In this document: in pieces, positions 1-64,000 of the stretch
Numbering within the stretch: the first letter of the stretch is position 1
Layout of the letters: each line of letters starts with the position of its first letter
From: Candidatus Bathyarchaeia archaeon
GTDB lineage: Archaea > Thermoproteota > Bathyarchaeia > Bathyarchaeales > Bathycorpusculaceae
Direction: 5' to 3'
Assembly: GCA_049516875.1 (NCBI GenBank)
Contig: JBEKSS010000011.1
Location: forward strand, 1 to 64,000
Length of the DNA stretch: 64,000 nucleotides
Translations under genes and position numbers: made by a program
The notes under the pieces: generated by a model
What the model was told of the DNA's origin: nothing
Database searches by the model: none
What the model saw: the letters and a program-made list of their open reading frames with translations, nothing else

Positions 1-131
1 TCAGGGATTGTTCTGCGCACGAGCTTTTCCATTTTTGCATGTTGAAGTATATACTGGAGTGAAACAGCAATTTCACGTTCAACCGCTTTGTTTAGCAAGT
101 CTATATATCCTGTTGTTGTTTTAACAGCCAT
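1..131 (-). CDS. Ferritin/bacterioferritin-like protein, N-terminal part (runs off window)
   Basis: Manual translation from ATG at 131: MAVKTTTGYIDLLNKAVEREIAVSLQYILQH..., resembling ferritin-like helix A (LNxAxxxExxxxxQY). Confidence 0.55.
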   Translation of the reverse strand, partial: MAVKTTTGYIDLLNKAVEREIAVSLQYILQHAKMEKLVRRTIP

Positions 132-231
132 GAATAATCACAACTTCTATTCAGAAAGGATCAATTACTTAGATATAAGATTTTTTAGCGCGCGCTGAAT
201 ATTAGTCGTCGTCACCGTCGTAGTCACTGTT

Positions 232-272
232 TGGGTTTAGGGTAAAGTTTACCCCAACCAACCACCAACCAA
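232..272. repeat. Imperfect hairpin repeat, copy 1 (core GGGTAAAGTTTACCC)
   Basis: Palindromic core at 240-255 with TTGG/CCAA-rich arms; related copies at 774-812 and 1389-1420. Confidence 0.7.
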
Positions 273-299
273 AATCTTAAGTGTCTTTCGTTTTGCATT

Positions 300-764
300 A
301 TGGTTGGAGTGTTGCCGCCCTTGGACAAGATTGAAGTCGTCCAAATAGGTGTTGTTAATCGAGATTCACCTGAGGAAGATGAGTTCGATAGAAGTCTTGT
401 TTCCAGAATAGTGCTCAAAAATGAATTTGCGGATGGATTGAAAGGTATTGAGGAATTCTCTCATGTTTTCATTATATACTGGCTGGACAGAATACCCGAC
501 TCTAAGAAGCGTCTGGTTGTCCCTGCAGGAAGTCAGAAACTCGCACAGCAGGTAGGAGTCTTCGCCACGAGAATGCCAATCCGCCCAAATCCTATTGGTT
601 TGAGCATGGTTGAACTTGTCAAGCATGAGAGGAATACTATCTGGGTGCGCGGTCTTGACGCCCTTGACGGTACCCCAGTCCTCGATATCAAGCCGTATCC
701 AGAATGTGTCAAAGGAAAATTCATTATTGCCGACAAATTCAAGGTCCCCAACTGGCTACGTTAA
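300..764 (+). CDS. tsaA: TrmO/TsaA (YaeB) family tRNA methyltransferase
   Basis: Motifs GLKGIEEFSH, GVFATR-P-RPNPIGLS, GLDALDGTPVLDIKPY. Confidence 0.9.
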   Translation: MVGVLPPLDKIEVVQIGVVNRDSPEEDEFDRSLVSRIVLKNEFADGLKGIEEFSHVFIIYWLDRIPDSKKRLVVPAGSQKLAQQVGVFATRMPIRPNPIGLSMVELVKHERNTIWVRGLDALDGTPVLDIKPYPECVKGKFIIADKFKVPNWLR

Positions 765-773
765 GCATAATCC

Positions 774-812
774 TTGGTTGGTGGATAAAACTTTACCCCA
801 AAACCAACTAAT
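774..812. repeat. Imperfect hairpin repeat, copy 2
   Basis: ttggttggtggataaaactttaccccaaaaccaa, between the two genes. Confidence 0.6.
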
Positions 813-852
813 CCAAATATAAGAATGTTGAGTATTTCAGTTGGAATAGCCT

Positions 853-1410
853 ATGGTGGTCAAGTGCACGGCTCTGGGGTTCGTGATATTAGCCCTTGGG
901 ATAATCTTCGTACTGGTTTCGCAGATGACCTTCAAGACGGAATATTATGCTTTGGTAGATACCAAGTCGTTTTCGGCTGGTCAACCGTTGGAGTTTTATT
1001 GGACATTTGAAGGAAACAAGAGCTATCGATTCGAAGTCAAAACATTGAATTGGACATACCCTTCACCGTACATTCACTGGATGTCCGTTTCAAACGACAC
1101 GCTTTATGCTGACCCACGCAACAATGTCATATCACCTCCTTACATGTTTTATTGGCAGGCGGGCTTCAATACAACAACTCAGAGAGTAGTCTGGTGGCAT
1201 TTTGGTGATAATAATAGCCGAGTAGTCGAAACTCCGGATGCAAGTGCACACGTGGACGTTTCAGAGCTTAGAGAGAAAGCTTCTCAGCCCACCGAATTAA
1301 TCTATGCGGGTGCCCCGCTCATCGCTATAGGAACCACTCTAACCGTGATAACCGAGCGTGTACGCCGTCATCGGGTGCGCCACGTAAGTTGGTTGGTTGG
1401 GTTGGGGTAA
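853..1410 (+). CDS. Hypothetical membrane protein (N- and C-terminal hydrophobic helices)
   Basis: 185-aa ORF with two hydrophobic segments. Confidence 0.6.
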   Translation: MVVKCTALGFVILALGIIFVLVSQMTFKTEYYALVDTKSFSAGQPLEFYWTFEGNKSYRFEVKTLNWTYPSPYIHWMSVSNDTLYADPRNNVISPPYMFYWQAGFNTTTQRVVWWHFGDNNSRVVETPDASAHVDVSELREKASQPTELIYAGAPLIAIGTTLTVITERVRRHRVRHVSWLVGLG

Positions 1411-1420
1411 AGTTTACCCC
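1389..1420. repeat. Imperfect hairpin repeat, copy 3 (right arm replaced by a CG run)
   Basis: ttggttggttgggttggggtaaagtttacccc immediately followed by cgcgcgcgct. Confidence 0.65.
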
Positions 1421-1430
1421 CGCGCGCGCT

Positions 1431-1559
1431 ATGTACAAAGAGATAATTGCGGTTGCCCAGAAAGAGGGCGATGTGACAACCGCTTTCCTTTTCATGGAGA
1501 TACTGAAGGACGAAGAAGGCCATCACGACACTTTCACCACTCTGCTTGAGCAAGTGTAA
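1431..1559 (+). pseudogene. 3' remnant of a ferritin/bacterioferritin-like gene
   Basis: MYKEIIAVAQKEGDVTTAFLFMEILKDEEGHHDTFTTLLEQV*: GDxTT and ExxH motifs of the last helices; begins right after the CG run at 1421-1429. Confidence 0.7.
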
Positions 1560-1692
1560 GACTGCGGCATCAACGCATCAGCCTATTGAGTAATCCTCCC
1601 CTTTTTCTGATTTTGCTTCTTCCCTTGAGTTTTTGCACTTGCCAAAAGCTTAATCTCTTAAAACAATTACTAAAATCAAATGGATGAGAAGA

Positions 1693-1830
1693 ATGAAATC
1701 TAGCGAAAGCGTACCTTTGTGTGAAAAGTGCGGTTATCCCATTGATGAGTGCAAGTGTGTTTGTCCGTACTGCGGTGAATCTTCTGGCTGCGAGTGTTGC
1801 ATAGGTACTGATGTGGTTACTGGCGGCTGA
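1693..1830 (+). CDS. Small Cys-rich (metallothionein/zinc-finger-like) protein ending in GG
   Basis: 45 aa with 9 Cys: MKSSESVPLCEKCGYPIDECKCVCPYCGESSGCECCIGTDVVTGG. Confidence 0.65.
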   Translation: MKSSESVPLCEKCGYPIDECKCVCPYCGESSGCECCIGTDVVTGG

Positions 1831-1884
1831 GACACCGGCTGCTCACTGACAAACCTCCTATGAATTCGACAGGGGAGAAGAAAG

Positions 1885-3804
1885 ATGGAAGAAATCAACT
1901 GGATGGCAGGTGGGCCTCAAGGAGCAGGAGTCGACTCTGCCGCAAACATTTTTGGCAGAGCATGCGGCTACGGCGGCCTTTACGTTTTTGGAAGAAGAGA
2001 GTATCACTCAAACATCAAAGGCTTGCACAGCTATTTTCACTTGCGTGCTTCGCAACGGGAGGTCTTGGCCAACGTGAACGATGTGGATTTGCTGGCTGCT
2101 TTCGACGCTGAAACAGTGGTCAGGCACGTAGGCGAGGTAGTTTCTGGCGGCGGCATAATCGTGGACAAGGAGCAAGTCGGCACACGCGTCCTAGGGATAC
2201 CTACGTTGCCGCCTGAGTTCAGGGATGAAGTTAGCAAGTACATAGGTCAGAAAGGTTTAGGGGAAAGTCTGAGCGACTTTCTCGACGATGCGAAGAAAAC
2301 GGGGGTGCACGTTTTCGAAATTCCATACATGGAACTGCTCAAAACAATCGCGGCAAGGCTTGGAATAGAGCAATTAAGCAAGGTCACCCGCATGATAAAC
2401 GTTCTGACGATGGGAGTTTCTTTTGCATTGCTTGACTATGAGCGTGGCTTGGTTGAGAAGGCTGTCACAGCCGTTTTTTCGGATAAGCCGAAGGTCGTGG
2501 AAATGAACATCATGGCTTTGCGAGAAGCGTACGATTACACGAAGCGGACGTTCATTGATGCTTTTCCTTACAGGCTTGTGAATGCCGATGCGAAGGAAGA
2601 GAGAATCTTCGTTTCAGGAAATGAAGCTGTCGCAATGGGCAAAGTTCTCGGCGGATGTCGCGTCCAAACCTACTATCCCATAACGCCAGCCGCGGATGAA
2701 AGCGAGTACCTCGAGGCTCACGAGATTCTGAAGACTAAAGCCGGAGAGGGAGGAATAGTTGTTCTTCAGACAGAAGACGAAATTGCCGCCGTGAACTCGG
2801 CCTCAGGAGCTGCATTGGCAGGTGCCCGAGCCGCAACCTCAACTTCAGGACCCGGGTTTTCGCTTATGGTTGAGGGCCTAAGCTGGGCTGGCAACTCAGA
2901 AGTGCCCTTGGTTATAACTTATTATCAGCGGGGAGCTCCCGCTACTGGTTTGCCGACGCGCCACGGGCAGGCTGACCTGAGGTTTGCCGTTCACGCTGGT
3001 CACGGAGAATTCCCACGCATAATCCTTGCGTCCGGCGACATCAGAGAATGCTTCTACGACGCTGCACGCGCGTTCAATTATGCAGAACGGTTCCAGCTGC
3101 CCGTTATCCATTTGATCGACAAAGCCATGGCTAACTGTTCCCAAACCTACCCTCTCTTTGACACTAGTCACTTCAAGATTCAAAGAGGTGACATTCTTGA
3201 CGAAACCAAGCTTCAAGATCAACCGTATAAACGGTTCAGTTTTACGGACACAGGCGTGTCTCCAAGAGTCGTGCTGGGCACAAGAAACGGCGTTCACTGG
3301 TGCACAGGAGACGAACACAACGAGTTCGGACACATCAGCGAAGAACCCTTCAACAGGGTCAAGATGGTTGAAAAGAGGATGAAAAAACTCGAATTGATTA
3401 ATAAGGAAGTTCCCGTTGAAGAAAAAGTCAACTTTTTCGGGGACAGAGGCTCTGAAAACATGGTTGTCAGTTGGGGATCTCCGAAAGGAGCTATTCTTGA
3501 AGCCATGGAAGCGTTGAAGGCCGAGGGCTTCAGTCTAGGTTTCATGCAGTTGCGAATGTTGCACCCGCTTCCGAAAGAGTATGTAGCCAGCACTCTGAAA
3601 AAGGCGCGGAAAGTGATTGACGTTGAGGGGAACTACCTGGGGCAGCTCGGAGGGATGCTGAAGGAAGAGACAGGGGTTCAGGTGAACTTCTATGTCTTAA
3701 AGTACACGGGCAGACCGATAACAACGACTGAAGTCTACGCTGCGCTGAAGAATGTCCTGAGTGGACAAGCCGCCGAAAGGCAGGTGTTAACCTATGGCTC
3801 ATAA
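1885..3804 (+). CDS. korA: 2-oxoacid:ferredoxin oxidoreductase alpha subunit (gamma-alpha fusion)
   Basis: GGPQGAG, YYPITP, EDEIAA, TSTSGPGFSLM motifs; 639 aa. Confidence 0.95.
   Translation: MEEINWMAGGPQGAGVDSAANIFGRACGYGGLYVFGRREYHSNIKGLHSYFHLRASQREVLANVNDVDLLAAFDAETVVRHVGEVVSGGGIIVDKEQVGTRVLGIPTLPPEFRDEVSKYIGQKGLGESLSDFLDDAKKTGVHVFEIPYMELLKTIAARLGIEQLSKVTRMINVLTMGVSFALLDYERGLVEKAVTAVFSDKPKVVEMNIMALREAYDYTKRTFIDAFPYRLVNADAKEERIFVSGNEAVAMGKVLGGCRVQTYYPITPAADESEYLEAHEILKTKAGEGGIVVLQTEDEIAAVNSASGAALAGARAATSTSGPGFSLMVEGLSWAGNSEVPLVITYYQRGAPATGLPTRHGQADLRFAVHAGHGEFPRIILASGDIRECFYDAARAFNYAERFQLPVIHLIDKAMANCSQTYPLFDTSHFKIQRGDILDETKLQDQPYKRFSFTDTGVSPRVVLGTRNGVHWCTGDEHNEFGHISEEPFNRVKMVEKRMKKLELINKEVPVEEKVNFFGDRGSENMVVSWGSPKGAILEAMEALKAEGFSLGFMQLRMLHPLPKEYVASTLKKARKVIDVEGNYLGQLGGMLKEETGVQVNFYVLKYTGRPITTTEVYAALKNVLSGQAAERQVLTYGS
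3781..3797 (+). repeat. attL core (17 bp)
   Basis: CAGGTGTTAACCTATGG, identical to 10779-10795. Confidence 0.92.
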
Positions 3805-3857
3805 CTCGAAATTCGCGGTTAACACCCGAACCCAAAATCCTAAACCTACTCATTAAA

Positions 3858-4703
3858 ATGAAGAACAACGGACAAGCCGACACAAGCATCAAAACAGTCA
3901 ACAACATCCTAAAAATCATCAGCAAACACGCCGACCTAAACAACCCCGAAACAGTACAACAATTCATAGCCAACTTACAACGAACCAACACCTACAAAAA
4001 CAACCTATGCAAAACCTATCTAAAATATTGCAGACACTACGAAATCAAATGGACAAAACCAAAATACACACCAGACACCAAAATAATAAAAATACCAACA
4101 AAAGAAAAACTCGAAATGCTGATAGCCACCGCAGGAACAATCCTATCAATCAAACTTCAAATCAGCATGGAAACAGGACTAAGACCAATAGAACTATGCA
4201 ACTTAAAAGTTAAAGACATAGACCTAGAACAACGAACAATCTATCCAACCACAGCCAAACACGGAGCAAGCCGAACATTAAAAATATCCAACAGCCTACG
4301 AGACACAATCCAAAACCACATCAACAAAAACAAACTAAACCTGAATGACAAACTGTTCAAAGGAACACCAACCCAATACGGAAACAACTACCGAGAAATG
4401 AGAAACCGACTAGCCCGAAAACTACACGACCCATCAATACAAACCATCAGCCTCTACGCATTCAGACACTACTTCGCAACCACACTATACGCCAAAACCA
4501 AAGATATACTCCTAGTTAAACAACAAATGGGTCACAAACGAATAGAAACCACCATGATATACACACAACTCCAAAACTACAACGAAGACGAATGGACATG
4601 CAAAACAGCCACCAACGTAACCGAAGCAACCGCACTAATAGAAACAGGATTCGAGTACATACAAGACATAGACGGAATCAAACTATACCGAAAACGCAAA
4701 TAA
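3858..4703 (+). CDS. Tyrosine recombinase, C-terminal fragment (intC); frame is open back through attL
   Basis: TGLRPIE, TAKHG, YAFRH, MGH and TMIY motifs; no stop codon between 3783 and the ATG at 3858. Confidence 0.92.
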   Translation: MKNNGQADTSIKTVNNILKIISKHADLNNPETVQQFIANLQRTNTYKNNLCKTYLKYCRHYEIKWTKPKYTPDTKIIKIPTKEKLEMLIATAGTILSIKLQISMETGLRPIELCNLKVKDIDLEQRTIYPTTAKHGASRTLKISNSLRDTIQNHINKNKLNLNDKLFKGTPTQYGNNYREMRNRLARKLHDPSIQTISLYAFRHYFATTLYAKTKDILLVKQQMGHKRIETTMIYTQLQNYNEDEWTCKTATNVTEATALIETGFEYIQDIDGIKLYRKRK

Positions 4704-4785
4704 CCCCCCTTTCTAACGCGCGCTGTTCTTTGAATCTTAAATTGATTCTACAATTCTAAGCACACTTCAAATTCACAAACTTTAT

Positions 4786-6168
4786 TTGCTATTAGAACAG
4801 ATTTCAATTCAGTGCATCAGGCAAACTGTAGAACGTAAAGAGGATTCGAGGAATTTGACTGTTGAGCCAATAGAGTTCAAATGTCCGCTTTGTCACTCCT
4901 CTCTAGCAAGCGCTGATTATTATCGAGCAATTGAGGAACTCAAGAAGAAAATTTCAGAGACTTACGGTGAAGAACACAAAAAGGCTAAACAGGAATATGA
5001 ACAGAAGCTTCAGCAAATAAGCCAAGGTCATAAAAATGAAGTTGCTGACCTAAAGCGAGCATACGAGGAAACAAAAAAGACACTGAAGCAAGAAATGGAG
5101 GACACATATAGGCAACAACTTGCAGAGTTTAAGAAGACCTATGACAAAATCAACAAAGACAACAAAAGACATTTCGAGGTTCTAGAAAAGAAACTCAAAA
5201 CTGAAGGGAAAAAGGAACTTCAAGAAAAGGAAAAGCAGCTTAAAGAGCTTAGAAGAGAGCAAAATCGTTTGAAAAAACTCGCTTTTAATGAAGGCAAATC
5301 AAGAGCTGAGCTTGAAACAGCAAAGTTAAGGAATGACCTTACAGAACGAGACATACAGATAGAACGATTCAGGCGCGAGGCTGATGAACTGAGAAGGCAG
5401 TTATCGCAAAGCCAGGCAGAATTGAAAGGCGAGGCTGGAGAAATCGACCTTTACTCTAGACTCACTCAGGAATTTCAACAAGACTTTTTCACTCGGCAGA
5501 AAAGGGGCAAAGCTATGGGAGACATTATCCAACGAATCAGGACTGCCACAACGACACTGGAAACACCAATTGTGTATGACAACAAACAATCCGACAACGT
5601 TACTAGCAAAGACATAGAGAAAGCCAAGGGATACAAGGACGTTCATGCAACGGATTATGTTATTATAGTTTCAAGCAACTTGCCAAAAAAGGATGTTAAA
5701 AATGGATTGTTCGGTGAAAGAGACGGGATTTTGCTCTGCCATCCAACCATAGTGGTTGATATTGCCAAACAAATACGAAGAGCCATCATCGAAATTTCCA
5801 AACAATCAGAAAGTCGGATAGACCGTGAGACCAAAGAGTCGAAATTGTATGACTACATAAGAAGCCAAGAATTCGCAGGAACTGTGAAGAAATTGCATGA
5901 CATCTACCAAAAAATGGCTGACATACAGGATAGTGAAGAAAAAGCACATGGAAGATTATGGAGAGAGAGAAAGAAATTGCAGTTACAAATAAACGACACA
6001 TACAACGGAATTTCTAATGGAATAGACTGCATCATACAAGAGAGAATTCCAATGCAAGAACTTTTGGAAGAGCATGGAAAGGAAAAGGAGACAGAAGAAG
6101 CCCCCAGAGAAACAATCGAACCGCTCTTGATAAAGAGAAGGAAGAAGAAAAGGCAGAGCATAGCCTGA
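4786..6168 (+). CDS. DUF2130-like protein: zinc knuckle, coiled coil and PD-(D/E)XK-like domain (true start possibly TTG 4855)
   Basis: CPLC, long coiled coil, KGEAGE...GDII...YDNK pattern. Confidence 0.65.
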   Translation: MLLEQISIQCIRQTVERKEDSRNLTVEPIEFKCPLCHSSLASADYYRAIEELKKKISETYGEEHKKAKQEYEQKLQQISQGHKNEVADLKRAYEETKKTLKQEMEDTYRQQLAEFKKTYDKINKDNKRHFEVLEKKLKTEGKKELQEKEKQLKELRREQNRLKKLAFNEGKSRAELETAKLRNDLTERDIQIERFRREADELRRQLSQSQAELKGEAGEIDLYSRLTQEFQQDFFTRQKRGKAMGDIIQRIRTATTTLETPIVYDNKQSDNVTSKDIEKAKGYKDVHATDYVIIVSSNLPKKDVKNGLFGERDGILLCHPTIVVDIAKQIRRAIIEISKQSESRIDRETKESKLYDYIRSQEFAGTVKKLHDIYQKMADIQDSEEKAHGRLWRERKKLQLQINDTYNGISNGIDCIIQERIPMQELLEEHGKEKETEEAPRETIEPLLIKRRKKKRQSIA

Positions 6169-6538
6169 AGTACTCTTGACATGAAGAGCCATAGGATCAT
6201 CCCTTCCATTCAAAAAGCGCGCGCTTCTATCATAATAGGAGTGTACTTCTGTCCAGTTCCTCGGCTAACGCCTCGTCACCCGACAAAAACCAAAACAAAA
6301 ACCTAAACCACACACAACTTCAAACGCTCAACCTTGCACAAACGTGCAGCGCGCGCGCAAATAACCCTCTTTTTTCTATCGTCAACAGACCTAACGGCTC
6401 AAGTCGCTTCGCTCCTTTCGCCGTGCGCGCTAAAAGATATAAAAACGTAGACATGAAGAATAGCACGCGCTTTAAATAGAAACCAATTTAACTAAGCGCG
6501 CGCGCTAGTTTTTCAAGAAATTAAAGTGGGAATAGTCA

Positions 6539-8257
6539 ATGACAGAAATAACGACTCAGTCTCTCTTCGAGTTTAAAGGAATTGGCACACTACTGAAGTC
6601 TGGACGATTGAAGGTTCCGCCTAACCAGCGTGAATATTCATGGGAAGACAAACATATCAGCGATCTATTCCAAGATTTTCAAAAGGCAATAAGAACCAAG
6701 CAGTCTATTTATTTCTTAGGAACAATCGTAGTCTCAAAAGGTTCAAAAAACGTTCCAGAAGTCGTGGATGGACAACAGAGGCTAGCAACAACGACAATTT
6801 TGCTAGCTGCAATCAGGGATTATTTCTACTTGAAAGAACAAAAGACTTTGCAGAATGCCATTGACACTGAATATCTATTCAAAATTGACCGTGAACAAGT
6901 GGATACTGTGCCAAAGTTATCATTGAATACCGATGACAATGAATACTTCAAGAACCGAATAATTGCTTTGCCAAACAGCAAAGAACGATTATCGACAGAA
7001 CCAAAGAAAGAATCTCATAAAAGGATTGATTTTGCAGCTAATAAAGCAGAAGCTTTGATCCAGAACCTAGTGAAGGATCAGACTGATTTTAGGAATGTCA
7101 AAGATATTCTAAACGAATGGATTGACTTCGTTGAATCGAAGGCTACTATTATTCAATTGACTGTTCCTGATGAAGTGAATGCTTTCATGATGTTTGAAAC
7201 CCTGAATGACCGTGGACTTAAAACATCTCAAGCTGATTTAGTTAAGAATTTTCTTTTTCATGAAGCAGATGACCGAATACAGGAGGCTCAACAAAGATGG
7301 TCTAAAATGATTGCGATTCTGGAAACTTTGGGAATTGAAGAAATAGTCATGACATATCTGCGACACTTAGTAATAGCATTGTATGGACCAACACGTGAGA
7401 AAGAGATATTCGAGAAGATTCAGAAAAAGGTACAAGGAAGAGGTCAAGCAATCACGTTCTTAGATAACCTCGCTGATTACGCAGATAGTTATGCTGCGAT
7501 ACTCACTCCGACACATGCAAAATGGAACGATTATTTGCCTCAAATGCCTGAGACTATTGCGAATCTTAGGGATTTGAAAGTACAGCAAATACGTCCGTTA
7601 ATGCTCGCGGTTGCAAAACGCTTTGATCAGATAGAAACCCTCAATGCCTTTCGTTCGTTTATTTGTTGGACTGTCAGGTTCTTAATCGCTGGCGGTATGA
7701 GAGGTGGACAATTAGAAGACGCATATGGAGATAAAGCACATGATGTTTCCATAGGCAAATTTAAGAACACTAAGGAACTCCTTAGCAGCCTGATAGAAGT
7801 AATTCCTTCTGACGGCGAATTCAAATCAGCTTTTGCTACTGCAAGAGTATCACAGCATAATCTTGCTCGATATTACTTGCGCGCTATAGAACGCTATGTC
7901 ATGAAGGATGTTCAACCAGAAGTGGTTCCTGAGCAAGACACGAATTTTCTTAATTTGGAACATATCTTGCCTCAAGAACGCTCTGCTAATTGGTCGCATA
8001 TTGACTCTGAAACGGCAGACGCTTACACTAAGAGGATTGGAAATCTTACACTGTTAAAGTCAAAACTCAATGCTGATTTTGGAAATGCTCCATTTCAGAC
8101 TAAACGAACTGAATTTCAGAAATCACCACTAATGATAACTCAAATGGTCTATGACCTGACAAATGAACATACTCTCTGGGGACCAAATGATATAAACGAA
8201 AGACAAAGAAAACTTGCTGACTTAGCAGTTGAAACATGGCCACTTTCTCCAAAATAA
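6539..8257 (+). CDS. DUF262 + DUF1524 (GmrSD/SspE-like) modification-dependent nuclease
   Basis: QREYSW, VVDGQQRL, FETLNDRG, LEHILPQ, IGNLTLL motifs. Confidence 0.9.
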   Translation: MTEITTQSLFEFKGIGTLLKSGRLKVPPNQREYSWEDKHISDLFQDFQKAIRTKQSIYFLGTIVVSKGSKNVPEVVDGQQRLATTTILLAAIRDYFYLKEQKTLQNAIDTEYLFKIDREQVDTVPKLSLNTDDNEYFKNRIIALPNSKERLSTEPKKESHKRIDFAANKAEALIQNLVKDQTDFRNVKDILNEWIDFVESKATIIQLTVPDEVNAFMMFETLNDRGLKTSQADLVKNFLFHEADDRIQEAQQRWSKMIAILETLGIEEIVMTYLRHLVIALYGPTREKEIFEKIQKKVQGRGQAITFLDNLADYADSYAAILTPTHAKWNDYLPQMPETIANLRDLKVQQIRPLMLAVAKRFDQIETLNAFRSFICWTVRFLIAGGMRGGQLEDAYGDKAHDVSIGKFKNTKELLSSLIEVIPSDGEFKSAFATARVSQHNLARYYLRAIERYVMKDVQPEVVPEQDTNFLNLEHILPQERSANWSHIDSETADAYTKRIGNLTLLKSKLNADFGNAPFQTKRTEFQKSPLMITQMVYDLTNEHTLWGPNDINERQRKLADLAVETWPLSPK

Positions 8258-8387
8258 GAGGAAAACCTTGCTTACGAAGGTTCTTAGCCACCACAAATAA
8301 CTTAACAGTATCCTATAACCGCGCGCGCTAGAGTCTAGAAGAAGACGGCAACACCAACAGGAGAACCACCCGACTCAGAGCCAGACA

Positions 8388-9341
8388 TTAATAACCACCC
8401 TCATCTTCAACATGGTCAATCATAAAATCTTTCAAAAAACCACGCTCACCTCTATTAGAAACAATCGGCTCAGCACCATAAGGATACCCCAACTCCATCG
8501 GACTGTGACACACGACACACTTGTGCTCAACAGGTCTAACAACCGTCTTCAACTTACGATTACCAACAACACCAAACCACTTAACAATCTGAAACCGTTT
8601 AACACCAACCTTCAAAGACGCGTGCTCAAGTTGATACCAAGCAGTACCAAACACATTTTCACGCTTCTCAACAACACCCTTCTCATTCTTAGCCAAACTA
8701 ACAATCCAACCATCGTTAACATGAGCCCTTCGCGTCCGACCCTCAAAACCATCACAATCCCAACAATGCCCGACCTTAACACAATTCCTACAACGGTCAT
8801 AACCACCCTCAATATAACCAAGGCAATGGAAGTGTGGGCTCCAAAATAAATCACGCCGAGCATAATCCTTGCGATGACCATGCAGAATTATACATCCACC
8901 GATAACACCGCTAGCCTTCAAAGCCAAAATCGCATTCCTCGACAAAACCTCATACGACAAACCATAATCCCTCTTCGGAACAGACGCACTAAGATGCTCG
9001 ACATCCAAATAACGCAAACCCAAAACACTCTCAGCCGTAAGAAAACGAGAATTAATACTATTAGCTTCCCGAACAGCCCAACCATACTTCCAACAACGCG
9101 AACAACAAGGACGATGACAATTCATAACAACATTATGCCAAATATCCTTCCCCATAAACACACCATCATGCAACTCAACAGCACCACACTTATAGTAACA
9201 TCTATGCTTACCACAATAATCAGAAGTCACACCACCACGACCAACAAGAGTGTACTCACTACGAAAACCACCACGCACAGACCACGAATCGTACTGACTA
9301 ATCCATAAAGCTTCATCCTTACCAAAACCCACAACACGCAA
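8388..9341 (-). CDS. HUH-superfamily rolling-circle replication initiator
   Basis: HUH motif WSPHFHCLGY, downstream Tyr (WYQLEH), Cys clusters (CHRPCCSRC; CxxC pairs). Confidence 0.75.
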   Translation of the reverse strand: MRVVGFGKDEALWISQYDSWSVRGGFRSEYTLVGRGGVTSDYCGKHRCYYKCGAVELHDGVFMGKDIWHNVVMNCHRPCCSRCWKYGWAVREANSINSRFLTAESVLGLRYLDVEHLSASVPKRDYGLSYEVLSRNAILALKASGVIGGCIILHGHRKDYARRDLFWSPHFHCLGYIEGGYDRCRNCVKVGHCWDCDGFEGRTRRAHVNDGWIVSLAKNEKGVVEKRENVFGTAWYQLEHASLKVGVKRFQIVKWFGVVGNRKLKTVVRPVEHKCVVCHSPMELGYPYGAEPIVSNRGERGFLKDFMIDHVEDEGGY

Positions 9342-9371
9342 AAACTTCGTATCATCAGGCAGAAGACCACC

Positions 9372-9584
9372 TCACTTACGACGCACGCCTTTAAAACGCG
9401 GGCACCGCCAAACAAGAACAATACAACTATTCAAATCTCGAAACCATATACAGTGAACGAAATCTCGACATGGCAAACCATCCGCACAACAATACAATCG
9501 AGAAACATCATCAAAGCCGAAGCACCGACCCTCTTCTGAAACTAACGATAAAATAACACAAACATCCTCACTCAACGCATTCAC
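9372..9584 (-). CDS. Small Cys-rich hypothetical protein upstream of rep
   Basis: 70-aa ORF with several Cys, co-oriented with rep. Confidence 0.4.
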   Translation of the reverse strand: MNALSEDVCVILSLVSEEGRCFGFDDVSRLYCCADGLPCRDFVHCIWFRDLNSCIVLVWRCPRFKGVRRK

Positions 9585-9689
9585 CTACGCCTCACATGCT
9601 TCGAAACCGCGCGCACTTTTTCGTTTTTTCCAGCACCCATTTCTTTCGCCTGCTATAGGACAGATAGCAAGTTTTATATAACATATGAT

Positions 9690-10295
9690 ATGACATACCT
9701 AGAATCAGAGGAACATATGTCAAAACTACAAGGCAAAGGGAATAGCTTTCCTCCATTACAGAAACGAATAATTCTGCATCTGGCAGAAAACGGGCCTCAA
9801 ACTATCAATGAAACAAACAAAGGAATCTCGGGAGACTACAAGTCTTCCCATATTGCCTTCCAAACGTTGAAAAAGAAGGGTCTAATCAAAGAAGTAACGT
9901 CGAAACCCTATCGGGGCAGAGAATACCCGCAATTATGGCTCACAGACCGAGGCATATTCCTTGCCTTGTGCCAAGGAGCAAGACCACAGACTATTCTCAG
10001 AAGGACACTTGAAATATATCCTGAAGACAAAGGCTTACAGTTCGTCATAGAAGCTGTGCCTATTCTTGGAAAAAACGCCTTCGATGTATTATATCTCGCA
10101 GCTTCGACCAACGGACAGATAGAACAGACCGACGTGGATTCCATTCTCGCAGCCCAGATGCAGAAGAAGCTTTCTCCCGAAGTAATAAAACAATTCATTG
10201 CAGTGCTCAAAAAGTATCCCGCACAACATAAACGAACTGTGGATTCCATCGAGCAAGCTCGCAAGAATTTGTCAGAAGTATCCGATATGCTCTAA
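9690..10295 (+). CDS. Winged-helix DNA-binding protein
   Basis: QKRIILHLAENGPQTINE...LKKKGLI...WLTDRG pattern. Confidence 0.7.
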   Translation: MTYLESEEHMSKLQGKGNSFPPLQKRIILHLAENGPQTINETNKGISGDYKSSHIAFQTLKKKGLIKEVTSKPYRGREYPQLWLTDRGIFLALCQGARPQTILRRTLEIYPEDKGLQFVIEAVPILGKNAFDVLYLAASTNGQIEQTDVDSILAAQMQKKLSPEVIKQFIAVLKKYPAQHKRTVDSIEQARKNLSEVSDML

Positions 10296-10708
10296 TGCGA
10301 GCTAAAACACAAAGAACCATTCACACGCGATTAAGCAACAACACATAGTTAGAAACGTCGCCCAAGAAGACCCGCACTTCTAACAATGCAGGAAGCAACG
10401 GAAACGCTAGGAGATGAACAAACACAACGCTGAGACACAAAAACAAAACCAACGCCACACAGAAAACCACACGCTAATCTCTAAAACTCGCATAACGGAA
10501 GCCCAGCCATGGCTTCCTTGATACATGCACGATGTATTCAGTAATTGCTCAACACTCATCAGAAAATCTCCTCGGAGACATAAGCCTTTCTCCTTCGGAG
10601 CCTTCCCTCAGGAAACGTGAAAAGGCATATTGTCTCCTCGTCAAAAAACGCATAAAATCAGGAAGTCATGTGCAATACATACCTGACTCGAAGGAGGTGA
10701 AATGAAAA

Positions 10709-11757
<1,049 letters not shown>

Positions 11758-11846
11758 ACGCCAGAAGAAGACTCGAGAATGACATTGGAAAATGTCCTAA
11801 CGGTCGAGCGCTTAACAAGCCCTGGCGATAAGGAGATGTTTGAAGA

Positions 11847-12287
11847 TTGAGCCTGAGAGAATATGGAAGCAAGAGGAACTTCGAAAAGACGACTGAGCCC
11901 AAAGACGAACTTGAGGGAAGTAACGGTGGCATTTATGTCATTCAGAAGCATGCTGCCACCAATCTGCATTATGACTTGCGGTTGGAAATGGACGGTGTTT
12001 TGAAGAGCTGGGCAGTTCCTAAGGAACCGCCGGTCGAGTTTGGGGTTAGACGGCTTGCTGTTCAGGTGGAGGATCATCCGGTGGCTTATGCAACTTTTGA
12101 AGGCACGATTCCAGAAGGCGAATATGGAGCGGGCACCGTGGAAATATGGGACAAGGGCACCTACAAGATGGTGGATAGAAAAGAAGACAAACTCGTGGTG
12201 GAAATAGATGGCGAAAAGCTAAGAGGCTCATACGTTCTTGTTAGACTTAAGAACAAAAAGAATTGGCTCTTCTTCAAGAAGAAATGA
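11847..12287 (+). CDS. Stand-alone LigD 3'-phosphoesterase domain protein
   Basis: [41 protein letters not shown]. Confidence 0.9.
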
Positions 12288-12348
12288 TATCAGTCTCAGA
12301 CCTGCGGCCAATCTTGAGATTTGGTACTTTTTTGGGTTTGTTGGAGGG

Positions 12349-12651
12349 CTATTCTGCCTTCTCTTCCCCGCTTTGCGGCTCTCCTTCTCCAACAACTTCA
12401 GCCTCTGCGAATCTTCTGCTTATCCTTGTTACCTTGATTTTGACGTGTTGGCCTTGCTTTGCGTTCGGTACGAATATCACTAGGCCTTGTATCCTGGCTA
12501 TGCCTTCTCCTCTGCGGCTCACTTCTTCAATGTCAGCTTCGTATTCTTTTCCAACTTCCACTGGTTTCGCAGCGAATCCTCCCGTATCTCCACGTCCTCT
12601 GAATCCTCCCCTTCTTTGGCCGAAGCCTCGTCTTCCTTCCATGCATTTCAC
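12349..12651 (-). CDS. TRAM-domain RNA-binding protein with RG-rich N-terminus
   Basis: PVEVGKEY...GEGIARIQGLVIFVP. Confidence 0.85.
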   Translation of the reverse strand: MKCMEGRRGFGQRRGGFRGRGDTGGFAAKPVEVGKEYEADIEEVSRRGEGIARIQGLVIFVPNAKQGQHVKIKVTRISRRFAEAEVVGEGEPQSGEEKAE

Positions 12652-12700
12652 CTCTCACTCTTGGTTATAAAAGACTCCTTCCCGCTTGCTTGCTTCCAAT

Positions 12701-12991
12701 TCACTCAACCGTTAACGTTCCGTATCTTCCGATGTTCAGCTGGATTTCGTCTCTGAAACTTGTGATGTAACCGTTCTGTATCTTAACAGTGTCGTTGACG
12801 TTAACTTGACTTATCTGCTCGTTCCAAAGTGTCAGTTTTATCGTGCCCGTCTCGTCAGCTATCATGGCGGTTGCAACCTTAAGGGTTTGATCTTTGAATC
12901 TGGACGTGACTTCACGTGTGTCAGATTTCTCAGTGACCTTTGCTGTCACATTTATGCGTTTCATCCCTTCTCGTAACTCGTTAATCTTCAT
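12701..12991 (-). CDS. Single OB-fold ssDNA-binding protein (crenarchaeal SSB-like)
   Basis: MKINEL...DETGTIKLTLWNEQ...LNIGRYG; start at ATG 12991. Confidence 0.85.
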   Translation of the reverse strand: MKINELREGMKRINVTAKVTEKSDTREVTSRFKDQTLKVATAMIADETGTIKLTLWNEQISQVNVNDTVKIQNGYITSFRDEIQLNIGRYGTLTVE

Positions 12992-13286
12992 CCTTATCCC
13001 TTCAATCTGGACAACTCTTTCCGCGAGCGCGAATTTTCCGCTCACGTTTCGAATTCTGACTCTGACTCGTTCTCCTATCTTGCTGCGAGGAACAAATAGA
13101 GCCTTGAATGCTTGCGACGCCGTCGCCTCTGCTCCCGACGTCATCAATGGCAACTTCTATTTCTTGGTTTTCCTTCACGGGCCTCAACTGCAAGAACGGT
13201 CTGCTCGGACGGAATCTGGTTTGGCTTCCAAATCTTCTTGGTTTTCTCGGTGCGTTCTCTGTTTTTTCCGGTAGCCTTCTTGACAT
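12992..13286 (-). pseudogene. Frameshifted second TRAM-domain gene
   Basis: PVKENQEIEVAIDDVGSRGDGVASIQG in one frame continues as FVPRSKIGERVRVRI in another; shift near 13100. Confidence 0.7.
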
Positions 13287-13621
13287 GTTGTGTTTTTCGT
13301 CCCTGTCGCGGAGCCAGCCTTTTCCCGTGAAAACCCATGTGCCGAACACTTGACACTTGAGCCTTGGGATAGGCTAGTTACATGCAGAAAAGTCCTTCAG
13401 CAATATAAATTTTGCTAGACTGCTATTTATGGCGTAACGCTTCAACAGGGTTCAATTTTGAAGTCTTTCTCGCTGGATACAGACTGAAGATTGTGCAGAC
13501 TACGACACCCAAAATGAAAACAATCATCGTCCACTCAGACAAAAACTGGAGTAATAGCAATTGACTGCCTCTTGGGGTTTTGAAAAATCATGTTCTGCTG
13601 CTGCTGAAGTTGAATGAGATT

Positions 13622-14050
13622 TTACAATATGTAAGCCAGTCCATAGGAAAGCCCGCTCTCTCTCAGCATCTCTTTCGCCCGTTCAGAAGTTTCCTTGTCT
13701 GGTTTTCCTGCAATCGTCAAAGGTAACTCCACATTCCTCAAGGCTGTCAGCCTCGGCAGCAGGTTGAGAAACCAAAAAACAAAGCCTGTTTCGGCCAGCC
13801 GAAGTTCAGCAAGATTGGCATCGTCCAATTTGAAAATATTCGTTTCATTCATCAAAACGTCTCCTTCGTCCGGCCGGTCTAAACCTCTAAGCAGGTGAAG
13901 CAGGGTTGACTTCCCACTGCCTGAAAGACCGAAAATAGTCAGAACTCGTTTTCTTTGACTTCAAAACTCACTCCCTGCAAGGCAGGGACAAAGGCCTTGT
14001 CCAAGCGATAGCTTTTTTACGTTTCACGCTTCAAGGACCGCAGTCATTTC
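13622..14050 (-). pseudogene. Degraded LolD/MacB-like ABC ATPase
   Basis: Walker A GLSGSGKSTLL upstream of LDRPDEG...NLLPRLTALRNVELPL; truncated before the signature motif. Confidence 0.75.
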
Positions 14051-14121
14051 ACCAGTCAGTTTTTTCGAAACGGAGCTGTGCACGTTTCTTTTTCTTATAA
14101 ATCTATATGCTGGAGTGGCCA

Positions 14122-15300
14122 TTAGACTAGGAAGCTTGACACTATTACGGTGACTATGTAGGCCATTATTCCAACTATGATGCTCTTGACCCATGAGAAT
14201 TCAGCAAGCAGACGAACGGCAACCGCAACTAACGCAATGGTCCACACTGCCGCTAATATTCCAGCGAACGTGGTGATCTGAGAACCAAGCGACCTTTGGT
14301 CCGTGATCGTTTTTAGTGCAGCGTCCCCTTCTCCGTTTACGCCTCCCAATAGTTCAAAGGGTATATGAGCTACTGGCCAGGTCAGATATCCTATGGCGTT
14401 TATTAGGGTTTGTACAAACATGATCATGAGGATGAATCCGACTGCAATTAGCATGGGTCTCCATGTGGACTTGCCTCTGAGAGCTCTGACGAGTATGTAA
14501 GCTAGGCCGCTGAGCAGAACCCATGTGACGGCAAACTGCAAGGCGGCTGCAACGCCATTAGACACTAAGTAACCTGAGCCCCCAGCTTCAAGTTCGGACT
14601 GGAACGGGCCATGGAAAAATAAGCCGTCGACGAGTAAAGTCATGTTCGAACTCGTACTCCAAGTGAAGTTGAGTTCCAGTCCTGTGATTTTGCTCCAGTC
14701 TGCATTGCTACTAGTCTTAAACCATTCGCGCGCGCTAGACGCGAGAGTGTCGACTGTGAGGTTGTTCCAGATGTCAGGGCTGACGTTTTGGAACATGTCG
14801 TTCAAATTCGTGTAGAAGTAGTCTGAAGTGTTGGCTGAAAACATTTGAAGTGTCACATTTTCTGGTGTCGCATCAGGGCTGGTCCATTTTGTCCTGAGTG
14901 ACAAGAGATGGTAAACGTTGGGGCTGGAACAATCCACCGATCCTATTCCGCCTAGCTGCATCCAGACCTGTGAACTATTCACGATTGAGAATTCTATGCT
15001 CGCGTTTCCGTAGTAATAAATTCCGTAATAGTAGGTTTGGTTGATGTGGTCACTGCTTTCTGTGACTACAGCATTTGACGTCCAAAATGTGCTGTTTTCA
15101 GTCCACTCATCGTATCTTTCTCCGGTTGGCAGAGTCTGTTCGTAATAATTCTTGGACAATGTGATATAGGTGGTTCCCAAGGTAGCTACGATAAGGAGTA
15201 TCATCACTACAATCGGTCCGATGTACTTTGGGCTTTCAATAACCTCCTTCAGTGTTCTGCGTGGGGCGTACAAAACCTTCAGCACTTTGGATACGTACAA
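14122..15300 (-). CDS. Yip1-like membrane protein with large extracellular insertion
   Basis: KVLYAP N-terminus, one TM helix, soluble domain, four C-terminal TM helices. Confidence 0.65.
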   Translation of the reverse strand: MYVSKVLKVLYAPRRTLKEVIESPKYIGPIVVMILLIVATLGTTYITLSKNYYEQTLPTGERYDEWTENSTFWTSNAVVTESSDHINQTYYYGIYYYGNASIEFSIVNSSQVWMQLGGIGSVDCSSPNVYHLLSLRTKWTSPDATPENVTLQMFSANTSDYFYTNLNDMFQNVSPDIWNNLTVDTLASSAREWFKTSSNADWSKITGLELNFTWSTSSNMTLLVDGLFFHGPFQSELEAGGSGYLVSNGVAAALQFAVTWVLLSGLAYILVRALRGKSTWRPMLIAVGFILMIMFVQTLINAIGYLTWPVAHIPFELLGGVNGEGDAALKTITDQRSLGSQITTFAGILAAVWTIALVAVAVRLLAEFSWVKSIIVGIMAYIVTVIVSSFLV

Positions 15301-15347
15301 TAATCCAGGCTCCGTTCATAAGTTGTTGTTGGATTATTAATTGTTTT

Positions 15348-16862
15348 CTACATCCCTAACTTCAGACGTCTGTAAGTCGTGTAGTCTACGTGTTCTAAGA
15401 AGGGGTTTTGCGCTTGATAAGCAATTGTTAGTTTCTGGTTGCGCCGCTTGTCACGTATCTGGCTTGTTGTCACGAGTGAGTATGCGTCACTTCCGGCTCC
15501 TGAGCCGTAGCTCGCGAGCAGAATGCGGTCGCCCGGCTTGGCTATGTCCAAAACCGCTGCCAGCCCGACCGGTGAGGCGCCCGAGTACGTGTTGCCAAAC
15601 TTGGCTACTTGAAGCATGGGTGTATACTGCTCCTCTTTGAATCCAAGCTCTTTTGCTATTCGCACCGGGAACTGAACGTTGGGCTGATGAGCGACGAAAT
15701 AGTCCACGTCTCCGACTTGGAGGTTAAGCCGTTCCATCAGCTTCCTAGCCGACATTCTGACGTGTTTAAAGTATGCGGGGTCTCCGGTGAAGCGTCCGCC
15801 GTGCATCGGATGCGGTTCGCCGTCCCTTCTCCAGAAGTCAGGAGTGTCAGAGGTGCACGAGTACCATCCTTCAATTTCCGCGATAACGTCCTGTTTCCCG
15901 AGGATGAAGGCCGCCGCACCGTATCCAACGAACAAGTCTAATTCTCCGCCGGGACAGTCTCTCGGAGCTGCCTGTGAATTGTCGGTTCCTATGACCATTG
16001 CGTACTTGATGTTTGATTTTGGATAGTTAACCAACGACGCGGCATCCTTGAACATGCTTGTAGCGGCCTTGCACGCGAACTCTGTGTCTACAGCGTCAAC
16101 GCCCTGAACGTCTTCGTTTTCTTCGCCGAGTTTCAGAACCTGCGCCACTTTCGAGGCTATAGGCTTGACAGCGTAAGGGTTCGATTCTGACCCAACATAA
16201 ATCTTTCCTATTTGCGAATTGTCAACTCCCGAGTAGATCAGCGCGAGTTTTCCAGCCTCAACAGCGGCAGTTATGCTATCCTCGTCGATGAATGGAACGG
16301 AACGTTCGATGCTTCCTTCCTTAATCCTGAACCTTGAAGTGTAAACTCCGTAGCCAACAATCCCAGGCAAATCGTACTCTTTCTTGGGTTTGATGATTTT
16401 GTATTCTTGGTGCGGGTAGTATTCGTCTGCAAAGGTGAAAGCTAAAGAGATTGTCGGAATGACATCGCTTTTGTCCACAGAGTAACGTCTTCGAAACCTC
16501 GGAACAACGTCTCTTCCTTCGAGGCTTGAGAAGTCAACTTCTTCGTTGCATACTGCTGTTCTATCTGTGAGTCTTCCTGGAACGCGTATTCTGCAGTCAT
16601 GGAAGGAGACTGTGCCGTAAATGTAACTGCCAAGCTTGGTGAACTTGTTTGTCGGTTCGTTAATCAGCGTGCACAGTTCAAGTTTGCCCTTTTCGTAGAA
16701 GAGGTCGGTGCTAACCATTTTTCCAAAGCTTTTTCTTCCGCAATTTCCGCAGTAGTCCCTTATCTCGAAATACTCTTTCCCGCAGATCAGGCAGCGGTTA
16801 CCTCGTAGCCTGTCGCCTAGGTAAGAGACTCTTCTTTCTATCGGTTCGCTGCTCATCTTCAT
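15348..16862 (-). CDS. HMG-CoA synthase with N-terminal DUF35 (Zn-ribbon/OB) fusion
   Basis: N-terminal CxxC-x10-CxxC; GSES, FACKAA, HQPN, GNTYSG, SYGSGAGSD. Confidence 0.9.
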   Translation of the reverse strand: MKMSSEPIERRVSYLGDRLRGNRCLICGKEYFEIRDYCGNCGRKSFGKMVSTDLFYEKGKLELCTLINEPTNKFTKLGSYIYGTVSFHDCRIRVPGRLTDRTAVCNEEVDFSSLEGRDVVPRFRRRYSVDKSDVIPTISLAFTFADEYYPHQEYKIIKPKKEYDLPGIVGYGVYTSRFRIKEGSIERSVPFIDEDSITAAVEAGKLALIYSGVDNSQIGKIYVGSESNPYAVKPIASKVAQVLKLGEENEDVQGVDAVDTEFACKAATSMFKDAASLVNYPKSNIKYAMVIGTDNSQAAPRDCPGGELDLFVGYGAAAFILGKQDVIAEIEGWYSCTSDTPDFWRRDGEPHPMHGGRFTGDPAYFKHVRMSARKLMERLNLQVGDVDYFVAHQPNVQFPVRIAKELGFKEEQYTPMLQVAKFGNTYSGASPVGLAAVLDIAKPGDRILLASYGSGAGSDAYSLVTTSQIRDKRRNQKLTIAYQAQNPFLEHVDYTTYRRLKLGM

Positions 16863-18055
16863 TCTCTCCCTAAAATGTAAACGTAGCCTTTGGTTCCAAA
16901 GCCTTCAAGCTCAAGCACACATCCACACTCAAGCTCCTCGTCGGATTTGACTTGGCGCTCGCAGGCTTCATTCTTTAACTGCTTGACGACTTCAAAAATC
17001 TGTGCGCCACCCGTTGCTCCCAATGGGTTTCCATCAGCTTTCAATCCGCCACTCATGTTTACGAATAGCTTGTTTCCGTCCATCTCGTAATAGCCCTTGT
17101 AATCCTGGCAACTTTGATTTATGCTGCGCCATGCTGTTCCACGCTTGCAAAAGCCCATATCCTCAAGCGAAACCATCTCCATGACTGTGGATTGATCATA
17201 GAGTTCGACGAGTTGTATGTCCCTCAGACTCTTTCCTGCCATCTTTAGAGCATTCTTCATTGAAATCTCGCTTACCAGAAAGTGTGTCATGTCCTCTCTT
17301 GCCGGATACGTCAAGTAGTCTGTTGCTGAGGATACGCCCAAGACATATACGGGCTTGTTCGTAAATTTTCTAGCCACTTCTTCGCTGGTGAGAATTAGGA
17401 TCGCCGCGCCGTCAGAAATTGGGGCGTAATCGTAGAGTCCCAGCGGCCTGTGTACTTCTTTTCTTGCATCTAGAACTTGCTCAACAGTTATTTCCCTTTG
17501 GTACTGCGCATACTCGTTTTTCGTTCCATGCAGGTGATTTTTGACTGAGATTTGAGCTAAAGCAGTGTTCAGTGTTTCCAGGTTCTCTCCGGTCAAGCCG
17601 TATTTTTTGATGTAGGCCCGGAGCATAAGTTCATGGTTTGCTTCAGGCGTACACCCCGCGTAGTAGCTCCATGGGTCTTCAAGAAGCATCAAGTCGTCGC
17701 GTATCTTGTCCCATCTGTCGGTCATTTTTTCTATTCCGCCGACGAGAACTATGTTGTATCTTCCGGCTTGAATGGCGTTGCAGGCGTTTGACAGGGCTGA
17801 ACTGAATGAACGTGTTACTTCCATAGGGGCGTGAAGCTCCGTCAGTTCTGAAAGGAAACCTTCTTCCAGTCCAAGCTTGTTTGTGATGGGGAGAAAATAG
17901 TCTGAAAGGTAACAGGCTTCCAAGTCCTTGCGTTCCAAGTTGGCTTCCATTGAAGCTTTGAGCCATGCCTCTTCAATCAGTTTTTCAGGCTCTTTTTCGT
18001 AATGTTCTCCAAACCTTGTTCTTCCAACAGCAACTATTGCCGGGCGAATTGGCAT
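16859..18055 (-). CDS. Thiolase-fold protein with degenerate active site
   Basis: VGGIEKM, SDGAA, NMSGGLK..GNPLGATG; expected catalytic Cys and His residues replaced. Confidence 0.85.
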   Translation of the reverse strand: MPIRPAIVAVGRTRFGEHYEKEPEKLIEEAWLKASMEANLERKDLEACYLSDYFLPITNKLGLEEGFLSELTELHAPMEVTRSFSSALSNACNAIQAGRYNIVLVGGIEKMTDRWDKIRDDLMLLEDPWSYYAGCTPEANHELMLRAYIKKYGLTGENLETLNTALAQISVKNHLHGTKNEYAQYQREITVEQVLDARKEVHRPLGLYDYAPISDGAAILILTSEEVARKFTNKPVYVLGVSSATDYLTYPAREDMTHFLVSEISMKNALKMAGKSLRDIQLVELYDQSTVMEMVSLEDMGFCKRGTAWRSINQSCQDYKGYYEMDGNKLFVNMSGGLKADGNPLGATGGAQIFEVVKQLKNEACERQVKSDEELECGCVLELEGFGTKGYVYILGRE

Positions 18056-18117
18056 CAAATTACACCTATCAATCAGCAAATATCCCTTTAACATGCGACT
18101 TTTAAGCGTTTGCCATT

Positions 18118-19281
18118 TCAGCGCGCGCCAACTTGGGGGACTTTTTTTTCTTCATTGATGTTTATTCCGTGGCTCTCTAGATTTTCTGAAAATAGTCTGA
18201 AGAGCCTGTTGTCCATGCCTATTCTCTCAGGAGGAACCACGCCCTTTTCCTTCAGAGCTTTCTTCAAGATCAACTGTGCAACTATCGACGCTGGATAGGC
18301 TGTTGTTCTAGCCATGGCGGTTACACGTCGGGTTGTGTCATAGAAGTCCAACAAGCTGTGGGTGTACGTTGTTTTCTTTTTGTTTTTGACGCCACGAGTC
18401 TCAACTTTCAGTGCAACGATGTCTTTTTGTCTTCTGTTTGACAATCTTTGTTCAAAAATTCTGGCGGTGAGCTTTCTGGGCTGTACATTGGCTCCTCCGA
18501 CGTTGACGTTTGTTTCGCTGAAAAACCCGAGGGTCTTGAGCAATTTCACCTTCTCGGCGTGTCCTGGATATCTGAGGGTTTTCTCCCACATGTCGTCGAC
18601 ATTTTTCAACGTGCACGGCAAGGTTCTGAGTCCGTCGGTGTAAAAGGCTTCAAGTTTTCCAACGTTTGGGAATTCAATTTCCTCCACTCCGCTTAATGCT
18701 TCAACTTCAACTACATGGCCCTTTCTGACTATTACTGCCTTTCTCGTGTACTCGTCTATGAGGCTTTCAGGAGACCATGTGACGACATAGCCCAGCGGGG
18801 GAACGGGTTTTTCGGGAAGCCCGCCAACCATTATGTGAACGGCTTCGACCTTGTCAAGGCTTGCCGCAGAATGTCCGACTAGAACGTTGCTGATTCCGGG
18901 GGCTAATCCGCAGTCTGGGACAATCGTTGAACCTGCGTGTGTCGCCGTCTCGTTCAAATGCATGGGGTTTTCAGGCATGTAGGAAACGTCAACCAAATCC
19001 TTGCGGGCCTCAATACATGCTTCAGCTAGCCGGTATCCTAGGTTGCCTGGCAGGAATCCCATGGTTAGGTCAAACCCTCTCAGAGTGTCTACCAGTTCTT
19101 CACGGTCTGCAACGTCTAATTGAATCCATGTAACATTGCTCAAGCCTATTCTCTTGACAACATCTTTCGCTCTTCCTTCATTCTTGTCGGCGACAACGAC
19201 TTCGGTCGAACTCAGACTGTTGGCCAAGTCTTCCGTTGCAACAGAGCCTATGTTTCCGCAGCCCAGCACTATCACTTTCAT
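18118..19281 (-). CDS. Saccharopine dehydrogenase / lysine 6-dehydrogenase family
   Basis: GCGNIG Rossmann motif, DCGLAPG, KTLRYPGH, AMARTT. Confidence 0.9.
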   Translation of the reverse strand: MKVIVLGCGNIGSVATEDLANSLSSTEVVVADKNEGRAKDVVKRIGLSNVTWIQLDVADREELVDTLRGFDLTMGFLPGNLGYRLAEACIEARKDLVDVSYMPENPMHLNETATHAGSTIVPDCGLAPGISNVLVGHSAASLDKVEAVHIMVGGLPEKPVPPLGYVVTWSPESLIDEYTRKAVIVRKGHVVEVEALSGVEEIEFPNVGKLEAFYTDGLRTLPCTLKNVDDMWEKTLRYPGHAEKVKLLKTLGFFSETNVNVGGANVQPRKLTARIFEQRLSNRRQKDIVALKVETRGVKNKKKTTYTHSLLDFYDTTRRVTAMARTTAYPASIVAQLILKKALKEKGVVPPERIGMDNRLFRLFSENLESHGININEEKKVPQVGAR

Positions 19282-19466
19282 GTTCCTACATTCAGAGAGG
19301 GTTTTCATTAAAGGTTTTCCCAAGCTCAGTCACAAGACAGATCGCGCTCTCAAGGAACTCGCAGAATTTCTTCATGGGGGAAACAATGTTACAATGTGGA
19401 GCTTTGTTACAGATAATGGATTTGAAAGTTTTATATACCCCAATAGTGATTTTACATTTGAGTATC

Positions 19467-19775
19467 ATGGCTGAGATCTGTCCAACATGCGGACTTCCCA
19501 AGGATATATGTGCTTGTGGCGAGATAGAAAAAGAACAACAGCGGATTCGCATACGGCTTGAAACACGCAAATGGGGCAAACCTACTACAATAGTAGATGG
19601 CATAGACGAGAAGAACACGAACCTAGCTGGAATTGCTCAAAAACTGAAGGGATTCTGTGCCTGCGGAGGAACGGCAAAGAGCGGTCAGATAATGCTTCAG
19701 GGAGATCATCGCGAAAGAGTTCGCCAGTTTTTGGTAAAACTTGGATATCCAGACGAGAACATAGAGCTTCAGTAA
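19467..19775 (+). CDS. Translation initiation factor aIF1 (SUI1)
   Basis: CPTCGLPKDIC, CACGGT, LQGDHR. Confidence 0.93.
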   Translation: MAEICPTCGLPKDICACGEIEKEQQRIRIRLETRKWGKPTTIVDGIDEKNTNLAGIAQKLKGFCACGGTAKSGQIMLQGDHRERVRQFLVKLGYPDENIELQ

Positions 19776-19802
19776 TTGCCCCGTGGGTGGTGCGGGCCTA
19801 AG

Positions 19803-20006
19803 ATGAAACGGCTGCAAGACATGCGTGAAGTATTGAAAATGCTCAAACGGGAAAAACCGTCAAAGAAATACTGCCCGAAATGCGGAAGCCCTGACATTCA
19901 TTTGTCCAGTGGCACGGACTATTGGCTGACGCCTCTGAAATACGTGTGCAAGAACTGTGGATACCACGGTCCAATTATTATGGAACTTGAAAAAGAGGAA
20001 GGTTAG
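19803..20006 (+). CDS. Small zinc-ribbon protein
   Basis: CPKCGS...YVCKNCGYHG. Confidence 0.75.
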   Translation: MKRLQDMREVLKMLKREKPSKKYCPKCGSPDIHLSSGTDYWLTPLKYVCKNCGYHGPIIMELEKEEG

Positions 20007-20025
20007 CAGCGCCTGACCGTCTTGG

Positions 20026-20964
20026 TCAATCAGGAACCTCTAGTTTAAGTTGCTTCTTCAGGGTTTTGTAACGGTTTCTCACCGTGACTTCGGTAACGCC
20101 TGCTGCTTCAGCTATGTCCTTCTGCGTTTTCTTCTCGTTGTTCTGCAAGCAAGCGATGTATAGTGCTGCAGCCGCGAGTCCCATGGGGTCTTTTCCTGCG
20201 GCAGCCCGTTTGTTTCTGGCTTCTCTTAGAATCTGTATGGCGACTCCTTGGGTTCTGCCTGAAATTCCTGTTCTCTCAGCTATTTTTGAAACGTACGTGA
20301 GAGGGTCGGCAATCGGCATGTGTACGTCAAGTTCACGCAGCAGTAGCCTGTAGCAACGAGCAACATCTTTCTTGTCGACCAAGCTTGCTTCGGCAATTTC
20401 GCGGAGGGTTCTCGGTGTTCCGCTTCCGCGGCAGGCTGCATAGAGCGCTGCGGCAGCGATGGCCGCGATGGATCTGCCGCGAACTAGGCCTTTGTCCAAG
20501 GCTTTGCGGTAGGTGACTGCCGCTTTCTCTTTGATTGGTGGTGGAATGTAAACTTTGTCTGACAGACGGTCGAGTTCAGCCATGGCCTGGGCTAGGTTTC
20601 TGTCGATTGAAGAGTGCACTCTTGAGCGTATCTGCCATTTTCTTAGACGCCACATTTGCAGACGTGTCGAGAGTGGGAGTTTTCTTCCGAAGGCGTCACG
20701 GTCAACTTGGCTTATGGCTGTTGACAAGCCTTTATCATGAACAGAATAAGACGTTGGTACTCCAACGCGGCTTCTTGAGGCTTTCTCTTCTTGGGTGAAA
20801 GCGCGCCATTCTGGTCCCTTATCCATCATCTGCTCGTACACCACGAGTCCACAGTCGCCGCAAACGGTTTCGCCAGTGTCATAATCATGAACGAGGTTTG
20901 AACTACCGCATTCTGGGCACTTGTCAACTAGGCGCTGGCGAACCCCGGGTTCTTTTTTACTCAA
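20026..20964 (-). CDS. tfb: Transcription initiation factor IIB
   Basis: CPECG zinc ribbon, GPEWRAF B-reader, two cyclin repeats, VTEVTVRNRY. Confidence 0.97.
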   Translation of the reverse strand: MSKKEPGVRQRLVDKCPECGSSNLVHDYDTGETVCGDCGLVVYEQMMDKGPEWRAFTQEEKASRSRVGVPTSYSVHDKGLSTAISQVDRDAFGRKLPLSTRLQMWRLRKWQIRSRVHSSIDRNLAQAMAELDRLSDKVYIPPPIKEKAAVTYRKALDKGLVRGRSIAAIAAAALYAACRGSGTPRTLREIAEASLVDKKDVARCYRLLLRELDVHMPIADPLTYVSKIAERTGISGRTQGVAIQILREARNKRAAAGKDPMGLAAAALYIACLQNNEKKTQKDIAEAAGVTEVTVRNRYKTLKKQLKLEVPD

Positions 20965-21222
20965 CTCTTTTCGCCTCGACTATTTTTTTCGTAGAACCGT
21001 CGTGATTCTTCATCATTTTTCAGAAAGCAGTGCGTTCGGTTCCGCGTAACTATGCACGTGCCATGTCTTAATATATAAGCTTTACGGTTCTCTTGTATTA
21101 ATTGAAATGGCGTTTCTACTAGTAACATCAATAGTCTACGGGTTTGATTGGGAATATACTGTTCGCAAGTCTTGAATACTCACGCGTACTATTGATTTCC
21201 CAGTGTAAAGTTGATTCATGTG

Positions 21223-22326
21223 ATGACGCTACCGGAAAAACTTCGAAAAGCATTGGAGAAAACCGTGAAAGAGCTGGCGGCCAAGAGGAATGTTTATGGT
21301 GTAGGCGTTTTCGGGAGCTGGAGCCGAGGCGACGCTGCAACCTCAAGCGATGTTGACTTGTTCATACTCGACAATGACGACTTTGTATACGAGTACGTTG
21401 AAAGGGTCGAGCAGGGCGGCTTCCTTATCGATTTGGATCATGTTCCGAAACAGTGGATTCAAGGCCAGATCCCTCCGGAGGTAGATCAGAAACTGTATGA
21501 AATGCATATACTATATGACAGGGATTGGACGTTAACCAACACGAAACTTTTGATGGCCAAGTCCTACTGTTCACCCGAGAGGGTTGATATCCGAACAGAA
21601 GCTCACGTGGTGGAATCCGACATATACTTGAGCCGTGCGACCTCAGCCTTTTCGCGGCAGGACTTCAGAAGTTCACATCTGTTTGCCACGGTGGCCTTGG
21701 AGAATACTCTGAAGGTTCTGGTTGAAATAGCCTTGCAACCTTTTTCGAACAGCCGATTCATGGAAACAGCTGAGAGCTGCGCTGCAAACCTGGGAACGCG
21801 TAGTCTTTTTGACGAGTATGTTGAGCTGACAGGCTTCAGCAGAGTCGACAGCACACACGCCAAAGACAGACTGAGACTCTTCAAAACAATCTGGGACGAT
21901 ATCAACACTGTAGCCAAACAAAATCTTTCAACACTTGAATCCACCCACTTCAGAGTCAAGACTCGGCTGAACTACTACTTGAACGCCGCCTTTTTGCAAG
22001 GTGTCGTGATACGGGCAACCGCCATGGTTGAAGCCGAAAGGACGATTGAAGCGTCACATTACCTTAACAACATCCTCCTCGACATTGTTGAAAACTACGC
22101 TTGGTTGAAATCTTCCATTGACAAGGTCAAAATAGACTATACAACGCTGATCCGTTCAATAGAGGGTTTGGAGGGAGAAAACTCAACAAACTACAGAAAT
22201 ATAGCAGACTTTTTTGGACTAGGTACATCCGACAGAGTCGCCGCAATCAAAGAAATAGGTAAGACACGAGAAGCAATGCTCAGATTACGAAGAGATAGGA
22301 AACTTTTAATCAAAAGATACCTCTAA
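21223..22326 (+). CDS. Nucleotidyltransferase (MNT) domain protein with helical C-terminus
   Basis: FGSWSRGD...SDVDL motif. Confidence 0.8.
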   Translation: MTLPEKLRKALEKTVKELAAKRNVYGVGVFGSWSRGDAATSSDVDLFILDNDDFVYEYVERVEQGGFLIDLDHVPKQWIQGQIPPEVDQKLYEMHILYDRDWTLTNTKLLMAKSYCSPERVDIRTEAHVVESDIYLSRATSAFSRQDFRSSHLFATVALENTLKVLVEIALQPFSNSRFMETAESCAANLGTRSLFDEYVELTGFSRVDSTHAKDRLRLFKTIWDDINTVAKQNLSTLESTHFRVKTRLNYYLNAAFLQGVVIRATAMVEAERTIEASHYLNNILLDIVENYAWLKSSIDKVKIDYTTLIRSIEGLEGENSTNYRNIADFFGLGTSDRVAAIKEIGKTREAMLRLRRDRKLLIKRYL

Positions 22327-22363
22327 ATACGTATACTTTAAATATGGCAGTGCCGACAGGTTA

Positions 22364-23587
22364 GTGGTGAGTAAGATGGAAGAAAAGATTACGCGAAGAA
22401 ACGTCATAGAAGTCTGGGCCAACAAATACTCCGAAGTAACGAGATGGCTCACGAAAGTGCAGAAGAAAGCGGATAGCGCCCTCTGGCTCTACCACTTTTG
22501 CCAATGGGCGCATAAGACGCCACCTGAGCTTCTAGCCTTAAAAGAAAAAGACCCCTCAGCCAACAACGCCGAAAAGCTGCTAGATGACTTCTGCGGAACG
22601 AACTTGGCAGATTTTACGCACTCAGAAAAGTACAACACAGCGATTGCCGTTAAGAGCTTCTTTAAACACAACTATAGAGACTTAGCAAAGGCATCAGGCG
22701 TCATAACTTTCCAAAAAGGCAAGCCATACAACGCGTTAAGCAAAGAAGGCCTCAGAAAACTTTGGCAACTGGCTTTAAACCCACGAGACAGATCGTTAGT
22801 CAGCTTCGTAACATCCACCGGAATCGCAAAAGAAACTTTAACGAAATTGACTTGGGGGCATCTAGAAGAAGGCTGGGAAACGAAAGAACTCCCCTGCGTA
22901 AATATCGGCCCCCAGCTTCTCAAAGGGCATGGCATGGGAAAATACCAAAACGTCAGGCAAATCACCTTCTTGACGGGAGAAGCCAAACGCGATCTCATAG
23001 TTTACCGCGATTGGATACAAGATAAGATCGGCAGAAACCTTACGGCACAAGACAATATCTGGCTTTCAACGTATAAACCTTACGAGCGCCTCAGCTACCA
23101 AATGCTCGGCAACCAAATCAACATCTTAGCGCACAAAGCGAAAATCCCCTTCAGCCTACACGACGGCAGAAGATGGGTAAACACGGCGTTAGAGAGCATC
23201 GGCATCAGTCCGAACTGGGCGAGGAAAATCCGGGGCAGAAAAGTCAGAGGGGAAGAAGCCCCCTACTCGCAGCCGCTCATTGACCAACTACGCGCCAAGT
23301 TCAAAGAAGCAGTTTCCCAGCTCGAATTTACGTCAGAAACGCCAACGCTACCCAAAGACGTTCAAGAGAAACTTGCAGCTTTAGAAGAAGCGCAGCGAAA
23401 ACTTAAGGCTGAGTACGGCATATTTCGTCAGAGGGGAAAGAAGCCAGAACCTGAGAAGTGCAAAGAAAAAGGTAAATGCCAGTCAGTCGTAGAAGAGACA
23501 CAGCTCGAAGACTTTCTAACGAACGGATACCACGTTATAGCAGTTCTCCAAAGCGGTAAAGTCGTCGTTTCGAACGACGAGGCTTAG
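22364..23587 (+). CDS. Tyrosine recombinase-like protein (first catalytic Arg apparently missing)
   Basis: RDRSL...STGIAKETL, HDGRRW, RG...PY; SAM-like N-terminus. Confidence 0.8.
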   Translation: MVSKMEEKITRRNVIEVWANKYSEVTRWLTKVQKKADSALWLYHFCQWAHKTPPELLALKEKDPSANNAEKLLDDFCGTNLADFTHSEKYNTAIAVKSFFKHNYRDLAKASGVITFQKGKPYNALSKEGLRKLWQLALNPRDRSLVSFVTSTGIAKETLTKLTWGHLEEGWETKELPCVNIGPQLLKGHGMGKYQNVRQITFLTGEAKRDLIVYRDWIQDKIGRNLTAQDNIWLSTYKPYERLSYQMLGNQINILAHKAKIPFSLHDGRRWVNTALESIGISPNWARKIRGRKVRGEEAPYSQPLIDQLRAKFKEAVSQLEFTSETPTLPKDVQEKLAALEEAQRKLKAEYGIFRQRGKKPEPEKCKEKGKCQSVVEETQLEDFLTNGYHVIAVLQSGKVVVSNDEA

Positions 23588-23641
23588 CTTCTTTTTTTTT
23601 GCACCTCGCGCGCTTAACCTTTGTCTAATCTAGCGCGCGCG

Positions 23642-24106
23642 CTACGTTAGCAGGCGTTCCAGAATTGCGAAGGCTAAACCTATTAGTGTATCCCATAGAA
23701 TCGAAGCCACGAAAAACACTACTGAACCCAACGCACTAGAAACACCACTAATAATCCAATTACCCCCAACCAGCCAGCTATAGCTGTTGGAAGCAATCGT
23801 GCTTGGATACCTGAGGAATGTAATTAACGCGAGGAAGAACGAAGATAGCGATATCCCTATAAAGAACCATTTGTAGGCCTTTGTATAATCCTTTTTTCTT
23901 GTGGTACCAAGGAAACGCTTCTCTAGAATAAGCGGTACAATTAGTATTACGATAAGACAGACGAGAATTACAGCTAATTCCGAACTGAAATCGTTGTAAA
24001 TCAGATAATGCAATAAAGGTTCAGGAGCGAAATTGAGAACAATACCTAGAACGCCGTACACAATCAATGATGGTTTGATCGTTAGTAGTTTTTTCTTTAC
24101 ACTCAT
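23642..24106 (-). CDS. Hypothetical multi-pass membrane protein
   Basis: About four hydrophobic helices; stop codon overlaps the palindrome TAGCGCGCGCGCTA. Confidence 0.6.
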   Translation of the reverse strand: MSVKKKLLTIKPSLIVYGVLGIVLNFAPEPLLHYLIYNDFSSELAVILVCLIVILIVPLILEKRFLGTTRKKDYTKAYKWFFIGISLSSFFLALITFLRYPSTIASNSYSWLVGGNWIISGVSSALGSVVFFVASILWDTLIGLAFAILERLLT

Positions 24107-24477
24107 TTTTGAACCTCTAGTTTGTCTTCTGTTCCTATCCAGATTTATGATTTTTGTTGAAGTTTTGTGCGTGTTCTCCGGCACTCAACTTCCACTACCG
24201 GAAGGCTAGACTGTGCAGCTCTGAAAGGCCTAGTCATCAACATAGGCGCGGGAAGGAGTAACATTGAAAAACTTTCGAACTGAGCTTCTATTATCTCTAG
24301 GCCGACAGTATAACTGACGGCCTAACGTCAATAGGGGCTACTTTCTTTTTTTATTTATTTGGAAGCGCGCTAGACGATGCGAAATTCGCGCGCGCTCTGA
24401 ACAATTGAATCTATCAACTTCTGCGCGACTCTCGTCTCTTTCAGCAGGCTCCTAGCTTGCTCATTGGCTAAGCAGTT

Positions 24478-27400
24478 CTATTCGTGTTGGTTGAAGTAAT
24501 AGACGGCTATGGCTATGTCTTTCATGTTGACGATGCCGTCGTTGTTTACGTCTGCGTTGGGCTGCCAGTTCGATGAACTCGGCTTGGTGTTGAACAAGCT
24601 GACCAGGTAGGCTATGTCCTTCATGTTTGTAACGCCGTCATAGACGCCCGGCACCGTGCCGGAAACGTCGCCCGGAACACCAACATGAACCGGAACGTTG
24701 AACACGTAGTTGTTGTCGGTCGCCAGGGTTTCGTCTGGGACAACGTCTGCCACAGAGTCTACAGTGTAGTTGTCGTAAAGAAGTCCTGTGGTGTCCCAGG
24801 TGAAGTTGATCTCGGTGGAACTCCTCTCCGCCAGAACGACTGGTTGCAGGTCAACCCTTGACTGGTTGGCCCAGACTGCCACGTTGAAGGTTTCGCCGTA
24901 CATGCCGTAGTCCAGGATTATGAGGGTGATGTTGCAGCAGTAGCCTCTACCGACGACGGTTTTGCCCAGGGCTGCGGTGGCGATGCCGACGTTGTGCAGT
25001 TGGAACGGTTGGGCGAGGGGATAGTTGTCCTTGTTGTTGACGGCGATAGCGTAGGGCGTGTCGACTATGCCGTCGCTGCCCGGAATATTCTGGTTGGGGC
25101 CGCTGTTCTTATCCGGGCCTGTCCACGTGCTCCAATAGTTACCGCCAGAAGGATAGCCGTTGTCCCACGTGTTCCCGGGCGACGTTGAATTGGACAGCTG
25201 GAACGGGATGGTGTTGTCCATGAAGTTGTTGTGGTAGATGGCGTTGTTGTTGGAGTTGACGATGGTGATTCCCAGTTGGTTCTCGGTTATCATGTTTTCG
25301 CATATCGTGTTTCCGCTCGTTTCTATCTGTAGGCCTATGGAGCTGAGGCTGATGATGTTCTGCGAGATGACGTTGCTGCTCGACGAAGAGGTCACGTCGA
25401 CGGCAACAGAGTCTTGCTCGAACATGTTGCCCGAAACCTGGTTGCTGACCGCGCTGGTTCCTTGAAGGACGACGCCGTTGTTGTTGATAAGGGACATTAT
25501 GTTATCATAGATTTTGCAGCCGCTTGCGCCCTGAACGAGTATACCTTGATCCCAACTGGTTATCGTTATGCCGGCAATTATCGATCCAGAGCCGCTGGAC
25601 ACTATTGTTATGGCGATTCCGCTTCCGCCGCCGTTGAAGACCGGTTCGCTTCCCGGTTCGCCGATAAGCGTTATCGTCTTGTTAATGACCAGAGACTCGT
25701 GGTAGACGCCCGGGGCAATCCATATTGTGGCTCCTGGAGCAGCTGCATTTATGGCAGCCTGTATCGTGGGATAATCTTCCGGAACCCTGAGAACGGTCCC
25801 AAACGCGTATACAGAACCATCTTCAGAGCCCACGTAAAGCACGCCATCAGCAACAGCAGGAGAGGAAAACACGATGCTGCCTGCCGTGTAGTTCCACACC
25901 TGCGCTCCAGTCGAAGCATTGAGGCAGTAAACCCTGCCATCATTCGAGCCCACGTAGACTCTACCGCCAACAACTGCAGGAGAGGAAAACACATAGCTGC
26001 CTGTCGTGTAGTTCCACACCTGCGCTCCCGTTAAAGCGTCAAGACAGTAAGTCCTATTATCCCATGAGCCCACGTAGACTCTACCATCAGCAACAGCAGG
26101 AGAAGAATATACCCAGTTGCCTACCGTGTAGTTCCACACCTGTGCCCCGGTCGAAGCGTCAAGACAGTAAGTCCTATTATCGTACGAACCCACGTAAACC
26201 CTGCCAGCAACAACTGCAGGAGAAGAATACACCTTGTCGCCTGTCGTGTAGTTCCATAACTGTGCTCCTGTCAAAGCGTCAAGACAGTAAGTCCTATTAT
26301 CCCATGAGCCCACGTAGACTCTACCGCCAACAACTGCAGGAGAAGAATACACCGTGCCGCCTGTCGTGTAGTTCCACACCTGCGCTCCCGTTAAAGCGTC
26401 AAGACAGTAAACTCTCTTATCGAACGAGCCAACATAAACCCTACCATCAACAACTGCAGGAGAAGAGAGCACCTCGTTGCCTGTCGTGTAGTTCCATAAC
26501 TGTGCTCCAGTTGAAGCGTCAAGACAGTAAACTCTCTTATCGAACGAGCCCACGTAGACCCTACCAGCAACAACTGCAGGAGAAGAAAACACAAAGCTGC
26601 CTGTCGTGTAGTTCCACACCTGTGCCCCGGTCGAAGCGTCAAGACAGTAAGTCCTATTATCGTACGAACCCACGTAAACCCTACCAGCAACAACTGCAGG
26701 AGAAGAGAGCACCTCGTTGCCTGTCGTGTAGTTCCAGAGCTTGTTGTTTGTTCCAGGCGCAGGGCTTTCGCTGTAGCCCGAGTGAATGATATCGTGATGG
26801 AACGTGGGCCATGAATACCGTGTGTAGTATGGGCTCCATGGTTGCATGAGTGGATAGTTGTCTTTGTTATTCACGTCTATGGAGTAGGGTGTGTCTCCTA
26901 TTCCGTCGCTGCCCGTCTCATTCTGGTATGGCCCTCCATGCACGTCTGTCCCGTTGTAGTCACTCCAGAAGTTTCCGCCAGAAGGATAACCATCATCCCA
27001 AACATTAGTTGAGTTTGAAGAATAAGCTTGGCGGGTGTTGTTTATGAAGTTGTTATGGTAGATTGTATTGCTAGAAGAAGAATAGAGATAGATGCCAATA
27101 CTGTTTGCTGTCACGTTGTTTCTGCTTACACCGTTATTAGAGGAAGAAAGGAGCTCGATGCCATACAAGTTGTTTGTTATGTTGTTTCCTGAGATTATGG
27201 TGTTGTTTGTTTCCAGTAGTTCAACGCCGATGGAAGTGTGGGACAGGTTGAGGTTTTCCACGGTCACGTTGTTGCATGCGACGAGTATAACTTGCCCAGC
27301 GTCCCCAACCACACGGCCTGACACATCCTCAAGATAGATCAACGGTTTGCCGTTCACCAAGTTACCGGTCACCACATTCCCATAAGAATCCCACACGGAT

Positions 27401-28770
27401 AACCCGTCATTAGCAAACGAGTTTCCGCTCACGCTGTTATTATTGGAAGAAGAATAGAGATAGATGCCAATACTGTTTGCTGTTACGTTGTTTCCGTTCA
27501 CGCTGTTATTGGAAGAAGAAACGAGATAGATGCCAGCCGTGTTGTTTTTTATGTTGTTTCCGCCCACGCTGTTATTAGAAGAATCGAGCTCGATGCCAAC
27601 AAAGTTGTTTGCTGTAACGTTGTTTCCGCTCATGTTGTTATTAATAGAAGAAGACTCGACATAGATGCCATACATCTTGTTTGCTGTAACGTTGTTTCCG
27701 CTCATGTTGTTATTAATAGAAGAAGACTCGACATAGATGCCATACATCTTGTTTACTGCAACGTTGTTTCTGCTTACACCGTTATTAGAAGAAGAAAGGA
27801 ACTCGATGCCAGCCCAGTTGTTTGCTGTTATGTTGTTTCCTGAGATTATGGTGTTGTTTGTTTCCCATAGTTCGACGCCGATGGAAGTGTGGGACAGGTT
27901 GAGGTTTTCCACGGTCACGTTGTTGCATGCGACGAGTATAACTTGCCCAGCGTCCCCAACCACATAGCCTGACACATCCTCAAGATAGACTAGCGGTTTT
28001 CCGTTCACCAAGTTACCGGTCACCACATTCCCAGAAGAATTAGATACAGATAAGCCGTCATTAGCAAACGAGTTTCCGCTCACGTTGTTATTATTTGAAG
28101 AAGAATAGAACAAGATGCCAGCCCAGTTGTTTGCTGTTATGTTGTTTCCGCTCACACCGTTACTAGAAGAAGAATCGAGAAAGAGACCATAATAGCCGCT
28201 GTCTGTTATGTTGTTTCCGCTCACGCTGTTATTAGAAGAAGACTCGAGATCGATGCCATACAAGTTGTTTGCTGTTATGTTGTTTCCGCTCACATTGTTA
28301 CCAGAAGAATAAATGATCAAGATGCCAGCCCAGTTGTTTGCTGTTATGTTGTTTCCGCTCACACGGTTATTAGAAGAAGAATCGAGCCAGATGCCATATG
28401 CGAACGATGTGATTCTCATGTTTTTGATTGTCACGTTGCTTCTTCCCATCAACTCTATTCCTACAGAGCCTGAAGCGTTTGTGCTTTGTAGTGTGTGTCC
28501 CGCTCCGTCTATTGTGATGTTGTCTCTTTGTATGGTGATTGCGCTGGAAAAGGCTGTAGCGTTTCCCGTGATGTTGTCTGTTAGCCTGTAGGTCACGTTG
28601 TCAACGCTGGAAATGGGTGCTGTTGGCGGTTGTATGCTTCCGTCGGCCTGTATGTAGATGGTTTGGGTCCAAACATAATCGGACTTGACAGGTTGAACGT
28701 TATACGCCAAGGCTAATGCGCTTACTACGAGTAAGGATAGTATGATTATAGAAGCAGGTTTCCTAAACAA
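24478..28770 (-). CDS. Secreted protein: NosD/beta-helix, PQQ-like beta-propeller, beta-helix, CARDB-like, C-terminal dockerin-like
   Basis: Signal peptide; NNxVSGNNIT repeats; SSPAVxxGxVYVGS repeats; ends GDV...NMKDIAYL...ADVNNDGIVNMKDIAIAVYYFNQHE. Confidence 0.85.
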   Translation of the reverse strand: MFRKPASIIILSLLVVSALALAYNVQPVKSDYVWTQTIYIQADGSIQPPTAPISSVDNVTYRLTDNITGNATAFSSAITIQRDNITIDGAGHTLQSTNASGSVGIELMGRSNVTIKNMRITSFAYGIWLDSSSNNRVSGNNITANNWAGILIIYSSGNNVSGNNITANNLYGIDLESSSNNSVSGNNITDSGYYGLFLDSSSSNGVSGNNITANNWAGILFYSSSNNNNVSGNSFANDGLSVSNSSGNVVTGNLVNGKPLVYLEDVSGYVVGDAGQVILVACNNVTVENLNLSHTSIGVELWETNNTIISGNNITANNWAGIEFLSSSNNGVSRNNVAVNKMYGIYVESSSINNNMSGNNVTANKMYGIYVESSSINNNMSGNNVTANNFVGIELDSSNNSVGGNNIKNNTAGIYLVSSSNNSVNGNNVTANSIGIYLYSSSNNNSVSGNSFANDGLSVWDSYGNVVTGNLVNGKPLIYLEDVSGRVVGDAGQVILVACNNVTVENLNLSHTSIGVELLETNNTIISGNNITNNLYGIELLSSSNNGVSRNNVTANSIGIYLYSSSSNTIYHNNFINNTRQAYSSNSTNVWDDGYPSGGNFWSDYNGTDVHGGPYQNETGSDGIGDTPYSIDVNNKDNYPLMQPWSPYYTRYSWPTFHHDIIHSGYSESPAPGTNNKLWNYTTGNEVLSSPAVVAGRVYVGSYDNRTYCLDASTGAQVWNYTTGSFVFSSPAVVAGRVYVGSFDKRVYCLDASTGAQLWNYTTGNEVLSSPAVVDGRVYVGSFDKRVYCLDALTGAQVWNYTTGGTVYSSPAVVGGRVYVGSWDNRTYCLDALTGAQLWNYTTGDKVYSSPAVVAGRVYVGSYDNRTYCLDASTGAQVWNYTVGNWVYSSPAVADGRVYVGSWDNRTYCLDALTGAQVWNYTTGSYVFSSPAVVGGRVYVGSNDGRVYCLNASTGAQVWNYTAGSIVFSSPAVADGVLYVGSEDGSVYAFGTVLRVPEDYPTIQAAINAAAPGATIWIAPGVYHESLVINKTITLIGEPGSEPVFNGGGSGIAITIVSSGSGSIIAGITITSWDQGILVQGASGCKIYDNIMSLINNNGVVLQGTSAVSNQVSGNMFEQDSVAVDVTSSSSSNVISQNIISLSSIGLQIETSGNTICENMITENQLGITIVNSNNNAIYHNNFMDNTIPFQLSNSTSPGNTWDNGYPSGGNYWSTWTGPDKNSGPNQNIPGSDGIVDTPYAIAVNNKDNYPLAQPFQLHNVGIATAALGKTVVGRGYCCNITLIILDYGMYGETFNVAVWANQSRVDLQPVVLAERSSTEINFTWDTTGLLYDNYTVDSVADVVPDETLATDNNYVFNVPVHVGVPGDVSGTVPGVYDGVTNMKDIAYLVSLFNTKPSSSNWQPNADVNNDGIVNMKDIAIAVYYFNQHE
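25840..26760. repeat. Near-identical 120-bp coding tandem repeats (propeller blades)
   Basis: Sequence recurs every 120 nt, e.g. aagacagtaa at 26041, 26161, 26281, 26401, 26521, 26641. Confidence 0.9.
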
Positions 28771-29190
28771 TGCAACTCCCCTTTCCTATGTTCTAGTTCA
28801 ACTTGTTCCGATAAAAAGATTGTGAAAGAATCTTCCATCATCATCCTCATCGACAATTATCGTTCATATCAACCGTTCTGCTGAAACAGTCTAAATTACA
28901 TGCCCAGTAATATTGAATCAAATTAAACGACCGAGTTCGCACTCGGTGCCCACCAATCAATCGATCATAACATGTGAGAAAACGGGAAAAAGTAAGACCC
29001 CATGGTCCGAGGTAGCTCATTCTCAGCTCAAATGGAGACGTCTCCAATGTAAGATTGCCAACTGACCTTTTCCCTCGCGCAACCCCTCTTTTTCTTGGTT
29101 AAAATCCTAGAGCGTGTTGATATTTGTGAAGAATGTCTTTGCTATCTGAACAGAACAGCCAAGTGACGGGTGAACAAAAAAAAGGGGGAG

Positions 29191-31068
29191 TTATTCGTGC
29201 TGGTTGAAGTAGTAGACGGCTATGGCTATGTCCTTCATGTCGACGACGCCGTCGTTGTTCACGTCTGCGTTCGGGTTCCAGTTTGGCTTGTTGGGCTTCG
29301 TCTGGTACAGGCTGACCAGGTAGGCGATGTCCTTCATGTTGTCTACCCCATCATACACTCCGGGAGTCGTGCTGGACACGTCGCCTGGAACACCGATGTG
29401 GACAGGGGTGCTGCAGGTCCAGTTGTTGTCTGCCGTGTTTGTCTCGTTTTGAACAGGGCCTGCGCAAGCACACACAGTGTAGTTTCCATAGGCGAAACCA
29501 GTCGTGTTCCACGTTAACGTGAGGATCATGTAGTTGCTCTTTGTCAGCTTGACCGCTTGTGCGGTGGCTGTGGACGCGTCGGCATAGGCCGTTACAAGAA
29601 AGTCTTCGTCGTACACGCCGTAGTTCACGACCTTAACTTCCAAGCTAAGACTGTAACCCTTTCCGACAACGGTTTTTGACATAAGGTAATCCGTTATTCC
29701 AACGTCGTGCGCGTTGAAAGGCTGCACCAACGGGTACGTGTCAACTCCGCTTTCAGCGACAATGTACGGCGTGTCTACGATGCCATCGGCACCAGGCTGA
29801 TTCTGACTCGGGCCACTGTACGCGTCTGGGCTGGTATGGTCGCTCCAGTAGTTTCCGCCCGAAGGATAACCGTTATCCCATGCGTTTCCTGTTGACGCTG
29901 AAACCGACACTTGGACGGTATTGTTGACGAAGTTGTTGTGGTAGATTATGTTGCTGTTGGAGCTCACGATGCTGAGTCCGACCTGATCGTTCAGTATCAT
30001 GTTTTCGCACACGATGTTCTGGCTGCTCTCTATCTTGAGGGCGGTGGTGCTGAAGCAGATGATGTTCCTTGAAACATTGTTGCTGATCGATGAGGACGCC
30101 ACGTCGACCGCGATGAAATCGCTCTGGAATATGTTGCTGTAAACCTGGTTGTTGACGGCGCTGGCTCCTTGAATGACTATTCCTTTGCTGTTCAACGAAG
30201 ACATTATGTTGTTGTAGATCGTGCAGCTGCTTGAGCCGTTGATGAGTATGCCCTGGTCCCACCCGGTTATCACGATTCCTGCAACGGTAGATCCAGAGGC
30301 GTTGGACAACAATGTTATGGCAATTCCGGAGCCGCCTCCGTTGAAAATGGGCTCGCTTCCCAACCTGCCGATGATCGTAAGAGGTTTGTTAACGACTGTG
30401 GACTCGTTGTATACGCCTGGGCCTATCAGGATGGTTGTCCATGGAGTGGTCGCGTCTATTGCCGCCTGTATCGACTTGTAATCTTGGGGAACCCGAATAA
30501 CCCTGGTGTAATTGTAACTAGCACCGACCACGGCGGGCAAAATCGTGACGATCCCATTGAGCAGGAACGTGTCTCCATCTCGGGTCAAGGGTTTAGGTTC
30601 GAAGTCAATATTGCACGAAACCTGCCCAGCCGCTTGAATTATCTTCAAAGTCAGCACTGCAAGCCTTCCTGAGCCGTTGAAATATGTTTGACCTAGGCCG
30701 ATGCATGCACCACCAACAAACATCCCTGGTGCGCTATCATCATGAGCTTGTATTGGCGAATCGTATGCAAACACATTGTCTGAAGGAAGTATCACATTCA
30801 CATACTGAAGAAGCGTCGGATCCCAAGTGATGCCCACTTGCCAGCACGACAACAGTATGGCATTGGTTACCGTTATGTTTATGTCAAAAGTGTCTCCAAG
30901 ACTTTTCTGTGCAGGCGTGAAGTTGAAGCTGCTTGACCCATCAAGAGGATTGACTAAGGCCAATGTTGCGCCCGCCGGTGCACGCACTGGGATAACGATT
31001 CTCAGTGCACCTGCAAGAAACATCGCAACTAGAACACAAACCAAAACCTTACCTAATCTGCTCTTCAC
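29191..31068 (-). CDS. Secreted protein: cohesin-like, beta-helix, CARDB-like, dockerin-like
   Basis: TFDINITVTN...WQVGITWDPTLL...GSGRLAVLTLKI cohesin-like pattern; same dockerin tail. Confidence 0.8.
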   Translation of the reverse strand: MKSRLGKVLVCVLVAMFLAGALRIVIPVRAPAGATLALVNPLDGSSSFNFTPAQKSLGDTFDINITVTNAILLSCWQVGITWDPTLLQYVNVILPSDNVFAYDSPIQAHDDSAPGMFVGGACIGLGQTYFNGSGRLAVLTLKIIQAAGQVSCNIDFEPKPLTRDGDTFLLNGIVTILPAVVGASYNYTRVIRVPQDYKSIQAAIDATTPWTTILIGPGVYNESTVVNKPLTIIGRLGSEPIFNGGGSGIAITLLSNASGSTVAGIVITGWDQGILINGSSSCTIYNNIMSSLNSKGIVIQGASAVNNQVYSNIFQSDFIAVDVASSSISNNVSRNIICFSTTALKIESSQNIVCENMILNDQVGLSIVSSNSNIIYHNNFVNNTVQVSVSASTGNAWDNGYPSGGNYWSDHTSPDAYSGPSQNQPGADGIVDTPYIVAESGVDTYPLVQPFNAHDVGITDYLMSKTVVGKGYSLSLEVKVVNYGVYDEDFLVTAYADASTATAQAVKLTKSNYMILTLTWNTTGFAYGNYTVCACAGPVQNETNTADNNWTCSTPVHIGVPGDVSSTTPGVYDGVDNMKDIAYLVSLYQTKPNKPNWNPNADVNNDGVVDMKDIAIAVYYFNQHE

Positions 31069-31573
31069 GTTTCTCTCTCCCCAAACCCCACTCGCTCTAC
31101 GTCGTCGGATGGAGTATCTGACGGACGCCCGTGCTAATCAGAATCCTCCTATCTCCCCAATCTATCTTCACATGGTTGAATTAAAAGTTTGTCTATTTGA
31201 GGATGTGTGCGCGCGCTTGCATTTGGTATTCACTTTCCTTTCTTGTTTGTGAAGCTACAATCCTTAGTTCGGATACAGCCCCTTAAACGGGGTGACTACT
31301 CAAGGAGTAGCACGCTATTGAAGTTTAGCGCCGCACATTGGGCATCTAGGCGGATAATTCTCTTTGCTCAGCATGCTTACTCCACAAACAAAGCAAATGG
31401 AAATATTACAACTTGGACAATGATAGTTTCCTCCATGAATGCGTTTGCCGCATAAGTCGCAGAGTCTTGTCAAGCAACAGTCAGCCACTGGTTTCGCCTT
31501 CTTGCTTTCTTCCTTTGATTTTTGGTGTGGGCGTCATCGTGGTTACCCTCACTATGCTGCTTTCACCCAGTTC

Positions 31574-32611
31574 TTAGCGCTTGATTTCATCGACCCATTT
31601 TCGCTCTTTTTTGAAGGCTAACGCTGCCAAGAGCGTTGCCACGATTAGCATGGGTAGGATAAGGATTGCAGAGAACTCTGGCATCCATGCAGTTCCGGTC
31701 CAGCGCACTATGGTCCCGTCGGTTCCCACAGCCCAACCATCACTGGCACTAACCATACATACCGAAATAAGCCAGTTACCCGTAGGGCTTGTTTTGTTAT
31801 CCCATTGCGTGCCGTTCCAATGAATTATGGTTCCACCTTCGCCTACGGCCCATACATCACTGACGTTGAGCGTAGATACTGAAGAAAGAAATCCGGTTGC
31901 TGGGTTCGTTACTGCGTTCCACGCGGTGCCGTTCCAATGGATCGTACTTCCAAAGCCTACTGCCCACCCGTCGCTAGAATTGACCATAGAAACAGAAAAG
32001 AAATCTGATACTATTGGACTCGTTACGTTACTCCATTGCACGCCATTCCAGTGTATCACCGTTCCTCCAAGACCTACTGCCCACCCGTCGCTTGCGTCGA
32101 TCACGTCTATTGATTCAAGTGACATTGGCGTCGGGCTCGCTACGTTGCTCCATTGTGTTCCGTTCCAACGAATTATTGCTCCGTCCTGACCTGCTGCCCA
32201 CCCATTACTGGCATCAATCATGTGTATGCCATAGAGGAACTTTGTCATTGGATTCGTAACGTTGCTCCATTCCGTCCCATTCCAATGTATTATGGTTCCA
32301 TGATCGCCGTATCCCAAATTATAACCGCCCACAGCCCACACATCATTAGGACTAGACATGAACACACAATAAAGCCAAGCATAAGGAACAGGGTTGGCCA
32401 CTATATTCCATGCTGAACCGTTCCAGTGGATCGTCGTTCCATCTTGACCCACCGCCCACCCGTCATTAGCATTTACCAAAGATACCGACAACAACTCAGC
32501 CACCGTCGGGCTGCTCCAGTTTAACCAAGCACTCTCTGCTCTAGCGACAGGCACACTTACGAACAACAAGATCGCCAAAAACAGAAGACATATCTGAATA
32601 GTGCTCTTCAT
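31574..32611 (-). CDS. Secreted beta-propeller repeat protein with PEF-CTERM sorting signal
   Basis: Seven DGWAVGxxGTIIHWNG repeats; C-terminal PEF, TM helix, basic tail. Confidence 0.85.
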   Translation of the reverse strand: MKSTIQICLLFLAILLFVSVPVARAESAWLNWSSPTVAELLSVSLVNANDGWAVGQDGTTIHWNGSAWNIVANPVPYAWLYCVFMSSPNDVWAVGGYNLGYGDHGTIIHWNGTEWSNVTNPMTKFLYGIHMIDASNGWAAGQDGAIIRWNGTQWSNVASPTPMSLESIDVIDASDGWAVGLGGTVIHWNGVQWSNVTSPIVSDFFSVSMVNSSDGWAVGFGSTIHWNGTAWNAVTNPATGFLSSVSTLNVSDVWAVGEGGTIIHWNGTQWDNKTSPTGNWLISVCMVSASDGWAVGTDGTIVRWTGTAWMPEFSAILILPMLIVATLLAALAFKKERKWVDEIKR

Positions 32612-32839
32612 GCCGTTTCCTCTTTAACCAGCCTTTCGCTAATCTCAACTTTTATGATTTGCCATTGAGAAACAGAGAATTCCAACTAGTATTAGAACGA
32701 ATGTTCGCGTGAGCTTCATTTTCCTCTCTCCCTGTTTCAAACAGGTTCACGCAACAGATAAGACTTATGAGCAAATCGTCTATGACATTGAGTTCTGAAC
32801 ATTTTGCCTTGAGTGTGAAACTCTACCGCAGCAGTAACA

Positions 32840-35800
32840 CTATTCGTGTTGGTTGAAGTAGTAGACGGCTATAGCTATGTCTTTCATGTCGACGACGCCG
32901 TCGTTGTTCACGTCTGCGTTGGGGTACCACGGTGGCTTGCTAGGCTTGGTCTGGAACAGGCTGACCAAGTAGGCGATATCTTTCATGTTGACGATTCCGT
33001 CGTACACTCCTGGAGTCGTGCCGGACACGTCGCCCGGGACGCCCACGTGAACGGGAACGCTGCACGTGCAGTTGTTGTCCGCAGTGTCTGTTTCTCCCGG
33101 AACAGGCCATGCGTAAGCGCTTATGGTGTAGTTGCCGTAGGCAAAGCCAGTAGTGTTCCACGTGAAGGTGACGGGTGCAGAAGCGCCAGCTTCCAAAGTG
33201 ACAGATTGTGTTTGGATGGAAAAGCGTCCTCCTGTGCGTGTGTATTCAGCCCAAATCTCCTCAGCAGACAAAGCTCTATTGTAAATTTTAACTTCGTCGA
33301 TGATGCCATTGAACCAAAATCCAGTTGTAGGATTGTTACCAATCCTAAGTGATTGACCGGTATAGGCTAGATAACCTGCTCCTTGGCTACTTACAAGCTT
33401 TCCATTGACATAGATTTTTGAAGTTCCATCGAAAGTTCCAACAACATGATACCATACGCCTGGTTGAATAGTTCCAGGAGGTGAGTAACATATTCCTGGG
33501 GCAAATTCGATACCCGCATTCGGATTAATGCGCAGAAAATAACCCTCATAATAAAATGTACTTACAATAGTCGCATAAGTATTGACATCACTGGCTTTAA
33601 ACCATGTTTCTAATGTGATTGCCGTAGTTGGCATAAGACTGGGATCAGTCCCGCAATCAACATAATCATCAACTCCATCAAAGCTCAAGGCGCTATTTAC
33701 TTTCCCGCTCGTCCATGAAGCTCCGTATATAATTCCGTGATTGTTGTAGCCGGAGCTGTCGTAGGCTGTTGTACCTGAGCCTTCATCAAGCTTCCAGTAG
33801 CCAACCAAGCCTGGAGGCTGAGTGTAGCCAGTTAGGTTGCAGTAGGCGGTTACGTTGAAGGTTTCTGTGTAGCTGCCTTGATTTGCCGCTGTGACGTTTA
33901 TGCTGGCGCTGAAGCCTTGACCAACCACAGTCTTAGAAGGCGCAACATTGGTGACGGCTACATCATGAACACCAAAAGCGTAAACATTCCCGTCGTTTGA
34001 GCCCACGTAGACTTTACCACCAGCAACAGCAGGAGAAGAATCCACCACACCGCCTGTCGTGTAGCTCCAGATATATGCGCCCGTCGTAGCGTTCAAAGCG
34101 TAAAAATTGCCGTTAGTTGAGCCCACATAGACGAAACCACCGGCAACAGCAGGAGAAGAATACACGTAACTGCCTGTTGTGTAGCTCCATATGAGTGCGC
34201 CCGTCGTAGCGTTCAAAGCGTAGACCTTGCCGTCAAATGAGGCCACGTAGACGACACCACCGGCAACAGCAGGAGAAGAAACCACGGAATTGCCTGTTGT
34301 GAAGCTCCACACCTGCGCGCCCGTCGTGGCGTTCAAAGCATAGGTCCTGTTGTCAGCTGAGCCCACATAGACGAAACCACCGGCAACAGCAGGAGAAGAA
34401 TACACGTAACTGCCTGTTGTGTAGCTCCATATGAGTGCGCCCGTCGTTGCGTTCAAAGCGTAAACATTGTCGGCCCAATATGAGCCCACGTAGACGACAC
34501 CACCAGCAACAGCAGGAGAAGACATCACGTAACTGCCTGTTGTGAAGCTCCATATGAGTGCGCCCGTCGTTGCGTTCAAAGCGTAAACATTACCGTCATC
34601 TGAGCCCACGTAGACGACACCACCAGCAACAGCAGGAGAAGACTCCACCCAACTGCCTGTTGTGAAGCTCCACACCTGCGCGCCCGTCGTGGCGTTCAAA
34701 GCATAGGTCCTGTTGTCACATGAGCCCACATAGACGACACCACCAGCAACAGCAGGAGAAGACCGCACCCAACTGCCTGTTGTGAAGCTCCATATGAGTG
34801 CGCCCGTCGTGGCGTTCAAAGCGTAGGTCCTGTTGTCAGCTGAGCCCACATAGACGAAACCACCGGCAACAGCAGGAGAAGAAGATACGCCGCCGCCGGT
34901 TGTGTAGGTCCAGAGAGTTTGGTTTGTGTTTGGCGCCGTTGAAGTTGAATATCCGTTGTGCCACAGGTCATGATGGAACATCGGCCACCGTTCGCGAGGA
35001 TTCTTCACAAGTACAGAGTTGCCGCTTATTACCACAGTTACGCCGTCTGGCACTTCGTCTGGCGCATTTGCATAAAACGGAGTCCAGGTTGCAGCGATGC
35101 TAGTGCCATTGGTTGATGTCCAGTAGTTGTTGTAGAAGTAGAAGTCGAAAGCGGGAGAGCCTCCAGGGGTGGATGTCTGCCAGACTTCTTCATAGTCCGT
35201 ATAGTCATAGACCCCCGAATAAAGATAAGACAAAACCAAGTAGTCCCCACCTGTTGGTGCGTCTAGTGACCAAACCAGATTGGAGCTCTGATATGCAGCA
35301 AAACTGGTGACACCACTTTGGGTGGTGATGTAGAATGTATATGTGACTCCCAAGGATAGGGCCAAGGCGTTCGGTGAATAGTTATAGGTCAGATTATCTA
35401 GCGGACCAGTTGTCCACGAATAGGATAATCCCCAAATGCCATAATCATCAGCAAATCCAATCTGATTGTAGCTTCCGTTATTATCCCAAGCTGAAAGAAT
35501 TACGTAATAGAATTCATCTGATCGAGGCGCGGAAGAGGGAACCGTAATACTCACGTTAATGGTACTCGCATTCTCTGTAGACGCCCACCAAGGACGTACG
35601 CCCCCAGCATACCAATGGGTATCATAACCCGTAGTGGGTGTCTCCGGAGCCAGTGTCGGAAATATGACACGCCCGTTAACCGCAGGAAAGGGTTCTCCCT
35701 GGGTCCACGATAATTCATGTATTGGCGCACTCGAAGTCAAATTAGTTGAATCTGCGGGTGCGAACGAATCAACACTCCTTGCTTGCCCAGATTCTTCTCT

Positions 35801-35902
35801 TAAACTTGCTTTCACGCTGAATGGTTGGACGTTAAATGCCACCGTTAACGCACTTGCTAACAGCATTATCAGCATTGTGACTACAACTATTTTCCTTTCC
35901 AT
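32840..35902 (-). CDS. Secreted protein: unknown domain, PQQ-like propeller, CARDB with LamG insertion, dockerin-like
   Basis: 120-bp SSPAVAGG repeats; LVGYWKLDEGSG...FNGIIDEVKIYNRAL LamG; same dockerin tail. Confidence 0.85.
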   Translation of the reverse strand: MERKIVVVTMLIMLLASALTVAFNVQPFSVKASLREESGQARSVDSFAPADSTNLTSSAPIHELSWTQGEPFPAVNGRVIFPTLAPETPTTGYDTHWYAGGVRPWWASTENASTINVSITVPSSAPRSDEFYYVILSAWDNNGSYNQIGFADDYGIWGLSYSWTTGPLDNLTYNYSPNALALSLGVTYTFYITTQSGVTSFAAYQSSNLVWSLDAPTGGDYLVLSYLYSGVYDYTDYEEVWQTSTPGGSPAFDFYFYNNYWTSTNGTSIAATWTPFYANAPDEVPDGVTVVISGNSVLVKNPRERWPMFHHDLWHNGYSTSTAPNTNQTLWTYTTGGGVSSSPAVAGGFVYVGSADNRTYALNATTGALIWSFTTGSWVRSSPAVAGGVVYVGSCDNRTYALNATTGAQVWSFTTGSWVESSPAVAGGVVYVGSDDGNVYALNATTGALIWSFTTGSYVMSSPAVAGGVVYVGSYWADNVYALNATTGALIWSYTTGSYVYSSPAVAGGFVYVGSADNRTYALNATTGAQVWSFTTGNSVVSSPAVAGGVVYVASFDGKVYALNATTGALIWSYTTGSYVYSSPAVAGGFVYVGSTNGNFYALNATTGAYIWSYTTGGVVDSSPAVAGGKVYVGSNDGNVYAFGVHDVAVTNVAPSKTVVGQGFSASINVTAANQGSYTETFNVTAYCNLTGYTQPPGLVGYWKLDEGSGTTAYDSSGYNNHGIIYGASWTSGKVNSALSFDGVDDYVDCGTDPSLMPTTAITLETWFKASDVNTYATIVSTFYYEGYFLRINPNAGIEFAPGICYSPPGTIQPGVWYHVVGTFDGTSKIYVNGKLVSSQGAGYLAYTGQSLRIGNNPTTGFWFNGIIDEVKIYNRALSAEEIWAEYTRTGGRFSIQTQSVTLEAGASAPVTFTWNTTGFAYGNYTISAYAWPVPGETDTADNNCTCSVPVHVGVPGDVSGTTPGVYDGIVNMKDIAYLVSLFQTKPSKPPWYPNADVNNDGVVDMKDIAIAVYYFNQHE

Positions 35903-36012
35903 TTTTCCTTTCTCCTTTTTGTTGTCATGGAGACGTTAGGCCTCGGCCAGTTCGGCACGCAGCCTTCCAGAAAGCCATGGGAATCGGCCAATTCATAAAA
36001 GCATCTCCTTCC

Positions 36013-36150
36013 TCACCAGACAGTGTAACTGGCAAACCTACTTAAGGCTTGTGAAACATTGTTACGGGTCCGATTTCTGCCGGACGCTCTGGGCGTCTGC
36101 CGTCGGCCACGAATGCACCATGAGGAACGGACACGGATGAAACGCGTTCC
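36013..36150. repeat. Conserved upstream block, copy 1
   Basis: 70-bp core 36080-36149 matches 44476-44545 with one mismatch; TTAAGTA TATA-like box on the minus strand. Confidence 0.85.
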
Positions 36151-36303
36151 ACGGTTCAAACAAGCGCGCTTAAAAATCCTTGTGGGTTTCATCCAAGGCA
36201 ATGTTGAAAGCGCCAGGAGTGGCGATGTCTCCCGCAACTCCCTTTTTTCTATTATGCGCGCGCCTGGTTCTTTCCATGTCTGTGATGTATTCAAATCCTT
36301 GCT

Positions 36304-36687
36304 CTATCCTCGGGATTGCTTGAAAATCGAGAGGTCAATCTTCGGAATTCTTATTATTATGTCTCTTTTGGTGAAGTTGAACTGTATGCTGTTCACTGCA
36401 TTGCAGAACACTTCTATCCAAGCACCCAAAGAAGTCCAATTCTTCCCCAGCAAGTCCATTTGCAGGGATATTACGGATGTGATTCCCATAAGAGCATCCA
36501 AGTTATAGTTTTTAGATTCCGCATAACTTGCAATGGTACTCACAAGTGACAGAATGCTTGTCATCCTTTTCTTGACTTCGATTGCTTGTGCAGGGTCTTT
36601 TAAGACATCGAGTATTTCTTTTGTGAGTTTCAGAATCTCTTCTTTCTTAGAAACAAGCATCAGTCTTTCTTTCTCAGTAAGTTCCAT
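36304..36687 (-). CDS. Hypothetical protein
   Basis: 127-aa ATG-started ORF between CG runs. Confidence 0.65.
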   Translation of the reverse strand: MELTEKERLMLVSKKEEILKLTKEILDVLKDPAQAIEVKKRMTSILSLVSTIASYAESKNYNLDALMGITSVISLQMDLLGKNWTSLGAWIEVFCNAVNSIQFNFTKRDIIIRIPKIDLSIFKQSRG

Positions 36688-36827
36688 TCTGGAGCATCTT
36701 CCATAGCATGATACGAAACAACCTCCATTAATATCTTGAGGAGAAAATCAGAAAAAAAGCGCGCGCCCTAAAACCTATATAATTGCTATGTCTCACATCT
36801 CGAAACATTAAGCATTCAAGGTGAAGT

Positions 36828-37337
36828 TTGACGAGCCGCGTTGACTCATCTTTCTTGGCCAAGTGGAAAAAAGAATACTATGAACATGATGACCTCGAAT
36901 ACTCTAATCTAATCAGAAAAGATGAGCTTACAGTTGACGACTTGGGAAAACTTCTGTCATGGAAAAGTTACCGGTTCAGAAAGACAATGAAGAATAAACT
37001 CGGGAATAGTGTAAAAGAGATAAACGATTTGAGAAAGGAAAGACCGAAGGAGCCAAGGCTTGATGATTTCGTCAGGAAATTCTACCCTGACTATCCTGAG
37101 GACGCCCCCATTTTTGGCACATTCATAAAACATATTCTCAACCCGGGTGAGTTCCCTGTCTACGACCAGTTCGTCCACAAAGCATACCATAGATTGTGTG
37201 GCACTCAAATTGAAGGAGATTGCTTAATGGATTGCTACGAGAGTTATCGAAGCTTCTTCAAAGAGCAAAAAGCAAAGCTGGGTTGTACCGACAAGCAGCT
37301 TGATGAAACTCTTTGGGCATATGGACGCTATGGGTGA
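36828..37337 (+). CDS. Hypothetical protein, possible HhH/glycosylase-like fold
   Basis: FPVYDQFV...LDETLWAYG pattern. Confidence 0.6.
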   Translation: MTSRVDSSFLAKWKKEYYEHDDLEYSNLIRKDELTVDDLGKLLSWKSYRFRKTMKNKLGNSVKEINDLRKERPKEPRLDDFVRKFYPDYPEDAPIFGTFIKHILNPGEFPVYDQFVHKAYHRLCGTQIEGDCLMDCYESYRSFFKEQKAKLGCTDKQLDETLWAYGRYG

Positions 37338-37353
37338 CAGCCTAGCGCGTTTC

Positions 37354-37569
37354 TCAGAACGCATCCAGTTTCTTCTGTTTCTCCACTTCCTTCCTTATCA
37401 GGTCCTGAAGCGCTTCGCTTATTCCACCGGAATATTTGGGCCAAACGACTGTTCGCATAAACTCTCTGAGAAGGCTGTTTGGAACGTTGCAAATCGTAAG
37501 GTTTCCAAAAGAGTCTTCTTTGAGCTTGCCATCTTCAGCGATGTAATTTATGAGCGGTTTGTTCTTCAC
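37354..37569 (-). CDS. Small ribbon-helix-helix-like protein
   Basis: LTICNVP...GISEALQDLIRKEV. Confidence 0.5.
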   Translation of the reverse strand: MKNKPLINYIAEDGKLKEDSFGNLTICNVPNSLLREFMRTVVWPKYSGGISEALQDLIRKEVEKQKKLDAF

Positions 37570-37758
37570 GTTTTCATCTTCCTTTGTCTTGTTGGTATGG
37601 GCGTCAAAGGCGCGCGCGCTCAATGATGAGTTGATTAATCTTGTGGAACTAAGAGCCTTATTGCTTGTTCATGAGGATAAGTCTTTATTCAGTAGTTTTT
37701 CTGTCCTTAGATTTTCGGTAAGGAGAGAGGAAACTACAAAATTGCTTGATCAATCTCT

Positions 37759-38088
37759 TCACAATTCTCTTCTGAGCAGTTCTCTGCTTCGGAATCCTGC
37801 ACGCCGTAAGCCATTATTGAAAAGATTGTTCAGCCTTCTCACTTGTTGTGTAATCGACTCATCATTCTCGTATTCTGTCAATTCTGAACCTTTGGCATCA
37901 TAAACACCGGCTGGTTCAAATTCCAAGTCTGACAGAAAACATCTAAACCTCACCACAACGTCACGTTCGTTGATACGCATTGGGAGCTCAAAGGATATGC
38001 CAGCGAGGATGCTGTCAACGTTTTCGCCGTTAACTTGGCGCACAACATCTAACGCAATTCCCCTCACTCTTTCCCTCAATTCGCTCAT
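37759..38088 (-). CDS. Hypothetical protein
   Basis: ORF from MSELRERV lying between CG runs at 37610 and 38143. Confidence 0.4.
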   Translation of the reverse strand: MSELRERVRGIALDVVRQVNGENVDSILAGISFELPMRINERDVVVRFRCFLSDLEFEPAGVYDAKGSELTEYENDESITQQVRRLNNLFNNGLRRAGFRSRELLRREL

Positions 38089-38280
38089 ACTTGCAGAATA
38101 CTGATGGTTCGCTTTTGAGTCTTTCTGCCAATGAAAGAGAGAGCGCGCGCTAAAATACTGCTTTTTAATATACTGCTTATCACCATGTAAATCACTTATG
38201 TCACACAGCAAACGTGCACACAACAATGCTTTTAACTTTTGCATGAAACAATAATTAGCAAAAAAAGAGGCAGGTTAAAG

Positions 38281-38817
38281 ATGAATGAGCGAAAGAAATT
38301 AACAGAGGCAAAATATTTCTATTCTAGAATGGTCGAAGAGCAAAGAAATAGAGACAATTTTTCGCATAACTTAAGCGCGTTTCTTTCTTCTTCTCGCTCA
38401 GTGTTACAGTATGCATTTTCTGAAGTGGAAAAAAACATTGAAGGACAAAAATGGTATGAATCCCATATGTCAGCAAGCTCCATATTAAGGTTCTTTAAAG
38501 ATAAACGTGATATCAATATCCATGCTAAACCTGTCTCACCTATTGCGAAATATGATGCAACTTTCAAAGAAACTTTGGGTATATCAGATTCGGTTTCAGT
38601 TACCCTTAGGGATAAAAATGGAAACATAAAAGAACAACATTCTAGTGAATTTCATTCGAAATCAGAGGGTACAAAAGATCAGGCAACAATACAAGTCAAG
38701 TATGAGTTTGACGACTGGAACGGAAATGAGGACGTTCTGACACTATGTCAAAAATACCTTGAAGAATTGGAAAGGCTAATTGAGGATGGAGTGGGCAAAG
38801 GATTTATTACGGGTTAA
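38281..38817 (+). CDS. HEPN-like protein
   Basis: Rx4H motif RDINIH in a helical, AT-rich ORF. Confidence 0.55.
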   Translation: MNERKKLTEAKYFYSRMVEEQRNRDNFSHNLSAFLSSSRSVLQYAFSEVEKNIEGQKWYESHMSASSILRFFKDKRDINIHAKPVSPIAKYDATFKETLGISDSVSVTLRDKNGNIKEQHSSEFHSKSEGTKDQATIQVKYEFDDWNGNEDVLTLCQKYLEELERLIEDGVGKGFITG

Positions 38818-39387
38818 TGTCCAAATTTTAATACATTGTGCTCGCGTCGTGTAGCGCGCGCTGTTTCGGTAAACCAACTTGAAACGTGATTTTCTTTGAA
38901 TCGTGTTGCTTTTTCTTTTTCGTGCTCGCTTTTTTATCCCCATTGTCAGCGTTTTCAGAGGGTAGGGCGTCCTCAGGGTCAGAGTAAGGCTTCTCTTCTC
39001 GGCGAGATGACAATAGGGACAATAATTCAAGCTCTGTTTCCCATGGTAAACTCATTTTGAGGATTTTTGTAAATCAAGGTGTTTTTTTGTTTTCGCGCTC
39101 GTGGTGTTTCTCCTGTGCGACACACTTTCTGGGTGTTACGCGGCCTCAGGGTTTGGGAGAGCGCACCCTCTCGGAGCGTGTCCCATGGGAGTCACGCTTT
39201 AAGCCCTGTTTCGTGTGGAAGTGTTGAAGAATGAGAGACCATCTTTAATGGCAGGCTGCAAAGCTGTAATGTTAAGATTCTTATGCCAAGGATGACATAA
39301 GATGGAAAGCTGACCCTTTCTCTATGTCAAAATCTGGTGCGCCTTGACGTTTGTGAAGAGTGCCTCTGCTCTCGGGACAATGCATAC

Positions 39388-39459
39388 AAGTGACAGGTGA
39401 ACAAAAAGGGGGGTTATTCGTGTTGGTTGAAGTAGGCGATGGCTATGGCTATGTCTTTC
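39388..39459 (-). pseudogene. Orphan dockerin 3' end with its terminator
   Basis: Encodes KDIAIAIAYFNQHE*; downstream flank matches 29161-29190. Confidence 0.8.
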
Positions 39460-39724
39460 GCGTTGCGGTGTGGAACTAACTGTCAAGTTGTTATCGTGGC
39501 ATTTCTTCACCTAACTTGACCTCGGGGAGCCTTCAACAAACATGTACGCGAGCAAAGAAATTGGAGCTTGTCACAGGAGAATACGTCAGCGTGCTTCAAA
39601 CAACAGCCTATCAACAATCTTTGCTTGGACAGTTTTGTCTTGAACCCGCGGTTACCGTTTGAAAGCGTTTTGGGCGTGAAACGAAAAGGAAAAAAAGGGA
39701 AGCTTCGTTTCTCAGGCTGTCCGC

Positions 39725-42451
39725 CTATGGGTCGTTGCCTGGTGCGTTCATGTTGAAGCGCGCTACTGTTCCTGCTATGTCTTTCATGTTGCTGACGCGG
39801 TCTCCGTAGGGATCAACGCAGCCGTTTGCACCGTACACTCCGACCCATTTTGGATCTAGGACGGTTGAAGTTGGTGCTTTGGCGTTGAAGTGGACGACGA
39901 GGTATGCGATGTCTTTCATGTTGATTTTTCCGTCTGAAACGCCCACTGTTGAGCCGCTGACGTCGTACCACGGAGTGTCTTGCTTCCAGATAGTGTACGC
40001 ATGCTCACCTGGGTACAGCGCGTCATAGTACCAGCCTTTAACCCAGTAGTTGCACCAATGTCCGCCTGTTGGCGTGGCGACTGTGAAGCTTGGACAATCA
40101 TTGTAGTATATCTGCTGCAATTGGTTGTACAATGCCTGTCTTGCCATGTATCCGGGAGAGCCTAGACCAGCGCTGTCGTCAGTGAACAGGGCCTGGTCTA
40201 TCAGTGCGTCTTTCTGAGTGCTCCCACCGTTCGCAGCCGTGTAGCCCTGGAGGCTGGCAAAGAATCCATTACTATGCATGTATGCACGCACAAAGTCGTC
40301 GGCATCCGCAAAGTCTGCAAGCCAGCGGACGTCGAACATCGGCAGGTTCTGGGCATAAAAGTCGGTGATGAACGTGTTCCAGCTGATTGGTGCTAAGTTG
40401 ATGGTGAAGGTGCCTGCTGGACCAAACGGTCCAGTACCGAACATGGTCTGTAGTGTTGTGAAGAAGGTCTGTATCTCGGTGCATGCGGTCTGTCGCGCGC
40501 TGTTTCCGGTGTTGTATGGCAAAGTGAATGTGAAGCCCCATTGCCACAAGCTCTTAGTCACGCCGCCTACCGTGAAGGTCGCGCTCGTCAAGCAGGTGAA
40601 TGCTGCGAGGTAGTTCATGTTGTAACCGCTGGAGGCCCAGTTGTAGTAGTCGGGGTACAGGCCTTCTACGAACGGGTTGACCCTGTTCACCTGGGCCGCG
40701 CCAAACAAAGCATTAGTGATGTACTGCGTCTGGCTGAACGAGTAGGCAAAGGCTTTTCTAACGTTCGTATTGCTGAAGAAGTTGGTTGGAATTCCTGTGG
40801 GCAAACTCCCAGTTCCGATGTATGGGCTGGCGGGGTTTATAACGAAGGTGAACATGTTCGCATCCAGCATTAGCTCCGGCGCTACGCGCTGGATAGTCTT
40901 CACGCTTGGGACCAATGGCAGTCCGTTCGACCCAACCATGAGAGGCAGGGCAGACATCGGGATTATCGCAGTGTCGAGTGCGCCCGAGTTAAGTAAACTT
41001 GCCCTCGTAGCGTCAGATGCGATGTACGCTATGTTGACCGTGTCCACGTAGCCGTTGGTTGCCGTGGGGATGTTCGGTGGGCTAGCAGGATCGCCGCATG
41101 GGTTGCCGTAGGGATCCGTTGCTGGCCATCCTCTCCAGTAGCCTGGGTTCCTCTGCAGAATCACTTGTCCGGCTACGCTGTTAATCGTCTGCACGTAGTA
41201 CGGACCTGTGCCGCAGTACCTGTTCGGCTGAAGAGGTTGATCCACTGGATCTAGGCTCTTCTGGGCCGCACCGAATCGCGCCCAGTCCATCCACCAGTCC
41301 GGGTACACTAAGCATCCCGTTCCAGGATATTGCAGTGCTGGTGCCTTGCGTCCTGTGATACGAGTCGAGACTGCGGTGGGACTTTGCATGTACTTTGACG
41401 TGTCGTACAGGTTTCCGTTCCAAGCGCCCAGGTTGTTAATCGCGTAGGCGCTGCTTATGACGTCCATGAACGTGTTGGCAAGGTTTTGCTTGAAGGCGTT
41501 GTCTGGGAATCTGTCGCCCACGTTGATGATGAGGTTGTTGCCGCTGACTTGATATGCATCGTCAATCAGGTGAGCCAGGTCCATCAGGTTCGGGTGACCA
41601 GCCGCGCTTGGATTTGCTGATTCAGTATTAGCCCAGTAAAGGTGGTTTGTTGCGTCGTTGAAAAGTGGCAAGTCCATTATCCAGTTTGGAGCAAACGCGC
41701 AGTCCATAACTGAATAGTAGCTGAAGCTGTACTTGACATCGGCAATGGAGAACTGGCCCTGTTGGATGCCTTGGTAGTTGTAGAAGTATATTGGTGGGGT
41801 TGTGCGGATGTTGAACGTGTAGTATCCACGCCACAAGGTCAACGTGTAGGTTCCTGACGCGTAGGTCATGGCGTCAACGGTCCAGGTGCGCCATGTGTTC
41901 GCGACGAAGTCTTTTAGGTAAACGTTGTCGCCCGCGTCGAACACGAGGTCTGCGTTCTGGTCAACCCAGCCGGTGCCGAGGAATGGACCGGTTTCGGGTG
42001 AGTTTCCAGAGACGAAGGTGAAGGTTGCGCCTGTCGGACTATTACCATATGCTGTGGCGAGGTTATTGGTGGTGACCGTCATTACATACGAACTTCTGGT
42101 TGGAACGTTCGTGGCCAGCACCGGGTTGAAGTTGAAGTAGAGTTCTCCGTTATTTGGTGATAGAGACGGAAATGGGTTAACACTGCCCGCCCATTGTGTC
42201 CCTCCTTGCGGTAAAGTCCCGAACTCGATTAGGCCCTCGTAAACGTTGAACAGGAGTTCTCCACTGGCGGTGTCGTAAGCGACGCCTGGGTCAGCATCAA
42301 TCGGACCCCAACCGGTGTCGCCTACATAGTACGTGGTTGTGTTAATCGGCGGCTGGGCAGGAGGGACAGAATGGACTTTCGCTTGCGGAGCAACGATTGG
42401 AAGCAACATTATAGCCACAGCAAATATCGCAATCAAAAATAGTTTCTTCAT
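39725..42451 (-). CDS. Family 5 (peptide/nickel) ABC substrate-binding protein with C-terminal dockerin-like domain
   Basis: DPGVAYD...NVYEGL, CGTGPY, VRKAFAYSF, WLADFAD; ends DGKINMKDIAYL...NMKDIAG. Confidence 0.88.
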   Translation of the reverse strand: MKKLFLIAIFAVAIMLLPIVAPQAKVHSVPPAQPPINTTTYYVGDTGWGPIDADPGVAYDTASGELLFNVYEGLIEFGTLPQGGTQWAGSVNPFPSLSPNNGELYFNFNPVLATNVPTRSSYVMTVTTNNLATAYGNSPTGATFTFVSGNSPETGPFLGTGWVDQNADLVFDAGDNVYLKDFVANTWRTWTVDAMTYASGTYTLTLWRGYYTFNIRTTPPIYFYNYQGIQQGQFSIADVKYSFSYYSVMDCAFAPNWIMDLPLFNDATNHLYWANTESANPSAAGHPNLMDLAHLIDDAYQVSGNNLIINVGDRFPDNAFKQNLANTFMDVISSAYAINNLGAWNGNLYDTSKYMQSPTAVSTRITGRKAPALQYPGTGCLVYPDWWMDWARFGAAQKSLDPVDQPLQPNRYCGTGPYYVQTINSVAGQVILQRNPGYWRGWPATDPYGNPCGDPASPPNIPTATNGYVDTVNIAYIASDATRASLLNSGALDTAIIPMSALPLMVGSNGLPLVPSVKTIQRVAPELMLDANMFTFVINPASPYIGTGSLPTGIPTNFFSNTNVRKAFAYSFSQTQYITNALFGAAQVNRVNPFVEGLYPDYYNWASSGYNMNYLAAFTCLTSATFTVGGVTKSLWQWGFTFTLPYNTGNSARQTACTEIQTFFTTLQTMFGTGPFGPAGTFTINLAPISWNTFITDFYAQNLPMFDVRWLADFADADDFVRAYMHSNGFFASLQGYTAANGGSTQKDALIDQALFTDDSAGLGSPGYMARQALYNQLQQIYYNDCPSFTVATPTGGHWCNYWVKGWYYDALYPGEHAYTIWKQDTPWYDVSGSTVGVSDGKINMKDIAYLVVHFNAKAPTSTVLDPKWVGVYGANGCVDPYGDRVSNMKDIAGTVARFNMNAPGNDP

Positions 42452-42657
42452 TGTTTATTCTCCTTCTCTCTCCTTAATTTCGCTAGACAAGAGTGTGTTT
42501 TTCGAAGATATAGACTTTGTGAAACAATGTTACATATGAAATGGAACACGGCCTAGAACAAAAAAAACGAGAATTGCTGGGCATTCGGGTTTTTCAATTT
42601 CTGCGCGACCCTCGTCTCTTCCAGCTGGCTCCCAGCATGCTCATTGGCTAACCAGTT

Positions 42658-44374
42658 CTACTCGTGTTGGTTGAAGTAGTAGACGGCTATTGCTATGTCT
42701 TTCATGTCGACTACGCCATCGTTGTTCACGTCTGCGTTCGGGTCCCAGTTTGACTTGTTCGGCTTGGTCTGGAAGAGGCTGACAAGGTAGGCGATGTCCT
42801 TCATGTTCGTGATTCCGTCGTACACTCCGGGAGTCGTGCTGGACACGTCGCCTGGAACGCCCACGTGAACTGGAACGCTGCACGTGAAATTGTTGTTCGC
42901 CGTGTCTGTTTCTCCCGGAACAGGCCAAGCGTAAGCACTTAACGTGTAGTTGCCGTGGGCAAAGCCTGTTGTGTTCCACGTGAAAACAAGTTGCGCAGAA
43001 TTTCCGCTTGGAAGGGCAGTGACTTCTTGCTTTCCTATCGAGGTTCCGTTGACGTAGACCGTGACGTTGAAGGTTTCTTGGTAGCTGCCTTGGTCTGCTA
43101 CCGTGACGTTTATGCTCGCACTGAAGCCTTGAGCGACAACAGTCTTGGAAGACGCAACATTGGTGACGGCTACATCATCGCCTCCTGGCGCGCTCGCGCC
43201 AAAAGCATAAACATGCTGGGAGGAGCCTTCGTATACCACGCCGCCAACAACAGCAGGAGAAGAATACGGGCCACCAACCCCCCCTTCGGTTGCGTAGCTC
43301 CATATCAGCTCTCCCGTCGTGGCGTTCAAAGCAACAAACTTACCGTGGTCAAGAGTTAAGCCTATGTATACGACGCCGTCAGCAACAGCAGGAGAAGACA
43401 TAACGTCATCGCCGGTTCAAAGCATAAACCTTGTTGTCTTCTGAGCCTACGTAGACGACGCCGTCAACAACAGCAGGAGAAGACACCACAAAATCGCCGG
43501 TTGTGTAGTTCCATATCAGCTCTCCCGTCGTGGCGTTCAAAGCATAAACATTATCGTCGTATGAGCCTACGTAGACCACGCCACCAGTAACAGCAGGAGA
43601 AGACCACACCCCACCGTCGGTTGTGTAGCTCCATATCAGCAGTCCCGTCGTGGCGTTCAAAGCATAAACCGTGCCGCCGTTCGGATAGAATGAGCCTACG
43701 TAGACCACGCCACCAGTAACAGCAGGAGAAGAATACACCCCACCGTCGGTTGTGTAACTCCATATCAGCAGTCCCGTCGTGGCGTTCAAAGCATAAACGT
43801 TACCGTCGAATGAGCCTACGTAGACCACGCCACCAGTAACAGCAGGAGAAGAATACACCCCCGAACTGCCGGTTGTGTAGTTCCATATCAGCTCTCCCGT
43901 CGTGGCGTTCAAAGCATAAACGTTACCGTCGACTTGGCCTGATTCGTTAAAGGTCGAGCCTACGTAGACGACGCCGTCAGCAACAGCAGGAGAAGACTCC
44001 ACCGAACCGCCCGTTGTGTAGCTCCATATCAGCAGTCCCGTCGTGGCGTTCAAAGCATAAACCTTGTCGTCGTCACGGTTTGAGCCTATGTATAGGACAC
44101 CGCCAGCAACAGCAGGAGAAGAACTAACCGTACTGACGGTTGTGTATATCCAGAGAGTTTGGTTTGTGTTCGGCGCCGTTGAAGTGGAGTAGCCGGTGTG
44201 CGTCAGGTCATGGTGGAACATGGTCCACCAGTCCGTGGGATCTACGGTGGACTGTGACCCAAGAAGTCTGGGGCTGCCATGAGAATCGGCTGCTCCAGAG
44301 AGACTACTCAAGGGAAATACTGACACAAAGAACAACAAAACCAAGACGAAACTAACAACCGCTTTATTCCTCAT
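42658..44374 (-). pseudogene. Frameshifted PQQ-propeller, CARDB, dockerin gene (ORFs 43406-44374 and 42658-43401)
   Basis: About 35 nt missing from one repeat unit near 43415 compared with neighbouring units. Confidence 0.8.
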
Positions 44375-44410
44375 TTTCCCTACCCTTCCCCCATCTTCCC
44401 TAACGCGCGC

Positions 44411-44545
44411 TCATCAAACAGTGTAACCGACAACCTACTTAAGACTTGTGAGACAATGTTTCACGCTGGTTTACACCGGACGCTCTGGGCGTCTGCCGTC
44501 GGCCACGAATGCGCCATGAGGAACGGACACGGATGAAACGCGTTC
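44411..44545. repeat. Conserved upstream block, copy 2
   Basis: Matches 36013-36150. Confidence 0.85.
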
Positions 44546-44706
44546 ACGCACGAGCAAATATTATCATAAAGAGTGCTTCGACTCGTTGTTTGCCTGAATT
44601 GATGGGCGCGCGCGTTGCAACTTTCTTTTTCGTCTTGCTTGCTCTCAAAAATTCAAGCCTGAGCTTTAAATCAGTGGCAGCCAAACGTTCTTTTGAGGCT
44701 CAAAAG

Positions 44707-45018
44707 ATGCCAGAAATCGAAGAAAGAACGAAAACCTGCCACGAATGCGGGTTAGAGAGCATAGACGACTGCGAAACTACGAAAAAACACATTCCGGATG
44801 ACGAAAACTTTGCGCCTTGCGTTTACTGCGTCAGAAACCATTTAGAGCATACGCCGACGAACTGGCGTGCCGATTTCTATTCTGAGAGATGGTATCGAGA
44901 TGCTGACAAGGCTCCACACATAGACGACCCAGACCCGCACGAGAGGCAACTTTTACAAACTTTACACGAAATCGTCCAAAAAGAATATGCCAAGTTACCG
45001 GAGGTGACTACGAGTTGA
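44707..45018 (+). CDS. Small Cys-containing hypothetical protein
   Basis: CHEC...CVYC; overlaps the next ORF. Confidence 0.5.
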   Translation: MPEIEERTKTCHECGLESIDDCETTKKHIPDDENFAPCVYCVRNHLEHTPTNWRADFYSERWYRDADKAPHIDDPDPHERQLLQTLHEIVQKEYAKLPEVTTS

Positions 45019-45386
45019 CTTCCCCTTTAGATGCAAAAGTCATAAACGGAAAACTTGACAGCGGCAAAGTAAAGCCTGACAAACGTGCCAAGCCCCTCCC
45101 CTTAAGAGAGCCAGACAAGAATCCCCTCCCCCACGAAGAACCGAAAGAAGCCCCTGCAGAAATCGAGAAAGTCAAAGCTAGCAAGCCGAAGACTACGAAG
45201 AAAACCGACAAGAAGACGACGACGCCGAAAGAAATCAACTTCCCGCAGCCAGCGTTCATTAACGACTACGGCTTCTTGAAAATCAAGAATGGAATACTCG
45301 AAAAGATCGGCTGGCCGCTAAAGACGCATATCGACCTGCTCATCGATTTCAAAGATGGCGCGCTCGTCGTTAAGAAGAAACCTTAA
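45015..45386 (+). CDS. Hypothetical protein with AbrB/MazE-like C-terminus
   Basis: SD GGAGGTGA; INDYGFLKI...LEKIGW...FKDGALVV. Confidence 0.55.
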   Translation: MTSPLDAKVINGKLDSGKVKPDKRAKPLPLREPDKNPLPHEEPKEAPAEIEKVKASKPKTTKKTDKKTTTPKEINFPQPAFINDYGFLKIKNGILEKIGWPLKTHIDLLIDFKDGALVVKKKP

Positions 45387-45553
45387 ATTCCCCTCTTTTT
45401 TTATTCGATTTTGTGGTAAGATTGACTGTAAGTGTCTGAGTTTACACTGCCAGTTTAATCAAAAACCACTTATTAAAGACTTAGTTCAAGAAGGATCGAA
45501 CGCAAAGCTAGTAGTAGAGTCAGCAACGTGACCTTGTCAGATTGGCCCGGAGA

Positions 45554-45653
45554 AGCCCGGTGGAGGGAAGGATACCTTTCCGCCGACTGTAGTGGACAAG
45601 CATAGCGGGCTTTGGACCCGCCGACGAGAGTTCGAATCTCTCCCGGGCTACCA
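45554..45653 (+). tRNA. tRNA-Gln(UUG) with a 24-nt intron at position 10/11 (45564-45587); CCA encoded
   Basis: Acceptor AGCCCGG/CCGGGCT, anticodon arm GCGGG-CTTTGGA-CCCGC, T arm GAGAG-TTCGAAT-CTCTC; removing the intron restores the D arm. Confidence 0.9.
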
Positions 45654-45866
45654 CTTCTTAAGCGACAATTCATACTTTTTTTGAGGCTGGTTTTCACGGA
45701 TTTCTTTAAGCATCTGCTGTCGCAAGGCGGCGGTTAGCTGAGCCAATTGTTCCTGTTCTGGTTGGTTCTGTTCGATTACGGTTCTGTGCGGTTGCGTCAT
45801 TGCGTCGCGAGTCAGAATCTCGTCGGGGTTTAGGCCCCATGCCCGTATGATAAGCTTCTGCCACTG

Positions 45867-46289
45867 TTGGCAGCGGCAATCTTGCTGGGCATAATAATCG
45901 CGGTCGGACTAATCGCCCTGATAATACCGGGAATAATACTGGCTCTAATGTTCTCGCTGACGATCTCAGCTATCATGATCGAGAACGTGGGAGCTATCGA
46001 AGGAATGTCCAGAAGCAGAGCGCTGGTGAGTCACGGATGGCTCAAGACATTCGCTATACTCCTCATAATAGGCATAATACTGGCTATAGTCTCATACATT
46101 GCAGGTTTAATCGCGAGCCCCCTCGGAAGCTACAGTTGGATTTTGAGCAGCATCATATCGGCCTTGATAGCACCTATACTGCCCATAACCCTAACAGTCC
46201 ACTACTACTCAATGCGCGCAAAAGAACAATCAGCAACACCAACACAGACTCCATCGCAAGACACCGTCAAGACTAACCCCACAATTTAG
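45867..46289 (+). CDS. Membrane protein, probably 5'-truncated
   Basis: LIIPGII...IMIEN-G-IEGMSRS-LV pattern. Confidence 0.55.
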   Translation: MAAAILLGIIIAVGLIALIIPGIILALMFSLTISAIMIENVGAIEGMSRSRALVSHGWLKTFAILLIIGIILAIVSYIAGLIASPLGSYSWILSSIISALIAPILPITLTVHYYSMRAKEQSATPTQTPSQDTVKTNPTI

Positions 46290-46428
46290 CCCATCATACA
46301 CGACCAACACCTGTCAAGTCTACTCTTTCAAACCCCAGCAAACTGCATCGCAGACCTTTTTTTCTTGAGGAAGAAAACACCCATTCCACAACATAGTAGT
46401 GCGCGTTTATCTGTCATTCCAGTTGTCG

Positions 46429-46881
46429 CTATTCTATTTCCTTGGTTTTTGGAAAGAGTTCCTTTATCTTCTTTATGAATTTGTTTTCAAAGTCAAGAGC
46501 TTCCATCGTGTCAGTTATTTCTTCCACATCCTCGTCAGAAACGTACTTGGCGGGTTTACCGGTTAGTTCGTCGAGAGCGAGCCCACATGAGTATATTATG
46601 GTACCTTCTTCTGACGGCGAAATCACCACGTGCACTCCTGATCGTTGTGCTGCTTTGACGTACTGTTGCAGACTGAACGGATACAGTAGGGCCCTCAACG
46701 TCAAGGGCACTAGCGCGCCTTCTCCGGCAAGCACTGTTGTAATTCCCTCTTCGGTTCTTTCTGTTTTCATGACCTTCAAGCCCATTTCCTTGAAAGCTTT
46801 CTGGCAGGCCAAAGCCACATCATCAACCTTGGCATCTGGCACTAGAAGTCTCCTTTCCAAACAAACAGCTTCATGACTCAT
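46429..46881 (-). CDS. Hypothetical protein
   Basis: 150-aa ATG-started ORF. Confidence 0.65.
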   Translation of the reverse strand: MSHEAVCLERRLLVPDAKVDDVALACQKAFKEMGLKVMKTERTEEGITTVLAGEGALVPLTLRALLYPFSLQQYVKAAQRSGVHVVISPSEEGTIIYSCGLALDELTGKPAKYVSDEDVEEITDTMEALDFENKFIKKIKELFPKTKEIE

Positions 46882-47375
46882 TCAAGAAAGCACCACAGTC
46901 AATGACCTCTCCCCCTTCTTATTACGTTTTCTAGTCATGATTCGCTAACGCGAGGACGCGCTCTGGCAACCGCCAGTTCCGCTCTGGAGTTTGAAGCGCA
47001 GTTGCCTACTTTCTTCTAAGGAGAACCAGGATAGCATGATCGTTTGAGTTACAGTAGAACCCGACAGAACAATCCTCTATAAAACAGTTCCAGAAGACGT
47101 ATTTGCCGTGACGTTCCAAGGTTAGGGCGGCGCATGCGGATTCTTCATCTCAGTGATGGCACCACGCTCACCCCAAGCAGGGGGAGATGGGAAAAACAAA
47201 AGCAATTGTCGCCATCATTCTCACAGATCCGCATGCGCTACGCTATCATGGGCATGAGTCTCTGCAGCTATTGTTCGCATGCTTGATTCAACTCTTCAGT
47301 CTTGCACAAGTAGTGGTCACAAGGAGTAGAACGTGCGTAACGGTAGCTCGATAATGTGACAAAAAAAAGAGGCGG

Positions 47376-47876
47376 TTATGGGTAGTGCTTGTTGTATTTC
47401 ATTACTGTCAAGACGATGTCTATCACGTTTGTCCTGAGGTCGGCGTTGAGGTCGGTGTATGGATTCCAGCGTGGCTCAAACGGAACGCCATTGAACGCGT
47501 TTACGAGTGCGGCAATGTCTTTCATGTCGATTTTTCTGTCACCGTTTATGTCCGCCGTCAACAGGTCCGTTGACACCGCGTTGATTAATGGATATTCGTC
47601 TTGGTTGAGTCCGTCAGCTGTAACATTGTACGGTGTATCGCCTAACACGTCGCCGTTGCTGTCTTTGCCACCCTGTGCAGTGACGTAGTCGCTCCAATAG
47701 TTTCCACCACTCTCGGGAGCAGTACCGTTGTTCCAAGTGTCCATAGCGTTTACCGCAAGCACTAGCGGCGTGTCGCCTATGATGTTGTTGTGGTATATCG
47801 CGTTGCCTTGGCTGAAGACATCAACTATGCATATTTGATTTAGGCCGCTAGTTATGTTGTTCTGAGCAAAGTTGTT
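47376..47876 (-). pseudogene. 5'-truncated NosD-dockerin gene
   Basis: Frame reads ANNFAQNNITS...IYHNN...GGNYWSDY...ADINGDRKIDMKDI; cut at (CG)5 47877-47886 with an in-frame TAA just beyond. Confidence 0.8.
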
Positions 47877-48110
47877 CGCGCGCGCGATTTAAGCTTTTTT
47901 GGAACATTGTTCTATGCTTGCGAACGCGCGCCACTCCCAGAAAACAAAATCAACTCAGAACCGTTCTCCCACCCATGCAACAACCCTAAATCCCCCCTTC
48001 CAAAGCCCCAAACCTCACCCCACCAAACTCAAACACACCAAAACCACCACCAGAAACCACCTGCACAAACAATCTAACAACTCACAACAACACCCAACAA
48101 GCCAGTTTTG

Positions 48111-48296
48111 GGCCTCAGAAAAATCACGGATTGAGTACTCAAACACAATGCCAACTCTAACATGAGAAACTCAACGCCCGAAACTTTTGACACTCAAAGA
48201 CCTCGCAGAATTGAGTAAAAAAAGCTTCAAACCAACATGCTTCAACAATGTTTTGACACTCAAAGAAATCACGGATTGAGTACTCAAAAGCAAGGC
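48111..48296 (+). repeat. Palindrome-rich non-coding repeat (about 190 bp), copy 1
   Basis: 23-bp direct repeats at 48121-48143 and 48266-48288 containing TTGAGTACTCAA; inverted copy at 56176-56363. Confidence 0.88.
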
Positions 48297-48489
48297 TTTT
48301 CTCACCAAGATGTCCACCAATTCACCAACGTCGGCCCTGAGAAGAAAATGTCTGCGTCTGCGTGGATAAAACGGCCCTAGGCGCAACGCCGTTTCTGCGC
48401 GCGGGCAAGGTTTGATACCCGTCTGTCGCATAGTAGGCAATGAACAGGGCTGGCAACGTGGGCTAAGTCATAAAAAAAAAGAAGAGGTT

Positions 48490-49914
48490 TTAGAGATGTT
48501 TGTTGAAGTTCATGACGGCGATTACTATGTCTTTCATGTCGATTCTGCCGTCCGCGTTTATGTCCATGAACGGATTGTACCGAGGTGTTCCGGCGAAGGC
48601 ATTGAACGATGGCAGCATAGCCATAATGCCCTTGAAGTTAACGACACCAGTATTGAGGACGTCTCCAGGCAGCATCACATAAATGTTGCCGTAGGTTACG
48701 TTGTTGTCTGCAGGCGTAGGGTCAGTCGGCAAATCAGCGAACGCGCTGAGCGTGTAGTTGCCTATCACCCATCCAGTCGTGTTCCACGCGAACGTTAGAG
48801 TTGCGTTGTTGTTTGGGCTAAGACCAGTTTCAGTTTGAAGTGGCGCCGCCTGCGTTCCGTTAGCGTAGATTGAGACGCCAAAGGTTTCACTGAACCCTCC
48901 AGAGCCGTCGTTAGTCACCGTCACACTCACGTTCAACGAAAATCCTTGACCAACAGAAGCAGGGTTCAAAGGAACAATCTTCAAAATAGCCACATCATGC
49001 CCAGCCCCTTCTTGTATGATTTGGACTGTACCGAACGGAAAGTTGTTGTCTGCTGGTGTGGGATCTCCCGGCAAGTCTGCTGTCGCATTGAGGGCGTAGC
49101 CGCCTAACGCAAATCCATTCGTGTTCCATATGAAGGTCAGTGTCGTACTGTTACCAGAGGGCAAGGCCGTTGCTGTCTGGTTGGGTGCTGCTTGCACCGA
49201 GTTAACGAAGACCGCCACGTTAAAAGTCTCTGTGAAGCCCCCAGTGTTTGTCACCGTCACGTTCACGTTCAACGAAGAGCCGTTAACAACACTGGTCCCG
49301 TTAGTCACAATCTTCGTCACGGCGACATCATGCTTTGGCCCCGATGGCCCAGTGTAGCTGTAACTAGCACCGACCACATCAGGCAAAATCGTGAGCAGCC
49401 CCCTCAGCAGGTACGTATCTCCATTTGGGGTGGGGGGTTTAGGTTCGAAGTCAATATTGCATGAAACCTGCCCAACCACATTAATTATCTTCAAAGTCAA
49501 CACTGCAAGCCTTCCTGAGCCGTTGAAAGATGCTGCACCAACGCCGACGTTTGCGCCACCAACAGCAAGCCCCGGCTGACTCAAATCAAAGGCTGGTATT
49601 GGTCCGTCGTATGCAAACACATTGTCCGAAGGAAGTACCATTTTGACCCCCTCAAGAAGCGTTTGATCCCAAGTGATGCCCACTTGCCAGCCCGACACCA
49701 GCGTAGCATTGGTGATGGTTACGTTTATGTCAAAAGTGTCTCCGAGAATTTTCTGGGCAGGTGTGAAGTTGAAGTTGCTTGACCCATCAAGAGGATTGAT
49801 TAAGGCAATTGTTGCGCCCGCCGCTGCACGCACTGGGATAGCGATTCCCGCCGCGCTTGCAAGAAACATTGCAATCAAAACACAAACCAGAATCTTGTTC
49901 AACCTGTATTTCAC
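48490..49914 (-). CDS. Secreted protein: cohesin-like, 2x CARDB-like, dockerin-like
   Basis: 5' third is a close paralog of 29191-31068; ends DINADGRIDMKDIVIAV. Confidence 0.8.
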   Translation of the reverse strand: MKYRLNKILVCVLIAMFLASAAGIAIPVRAAAGATIALINPLDGSSNFNFTPAQKILGDTFDINVTITNATLVSGWQVGITWDQTLLEGVKMVLPSDNVFAYDGPIPAFDLSQPGLAVGGANVGVGAASFNGSGRLAVLTLKIINVVGQVSCNIDFEPKPPTPNGDTYLLRGLLTILPDVVGASYSYTGPSGPKHDVAVTKIVTNGTSVVNGSSLNVNVTVTNTGGFTETFNVAVFVNSVQAAPNQTATALPSGNSTTLTFIWNTNGFALGGYALNATADLPGDPTPADNNFPFGTVQIIQEGAGHDVAILKIVPLNPASVGQGFSLNVSVTVTNDGSGGFSETFGVSIYANGTQAAPLQTETGLSPNNNATLTFAWNTTGWVIGNYTLSAFADLPTDPTPADNNVTYGNIYVMLPGDVLNTGVVNFKGIMAMLPSFNAFAGTPRYNPFMDINADGRIDMKDIVIAVMNFNKHL

Positions 49915-50235
49915 GTTTTTCTCTCCTTATGTTCCACTCTTCCCCTCTACAACGTCTGATGGAATATCTGACGAATTGGAACCTTTAAACTTTCTGGAAT
50001 GTTATTCTATATTATTACCACACTTGCTGGACAGCAATAAACGGTCCAGACAGTCTCCCAAGTCGATGCAGTTGAACACGACCAATCTCACCGAAACTCC
50101 GCAAGTAACTAGTCAATTCACTCTTCGACACAGAGCCACCTTGAACATTGAAAACCCATCGCCTACGAAACAAACCGAAAGCTTTTATTGAAGTTCAAAA
50201 CTTACTTTGGCAATACTGCTTGAAGATGGTGCTTT

Positions 50236-51006
50236 ATGAGTCTACAGAAAGGCGATTTCATACTGGTAGACTACGTTGCCAAAGTCAAGGAAACAGCCGA
50301 AGTCTTCGACACAACCCTTGAAGAAACGGCCAAGAAAGAACACCTATACAAAGAAGGCGACATCTACGAGCCCAAGCTTGTGGTCATCGGCGAAGGATGG
50401 GTCATCAAGGCTCTGGACGAAAACTTGGCAACGATGGAAGTGGACAAAGCTGCCGTAGTCGAAATCCCGCCCGACAAAGCCTTCGGCCCAAGAGATCCAG
50501 AAAAGGTCAAGCGTGTTCCCCTGAAGCAGCTGCTGGCCAAAGACATCACACCCACGTTGGGAAAGCGCATCGAATACAGCGGCAAAACGGCCACAGTCCG
50601 CGCCATAGGAGCCGGCCGTGTTCTCCTCGACTTCAACCCTCCACTCGCTGGAAAGACACTCGTCTACGACACAACCGTGAAGAAGAAACTTGAGACAGCA
50701 AAAGAAAAAATCGCCGCACTCATTCACCGTCGAATACCGACTGTCGAGCAGGCCAAATTTCAGTTCACTGCAAAGTCAAGAACCGTAAACATCGACATGC
50801 CCGAAGAAGCCTTCTACCTTGAAGGAATTCAACTGGCCAAAAGAGGCATAGCCTTGGATATTCAGAGATTCCTTGAAGGCATAGCCACCGTCAAGTTCGC
50901 TGAAACCTTTAAAACTGAGCCTAAGAAGGCAGAGGCTAAACCAGAAAAAGAGCCTGCAGAGGAAACTGAGACAAAGCCGACGACGGAAGCCGAAACCAAA
51001 ACCTAG
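50236..51006 (+). CDS. Long-type FKBP peptidyl-prolyl isomerase
   Basis: VFDTT, AFGPRD, DFNPPLAGKTL. Confidence 0.92.
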   Translation: MSLQKGDFILVDYVAKVKETAEVFDTTLEETAKKEHLYKEGDIYEPKLVVIGEGWVIKALDENLATMEVDKAAVVEIPPDKAFGPRDPEKVKRVPLKQLLAKDITPTLGKRIEYSGKTATVRAIGAGRVLLDFNPPLAGKTLVYDTTVKKKLETAKEKIAALIHRRIPTVEQAKFQFTAKSRTVNIDMPEEAFYLEGIQLAKRGIALDIQRFLEGIATVKFAETFKTEPKKAEAKPEKEPAEETETKPTTEAETKT

Positions 51007-51073
51007 TCTTCCAAAAAAGCTGTCGAAAGCACCGCTCTCGCTTGTTACTGCTGTTCCTTGCAACTTCGGCGTT

Positions 51074-52141
51074 TCAGATGACCCCTGTCACTTTTGCTAG
51101 GTGTTCGTAGGACTCACGCCTCAGGTTCAGCTTGTCCAGAATCGTGTATCTCTCAGGCCTTATGGAAGTGGCCATCCTCAAAGCCTTAAGCACATCCTCC
51201 TTTTCCACCCCGAGTTCCCTCGCGTTCGTGGGGGCTTCGAGCTTCTTCAAGGAGTCTCGTACGCGCTTCCAGTTTCCCCCGTGCAGGTAGGTCATCATTA
51301 TCGTTCCCACGCCGCATCTTTCACCGTGCAGGGCATGGTTAGGCCTAATGACATCAAGCGCATGGCTGAACAGGTGTTCTGAACCGCTGCAAGGGCGGCT
51401 GCTTCCCGCGATGCTCATCGCCACTCCACAGCTTATCAACGCCTCCAGGAGAATCCGCAAGCCCTCCTCATTCGCGGTCATCATCAACCTCACGTTCCGC
51501 ATAACGTGCTTCGCACTCATCAAAGCCAAGCTTGCAGCGTACCCGCCGTAATACTCGTTTCTATCCTCATGCGCCAGTTTCCAGTCTTTGACCGCCGTGA
51601 ACTTTGCAATCACGTCTTCACAGCCGCTTACGGCAAAGCGCCAAGGCGCTTGCATTATCATTTTCGTGTCCGCCACGATAGCTAACGGAGCTTGAGCCAC
51701 AACCGAGTACGGTTTCTCGTAACCCTTGATAGAAGACAGGGGACTCGCGATTCCGTCATGAGAAGCCGTTGTGGGCACACTGATGAAAGGGACACCTTGG
51801 TTGGCGGAGCTGCACTTTGCAACGTCAATTTTGGTCCCACCCCCCACGGCGAACACGATTTGCGGCTTCAAGGTTTTAATTCTCTCTTCAACGGCTTTCA
51901 CATCGCGTGCAGTTGCGTTTTCAACGAGGAATGTCTGAACCGCCATTCCTTCCTTCTTCTCAAGAAGCTCCTTCACCCTTTTACCCGCGATGTCAAGAGT
52001 TTTTGAACCAGCTATGATGAGCGCAGATTCTGTGAACCCCAAACGTCGGGAGATCTCGCCTATGCGTTCTATCGCCCCGTGTCCAACGATTACCTCCCTT
52101 GGAAACTGCATTCGATGATGTTTCAGGGGCAAAACGATCAC
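51074..52141 (-). CDS. egsA: sn-glycerol-1-phosphate dehydrogenase
   Basis: GGGTKIDVAK, PTTASHDGIASP, SRPCSGSEHLFSHALD, RPERYTIL. Confidence 0.95.
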   Translation of the reverse strand: MIVLPLKHHRMQFPREVIVGHGAIERIGEISRRLGFTESALIIAGSKTLDIAGKRVKELLEKKEGMAVQTFLVENATARDVKAVEERIKTLKPQIVFAVGGGTKIDVAKCSSANQGVPFISVPTTASHDGIASPLSSIKGYEKPYSVVAQAPLAIVADTKMIMQAPWRFAVSGCEDVIAKFTAVKDWKLAHEDRNEYYGGYAASLALMSAKHVMRNVRLMMTANEEGLRILLEALISCGVAMSIAGSSRPCSGSEHLFSHALDVIRPNHALHGERCGVGTIMMTYLHGGNWKRVRDSLKKLEAPTNARELGVEKEDVLKALRMATSIRPERYTILDKLNLRRESYEHLAKVTGVI

Positions 52142-52286
52142 TGCTCAGTCACGTATCTGCAGCCCTTTTTATAGCGATTTACGTTCGAAGCTTAAAAAGG
52201 CTTCTCATAGAAACACATGCGCGCAGTTGGGGCGAGGGGAAAGATAAATACTTGGTTGACCAATGTTCGGAACAGAGGAAAGAAAG

Positions 52287-52793
52287 ATGTCATCTTGCAG
52301 AAACTGCGGGAACGAGTTGCCGGAAGGCGCAGCCTACTGTCCGAAATGCGGGACGCTGGTGGAAACGGCACGGCAGCTCAGGTTGGCCTTCTGGGGCGAG
52401 AGGTTCTTGGCATGGCTGGTGGACGTTGTTATTCTCGGGATCATCATGGCACCGATAGGAGTTCTTGCTTGGTTAGGATGGCCTGGCTTCGCGATAGTGC
52501 CACGTTTGCCGTTCTGGATTCCGTTCGTGAACTTCGGATTCAGCAACGTCGTTTATTTCTTGTACTGGTTGTTGATGGAAGGAATCTACGGGCGATCGTT
52601 GGGCAAAATGCTCATGAGATTAAGAGTAACGCGGCTAGACGGTGAACACATGGACATGGCGCAGGCAGCGATAGAAAGCGTTGGAAAGGCTTTCCTGTTT
52701 CCATTGGACGTGATTCTGGGATGGATCCTTCATTCTAAAAGAAGGCAGAGAATATTCAATTATCTGTCAGGTACTATCGTGCTTAAAGCCTGA
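52287..52793 (+). CDS. Zinc-ribbon + RDD family membrane protein
   Basis: CRNCG...CPKCG; ERFLAWLVD; SLGKMLM. Confidence 0.85.
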   Translation: MSSCRNCGNELPEGAAYCPKCGTLVETARQLRLAFWGERFLAWLVDVVILGIIMAPIGVLAWLGWPGFAIVPRLPFWIPFVNFGFSNVVYFLYWLLMEGIYGRSLGKMLMRLRVTRLDGEHMDMAQAAIESVGKAFLFPLDVILGWILHSKRRQRIFNYLSGTIVLKA

Positions 52794-53030
52794 GCACACG
52801 ATGAAAGCTTGGCTTTTGACGCGTAGGCGAAACAGGCGAGGTCGCAATCTGGAAACCTGCTCATGCCCTGCGGGCGCCCCTTGAGCTTGGTGATTTTCGT
52901 TCGCGATGGTTGCTTTTGTTTCTGTGTTCTTGAGCGCAATGTTAATTAACACCTTGATCATGATTAGATGATGCTACTTCCTTGCGAAGTAATTCCGTGC
53001 CGCATTTAGGTTTTGGGGAGACCATTGAAA

Positions 53031-53672
53031 ATGGCAAACAACAATGATGTGATAGACAAGCTAGCGTTGAAAGGAACCACGACAATTGGCGTCGTCTGCA
53101 AAGACGGGGTAATATTGGCGTCGGACACGCGGGTAACCATGGGTTTCTACGTGGCTCACAAACACGGGAAAAAAGTCTACCAGATAGACGACCACTTGGC
53201 CATGACGATTGCTGGAAGTGTTGCCGATGCTCAGAGGGCTGTCGACATACTCACTGCTAATGCACACCTTTACAGGATGAACATGGGCAGGCCTTTGCCC
53301 GTGAACTCTGCTGCAAGGTTCTTGGCGAATCTCCTGTTTTCAGCCAGGTACGTGCCTCTCTTGGCACAGGTTCTAGTGGGCGGTGTGGATGACACTGGGC
53401 CGCACGTGTTCGCGATAGATCCCTTCGGTAGTCTGACAGAGGAGAAATACGTTTCTACGGGTTCAGGATCGCCAGTGGCTTACGGCATTCTAGAGGACAA
53501 GTACCGGGAGGGCGCGGCTGTAAAGGAAATGTTGCCCGTGATTGTCAAGGCTGTTAATGCTTCCATGAAGCGTGACTCGGCGAGTGGAGACAGTTTCAAC
53601 GTTGCTGTGATTGATGAGAAGGGCTACAGGGATTTGACTGACAAGGAGAAGAAGCAGCTTCTAGCCGATTGA
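53031..53672 (+). CDS. psmB: Proteasome beta subunit
   Basis: KG/TTTIG propeptide junction, GSVADAQ, STGSGS. Confidence 0.96.
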   Translation: MANNNDVIDKLALKGTTTIGVVCKDGVILASDTRVTMGFYVAHKHGKKVYQIDDHLAMTIAGSVADAQRAVDILTANAHLYRMNMGRPLPVNSAARFLANLLFSARYVPLLAQVLVGGVDDTGPHVFAIDPFGSLTEEKYVSTGSGSPVAYGILEDKYREGAAVKEMLPVIVKAVNASMKRDSASGDSFNVAVIDEKGYRDLTDKEKKQLLAD

Positions 53673-53685
53673 GGAAGTTAGAACG

Positions 53686-55602
53686 GTGCAGGACTCGGGT
53701 AGGGAAAAGATAGAAATCAGTCAGTACATTCTGGGGCATGTTCCGAAAGAAGCTGAGGTGACGAGAATAGAGTACGAAGCCTCAACGCTTGCCGTGTACA
53801 CCAAGAGGCCTGAGGTGCTCGTTGAGCAGAGCAGTGTCATCGCGAACATAGTTAACGTCATAAGGAAACGGATAGTCATCCGTTCTGATCCCTCGGTCAG
53901 GCTTCAGGAAGCCGAGGCTGAAAAGATCGCGAAGGACATAATCTCGCCTGAAGCAGAGGTGACGGACATAAACTTTGACCCCAGCCTGGGCGAGATAATA
54001 ATCGACGCGAAGAAGCCTGGGCTTGTCATAGGCAAGAACGGGGCGGTTCTGCAGGAGATCATCAGGCGGACTAAGTGGCGACCGCACGTTCTGAGGAGCC
54101 CACCGCTGAAGTCCAAGATAGTTACTCACATGCGTCACTATCTGCACTCGGAAAGCAAGGAGAGAGAGCGGATACTGCGCACTGTGGGGGAAAGGATTTT
54201 CAGGCCTAAGGCTTTTGAGGTGGGGGACCTCAGGATTACGGCGCTCGGCGGCTTTCAGGAAGTTGGAAGGTCTGCGATTCTTGTGCAGACCCGGGAGAGC
54301 AGCGTACTCTTGGACTGCGGAATAAACCCAGGTTCGTCGAGACCGTTTGAGGCTTTTCCAAGGCTTGACAATCCCGCGTTTCAGCTTGAGTCTCTGGACG
54401 CCGTTATCGTGAGCCATGCTCATCTGGACCATTGCGGTCTGATACCTTTCTTGTACAAGTATGGCTATGACGGCCCGATTTACTGTTCAGCGCCGACTTC
54501 GAACTTGATGACGTTGCTTCAACTGGATTATTTGGACGTGGCTGGCAAGCAGGGTGTGACACCTTATTATGATCAGAAGGACGTTCGTGAGTCAGTGTTG
54601 CACACGCTTCCTTTGCGGTTTGGTGTTGTCACTGACATCGCTCCTGACGTTCGGTTGACCTTGCACAACGCTGGTCACATCTTGGGTTCTGCGATGGTTC
54701 ATCTGCACATAGGCGAAGGCTTGCACAACATTGTTTACACTGGTGATTACAAGTTTTCGCGGACGATGCTTCTGGAGGGGGCGACAACCGAGTTTCCGAG
54801 GGTTGAGACGGTGATTACCGAGAGCACCTACGGTGGGCCGGATGATGTTATGCCTTCGCGGATTGAGGCTGAAGAGCGGTTGGCGGCTGTCGTGAACGAG
54901 ACTTTGGACCGCAAGGGCAAGGTTTTGATTCCGGTGCCGGCTGTGGGCAGGGCGCAGGAGATTATGCTCGTCCTTGACGATTACATGCGGCGCGGAATCA
55001 TGAAGGAGGCTCCTGTTTTCATTGAAGGAATGATTTCTGAGGCCACGGCGATTCACACGGCTTACCCGGAGTATCTGGGCAGAGAGGTTCGCAACAGCAT
55101 ACTTCACGATGGCGTTAACCCTTTCCAGTCGGATTACTTCACGATTGTGGAGCATCCGAGCGTCAGGCAGGAGATAATCGAGGGCGAGCCGTGTATAGTA
55201 ATGGCTACTTCCGGAATGCTTGAGGGTGGCCCTGTGATTGAATACTTCAAGAGCTTGGCGGATAACGAGAACAACTCGATAGTTTTTGTGAGTTATCAGA
55301 TTGAGGGCACGATGGGTAGAAGGGTGCAGAAGGGCTTGAACGAGGTGGCTTTGATGACTGCTGAAGGCAAGATGGACGTTATTAAGGTCAGGCTGCGTAC
55401 GGAGTCGATAGAAGGCTTTTCGGGGCACAGTGACAGGCGGCAGATATTCAATTACGTGACGCATTTGCAGCCGAAGCCTGAGAGGGTGGTTGTGTGTCAC
55501 GGTGAGAGGGCCAAGTGTTTGAGCATGGCTGATTTCATTGAGAGAAGATGTGAAGTTCAGACTCTTGTTCCAGCGGTGATGGAGACGTTTAGGCTGCTGT
55601 AG
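53686..55602 (+). CDS. aCPSF1/FttA beta-CASP ribonuclease with KH domains
   Basis: KH domains, HAHLDH, AGHILGS, FSGHSD. Confidence 0.95.
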   Translation: MQDSGREKIEISQYILGHVPKEAEVTRIEYEASTLAVYTKRPEVLVEQSSVIANIVNVIRKRIVIRSDPSVRLQEAEAEKIAKDIISPEAEVTDINFDPSLGEIIIDAKKPGLVIGKNGAVLQEIIRRTKWRPHVLRSPPLKSKIVTHMRHYLHSESKERERILRTVGERIFRPKAFEVGDLRITALGGFQEVGRSAILVQTRESSVLLDCGINPGSSRPFEAFPRLDNPAFQLESLDAVIVSHAHLDHCGLIPFLYKYGYDGPIYCSAPTSNLMTLLQLDYLDVAGKQGVTPYYDQKDVRESVLHTLPLRFGVVTDIAPDVRLTLHNAGHILGSAMVHLHIGEGLHNIVYTGDYKFSRTMLLEGATTEFPRVETVITESTYGGPDDVMPSRIEAEERLAAVVNETLDRKGKVLIPVPAVGRAQEIMLVLDDYMRRGIMKEAPVFIEGMISEATAIHTAYPEYLGREVRNSILHDGVNPFQSDYFTIVEHPSVRQEIIEGEPCIVMATSGMLEGGPVIEYFKSLADNENNSIVFVSYQIEGTMGRRVQKGLNEVALMTAEGKMDVIKVRLRTESIEGFSGHSDRRQIFNYVTHLQPKPERVVVCHGERAKCLSMADFIERRCEVQTLVPAVMETFRLL

Positions 55603-55948
55603 GTATAGGCTCGTTGGAGACGGACGTTTTTTCTCGCCAGATTTTCACGTTTGGAGGGCAGATTACGACTCTTTCTTCTCCGAGTCTTGCGATGTCTCCT
55701 CCAACGGATTCAGCGAACTCGCTTAGCTCGTTCACGGCGCGTTTGACGTCGTCGATGCTTTTGTTCGCAAGAGGAGTTATCCTGAGGATGAGAATGTTTC
55801 CTGAGTTCACCTCGGCCTTCACCGAGTCGATGTCAGACAGTTCACGGAGAGGCATGGCTTTCAGGTAGGCTTTGCCAGAACCCTCTTTGACGTCGGCTTC
55901 TTTCTCGTCCTTTTTGGACTTGCGGAGTAATCCTCCTAATCCTGGCAA
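55589..55948 (-). CDS. sepF: SepF-like protein
   Basis: GNILIL...GGDIARLGEERVVICP. Confidence 0.85.
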   Translation of the reverse strand: MPGLGGLLRKSKKDEKEADVKEGSGKAYLKAMPLRELSDIDSVKAEVNSGNILILRITPLANKSIDDVKRAVNELSEFAESVGGDIARLGEERVVICPPNVKIWREKTSVSNEPIPTAA

Positions 55949-56175
55949 GCTTCTCCTCTCTTATCCTGTATTTGGCTTTCAAGAGTTTAAGCGTTTCCTA
56001 GTCTAACGTCTGAACTGTTAGTGTGAATTGACTATTAAAGTGTTCTAGAATTCCATGTTTGCAAAGGTAAACCTTGGGCGTTCTTGATGGATGGGAAGGA
56101 AAGAAAATGGTTTGCTGTGCGCTATTTTTGGTGCTCCGAATGTTGACAAATGAACGGTGCATGTTGGCGTGTGAG

Positions 56176-56363
56176 GCCTTGTGTTTGAGTGCTCAATCCG
56201 TGATTTCTTTGAGACTCAAAACATTGTTGAAGCATGTTGGTTCCGTGCTTTTTTTACTCAATTCCGCGGGGTTTTTGAGTGTCAAAAATTTTGGGTGTTG
56301 AGTTTCTCATGTTAGAGTTGGCGTTCTTGTGTTTGAGTACTCAATCTGTGATTTTTTTGAGGC
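56176..56363 (-). repeat. Palindrome-rich non-coding repeat, copy 2 (inverted)
   Basis: Reverse complement aligns along 48111-48296. Confidence 0.88.
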
Positions 56364-56417
56364 TCCATGGGGTTTTGTTTGCCGGGTGGGTTGTTTGGGT
56401 TCGTTGTCGGTGGGTTG

Positions 56418-56927
56418 TTAGGTTGGGGTGGCGAGTTGTTTTAGTTGGTTCCAGGTTTTGTCTCCGACGTAGTGTGTGTTTTTGATGATGATGCCTTGTT
56501 TGGTGTTTTTTGCTTGTTCTGTGTCGTAGAGGGCTTCGCCGAGTGCGATTGTTTTGCCGTGTTTCTCGTCTGTTATGAGGACGAGGTCGCCTTTCTGGAA
56601 TTCGCCGCGGAACTGTCTGATTCCCGGTGCCATCACGTTTGCTCCTTTGCATATGTAGGGAACGGCTCCCATGTCAACGGTGACTTTGGGTGCTTGGTCG
56701 AGGAATTCTTTGAAAGTCAGTGTCGGGTAGATGTTTTCTCCGGTCTTGGCTAGGACTGGTTTCCCGTTTATGAGGAAGATTTCAATGGATTCTGTTTGAA
56801 CGACTTCAACGTTGACCCTGTCTTTCAATATTTGTTCCAGGTCGATTCTGAGTCTTTTCGAAGCTTTGTCCAGGAGCTCCTTTGATTCTCTTGCTTTCAA
56901 GAAATATCGTCTGTGTTTTCCAGACAT
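56418..56927 (-). CDS. DUF1947 + PUA domain RNA-binding protein
   Basis: VDMGAVPYICKGANVMAPGI, HYVGD. Confidence 0.9.
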   Translation of the reverse strand: MSGKHRRYFLKARESKELLDKASKRLRIDLEQILKDRVNVEVVQTESIEIFLINGKPVLAKTGENIYPTLTFKEFLDQAPKVTVDMGAVPYICKGANVMAPGIRQFRGEFQKGDLVLITDEKHGKTIALGEALYDTEQAKNTKQGIIIKNTHYVGDKTWNQLKQLATPT

Positions 56928-57006
56928 TCTGCTTCTCTCTTGGATAAGGTTTAAATGTGTAGGTTTAGGTATAAAAGGCATGACTTCATGGGTTTGAGGG
57001 TTTAAA

Positions 57007-57234
57007 ATGAGCGAAATGACGACTGAGATACTTGAGCAGAACTTGGGAAAGATCGTGCTCGTGAGATTGAAAGGCGGGAAAAGCCTGCGTGGAAAACTTA
57101 AAGGGTTCGATCAGCACCTGAATCTCGTTCTGGAAGAGACGGAAGACACGACGACTTCTGAAAACGTTAGGAAGCTCGGGCAGATAATCGTCCGAGGAGA
57201 CAACGTGGTTCTTATTTCACCGCCGCCAAGGTGA
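57007..57234 (+). CDS. Sm-like (Lsm/SmAP) protein
   Basis: GKLKGFDQHLNLVL, IVRGDNV. Confidence 0.95.
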   Translation: MSEMTTEILEQNLGKIVLVRLKGGKSLRGKLKGFDQHLNLVLEETEDTTTSENVRKLGQIIVRGDNVVLISPPPR

Positions 57235-57239
57235 CACCG

Positions 57240-57428
57240 TTGGGAAAGGGAACACCCTCTTTCGGCAAGCGCCAGGGTAAAAAGGTTCACATAAAGTGCA
57301 GACGATGCGGAAGAAGATCTTACAACGTGACTAAGATGCGGTGTGCCGCCTGCGGCTATGGAGCAACGCCCGTGATGAAAACGTATTCTTGGCGGACTAA
57401 AACCCTGCACAGGGAAAGAACGCGTTGA
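57240..57428 (+). CDS. rpl37e: 50S ribosomal protein L37e
   Basis: GKGTPSFGKR, CRRCG, CAACGYG; follows Lsm. Confidence 0.95.
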   Translation: MGKGTPSFGKRQGKKVHIKCRRCGRRSYNVTKMRCAACGYGATPVMKTYSWRTKTLHRERTR

Positions 57429-57795
57429 CGCGTTGTCTAAACGGTCATGATGATTTTTCAGCGACCGCTGCCTGCGTTGCCTACTTCTAGGCCGTGCTTT
57501 TCTAAGGTTGCATGATTTGCTGTTAGTGCGCGCTAGAAATGAAAGTCAAGCTGCAGCCGTAGGCAGTGGAAATAGTGGAAACGGAAAGGAATTCTGGTTT
57601 TGTCTCTGAAAACATGAACTGCATCGGCGATGCAAAATTCCACGAAAGCCTTGAGGCTCCAGCAGCAAACGAGCGTATATTCTTGTTCAGAAGCCGACTG
57701 TGAAACGATTGAGATTCATAAGCATTAAGAACACAATTGATAGTAATCGTTGTCAGTGACAAAAGACGACACGAAAATGTAAATAAGGGAGTTAT

Positions 57796-58170
57796 ATGGG
57801 CGTGACCAATCCTGCTGTAAGCATCAGTGGACTAAGAGAAAGAACTTCTGGAAAGTATGTCAAAACATCCCTTGATTTGGTGGTATTGGCAATATTAAAC
57901 GACAAACCTATGCACGGTTACAAGATAATGGCAGCCATACATACAGAATTCGGCGTTTTGCTAAGTCCGGGTACTCTTTACCCTCTTCTTCATTCGTTGG
58001 AGGAAAAGAAATTGGTAGAATCACGTGTTGAAGGGGGGAAGAAAGTTTACGAAGCCACCAACGAGGGAAGAACAAGATTCCAAAATGCGTTCACGATGTT
58101 TAAGGTATCAATGAATCAGCTGGAGAGCTTTGTAAAACGAAACGGGAAAAATTCTCTCAATGATTCGTAG
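57796..58170 (+). CDS. PadR-family transcriptional regulator
   Basis: PMHGYKI, SPGTLYPLL, KKVY. Confidence 0.9.
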   Translation: MGVTNPAVSISGLRERTSGKYVKTSLDLVVLAILNDKPMHGYKIMAAIHTEFGVLLSPGTLYPLLHSLEEKKLVESRVEGGKKVYEATNEGRTRFQNAFTMFKVSMNQLESFVKRNGKNSLNDS

Positions 58171-58211
58171 GCATTCTAGACAAATTCTATGATAAACCTT
58201 GACCTATTTTT

Positions 58212-60131
58212 TCATTGTCTCGCTTCCAAGAGAGTTATCATTTCTTTTAGTTTGTTCATCTCCTTCTCGGTATGTCTGTACGGTGTTTCTTCAAGTCTCT
58301 TTACTGTTTCCGCAATCTCTCTTCTCTCCTCGCTGGATGCTTTGTCACCCAATCCTTTTTCTACTGCAGAGGCCAATGTCCTGGCTTGGCTTACCCTTTT
58401 CACCTTCATGGTCATTCCGTTGGTCTGCTCTACCAACATGTCAATGTAGTCTTTGATTTTGTGAGCATTACTGCTATTCAACGTCCCCTCAAGCCTGCCT
58501 ATAGTTTCTTCCAGAGTCCCTTTTTCCTTTTCAGTGATTTTCCCGGTTACTTCTTCTATCACTTTCTTCGCCTCATAAATCACATTCTTTGCCCGGCAAC
58601 GGATTTCGATGTTCTCTTTTCTCTTTTCGTCTAAATCGTTAAACTTGGTTGCTTCGATGATCATCCTGGTGATTTCTTCTGCCAACAGCGCTGTCGACTT
58701 TAATACTTCAATTGTTTCTTTTTTCCCAGTTTCAAGAATCTCGGCAGAGACGCCCAGTATGCCATCAGCATCAATTTTGAAGGTAACTTCGACTTTCTGT
58801 TCATATCTGGGCGCTGGCAAAATCCCTTCTAGCTTAAACAAACCCAGTGACATGTTGTCCTTCGCCATCTCCCTTTCTCCTTGTAGAACGTGGATCATCA
58901 TTGAAGTCTGGTCATCTTCTTCCGTTGCAAAAACCATACATGCCTCGGTTGGAATTGTTGTATTCCTCTTGATCAATCTAGTAAATATTCCACCAGACGT
59001 CTCGACGCCTAAAGACAGAGGAGCAACATCCAGCAAGAGCATATCTCTCATTTCACCTTTCAGAACGCTTGCCTGTATACAAGCCCCAATAGCAACAATC
59101 CCCATCGGATCTATGCCCCTCTCAGGTTCCAATCTCGAGAAGAAATCTTTGAAGCATCTTCGGACTATTGGCATTCTAGTTGGTCCGCCCACGAGAACAA
59201 GTCTATCTATATCTTGAGAACTAAGGCCGGAATCTTTCAGGGCTTGTCCCAATGGATATTGGAGTCTATCCAGTTCAGGCTTTATGAGTTCCTCTAGCTT
59301 GTCTCGTGCTAGAACAATGCTCGGGTTAATTTCTGTCCCTTCTATGTTGATCTGAGTCTTCACGGTTGTTGAACGCCTACTGGACAGGTGAATCTTGGCT
59401 AGTTCACCAGCGTCTCTGAGCTTATTCAATATTCTTTGGTCATTTCGTACGTCAACGTTGTATCTTTCTTCGACTTCCTTGACGAGGTAATCCAGAATTC
59501 TGTCGTCCATGTCTTTACCGCCGAGATGGGTGTCTCCGCTTGTAGATAGGACTCTGAAGATTCCGTTATTCATTTGCAGGATCGTCACATCAAAGGTTCC
59601 AGAGCCCAAATCCAACACCGCGATTTTCAGGTTTTGACCGATCTTGTCTAGACCGTAAGCTAACGAGGCTGCCGTTGGTTCGCTGATAACTCGCAAAACC
59701 TCGAACCCTGCTTTTTCTCCGGCCTCTTTTGTGGCGTTTCTTTGGTTGTTATTGAAATATGCGGGGGTTGAGATTACCGCTTTGTCTATTTTCTCTCCCA
59801 AGTATATTTCAGCATCTTTTTTTATCTTCTTTATTATGAGAGCAGAAATTTCTTGAGAGGTGTACTTGTGACCATCTATTTCTACAGTGTAGTTTGTGCC
59901 GATTTTTCTCTTGATCCATCGTATCGTTCTGTCAGGATGAATGTAAGCGTATGTCTGAGCGTTTTTCCCGATGGCTATTTGGCCATCTTCTTTGAACGCT
60001 ACGACAGAGGGAAACATTTTTCCATATGGGGTCGCTCCTTCAGATGCTGGAACAAGCTTTACTTTACCATCCTTCAGCACAGCTGCAGCAGAGTTAGTAG
60101 TTCCAAGGTCTATTCCTATTGTTCGACCCAT
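58212..60131 (-). CDS. dnaK: Hsp70/DnaK-family chaperone, last gene of the gvp operon
   Basis: GIDLGTTNS, TPAYFN, EPTAA, DLGSGTFD, LLLDVAPLSLG. Confidence 0.93.
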   Translation of the reverse strand: MGRTIGIDLGTTNSAAAVLKDGKVKLVPASEGATPYGKMFPSVVAFKEDGQIAIGKNAQTYAYIHPDRTIRWIKRKIGTNYTVEIDGHKYTSQEISALIIKKIKKDAEIYLGEKIDKAVISTPAYFNNNQRNATKEAGEKAGFEVLRVISEPTAASLAYGLDKIGQNLKIAVLDLGSGTFDVTILQMNNGIFRVLSTSGDTHLGGKDMDDRILDYLVKEVEERYNVDVRNDQRILNKLRDAGELAKIHLSSRRSTTVKTQINIEGTEINPSIVLARDKLEELIKPELDRLQYPLGQALKDSGLSSQDIDRLVLVGGPTRMPIVRRCFKDFFSRLEPERGIDPMGIVAIGACIQASVLKGEMRDMLLLDVAPLSLGVETSGGIFTRLIKRNTTIPTEACMVFATEEDDQTSMMIHVLQGEREMAKDNMSLGLFKLEGILPAPRYEQKVEVTFKIDADGILGVSAEILETGKKETIEVLKSTALLAEEITRMIIEATKFNDLDEKRKENIEIRCRAKNVIYEAKKVIEEVTGKITEKEKGTLEETIGRLEGTLNSSNAHKIKDYIDMLVEQTNGMTMKVKRVSQARTLASAVEKGLGDKASSEERREIAETVKRLEETPYRHTEKEMNKLKEMITLLEARQ

Positions 60132-60157
60132 TCCGATCTGCCATCCCGGAAGATAGC

Positions 60158-61159
60158 TCAGTAACCTTTCTCGTGTATAAGGAGAGCTTCTTCGACCTTG
60201 GATTTGTCAAGAGAGCAGAGATAATGTTCGCAATACTTTGTCAGCAATTCGTGTGCGTTCTTGAGCTTCTTGAATTTCTCTTCAGCAAGAGGGTCGTCTG
60301 GGTGGAGGTCTGGGTGACATTCGCGCGCGAGTAGATTATATGCTGAGTTTACTTCGGACATGCTTGTTTCCTGACTAAGATCCAAGATTCTTCGTGCTTC
60401 TTCTATAGCCTTGAAATCTATCTTTTTCATTTCAATGTTTACGAAATTGTATGGCGGCAAAGGACTGATGCTCATGAATTCAAGTTTCCCCTTGTACTTT
60501 CTTTCCAATTCCTCTAATCCATCATTAAATTCTTGTTCTTGTCTCTTGTCGACCAAAAAAGAAGCGCTCATTAAGGTGTCTTGATCAAGGATTTTGCTTT
60601 CTTTAAACCCTTCCGCCAAATTCTTCAAAGCGATTTCTATATTCTCCAAGTATTCATTCTTTTTCCTGTCTAGAGCTGACTTAACTTTCCTTCCAAGCTC
60701 AATCTTCAGTGACTGGTCGTTAATCTCCTTTATTTCTCTGCTTAATGCTCGTATTTCTTCATTTTCTTCCAGAATGGATACTAGGATCGATTTGTTCCAT
60801 GAAATCTTGACGTTGATCTGAACTTTGTGGTCTATGTTTTTCAAGATGTGCTGGAATTTCTTTCGAGCTCGTTTCAAAACGTTTCTTATCTCTGTCTCAT
60901 CTTTGGCTACAACGCCGAAACCAATGGGGATTACTGTGTGAGTCTCCATAATTTTCTGCAGTGCCTTTTCGTGGACCCCAGCTTCTTCTATGTCAATCTT
61001 GAAACTTTCAGGGACATCACTAACTGCGGTGCCAATATCTTCGTATCGAACTACAAATACCTCGCTGTTGTCAATACCAATGCAGCCGAAGCTCTCTTCA
61101 TTTGCTGATCCTACAATTCCATAGACATATTTTCTCGTCTTATCCATACTTTTCTTCAC
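60158..61159 (-). CDS. GvpL/GvpF-family protein fused to a C-terminal J-domain
   Basis: YVYGI, PLPPYNFV, then HPD-containing J-domain (ARECHPDL...EEKFKKL). Confidence 0.88.
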   Translation of the reverse strand: MKKSMDKTRKYVYGIVGSANEESFGCIGIDNSEVFVVRYEDIGTAVSDVPESFKIDIEEAGVHEKALQKIMETHTVIPIGFGVVAKDETEIRNVLKRARKKFQHILKNIDHKVQINVKISWNKSILVSILEENEEIRALSREIKEINDQSLKIELGRKVKSALDRKKNEYLENIEIALKNLAEGFKESKILDQDTLMSASFLVDKRQEQEFNDGLEELERKYKGKLEFMSISPLPPYNFVNIEMKKIDFKAIEEARRILDLSQETSMSEVNSAYNLLARECHPDLHPDDPLAEEKFKKLKNAHELLTKYCEHYLCSLDKSKVEEALLIHEKGY

Positions 61160-61749
61160 CTCATTTCATTTTTGCAATCTTTCTTGCGATTGAGCGAGGC
61201 GAGCAAGGCATTTCCAATTGCTTCCTTGAACTCTCCGATTTCTGAAACATAGACGCGGCCTACTTCGCCGCCAGTGAACTGAAAATAAAGTTCATCACGC
61301 TCTGTTTTGAAGTGAGTTTCCTTTTGCACAATAAGTCCCTCTATCTTATCTAAAGGTGCCTCAAAAACAATCTCGGTAGGCTCTTTCCTCCAAAGGAAGA
61401 GCCTGTTGTTCGTAAGATACCATAGGCCTGGCTTCCACGTGTTCACGATGCCTTGATTGCTCCAGACCGATCCAAAGGCTTTGATTACTATTTCCTCATC
61501 CATGGTTAGCGGCACTGCCACTTTTTTCGCGTATTCTTTCTCATACCATTCCCTTGTGCGCTTGTCCCACGCTTCCATCATCCCATATTCAATCATGGTC
61601 TCTATACCTGCGATTGCCGCCTTCAAGTTCACCCCTAACAGTGGAACGCCTGCAATAGATATGATCAGGTCTGCGTTCAGGACTAGCCCATTGTCTAACA
61701 ATTTCTGTAGAATGTCGTTGATGTCACATTCTCGGTGGCTAGGTCTCAT
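61156..61749 (-). CDS. GvpA/J/M-family protein with C-terminal PH/GRAM-like domain
   Basis: LLDNGLVLNADLIISIAGVPLL; GLWYLTNNRLF. Confidence 0.8.
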   Translation of the reverse strand: MRPSHRECDINDILQKLLDNGLVLNADLIISIAGVPLLGVNLKAAIAGIETMIEYGMMEAWDKRTREWYEKEYAKKVAVPLTMDEEIVIKAFGSVWSNQGIVNTWKPGLWYLTNNRLFLWRKEPTEIVFEAPLDKIEGLIVQKETHFKTERDELYFQFTGGEVGRVYVSEIGEFKEAIGNALLASLNRKKDCKNEMR

Positions 61750-61751
61750 TC

Positions 61752-62558
61752 TCAGATTTCCCCAAGTTTGACAAAACTAAATGGTGCCCATGGACCAGTG
61801 AAGCGAACCGCATAACCTTCTTGACCTATTTTACCGAGTGCTTGGCCGAGACCCTTGATGTTATCCTCGTGGACCAGGCAGGAAAACGCTGCAACTAGTT
61901 TCTCGTCTTTATAGTTCTCTGGTAAATGTGAAACTCTTCTCTCAATTTCCATTTCTTCAACGTGTTCTTCTATCTGGAAAGCGAACTCTTCGGCCAGTTT
62001 GGCTCGCGTTGCATTACAAGCATCGTTTAGTTTTAGTTCAAGCTTTCGACGAAAAAGGTATCCAGCTCGTTCAGGCATCTTGCTTGTTTTCTCTTTCAGT
62101 TCCCTTAGGGCTTGATCTTCAGCCAAGACTCTTTCCACTAGCCTCTCTTCGTCGGAGAAGATCTGAACCACATATTCTGCTCTTTGGCTGAGCCGTTCAA
62201 GCTCATGCTTGAATTTCTCATGGCACCTTCTCAGCCAGTCTTTGACGGTAATGTCACTACCCTTGACAATGGTGTCAAAAGAAAAAGGAATTACAGTGCC
62301 AAAATGCTCTGTGGCTCCATCGACTACATCATTGTGACTTAGAACCCACTCCATGACTTTTTTTGCGTCCTTTGACTGGTATGGCTGGCTTTGACAAGCA
62401 TGCACTACTGCTGCAACATCCTCGTGGGGAACTGTGTAGACTTCGGCTTTCGCTATTCCTATGTTACCCAAGCTCAGCTTGGCGGCGCCGTTGACGACAC
62501 AGTATACGTATCTTCCTTCTGCAAGCTCAGTTTCTCCGAGGAGCTTTGTTTCTTTCAT
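61752..62558 (-). CDS. GvpL/GvpF-family protein
   Basis: GRYVYCV, TVIPFSF, TGPWAPFSFV. Confidence 0.88.
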   Translation of the reverse strand: MKETKLLGETELAEGRYVYCVVNGAAKLSLGNIGIAKAEVYTVPHEDVAAVVHACQSQPYQSKDAKKVMEWVLSHNDVVDGATEHFGTVIPFSFDTIVKGSDITVKDWLRRCHEKFKHELERLSQRAEYVVQIFSDEERLVERVLAEDQALRELKEKTSKMPERAGYLFRRKLELKLNDACNATRAKLAEEFAFQIEEHVEEMEIERRVSHLPENYKDEKLVAAFSCLVHEDNIKGLGQALGKIGQEGYAVRFTGPWAPFSFVKLGEI

Positions 62559-62860
62559 GCTTTTTTCATCTCCTTTTCCCATCTTTCTGGGTTTAGAAAT
62601 ACGTCGGTTACTTCAGAAAGGCCATCAATTACAGAATCTACGACATCTTGAATGTCGTTCTCTTTCTTTATGTGGTTCAATGCCTCGTTAAGGTCGGCTA
62701 GGGCTTCGCTGAGCCTTGCTTCTTCTTCAGCAGTCAACCTACCACTCTCAATTCGCCTTAGGGCTTGCCTCTCAAGAGCTTCTTCTATTATTTCAGCTAG
62801 AGCAACTACGAGCCCTAACAAGCCTTGTTTGAGGTTGCCTTCATCAACCTTGATTACCAT
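62555..62860 (-). CDS. gvpK: Gas vesicle protein K
   Basis: GLLGLVVALAEII...ERQALRRIESGRL. Confidence 0.88.
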   Translation of the reverse strand: MVIKVDEGNLKQGLLGLVVALAEIIEEALERQALRRIESGRLTAEEEARLSEALADLNEALNHIKKENDIQDVVDSVIDGLSEVTDVFLNPERWEKEMKKA

Positions 62861-63410
62861 GTCTTCTCACCGCTTTTTTCAGTACAACTTCTAAAACGCC
62901 GTTGTTAACTGTCTTTTTCATATTTCCTTCAACAGCGCTTGTAAGCAAGACTTCTTGATGATATTTTTTTCCAGCTATTATGAGGAAACTGTCTTTGATT
63001 TCAAGTTTGATGTCTTCTTCTTGCAGGGGTATTGAAGCTGTTACCCTTAGAGTATCCTTTTCGTCGTGGAGGTCGAATGATTTGCCGTTGGGTATATATT
63101 CTGTTAGTTCTTCGTTCAGCCACCACGAAAAAGTGATTTTTTCGCCTGTTAATGGATCAAGTTTGGAAGGCTCAAAAATGATGAGAGGCTGCCCCGTAGT
63201 CTCTTGAACCTTTGGATTAATGACCTCCCTTATTTTGACCAAGACTTCCATGTCGGAAGAGGCATTGATAAGATCTGCCAGTTTTCTGATCCCTGCATGT
63301 CTCTCTTTTAGAAGATAAATTAGGATCTGGACGCTCTTCTGGTCTAGCGGGTTCATGGCTTGATTCGTGTTCGTCGAGTCTAAGTGTGAACTTGATGGTT
63401 TCCAAGTCAT
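62844..63410 (-). CDS. wHTH + Hsp20-like (GvpH-like) protein
   Basis: C-terminal NNGVLEVVL alpha-crystallin motif. Confidence 0.7.
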   Translation of the reverse strand: MTWKPSSSHLDSTNTNQAMNPLDQKSVQILIYLLKERHAGIRKLADLINASSDMEVLVKIREVINPKVQETTGQPLIIFEPSKLDPLTGEKITFSWWLNEELTEYIPNGKSFDLHDEKDTLRVTASIPLQEEDIKLEIKDSFLIIAGKKYHQEVLLTSAVEGNMKKTVNNGVLEVVLKKAVRRHGNQG

Positions 63411-63440
63411 TCTTGTCGCCTCAGTTGGCTAGAGCCTCAA

Positions 63441-63818
63441 TTAGGTGAGCTTCACTTTCACTAATGCTTCTTCTTTCGTGATGGCGCTTGCGCTTTTCCA
63501 TCCACACCATGGACACTGATCATCGAGGAGTTGCTCTTTCTCCACGATTTTGTTGCATTGTGGACACCGTTCGTTGTCTTTTGTGGCTTCTTTCCACGCT
63601 TTTGTCTCTAGGTTTGTGCCAGATGGAAACTCTAAACCATATCTTGCTGCAGTCTCGAAAGAGGCTAACGCAGCTCTTATTTTGATTCCAAGTAGTTCAA
63701 CGCCGGCAACAGATACGGCGATGTCAGCATTGATGACTAACCCTTTGTCTAGAATCCTGTCTATGGCATCTGCCAAACCTCCAGAAGAATTTTCCTTCTG
63801 AGGCGTTAATGTTGTCAT
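63441..63818 (-). CDS. gvpJ: GvpA/J-family protein with C-terminal zinc finger
   Basis: LADAIDRILDKGLVINADIAVSVAGVELL...ASFETA; CPQC...CPWC. Confidence 0.85.
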   Translation of the reverse strand: MTTLTPQKENSSGGLADAIDRILDKGLVINADIAVSVAGVELLGIKIRAALASFETAARYGLEFPSGTNLETKAWKEATKDNERCPQCNKIVEKEQLLDDQCPWCGWKSASAITKEEALVKVKLT

Positions 63819-64000
63819 CTCTTCTTCCCCGACGGATCTAAGGTTCACCATATAGCATGGGTCTCCATATCTCTTGAAATTCTGTGATCTGAATCAATTT
63901 TAGGCGTTTTTCTGCTTGGCCTAAGGTACACAATAGCGTTAACCTCGGTTTCTACGTTGTGTGATTTCAATGTACATAAGCAATATTCAAAAACCCGATA

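What the first reader, a model, noticed from the sequence alone, without database searches (positions are those of the whole stretch)
187..48403. (CG)4-5 runs punctuate accessory genes and mark truncation breakpoints: candidate cassette-shuffling signal
Seen: alternating CG runs of 8 nt or more at 188, 1421, 6217, 6349, 6496, 8320, 14727, 18121, 23633, 24387, 31209, 36256, 36759, 37610, 38143, 38854, 44606, 47877 and 60322. Shorter runs lie at 4717, 9608, 23607, 24365, 36164, 44404, 47925, 48397 and 57528. Most are intergenic, often as AGCGCGCGCT in AT-rich DNA, and none of 8 nt or more was seen in the core block 50-57 kb. A rough independence estimate at about 46% GC predicts around one such run per 64 kb. 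They bracket each cargo gene of the integrated element and follow both integrase genes. Two genes are cut exactly at a run: the ferritin remnant (1431) and the NosD-dockerin remnant (47876). Inference: a short palindromic crossover or repair core, possibly Z-DNA-prone, through which single genes are captured and swapped, analogous to HIP1 in cyanobacteria or a minimal integron site.
Basis: partly seen in the sequence, partly recalled or inferred. Interest (0 to 1): 0.82.

Follow-up and report, generated by a model that had tools for sequence, protein, structure and literature searches.

The report
GC-repeat tracts at archaeal DNA joints
In this peat archaeon and its close relatives, a short GCGCGCGC tract is far too common and sits where stretches of DNA of different ancestry meet, which points to an undescribed way of breaking and rejoining DNA.

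Summary
All 19 alternating-CG runs of 8 nt or more are at the stated places, against about one expected. This is a genome-wide trait of a Bathyarchaeia genus. GCGCGCGC is the most over-represented octamer in the genome, with 447 sites against 23-31 expected. Of 416 runs, 331 are intergenic. The flanks are unique, so it is not a MITE.

Measured against the closest congener, run density is 0.28 per kb in core intergenic DNA and 0.92 per kb in accessory intergenic DNA; core genes are at about chance level.

Where one flank of a run is conserved up to the run, homology stops at the run in 42 of 46 cases. For control positions the figure is 159 of 358. About one fifth of runs abut truncated genes.

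Contigs from independent samples span the junctions I checked, so those are not assembly artefacts.

The integron-like reading is only partly supported. I found no attC-like fold, no matching integrase pattern, and the edges of the two large insertions do not lie at runs. C5 methylase, Ku, the LigD polymerase and PolX do not track run abundance. The enzyme remains unknown.

This scan has noted the same phenomenon on two other Bathyarchaeia genomes.

The parts
188..195 (.). (GC)4 run at the end of a block conserved in relatives (1-187)
   Evidence: Homology with G002 and G004 ends at 187, with G003 at 195; G021 has CGCGCGC at the same place. A contig from run X4 diverges right after 187 (table 7).
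196..1420 (.). G000-specific segment between two runs (TrmO-like gene 300-764 and an ORF of unknown family)
   Evidence: In run X6 depth is about 9.6 over 668-1334, against 157-168 on either side (table 2).
1421..1429 (.). C(GC)4 run at the truncation point of the ferritin gene
   Evidence: Homology to G004, G003 and G021 starts at 1430/1431. Spanned by X3 record 1 (209-1740) and X6 record 24 (193-1770). One X6 contig diverges right after 1431.
1430..1559 (+). 3' remnant of a ferritin-like gene
   Evidence: Pfam Ferritin, profile positions 95-138 of 142. The gene is intact in G004 and G021.
3805..10776 (.). Integrated element between porA and porB (integrase, DUF2130, GmrSD). Its genes are separated by runs at 4717, 6217, 6349, 6496, 8320 and 9608, but its own ends are not at runs.
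   Evidence: An element-free allele (joint 3780->10779, 17 shared letters) occurs in X5 and X6.
6217..6224 (.). (GC)4 run, intergenic, inside the element
6349..6358 (.). (GC)5 run, intergenic, inside the element
6496..6505 (.). (GC)5 run, 34 nt upstream of the GmrSD start
8320..8328 (.). C(GC)4 run after the GmrSD stop
14727..14735 (.). C(GC)4 run inside the Yip1-domain ORF (one of the few coding runs)
   Evidence: No run of 8 nt or more is listed near the corresponding place in G004.
18121..18128 (.). (GC)4 run at a deletion junction between the stop of the saccharopine-dehydrogenase-like gene and the thiolase leader
   Evidence: More distant relatives have a 150-180-nt spacer without a run; G002 has 1.1 kb with a gene; G004 has that gene truncated at a run. 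Spanned by X3, X4 and X5 contigs.
22316..45453 (.). 23-kb G000-specific island beside a tRNA gene (NosD/PQQ/CARDB surface proteins). It holds 9 runs of 8 nt or more, but its ends are not at such runs.
23633..23642 (.). (GC)5 run; pairs with the 7-mer at 23607
24387..24395 (.). C(GC)4 run; pairs with the 6-mer at 24365
31209..31216 (.). (GC)4 run, intergenic
36256..36263 (.). (GC)4 run, intergenic
36759..36766 (.). (GC)4 run, intergenic
37610..37619 (.). (GC)5 run at the end of a segment shared with G001, G002 and G004 (86-90% identity)
   Evidence: matches end at 37593-37606; homology to G002 stops 3 nt before the run.
38143..38150 (.). (GC)4 run in a weakly supported ORF
38854..38861 (.). (GC)4 run, intergenic
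44606..44614 (.). (GC)4G run in a weakly supported ORF
47877..47886 (.). (CG)5 run at the truncation point of a NosD-like/dockerin gene remnant
47376..47876 (-). Remnant of a beta-helix/dockerin surface-protein gene; the frame is open up to the run
   Evidence: translation; Dockerin_1
60322..60329 (.). (CG)4 run inside the gvpL/F-DnaJ gene (coding)

Best explanation
The (GC)4-5 tract marks, and probably takes part in, a DNA breakage-and-rejoining process that operates in this Bathyarchaeia genus and in one other run-rich genus of its family.

Shown:
- The tract is a free-standing 8-10-nt palindrome with unique flanks.
- It is concentrated in variable DNA.
- It lies at the very nucleotide where homology with a congener ends.
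- It delimits gene-sized accessory segments.
- It abuts truncated genes and deletion junctions.
- Some tracts are kept at the same place in two species while the DNA on one side differs.
- Other tracts sit at joints where relatives have continuous sequence without any tract.

Inferred: DNA is broken at or beside a tract, and the tract-bearing end is joined to another, often arbitrary, end. New joints can also acquire a tract, either by duplication of the tract at a staggered break or by addition at the joint. Tracts would then multiply along with rearrangements and pile up in islands. The enzyme is not identified.
For: Over-representation and form:
- 447 GCGCGCGC sites against 23-31 expected; it is the top octamer.
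- Lengths cut off sharply after 10 nt.
- Only 34 of 832 flanks resemble any other flank.

Lineage: AGCGCGCGCT occurs 29-115 times in all 4 congeners and 63 times in G021, against 0-11 in the other 35 relatives searched.

Variable-genome bias, measured against G002:
- Intergenic density is 28 runs per 100.6 kb between core genes, 25 per 48.5 kb at core/accessory borders, 30 per 32.6 kb between accessory genes, and 242 per 258 kb outside synteny chains.
- 24 of 484 core intergenic regions hold a run, against 26 of 123 accessory ones (p=1.6e-7).
- Core genes hold 9 runs per 877 kb.
- The direction is the same against G003.

Breakpoints:
- Of 1000 alignment ends, 17 have a run starting 0-5 nt beyond the end. 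Random intergenic placement gives a mean of 2.8 and a maximum of 8 in 200 repeats.
- Seen from G002, the figure is 23 of 993, against a mean of 3.1 and a maximum of 11.
- With a control matched for distance to gene ends, the figure is 12 against a mean of 3.6 and a maximum of 9.
- Of 46 intergenic runs with a flank homologous up to the run, homology breaks there in 42. For controls it breaks in 159 of 358 (p=3e-10).
- Of the 11 in-chain cases among the 42 alignment ends at runs listed, 10 are indels or replacements of 300 nt or more.

Re-use of a tract: G002 has a run of 6 nt or more on its side of the junction in 9 of 47 cases, against 3 of 165 for controls. At C15:38460 and C4:149252, both flanks of one G000 run map to two different run-bearing junctions in G002.

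New tracts:
- 5 segments bounded by runs at both ends in G000 have G002 homologues with no run at one or both ends.
- The spacer between the saccharopine-dehydrogenase-like gene and the thiolase gene has no run in 5 metagenome loci, G001, G003 or G021. The deleted allele in G000, L238, L239 and L240 has (GC)4 at the joint.

Truncations: the G002 counterpart of the junction lies inside a gene in 10 of 47 cases, against 12 of 165 for controls.

Population level: contigs from other samples span runs 1421 and 18121. One X6 contig diverges right after 1431. One X3 contig carries a GC run directly before position 1641, a different breakpoint.
Against: - Most structural breakpoints have no run. Among 110 clean indels of 500 nt or more, 14 have a run at one edge, 0 have one at both edges, and 96 have none at an edge; 10 short alleles carry a run of 6 nt or more. 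Only 9 of 92 gap edges against G003 have a run within 30 nt.
- The two large insertions in the window do not end at runs.
- No enzyme tracks the trait. PF00145 was not found in G000 or G021. Ku is in G000 but not G021, and occurs in run-poor genomes. The LigD polymerase was not found in G001, G003 or G021. No PolX match above the cut-off was found in the run-rich genomes.
- The idea that two pre-existing GCGC sites are joined fits one locus but is not seen in general (2 of 40 against 8 of 164).
- Events were not polarised except at one locus.
- Gene calls come from a crude caller of my own.
- 'Core' and 'accessory' are defined against single congeners at about 84% identity, and only 1.90 of 2.33 Mb of G002 was available.
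- BLAST ends can be pulled towards an 8-nt difference in poorly conserved spacers.
Confidence: 0.55

Rival explanations
1. The tract is a functional signal carried by transferable gene units, for example a terminator or insulator, a protein-binding site, or a DNA-uptake or recognition tag. Homology would end at it only because such units are exchanged by other mechanisms and the signal sits at their edge.
For: Runs lie 3-100 nt after stops and about 50-120 nt upstream of starts of single genes. At loci conserved on both sides, the run is retained in G002 in 6 of 21 cases (8 nt or more) or 11 of 21 (6 nt or more), against 16 and 44 of 352 for controls. HIP1 is now discussed as an uptake signal (abstract of PMC13756078).
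Against: Homology ends within 0-5 nt of the run, even hundreds of nt from the nearest gene (C1:47785). Runs abut truncated genes and deletion joints. No hairpin is predicted. Density is similar in convergent, divergent and tandem spacers, which does not fit a pure promoter or terminator element.
Confidence: 0.2
2. The tract is the preferred target of a transposase- or casposase-like integrase that duplicates it on insertion, so every inserted segment becomes flanked by two copies.
For: The modal length is fixed at 8 nt. Runs cluster in islands at gene-sized spacing. Some segments lie between two runs (window 188-1429). Some cases read one junction in one genome against two junctions in the other.
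Against: 0 of 110 clean indels have runs at both edges, and the empty allele carries a run in only 10. Segment ends fall at places where G002 has continuous sequence without a run. Deletion joints also carry runs. No candidate enzyme was sought beyond the integrase family.
Confidence: 0.1
3. The tract is a HIP1-like iterated palindrome, created and kept by methylation-linked biased mismatch repair or by selection for chromosome structure, with no role in rearrangement.
For: It is an octameric GC-rich palindrome, 15-19 times over-represented and specific to one lineage, as HIP1 is in cyanobacteria (abstracts of PMC5861425 and PMC4390886).
Against: No C5 methylase was found. Core genes are at chance level, whereas HIP1 is abundant and conserved inside ORFs (abstract of PMC5861425). 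Only 21 of 326 intergenic runs have both 500-nt flanks collinear in G002, against 352 of 1301 controls. There is a strong breakpoint association. GCGC and CGCG are not enriched as tetramers.
Confidence: 0.07
4. The runs are an assembly or binning artefact: false joins at a short repeat in metagenome-assembled genomes.
For: All the genomes are MAGs, and several relatives' contigs end near the variable spot upstream of porA.
Against: Logan contigs from other samples span runs 1421, 6217-8320 and 18121 without any difference (X3 records 1, 3 and 8; X4 record 16; X5 record 22; X6 record 24). The trait is present in 5 species of the genus, including a 1.44-Mb contig of G003. An 8-10-nt repeat is shorter than assembler word sizes (general knowledge).
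Confidence: 0.01

Closest known systems
HIP1 (GCGATCGC), the highly iterated palindrome of cyanobacteria
   Same: An octameric GC-rich palindrome, hyper-abundant and restricted to one lineage. From recall, not from any call: it was first noticed at the borders of a deletion.
   Different: HIP1 is abundant and conserved inside and between ORFs, is periodically spaced, and is tied to the methylases DmtA and DmtC (abstracts of PMC5861425, PMC4390886 and PMC13756078). Here the tract is 80% intergenic, at chance level in core genes, concentrated in variable DNA and at homology breakpoints, and no C5 methylase was found.
Integron gene cassettes with attC sites
   Same: Single accessory genes in arrays, each bounded by a recurring site; homology between genomes ends at that site.
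   Different: By established knowledge, attC sites are 57-141-nt imperfect palindromes that fold as single strands and need an IntI integrase. Here the site is 8-10 nt with unique flanks and no predicted fold. The tyrosine recombinase family shows no link to run abundance. Runs also mark deletions and truncated genes.
Non-B (Z-DNA-prone) alternating CG tracts as fragile sites
   Same: An alternating CG sequence, with breaks and deletions ending at the tract. The A/T preference at the tract border would suit a B-Z junction (recalled).
   Different: By recalled knowledge, fragile tracts are usually lost or shortened by the deletions they provoke and are not over-represented. Here the tract is kept whole at the joint, has a fixed modal length of 8, and is 15-19 times enriched.
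Filler or N-nucleotide addition at end-joining junctions (NHEJ polymerases)
   Same: Extra nucleotides at joints between unrelated ends. G000 encodes Ku, a LigD-type polymerase and a phosphoesterase.
   Different: By recalled knowledge, known filler is short and variable in sequence. Here it would be one fixed palindrome. Three of the six run-rich genomes showed no Ku or LigD-polymerase match.
Mobile GC clusters of yeast mitochondrial DNA (recalled, not checked in a paper here)
   Same: GC-rich palindromic elements scattered in AT-rich spacers, flanked by short A/T-rich repeats, and acting as hot spots of deletion and recombination.
   Different: Those clusters are 30-50 nt long with conserved sequence families. 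Here the tract is only 8-10 nt, in an archaeal chromosome.

Membership tests
HIP1-type highly iterated palindrome | Palindromic octamer over-represented by an order of magnitude genome-wide | tested here: met
   447 sites against 23-31 expected; it is the top octamer.
HIP1-type highly iterated palindrome | Abundant and conserved within ORFs as well as between them | tested here: not met
   81 of 416 runs are coding. Core genes hold 9 per 877 kb, about chance level. Only 21 of 326 intergenic runs lie in loci collinear with G002.
HIP1-type highly iterated palindrome | A cognate DNA methyltransferase recognising the motif or its core | tested here: inconclusive
   PF00145 was not found in G000 or G021. 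Other methylase families and methylation itself were not examined.
Integron cassette / attC | A recombination site of 57-141 nt that folds as an imperfect hairpin | tested here: not met
   0 of 15 run sites with 30-nt flanks fold better than shuffles (z from -1.49 to +1.68). Flank composition is random beyond +/-2 nt.
Integron cassette / attC | An integron integrase next to the array, co-distributed with it | tested here: not met
   The window's integrase family occurs in 36 of 41 genomes of the family, whatever their run abundance. IntI-specific features were not examined.
MITE / REP-type repeat element | A conserved element sequence of tens of nt around the core | tested here: not met
   Only 34 of 832 sixty-nt flanks resemble any other flank.
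Transposon target-site duplication | The same short repeat at both edges of the inserted segment, and a single copy at the empty site | tested here: not met
   0 of 110 clean indels of 500 nt or more have runs at both edges. 10 short alleles carry a run of 6 nt or more.
Z-DNA-prone fragile site | An alternating purine-pyrimidine (CG)n tract | tested here: met
   Shown directly by the sequence.
Z-DNA-prone fragile site | Forms Z-DNA or provokes breaks in vivo | not testable with these tools
   Only the association with breakpoints is shown.
NHEJ filler DNA | Depends on the Ku and LigD-type end-joining machinery | tested here: not met
   Ku was not found in run-rich G021 (98% complete). The LigD polymerase was not found in G001, G003 or G021. 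Both are present in run-poor G010 and G020.
DNA uptake sequence | Enriched in core genome and conserved genes; linked to a competence apparatus | tested here: not met
   The enrichment is in variable DNA, not in the core. Competence genes were not examined.

The most novel reading that the evidence does not exclude
This lineage has an end-joining or recombination activity that writes or duplicates one fixed palindrome, (GC)4, at the joints it makes. Every rearrangement would then leave a tract that is itself the next break-and-join site. That would make it a self-propagating junction sequence which assembles accessory genes into cassette-like islands without an integron, transposon ends or long homology.
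Probability: 0.3. Interest if true: 0.9.

Novelty: new variant of a known kind. Interest (0 to 1): 0.78.

Why it matters
Bathyarchaeia are abundant and uncultured, and how their genomes gain and lose genes is unknown. A fixed 8-nt palindrome that sits at the exact borders of variable DNA gives a sequence handle on that process. It can be used to map rearrangement joints in metagenomes, to delimit accessory gene units, and to search for the enzyme responsible. If the tract is produced or used by a dedicated activity, that would be a new mode of illegitimate or site-preferring recombination in archaea. It would also be a counterpart to HIP1, whose function has been debated for three decades, but with a different and more readable genomic signature.

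Tried and rejected
- MITE or longer repeat element: rejected.
- Hairpin or attC-like structure: rejected.
- C5 methylase link: not found.
- Ku, LigD polymerase and PolX as determinants: their distribution does not follow run abundance.
- The window's integrase family and the nucleotidyltransferase-like gene at the island border, 21211-22326 (22 of 41 genomes, not G021): no correlation.
- Cut at two GCGC sites, fill in, then blunt joining: fits the spacer between the saccharopine-dehydrogenase-like gene and the thiolase gene when L245 or L241 serves as the ancestor proxy. However, the closest relatives lack GCGC on the right side, and there is no general excess of lone GCGC at G002 counterpart junctions.
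- The run as a target-site duplication: rejected.
- Relaxed Pfam scan of 12 unannotated ORFs: no match above any curated cut-off, and no second integrase.
- Literature: searches for GCGCGCGC with 'archaea', for GCGCGCGC with 'intergenic' and 'palindrom', and for Bathyarchae* with 'palindrom' and 'intergenic' listed nothing that describes this tract. The integron-in-Archaea papers were seen only as a listing. A term search of Elhai 2015 found no 'GCGCGC'.
- The metagenome scan gave only 10 loci, one of them from the same species, so strain-level polarisation was not possible.
- Parts of the 20-kb stretch without contig cover in X5 are not interpreted.

Full report
**1.

None of 8 nt or more lies between 47886 and 60322. 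The window is 47.3% G+C, so about one such run is expected by chance.

**2. It is a trait of the genome and the lineage, not of the window**

The window is C11:1-64000 of a 2.43-Mb assembly in 20 contigs.

- Genome-wide there are 416 runs of 8 nt or more. Their lengths are 8:240, 9:112, 10:56, 11:5, and three longer. That is a bump at 8 and a sharp cut-off after 10.
- GCGCGCGC has the highest z-score of all octamers: 894 on both strands (447 sites) against 46.6-61.3 expected under Markov orders 0-3. AGCGCGCGCT has 98 sites against about 2 expected. The tetramers GCGC and CGCG are not enriched.
- Most runs are (GC)4 (212). The 9-mers (112) are (GC)4 plus a chance neighbouring C or G, and 48 runs are (GC)5.
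- Beyond A at -1 and T at +1, the flanks are random. For exact (GC)4 and (GC)5 runs, A is at -1 in 71% and T at +1 in 63%, and the two sides are statistically independent (119 with both, 116.7 expected).
- Only 34 of 832 sixty-nt flanks resemble any other flank, so the tract stands alone and is not part of a MITE.
- Record titles of relatives found through the aCPSF1/FttA gene name the organism as a Bathyarchaeia archaeon of peat and soil.
- AGCGCGCGCT occurs 98 times in G000, 29-115 times in all four congeners, 63 times in one other genus of the family (G021), 5-11 times in five further genomes, and 0-2 times in the other 30 relatives searched. The reversed control word gives 0-7.

**3. Where the runs lie**

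My own crude ORF caller gives 2310 genes and 80.7% coding sequence. By that measure, 331 of 416 runs are intergenic, 81 coding and 4 on a boundary. They occur in tandem, divergent and convergent spacers alike, at 0.71, 0.63 and 0.95 per kb.

Runs are clustered. Spacings of 400-1600 nt are over-represented, and 20-kb bins hold from 0 to 13 runs. On the run-richest contig, C14, runs bracket single genes or small groups. They typically sit 50-120 nt upstream of a start codon and 3-100 nt after a stop codon.

**4. Core versus accessory DNA**

I compared G000 with 800 kb of G003. I also compared it with 1.90 of the 2.33 Mb of the closest congener, G002. That comparison gave 503 alignments covering 1.07 Mb at a mean identity of 83.6%, in synteny chains covering 1.41 Mb.

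Run density against G002:

| Class | Runs | Length | Per kb |
|---|---|---|---|
| Intergenic, between two conserved genes | 28 | 100.6 kb | 0.28 |
| Intergenic, at core/accessory borders | 25 | 48.5 kb | 0.52 |
| Intergenic, between two non-conserved genes | 30 | 32.6 kb | 0.92 |
| Intergenic, outside chains | 242 | 258 kb | 0.94 |
| Core genes | 9 | 877 kb | 0.010 |
| Accessory genes | 12 | 245 kb | 0.049 |

- 24 of 484 core intergenic regions hold a run, against 26 of 123 accessory ones (p=1.6e-7).
- The density in core genes is about chance level.
- The contrast holds across the three spacer orientations; by spacer length it holds below 300 nt and narrows above (0.54 against 0.33 per kb).
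- Against G003 the direction is the same: 9 runs per 35.2 kb against 26 per 25.4 kb.
- Core intergenic DNA is still about 20 times above chance, so the tract is not confined to accessory DNA.

**5. Runs sit at homology breakpoints**

- Of 1000 alignment ends in G000, 17 have a run starting 0-5 nt beyond the end. Random intergenic placement gives a mean of 2.8 and a maximum of 8 in 200 repeats. Over the range -12 to +20 nt, the count is 61 against 15.1.
- Seen from G002 (370 runs in 1.90 Mb, 309 intergenic), 23 of 993 ends have such a run, against a mean of 3.1 and a maximum of 11.
- A control that keeps each run's distance to its nearest gene end still gives 12 against 3.6 (maximum 9) for 0-5 nt. 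Over -12 to +20 nt it gives 49 against 19.3.
- Taken flank by flank: of 46 intergenic runs with at least one flank homologous to G002 up to 6 nt or less from the run, homology continues across the run in 4 and breaks in 42. For 358 control positions it continues in 199 and breaks in 159 (p=3e-10).
- The 42 alignment ends at runs listed show high identity up to the run and unrelated sequence immediately after it.
- Of the 11 cases that lie within synteny chains, 10 are indels or replacements of 300 nt or more.

**6. Old tracts are re-used and new tracts appear**

Re-use:
- G002 has a run of 6 nt or more on its side of the junction in 9 of 47 cases, against 3 of 165 for controls (p=9e-5). Examples are C1:47785 and C14:20167, where the flank and run are the same and different DNA follows.
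- At C4:149252 and C15:38460, both flanks of one G000 run map to two separate run-bearing junctions in G002. This is the pattern expected from an exchange at the tract.

New tracts:
- Five alignments are bounded by runs at both ends in G000, while their G002 homologues (83-97% identical) have no run at one or both ends.
- At C14:50467, C15:690 and C13:30961, the two flanks of a run are fragments of sequences that run on without a tract in G002.
- The G002 counterpart of the junction lies inside a gene in 10 of 47 cases, against 12 of 165 for controls. So about a fifth of assessable runs abut truncated genes.

**7. Loci in the window**

(a) *Runs 188 and 1421.* Homology to relatives ends at 187 or 195 and resumes at 1430 or 1431. 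G021 has a 7-mer run at the first place and an intact ferritin gene. G000 has a different 1.2-kb segment and only the last third of ferritin, starting right after the run.

(b) *Run 18121.*
- More distant relatives have a spacer of 150-180 nt without a run between the saccharopine-dehydrogenase-like gene and the thiolase gene. These are five metagenome loci, G001 and G003; G021 also has no run there.
- G002 has 1.1 kb containing a small gene followed by GCGCGCG.
- G004 has that gene truncated exactly at a 9-nt run.
- G000, the same-species contig L238, and L239 and L240 have the spacer deleted, with (GC)4 at the joint.

(c) *Run 47877.* The beta-helix/dockerin reading frame is open up to the run and is stopped just beyond it.

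(d) *The counter-examples.* The integrated element 3805-10776 lies between porA and porB and carries an integrase, a DUF2130 gene and a GmrSD gene. The 23-kb island 22316-45453 lies beside a tRNA gene. Neither ends at a run, although runs separate the genes inside them.

**8. Not an assembly artefact, and variable in natural populations**

Twenty public runs from 16 studies hold window 14000-22300. I laid Logan contigs of four of them (X3-X6, none flagged as a possible source) on window 1-20000.

- They span run 1421 (X3 record 1, 209-1740; X6 record 24, 193-1770).
- They span the runs inside the element (X3 record 3, 3768-10592).
- They span run 18121 (X3 record 8, X4 record 16, X5 record 22).
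- X5 and X6 contain the element-free allele (joint 3780->10779, 17 shared letters; depth 212 against about 9 in X6).
- One X6 contig diverges right after 1431, at the edge of the run.
- One X3 contig joins unrelated sequence ending in GCGCGC directly to position 1641. With the next two window letters this makes (GC)4 at a different breakpoint.

**9. What it is not**

- No hairpin is predicted: 0 of 15 run sites with 30-nt flanks have z below -2.
- It is not a target-site duplication. Among 110 clean indels of 500 nt or more (48 longer in G000, 62 longer in G002), a run lies at one edge of the longer allele in 14, at both edges in 0, and at neither in 96. The short allele carries a run of 6 nt or more in 10. 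Several of the one-edge cases have a run just inside a 10-40-nt direct repeat that flanks the insertion.
- It is not HIP1-like in distribution. HIP1 is conserved in and between ORFs and tied to methylases (abstracts of PMC5861425 and PMC4390886). Here only 21 of 326 intergenic runs have both 500-nt flanks collinear in G002, against 352 of 1301 controls. Within those 21, a run of 8 nt or more is retained in 6, and one of 6 nt or more in 11.
- I found no PF00145 methylase in G000 or G021.

**10. The enzyme is unknown**

- Ku is present in G000 but was not found in run-rich G021, and it is present in run-poor G010, G020, G042 and G058.
- The LigD-type polymerase is present in G000, G002 and G004. 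It was not found in G001, G003 or G021, and it is present in run-poor G010, G020 and G040.
- No PolX palm match above the cut-off was found in any run-rich genome.
- The integrase family of the window is in 36 of 41 genomes.
- The nucleotidyltransferase-like gene at the island border is in 22 of 41 genomes, but not in G021.
- One idea was a cut before two GCGC sites, followed by fill-in and blunt joining, which would give exactly 8 nt. It fits the spacer between the saccharopine-dehydrogenase-like gene and the thiolase gene if L245 or L241 stands for the ancestor. It is not supported in general (2 of 40 against 8 of 164).

**11. Reading**

The best-supported statement is that the tract is tied to DNA breakage and rejoining.
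- It is found at the exact joints between DNA of different ancestry.
- It is re-used as a joint.
- It appears at new joints.
- It therefore accumulates in variable DNA.

Whether the tract causes breaks (a fragile or cleaved site), is duplicated at staggered breaks, or is added at joints remains open.

It is not supported as an integron-like, integrase-driven system.

Caveats:
- The gene calls are crude.
- Comparators are single congeners at about 84% identity.
- Only one locus is polarised.
- Most breakpoints carry no run.

**12. Earlier notes of this scan**

Two earlier notes on other Bathyarchaeia genomes reached similar readings: 'CG-repeat filler at deletion scars' and 'short GC-alternating tracts at rearrangement junctions'. 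I saw them after I had formed my own reading. They are not independent evidence.

**13. Literature**

My literature searches listed no description of this tract.

Noticed in passing
window 245-275 and 1390-1420 (inverted); also C9:87905-87950, C14:940-978, C14:7640-7690 and several G002 junctions: A near-palindromic, promoter-like element, GGGGTAAAGTTT(T)A(T)CCCC, flanked by GGTTGG/CCAACC-type repeats. It recurs in intergenic DNA, often right beside a GC run. It may be a bidirectional BRE/TATA module or a second small repeat family.
   Followed up: no
window 57598-64000: The dnaK-plus-gas-vesicle gene block is 92% identical to G021:C30 (a different genus) but had no match in the four congeners. 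This suggests recent transfer between genera, or a binning error. Window 1-264 is likewise 96% identical to G021:C22.
   Followed up: partly
window 3805-10776: An integrated element (tyrosine integrase, DUF2130, GmrSD type IV restriction enzyme) splits porA from porB. The element-free allele, with a 17-nt shared repeat, dominates in run X6 (depth 212 against about 9) and is the only form seen in X5.
   Followed up: partly
window 771-809 and 10566-10644: Short sequences that match many scattered places in G021, G002 and G004 at 82-100% identity. Contigs from other samples break at 774 and 805. They look like small dispersed repeats distinct from the GC run.
   Followed up: no
window 11847-12287; G000:C9:92481-93886: A stand-alone LigD-type 3'-phosphoesterase gene lies in the window. 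Ku and a LigD-type primase-polymerase lie side by side on contig C9. Together they form a split archaeal end-joining kit, present in only some genomes of the family.
   Followed up: partly
window 22316-45453: A 23-kb strain-specific island beside a partial tRNA match (45586-45642). It is filled with large NosD, PQQ beta-propeller, CARDB and laminin-G surface proteins and small ORFs of no known family.
   Followed up: no
window 23603-23672 and 24357-24425: Where two runs lie about 20 nt apart, they are predicted to pair with each other as a GC stem of 7-8 base pairs. Only a few such pairs occur genome-wide (5 spacings under 50 nt).
   Followed up: no

Follow-up and report, generated by a model that had tools for sequence, protein, structure and literature searches.

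A genome-wide, non-cellulosomal cohesin-dockerin network in a Bathyarchaeia archaeon, with a probable part in surface display

Cohesin and dockerin modules are familiar from bacterial cellulosomes. The window analysed here, a stretch of 64,000 nucleotides, belongs to a metagenome-assembled genome (MAG) that is 97% complete with an estimated 5.4% contamination. It encodes TFB, FttA and FKBP26, in agreement with a host earlier predicted to be archaeal; the FttA is at most 96% identical to Bathyarchaeia MAG sequences, and close relatives by this protein are peat and bog MAGs. The host is an uncultured Bathyarchaeia archaeon of peat or soil. Seven minus-strand ORFs, each designated below by its first coordinate, lie at the positions given in the original prediction, and each ends with two segments consisting of a Ca loop and a helix.

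Four of these genes begin with a signal-like N-terminus. The 24478 gene (24478..28770, minus strand, 1430 aa) continues with a NosD/right-handed beta-helix (Pfam NosD, 3.8e-81), a PQQ_2-type propeller (3.1e-65), a second beta-helix, a CARDB-like module and a dockerin (24481-24705) of the class that we call type A, which has a long first Ca loop. The 29191 gene (29191..31068, minus strand, 625 aa) encodes a cohesin (residues 32-191, about nt 30496-30975), a NosD beta-helix, a CARDB-like module and a type A dockerin. In the 32840 gene (32840..35902, minus strand, 1020 aa), a 280-aa domain, for which the searches gave no family, is followed by a PQQ_2 propeller (8.2e-70), a CARDB-like module into which a Laminin_G_3 domain (5.7e-27) is inserted, and a type A dockerin. 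The 39725 gene (39725..42451, minus strand, 908 aa) joins SBP_bac_5 (8.7e-24), an OppA/NikA-type solute-binding fold, to a divergent long-loop dockerin whose two repeats are joined by a longer linker. The 48490 gene (48490..49914, minus strand, 474 aa), likewise with a signal-like N-terminus, comprises a cohesin (residues 32-190, about nt 49345-49821), two CARDB domains (Pfam, 9.6e-17; AF2 model, Z 12.9 to 3idu_B) and a dockerin. The payloads read from the sequence beforehand (beta-helices, PQQ propellers, LamG, CARDB and an ABC binding protein) were thus recovered by Pfam as NosD/Beta_helix, PQQ_2, Laminin_G_3, CARDB and SBP_bac_5.

The two remaining ORFs exist but are not intact genes. A single gene of the propeller-CARDB-type A dockerin layout is split over two frames (42658..44374, minus strand): the signal peptide is in its 5' half (43406-44374), and the ORF at 42658 (42658-43401) is its 3' half, with CARDB and the dockerin; the break lies inside a propeller blade, where the period is 85 nt instead of 120 nt, a shortfall of 35 nt (repeat family D3). 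The ORF at 47376 (47376..47888, minus strand; 170 open codons) is what remains of a NosD-type gene at its 3' end: 128-170 codons without a signal peptide, which encode the end of the beta-helix and a canonical dockerin. An eighth dockerin, missing from the original seven, survives as a 3' end stub (39414..39465, minus strand) that keeps ~17 terminal codons and the stop codon of a type A dockerin and belongs to repeat families D7 and D11; its frame contains no ORF as long as 25 aa. With one of the seven loci broken, another truncated and a stub in addition, part of the dockerin set is decaying or misassembled.

The seven tails are homologous to dockerin models and to solved dockerins, as judged by Pfam together with A2, a profile made from 12 of the 13 type A copies. 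With Pfam Dockerin_1 (PF00404, cut-off 22.9 bits), protein scans placed only 24478 (24.5 bits) and 47376 (33.8 bits) over the cut-off, with 42658 (21.9), 32840 (20.0), 29191 (18.4, ranging over scans from 18.4 to 21.3) and 48490 (15.6-15.9; E 0.015 at 15.9) under it and no Pfam dockerin match for 39725; the six-frame genome scan placed four of the seven window tails over the cut-off and three under. A2 retrieved the tails that Pfam scored weakly or that were not rows of the profile, namely 39725 (E 1.3e-11, 45.6 bits), 48490 (4e-13, 50.7 bits) and 47376 (5.1e-10). In the PDB it matched 16 sequences at E <= 1, 15 of them dockerin-bearing chains, and the best came from entries whose titles name type II cohesin-X-dockerin complexes (5k39_B, 3e-7; 4wi0_B, 1.4e-6; 2b59_B, 7.5e-6). 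Every dockerin follows immediately, with no linker, on an Ig-like CARDB module, an arrangement like the XDoc dyads in the scaffoldins of Clostridium thermocellum and Acetivibrio cellulolyticus, although CARDB is not an X module and the first Ca loop here carries a 6-residue insertion. CARDB may take part in binding.

The second loop is a canonical or near-canonical 12-residue loop of the DxNxDGxxDxxD type in six of the seven tails; in 39725, the residues at positions 3 and 6 of this loop are Y and R. The five first-loop insertions that had been noticed from the sequence (24478, 29191, 32840, 39725 and 42658) each measure 6 residues, leaving 7 residues between loop positions 3 and 5 compared with 1 in canonical loops. 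Counting the degenerate loop of 48490, six of the seven tails depart from the canonical form of the first loop, which 47376 retains, and in those six Ca binding at this loop is therefore uncertain. An MKD motif, expected mostly in both halves, does occupy loop positions 10-12 of both halves in those same five tails, but in 47376 it is confined to the first half and in 48490 to the second. The AF2 model of 48490 has the tail helices at the expected sites (residues 427-436 and 460-468); a type A tail folded alone reached a pLDDT of only 56. First loops of 18 residues in type A and 17 in the related genomes G003 and G021 resemble, in the accessible part of the account of Ruminococcus flavefaciens group 1 dockerins (PMC2930009), another Ca repeat whose length departs from 12 residues within one species' system; there, the atypical repeat is the second, with 11 or 13 residues.

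Type A forms a near-identical class of 13 tails, all in this genome, that score at least 146 bits against A2 (164.8 for 24478, 162.2 for 29191 and 164 for 32840), a self-comparison in that 12 of the 13 copies built the profile; the next best score in 41 genomes is 77 bits. On their unrelated cargo, 12 of these tails share 79% protein identity, with identities of 0.81, 0.90 and 0.68 at the three codon positions, and they are under purifying selection. Such strong, genome-specific conservation over unrelated cargo fits a common protein partner.

The cohesin-like starts proposed for 29191 and 48490 were confirmed by different routes. Pfam Cohesin (PF00963, gathering cut-off 24.1 bits) scored 25.5 and 26.3 bits at the N-terminus of 29191 and 21.2 and 21.7 bits, under the cut-off, at that of 48490, so the HMM scan called for in the original prediction bore out the first cohesin and the four six-frame tails and fell short for the second cohesin and the other three tails. 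In the AF2 model of 48490 (mean pLDDT 75.4), residues 32-190 align with the solved cohesin 6kgc_A at Z 16.2 and an rmsd of 2.2 Å over 139 residues, and the best 41 rows of the structure comparison (VIA) are all cohesin entries. The 29191 domain is 75% identical to that of 48490. The nine-stranded beta-sandwich (jelly-roll) fold is thus found in 48490 by the model and in 29191 by identity to it, and on this modelling both N-termini are true cohesins by fold. The 48490 cohesin is slightly nearer to type I entries (Z 16.2) than to entries titled type II (Z 14.4), some of the matched entries being presumably type I and others classed by entry title. It also resembles the archaeal, non-cellulosomal cohesin 2xdh of Archaeoglobus fulgidus (Z 14.3, rmsd 2.7 Å, 128 residues, 12% identity). 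A non-cellulosomal cohesin and dockerin of A. fulgidus were reportedly described by Bayer in 1999 and Haimovitz in 2008, both cited in PMC9012536.

Compared with the handful of modules in A. fulgidus, the present genome holds ~22 dockerin proteins and 8-9 cohesin proteins. A six-frame genome scan with PF00404 gave matches at 24 places, of which 18 exceed the cut-off, and a tail HMM built in this analysis found 22 full dockerins and two half fragments. Cohesin matches also occur in 27 of 41 related genomes; because of this spread, the presence of cohesins appears to be a trait of the lineage, in which cohesins and dockerins co-occur.

A C-terminal hydrophobic anchor was absent from all seven window proteins in a Kyte-Doolittle segment scan, as had been claimed, and the window contains no anchored cohesin. 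The suggested genome search for anchored cohesins found four membrane-anchored proteins, each with a single cohesin, encoded outside the window. Two have a C-terminal TM helix (C2:185522-186523 and C11:108535-109143), one is fused to a polytopic membrane domain (C3:43847-45238) and one has an N-terminal TM helix with a Thr/Pro-rich stalk (C8:18862-19707). A multi-cohesin scaffoldin was not found among the ORFs of the genome, in which the maximum is one confident cohesin per ORF; C11:103190 contains two weak cohesin-like stretches (E 0.0035 and 0.026).

We consider it probable that the window is part of a genome-wide, non-cellulosomal cohesin-dockerin network for Ca-dependent, plug-in surface display with adaptors. 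Each protein would be exported through its N-terminal signal sequence, and the C-terminal dockerin, directly after CARDB, would fold round Ca2+ and insert into a cohesin. The four membrane-anchored cohesins would serve as sockets, with further sockets provided by the N-terminal cohesins of dockerin-ended proteins (29191, 48490 and at least two others outside the window); proteins with both modules would be adaptors that add layers. In keeping with export, a crude Kyte-Doolittle window, which is not a signal-peptide predictor, placed a hydrophobic stretch close to the N-terminus in 24 of 29 ORFs (cohesin, dockerin or neighbour). The five exceptions are two broken or remnant pieces, an ORF truncated where its contig stops, C11:108535 (threshold not reached anywhere) and C10:30839 (segment at residues 56-75).

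The same modules could be read as not pairing with each other, the tails being Ca-stabilised C-terminal caps or binding to the S-layer, glycans or cohesins of partner cells, and the cohesin folds being generic beta-sandwich adhesion modules. The cargo is indeed rich in adhesion-type modules (CARDB, propellers and beta-helices), plugs far outnumber sockets, and Timmers et al. (2017, PMC5244752), in the accessible part, describe non-cellulosomal modules as having no known function. Yet the conservation of the type A tails over unrelated cargo, the co-occurrence of cohesins and dockerins throughout the lineage and the proximity of anchored cohesins to dockerin genes (C11:108535 adjoins C11:109535, and C2:185522 is ~2 kb from C2:182386) all argue against this reading, which we regard as decidedly unlikely. 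The excess of ~22 plugs over 8-9 sockets also sits uneasily with the display reading.

If the cohesins of 29191 and 48490 bound their own or their neighbours' dockerin class, they could chain head-to-tail into a self-assembling lattice or polymer, with dockerin-only proteins as caps, as proposed in the original prediction. The combination of a cohesin with the abundant type A dockerin in 29191 favours this, as do at least three further both-module candidates (C11:109535, C10:30839 and C11:103190) and the joint presence of cohesin, CARDB and dockerin families in the relatives P0005 and P0007. In characterised adaptor scaffoldins, however, the cohesin and dockerin of one protein differ in specificity, a difference that keeps them from self-polymerising, and the 48490 dockerin is distinct from type A, as expected of an adaptor; a lattice is thus unlikely. 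The adaptor layout has a parallel, in the accessible part of PMC2930009, in R. flavefaciens ScaC, a secreted protein with one cohesin and one dockerin, as in 48490 and 29191. ScaC operates in a GH-bearing cellulosome with the multi-cohesin ScaA and ScaB, whereas here there is neither such a scaffoldin nor GH cargo, and 29191 bears, in addition to its two modules, a large beta-helix payload.

Genome-wide, the cargo of dockerin and cohesin proteins comprises Peptidase_C25, Peptidase_S8, Peptidase_C39_2, SBP_bac_5 (39725 and C10:17392), Polysacc_deac_1, NosD and PQQ_2. It has been considered whether the NosD-type beta-helices are lyase- or epimerase-like and degrade plant or microbial polysaccharide in peat, in a cellulosome-like carbohydrate-active complex. 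In sequence, the 24478 beta-helix comes closest to NosD 7o0y_A (E 4.6e-6) and the alginate C5-epimerase AlgG 4ozy_A (E 2.3e-5), one dockerin protein carries a CE4 deacetylase (Polysacc_deac_1), and the close FttA relatives come from peat and bog. We nevertheless find such a complex very improbable: no GH or CBM family was matched by Pfam at E <= 0.01 or 0.001 in 9 window and 20 other cohesin/dockerin proteins, nor any polysaccharide lyase family in the scanned proteins, and the recognisable enzymes, besides that deacetylase, are peptidases. The absence of glycoside hydrolases noted from the sequence therefore extends to these 20 other cohesin/dockerin proteins, and the system is non-cellulosomal as predicted, with GH, cellulose-binding CBM and multi-cohesin scaffoldin all lacking. 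What the proposed network would display at the surface is, instead, peptidases, a receptor of the OppA/NikA type and modules with beta-helix or propeller folds.

In kind, the system matches the non-cellulosomal ones of ANME archaea and Archaeoglobus, and similar archaeal systems have already been reported. The original prediction had mentioned only isolated pairs in Archaeoglobus, which understates the record: the accessible part of Chadwick et al. (2022, PMC9012536) describes large dockerin and cohesin sets in ANME, including dockerin-tagged OppA/NikA-type binding proteins and proteins with both a dockerin and one or more cohesins, and reports specific binding of archaeal cohesin-dockerin pairs. 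As in ANME-1/-2 (Chadwick et al. 2022; Timmers et al. 2017, both as far as accessible), the archaeon is not considered a cellulose degrader, both modules are numerous, CARDB is abundant, and dockerins are borne on non-GH cargo that includes OppA/NikA-type proteins. Unlike ANME, as described in those parts, the host belongs to the Thermoproteota (Bathyarchaeia), cohesins are single rather than up to five per protein, S-layer-domain or multihaem cargo was not seen, C25, S8 and C39-like peptidases are present, and a long-loop dockerin class dominates. Our literature search found no paper treating cohesin-dockerin systems of Bathyarchaeia.

In sediments and peat, Bathyarchaeia rank with the most abundant archaea that have not been cultured. 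With regard to their uptake of macromolecules, a plug-in network with peptidases and peptide receptors would offer a concrete, testable architecture, and the genome-specific conserved tails would give protein engineers a naturally occurring collection of cohesin-dockerin pairs that may be orthogonal. A more ambitious model, which we hold to be doubtful, is that a fast-evolving CARDB-dockerin dyad of Bathyarchaeia, with its first Ca loop of 17-18 residues, is homogenised within species, matched to species-specific cohesins and builds a layered, self-extending surface machine, a 'proteolosome' in place of a cellulosome, turned on as one regulon via the box TAGAA-N5-TTCCA. If true, peptidases, peptide receptors and beta-helix/propeller binders would be co-localised, and this would account for the access of Bathyarchaeia to detrital polymers in sediment and peat.

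Exact copies of this box lie on the minus strand at 47900..47914, with CTTAAAT 6 nt further on, and at 49995..50009, 95 nt upstream of the 48490 start codon, with TTTAAA 5 nt further on. Within 250 nt upstream, it precedes 4 of 25 cohesin/dockerin genes, counted on a greedy ORF set rather than curated genes, compared with 2 of 2169 other ORFs (Fisher p 1.9e-7). TAGAA-N5-TTCCA is thus a candidate promoter box and a lead towards co-regulation of a subset of the cohesin/dockerin genes.

A run of long minus-strand ORFs occupies 24.4–50 kb of the window, and seven loci within it, named here by their start coordinates (24478, 29191, 32840, 39725, 42658, 47376 and 48490), all carry the predicted pair of Ca-loop-plus-helix segments at the C-terminal end, in tails of 60–75 residues. 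In whole-protein scans, Pfam found Dockerin_1 in five of the seven ORFs: 24478 (24.5 bits) and 47376 (33.8 bits) scored above the cut-off of 22.9 bits, and 29191 (18.4 bits), 32840 (20.0 bits) and 42658 (21.9 bits) scored below it. The tail of 48490 reached 15.9 bits against Dockerin_1, that of 39725 had no Dockerin_1 match in Pfam, and an NCBIfam scan returned nothing beyond Pfam. As independent support beside Pfam, we used a profile (A2) built from 12 long-loop tails of the genome. Against the PDB, A2 retrieved 16 sequences at E ≤ 1, 15 of them dockerin-bearing chains (top match 5k39_B, E 3e-7), and it also recovered the tails of 39725 (1.3e-11), 48490 (4e-13) and 47376 (5.1e-10). From the Pfam scores, combined with the A2 matches to PDB dockerins and to the weak tails, we identify all seven tails as dockerins by homology. 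An AF2 model of a tail of the most abundant class (type A, see below), folded alone, had a mean pLDDT of 56, insufficient for searching by fold.

The expected insertion in the first loop was present in five tails (24478, 29191, 32840, 39725 and 42658) and comprises 6 residues, so that seven residues lie between loop positions 3 and 5 as opposed to one in canonical loops. The same five tails carry M-K-D at loop positions 10–12 in both halves, as originally described, and 47376 and 48490 carry it in one half each. In type I dockerins, recognition falls to loop positions 10 and 11.

Two of the seven loci proved not to be intact genes. Locus 47376 is a remnant, limited to the 3′ end of a NosD-type gene, with an open frame of 170 codons that starts within a beta-helix repeat and in which a hydropathy scan detected no signal peptide. 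Locus 42658 (42658–43401) and the ORF at 43406–44374 are the 3′ and 5′ halves, respectively, of one gene. At the junction of the two frames, the propeller-blade period falls from 120 nt to 85 nt, and this 35-nt shortfall in the blade repeat accounts for the frame shift between the halves; the break may reflect either a genuine pseudogene or a repeat that collapsed in assembly. Repeat analysis also revealed a stub of about 17 codons from the 3′ end of a type A dockerin at 39414–39465 on the minus strand. Upstream of both 32840 (36012–36149) and 43406 (44410–44545) is a repeat of 138 nt, whose copies are 87% identical and reach 99% in a 70-nt core. This repeat was considered as a mobile-element border and rejected as such, being the duplicated upstream region of these two paralogous propeller-dockerin genes; the duplication therefore carried the upstream region along with the gene. 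No tRNA gene was found anywhere in the window. The N-terminal domain of 32840, of 280 aa (residues 40–320; 34943–35785, minus strand), matched no Pfam family, and its top Atlas scores were 0.84, giving leads under 0.9 only, to clusters without a common family. Among the dockerin genes there is also one for a 345-aa protein (31574–32611, minus strand) that has neither cohesin nor dockerin; its N-terminus is signal-like, it contains a BNR/Ycf48-like repeat propeller, and a TM anchor is present at its C-terminus.

Two of the seven proteins, 29191 and 48490, had been proposed to begin with a cohesin. The N-terminal domain of 29191 (25.5 bits) exceeds the Pfam Cohesin cut-off of 24.1 bits, and that of 48490 (21.2 bits) falls below it. 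Full-length 48490 was folded with an 11-row alignment (mean pLDDT 75.4), and residues 32–190 of the model gave as best structural match CohA2 of Clostridium acetobutylicum (6kgc_A, Z 16.2, rmsd 2.2 Å over 139 residues), with Z 14.3 to the Archaeoglobus fulgidus cohesin 2xdh. The first 41 rows of the structural search with this model (VIA) were cohesin entries only. Residues 299–416 of the model matched the Pyrococcus CARDB domain 3idu_B (Z 12.9). Since the 48490 domain matches solved cohesins and that of 29191 is 75% identical to it, both proteins have a cohesin first and a dockerin last, in agreement with the original prediction. In one complex prediction of the 48490 cohesin (residues 31–192, with its own alignment, A1) with 2 Ca and a type A dockerin (A2), the scores of 0.23, 0.33 and 0.29 straddle the mark of 0.32 and carry no weight either way. 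None of the 75 pattern matches from a scan of genome contigs with the 48490 protein was confirmed. For the cohesin type of 48490 and 29191, nothing above 41% identity was found in 40 other genomes of the order, and orthologues at 93% and 87% identity were present in a larger protein collection.

Genome-wide, PF00404 was found in 24 places, 18 of them above the cut-off, and a custom tail HMM recovered 22 full dockerins plus two half fragments. Outside the window, the cargo includes Peptidase_C25, Peptidase_S8 and C39-like peptidases, Polysacc_deac_1, another SBP_bac_5 protein in addition to 39725, and NosD beta-helices and PQQ_2 propellers; Pfam detected neither a glycoside hydrolase nor a CBM family on this cargo. 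Cohesins are fewer than dockerins. Pfam recognised them at C2:185522, C3:43847 and C11:108535 (contigs of the same genome, C11 being that of the window) and in 29191, with 48490 below the cut-off, and a lineage-specific cohesin HMM added C8:18862, C11:109535 and C10:30839, as well as C11:103190 weakly. A further candidate, C9:54404–55192, scored 13 bits to the cohesin model, below the cut-off, and was dropped as a Peptidase_A4.

The search for an anchored cohesin scaffold yielded the anchors, four cohesin proteins all located outside the window, and no protein with several confident cohesins anywhere in the genome. Signal peptides and TM helices were called by a simple hydropathy scan. Two of the four (C2:185522–186523 and C11:108535–109143, the latter 45 kb past the window end) are short single-cohesin proteins that have a signal peptide and end in a TM helix at the C-terminus. 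C8:18862–19707 has an N-terminal TM helix, a Thr/Pro-rich stalk and a cohesin. In C3:43847–45238 (minus strand, locus L105), a cohesin (37–40 bits) is joined to a membrane domain with about nine helices. This polytopic domain gave no Pfam match at E ≤ 1; a presenilin-like reading of the GLGD motif that it contains is unsupported. The anchored cohesin C11:108535 belongs to a second cohesin/dockerin cluster beyond the window (C11:93431–111680), which also includes an S8 subtilase bearing a type A dockerin, a dockerin protein of 945 aa in which cohesin-like repeats are weakly recognised, a protein combining cohesin-like, CARDB-like (by sequence) and type A dockerin modules, and a CARDB-dockerin ORF truncated where the contig stops. 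In the protein database, two proteins of relatives (P0005 and P0007) unite cohesin, CARDB and dockerin families, each with about three cohesin-like repeats when the sequences are read by eye.

Thirteen tails on unrelated cargo, each directly after a CARDB-like module, form the nearly identical long-loop class that we call type A. Twelve of them (C3:146085 was left out because its dockerin is internal) share a mean protein identity of 79%, and their identities of 0.81, 0.90 and 0.68 at the three codon positions indicate that these tails are under purifying selection and are not merely recent copies. All 13 score at least 146 bits to A2, itself built from 12 of the 13, and the next best score in 41 genomes of the order was 77 bits. 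The long first loop is not peculiar to this genome: among the best-scoring tails, a first-loop insertion of 5 residues occurs in 7 of 12 in a congener (G003) and in 4 of 8 in a member of another genus (G021). Mean tail identity was higher within genomes (0.52, 0.63 and 0.56) than between them (0.37–0.50), in a comparison biased by the choice of rows by A2 score. This pattern fits dockerins co-evolving with the cohesins of their own genome and is no proof of it.

The candidate promoter box TAGAA-N5-TTCCA occurs twice in exact form in the window. One copy precedes 48490, with TTTAAA 5 nt further on, and the other precedes the 47376 remnant, with CTTAAAT 6 nt further on; the cohesin-like, CARDB-like and type A dockerin protein of the second cluster also has an exact box. 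Across the genome, with ORFs from our own greedy call and not from curated annotation, 4 of 25 cohesin/dockerin genes have an exact box in the preceding 250 nt, as do 2 of the 2169 other ORFs (Fisher p 1.9e-7), and a box with at most one mismatch precedes 6 of 25 vs 43 of 2169 (p 1.2e-5). Over the whole window, boxes with at most one mismatch are not enriched (seven matches vs 4.97 expected). The best upstream matches of 29191, 32840, 39725 and 43406 have at least three mismatches, and therefore the box marks only a subset of the cohesin/dockerin genes. A stricter regex demanding a TATA-like box (4 of 26 vs 5 of 2168) skipped known exact boxes and was set aside.

Two known kinds of system were compared with this set. 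A cellulosome would imply a multi-cohesin scaffoldin and GH or CBM cargo; this genome has no protein with several confident cohesins, and its cohesin/dockerin proteins as scanned with Pfam have no GH or CBM family. In published accounts (PMC9012536, PMC5244752), non-cellulosomal cohesins and dockerins with verified binding are reported for Archaeoglobus fulgidus, and ANME archaea are described as having dockerins on binding proteins of the OppA/NikA and TroA types and proteins that join a dockerin to up to five cohesins; the present set corresponds to a network of the ANME type. It is therefore filed as a further case of a known kind, the archaeal non-cellulosomal cohesin-dockerin network, with the long first loop, the CARDB-dockerin cassette and the genome-specific tail class as modest variants. 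Titles and abstracts in the literature searched contained no treatment of cohesin/dockerin modules in Bathyarchaeia.

The modules, their folds and numbers, the anchors and the selection are observed features, and the best-supported reading of the set is a Ca-dependent plug-in display, for which we infer the Ca dependence, the export, the pairings and the role. Exported cargo would dock through its CARDB-dockerin tail onto membrane-anchored cohesins or, alternatively, onto the cohesin at the N-terminus of a protein whose own C-terminal module is a dockerin. Proteins with both modules might serve as adaptors, much like the single-cohesin ScaC, described as an adaptor in Ruminococcus flavefaciens (PMC2930009). 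The best PDB matches of the tail profile are dockerins of X-module-dockerin (XDoc) dyads, from entries titled type II complexes, and an Ig-like CARDB module precedes every tail without a linker; on these two grounds, CARDB-dockerin may act as a unit, by analogy with XDoc. The recognisable cargo, which includes peptidases, receptors of the OppA/NikA type, beta-helices and propellers, suggests that the cell captures peptides and other polymers and breaks them down at its surface.

The window also codes for TFB, FttA/aCPSF1, FKBP26 and a proteasome subunit, and its FttA is up to 96% identical to those of Bathyarchaeia MAGs, many of which were assembled from peat or bog samples. The genome (2.43 Mb) is 97% complete and 5.4% contaminated, and no 16S gene was found in it. 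A low-GC (about 0.40) island at 3858–10295, with a Phage_integrase gene, a DUF2130 gene and a GmrSD restriction endonuclease, sits between the POR alpha/gamma gene (1885–3804) and the POR beta gene (10792–11757). At 58212–63851 on the minus strand, this Bathyarchaeia MAG carries a gas-vesicle gene cluster that comprises two Gas_vesicle (GvpA/J-type) genes, GvpK, one GvpL/F and a GvpL/F-DnaJ fusion, with Hsp70 adjoining.
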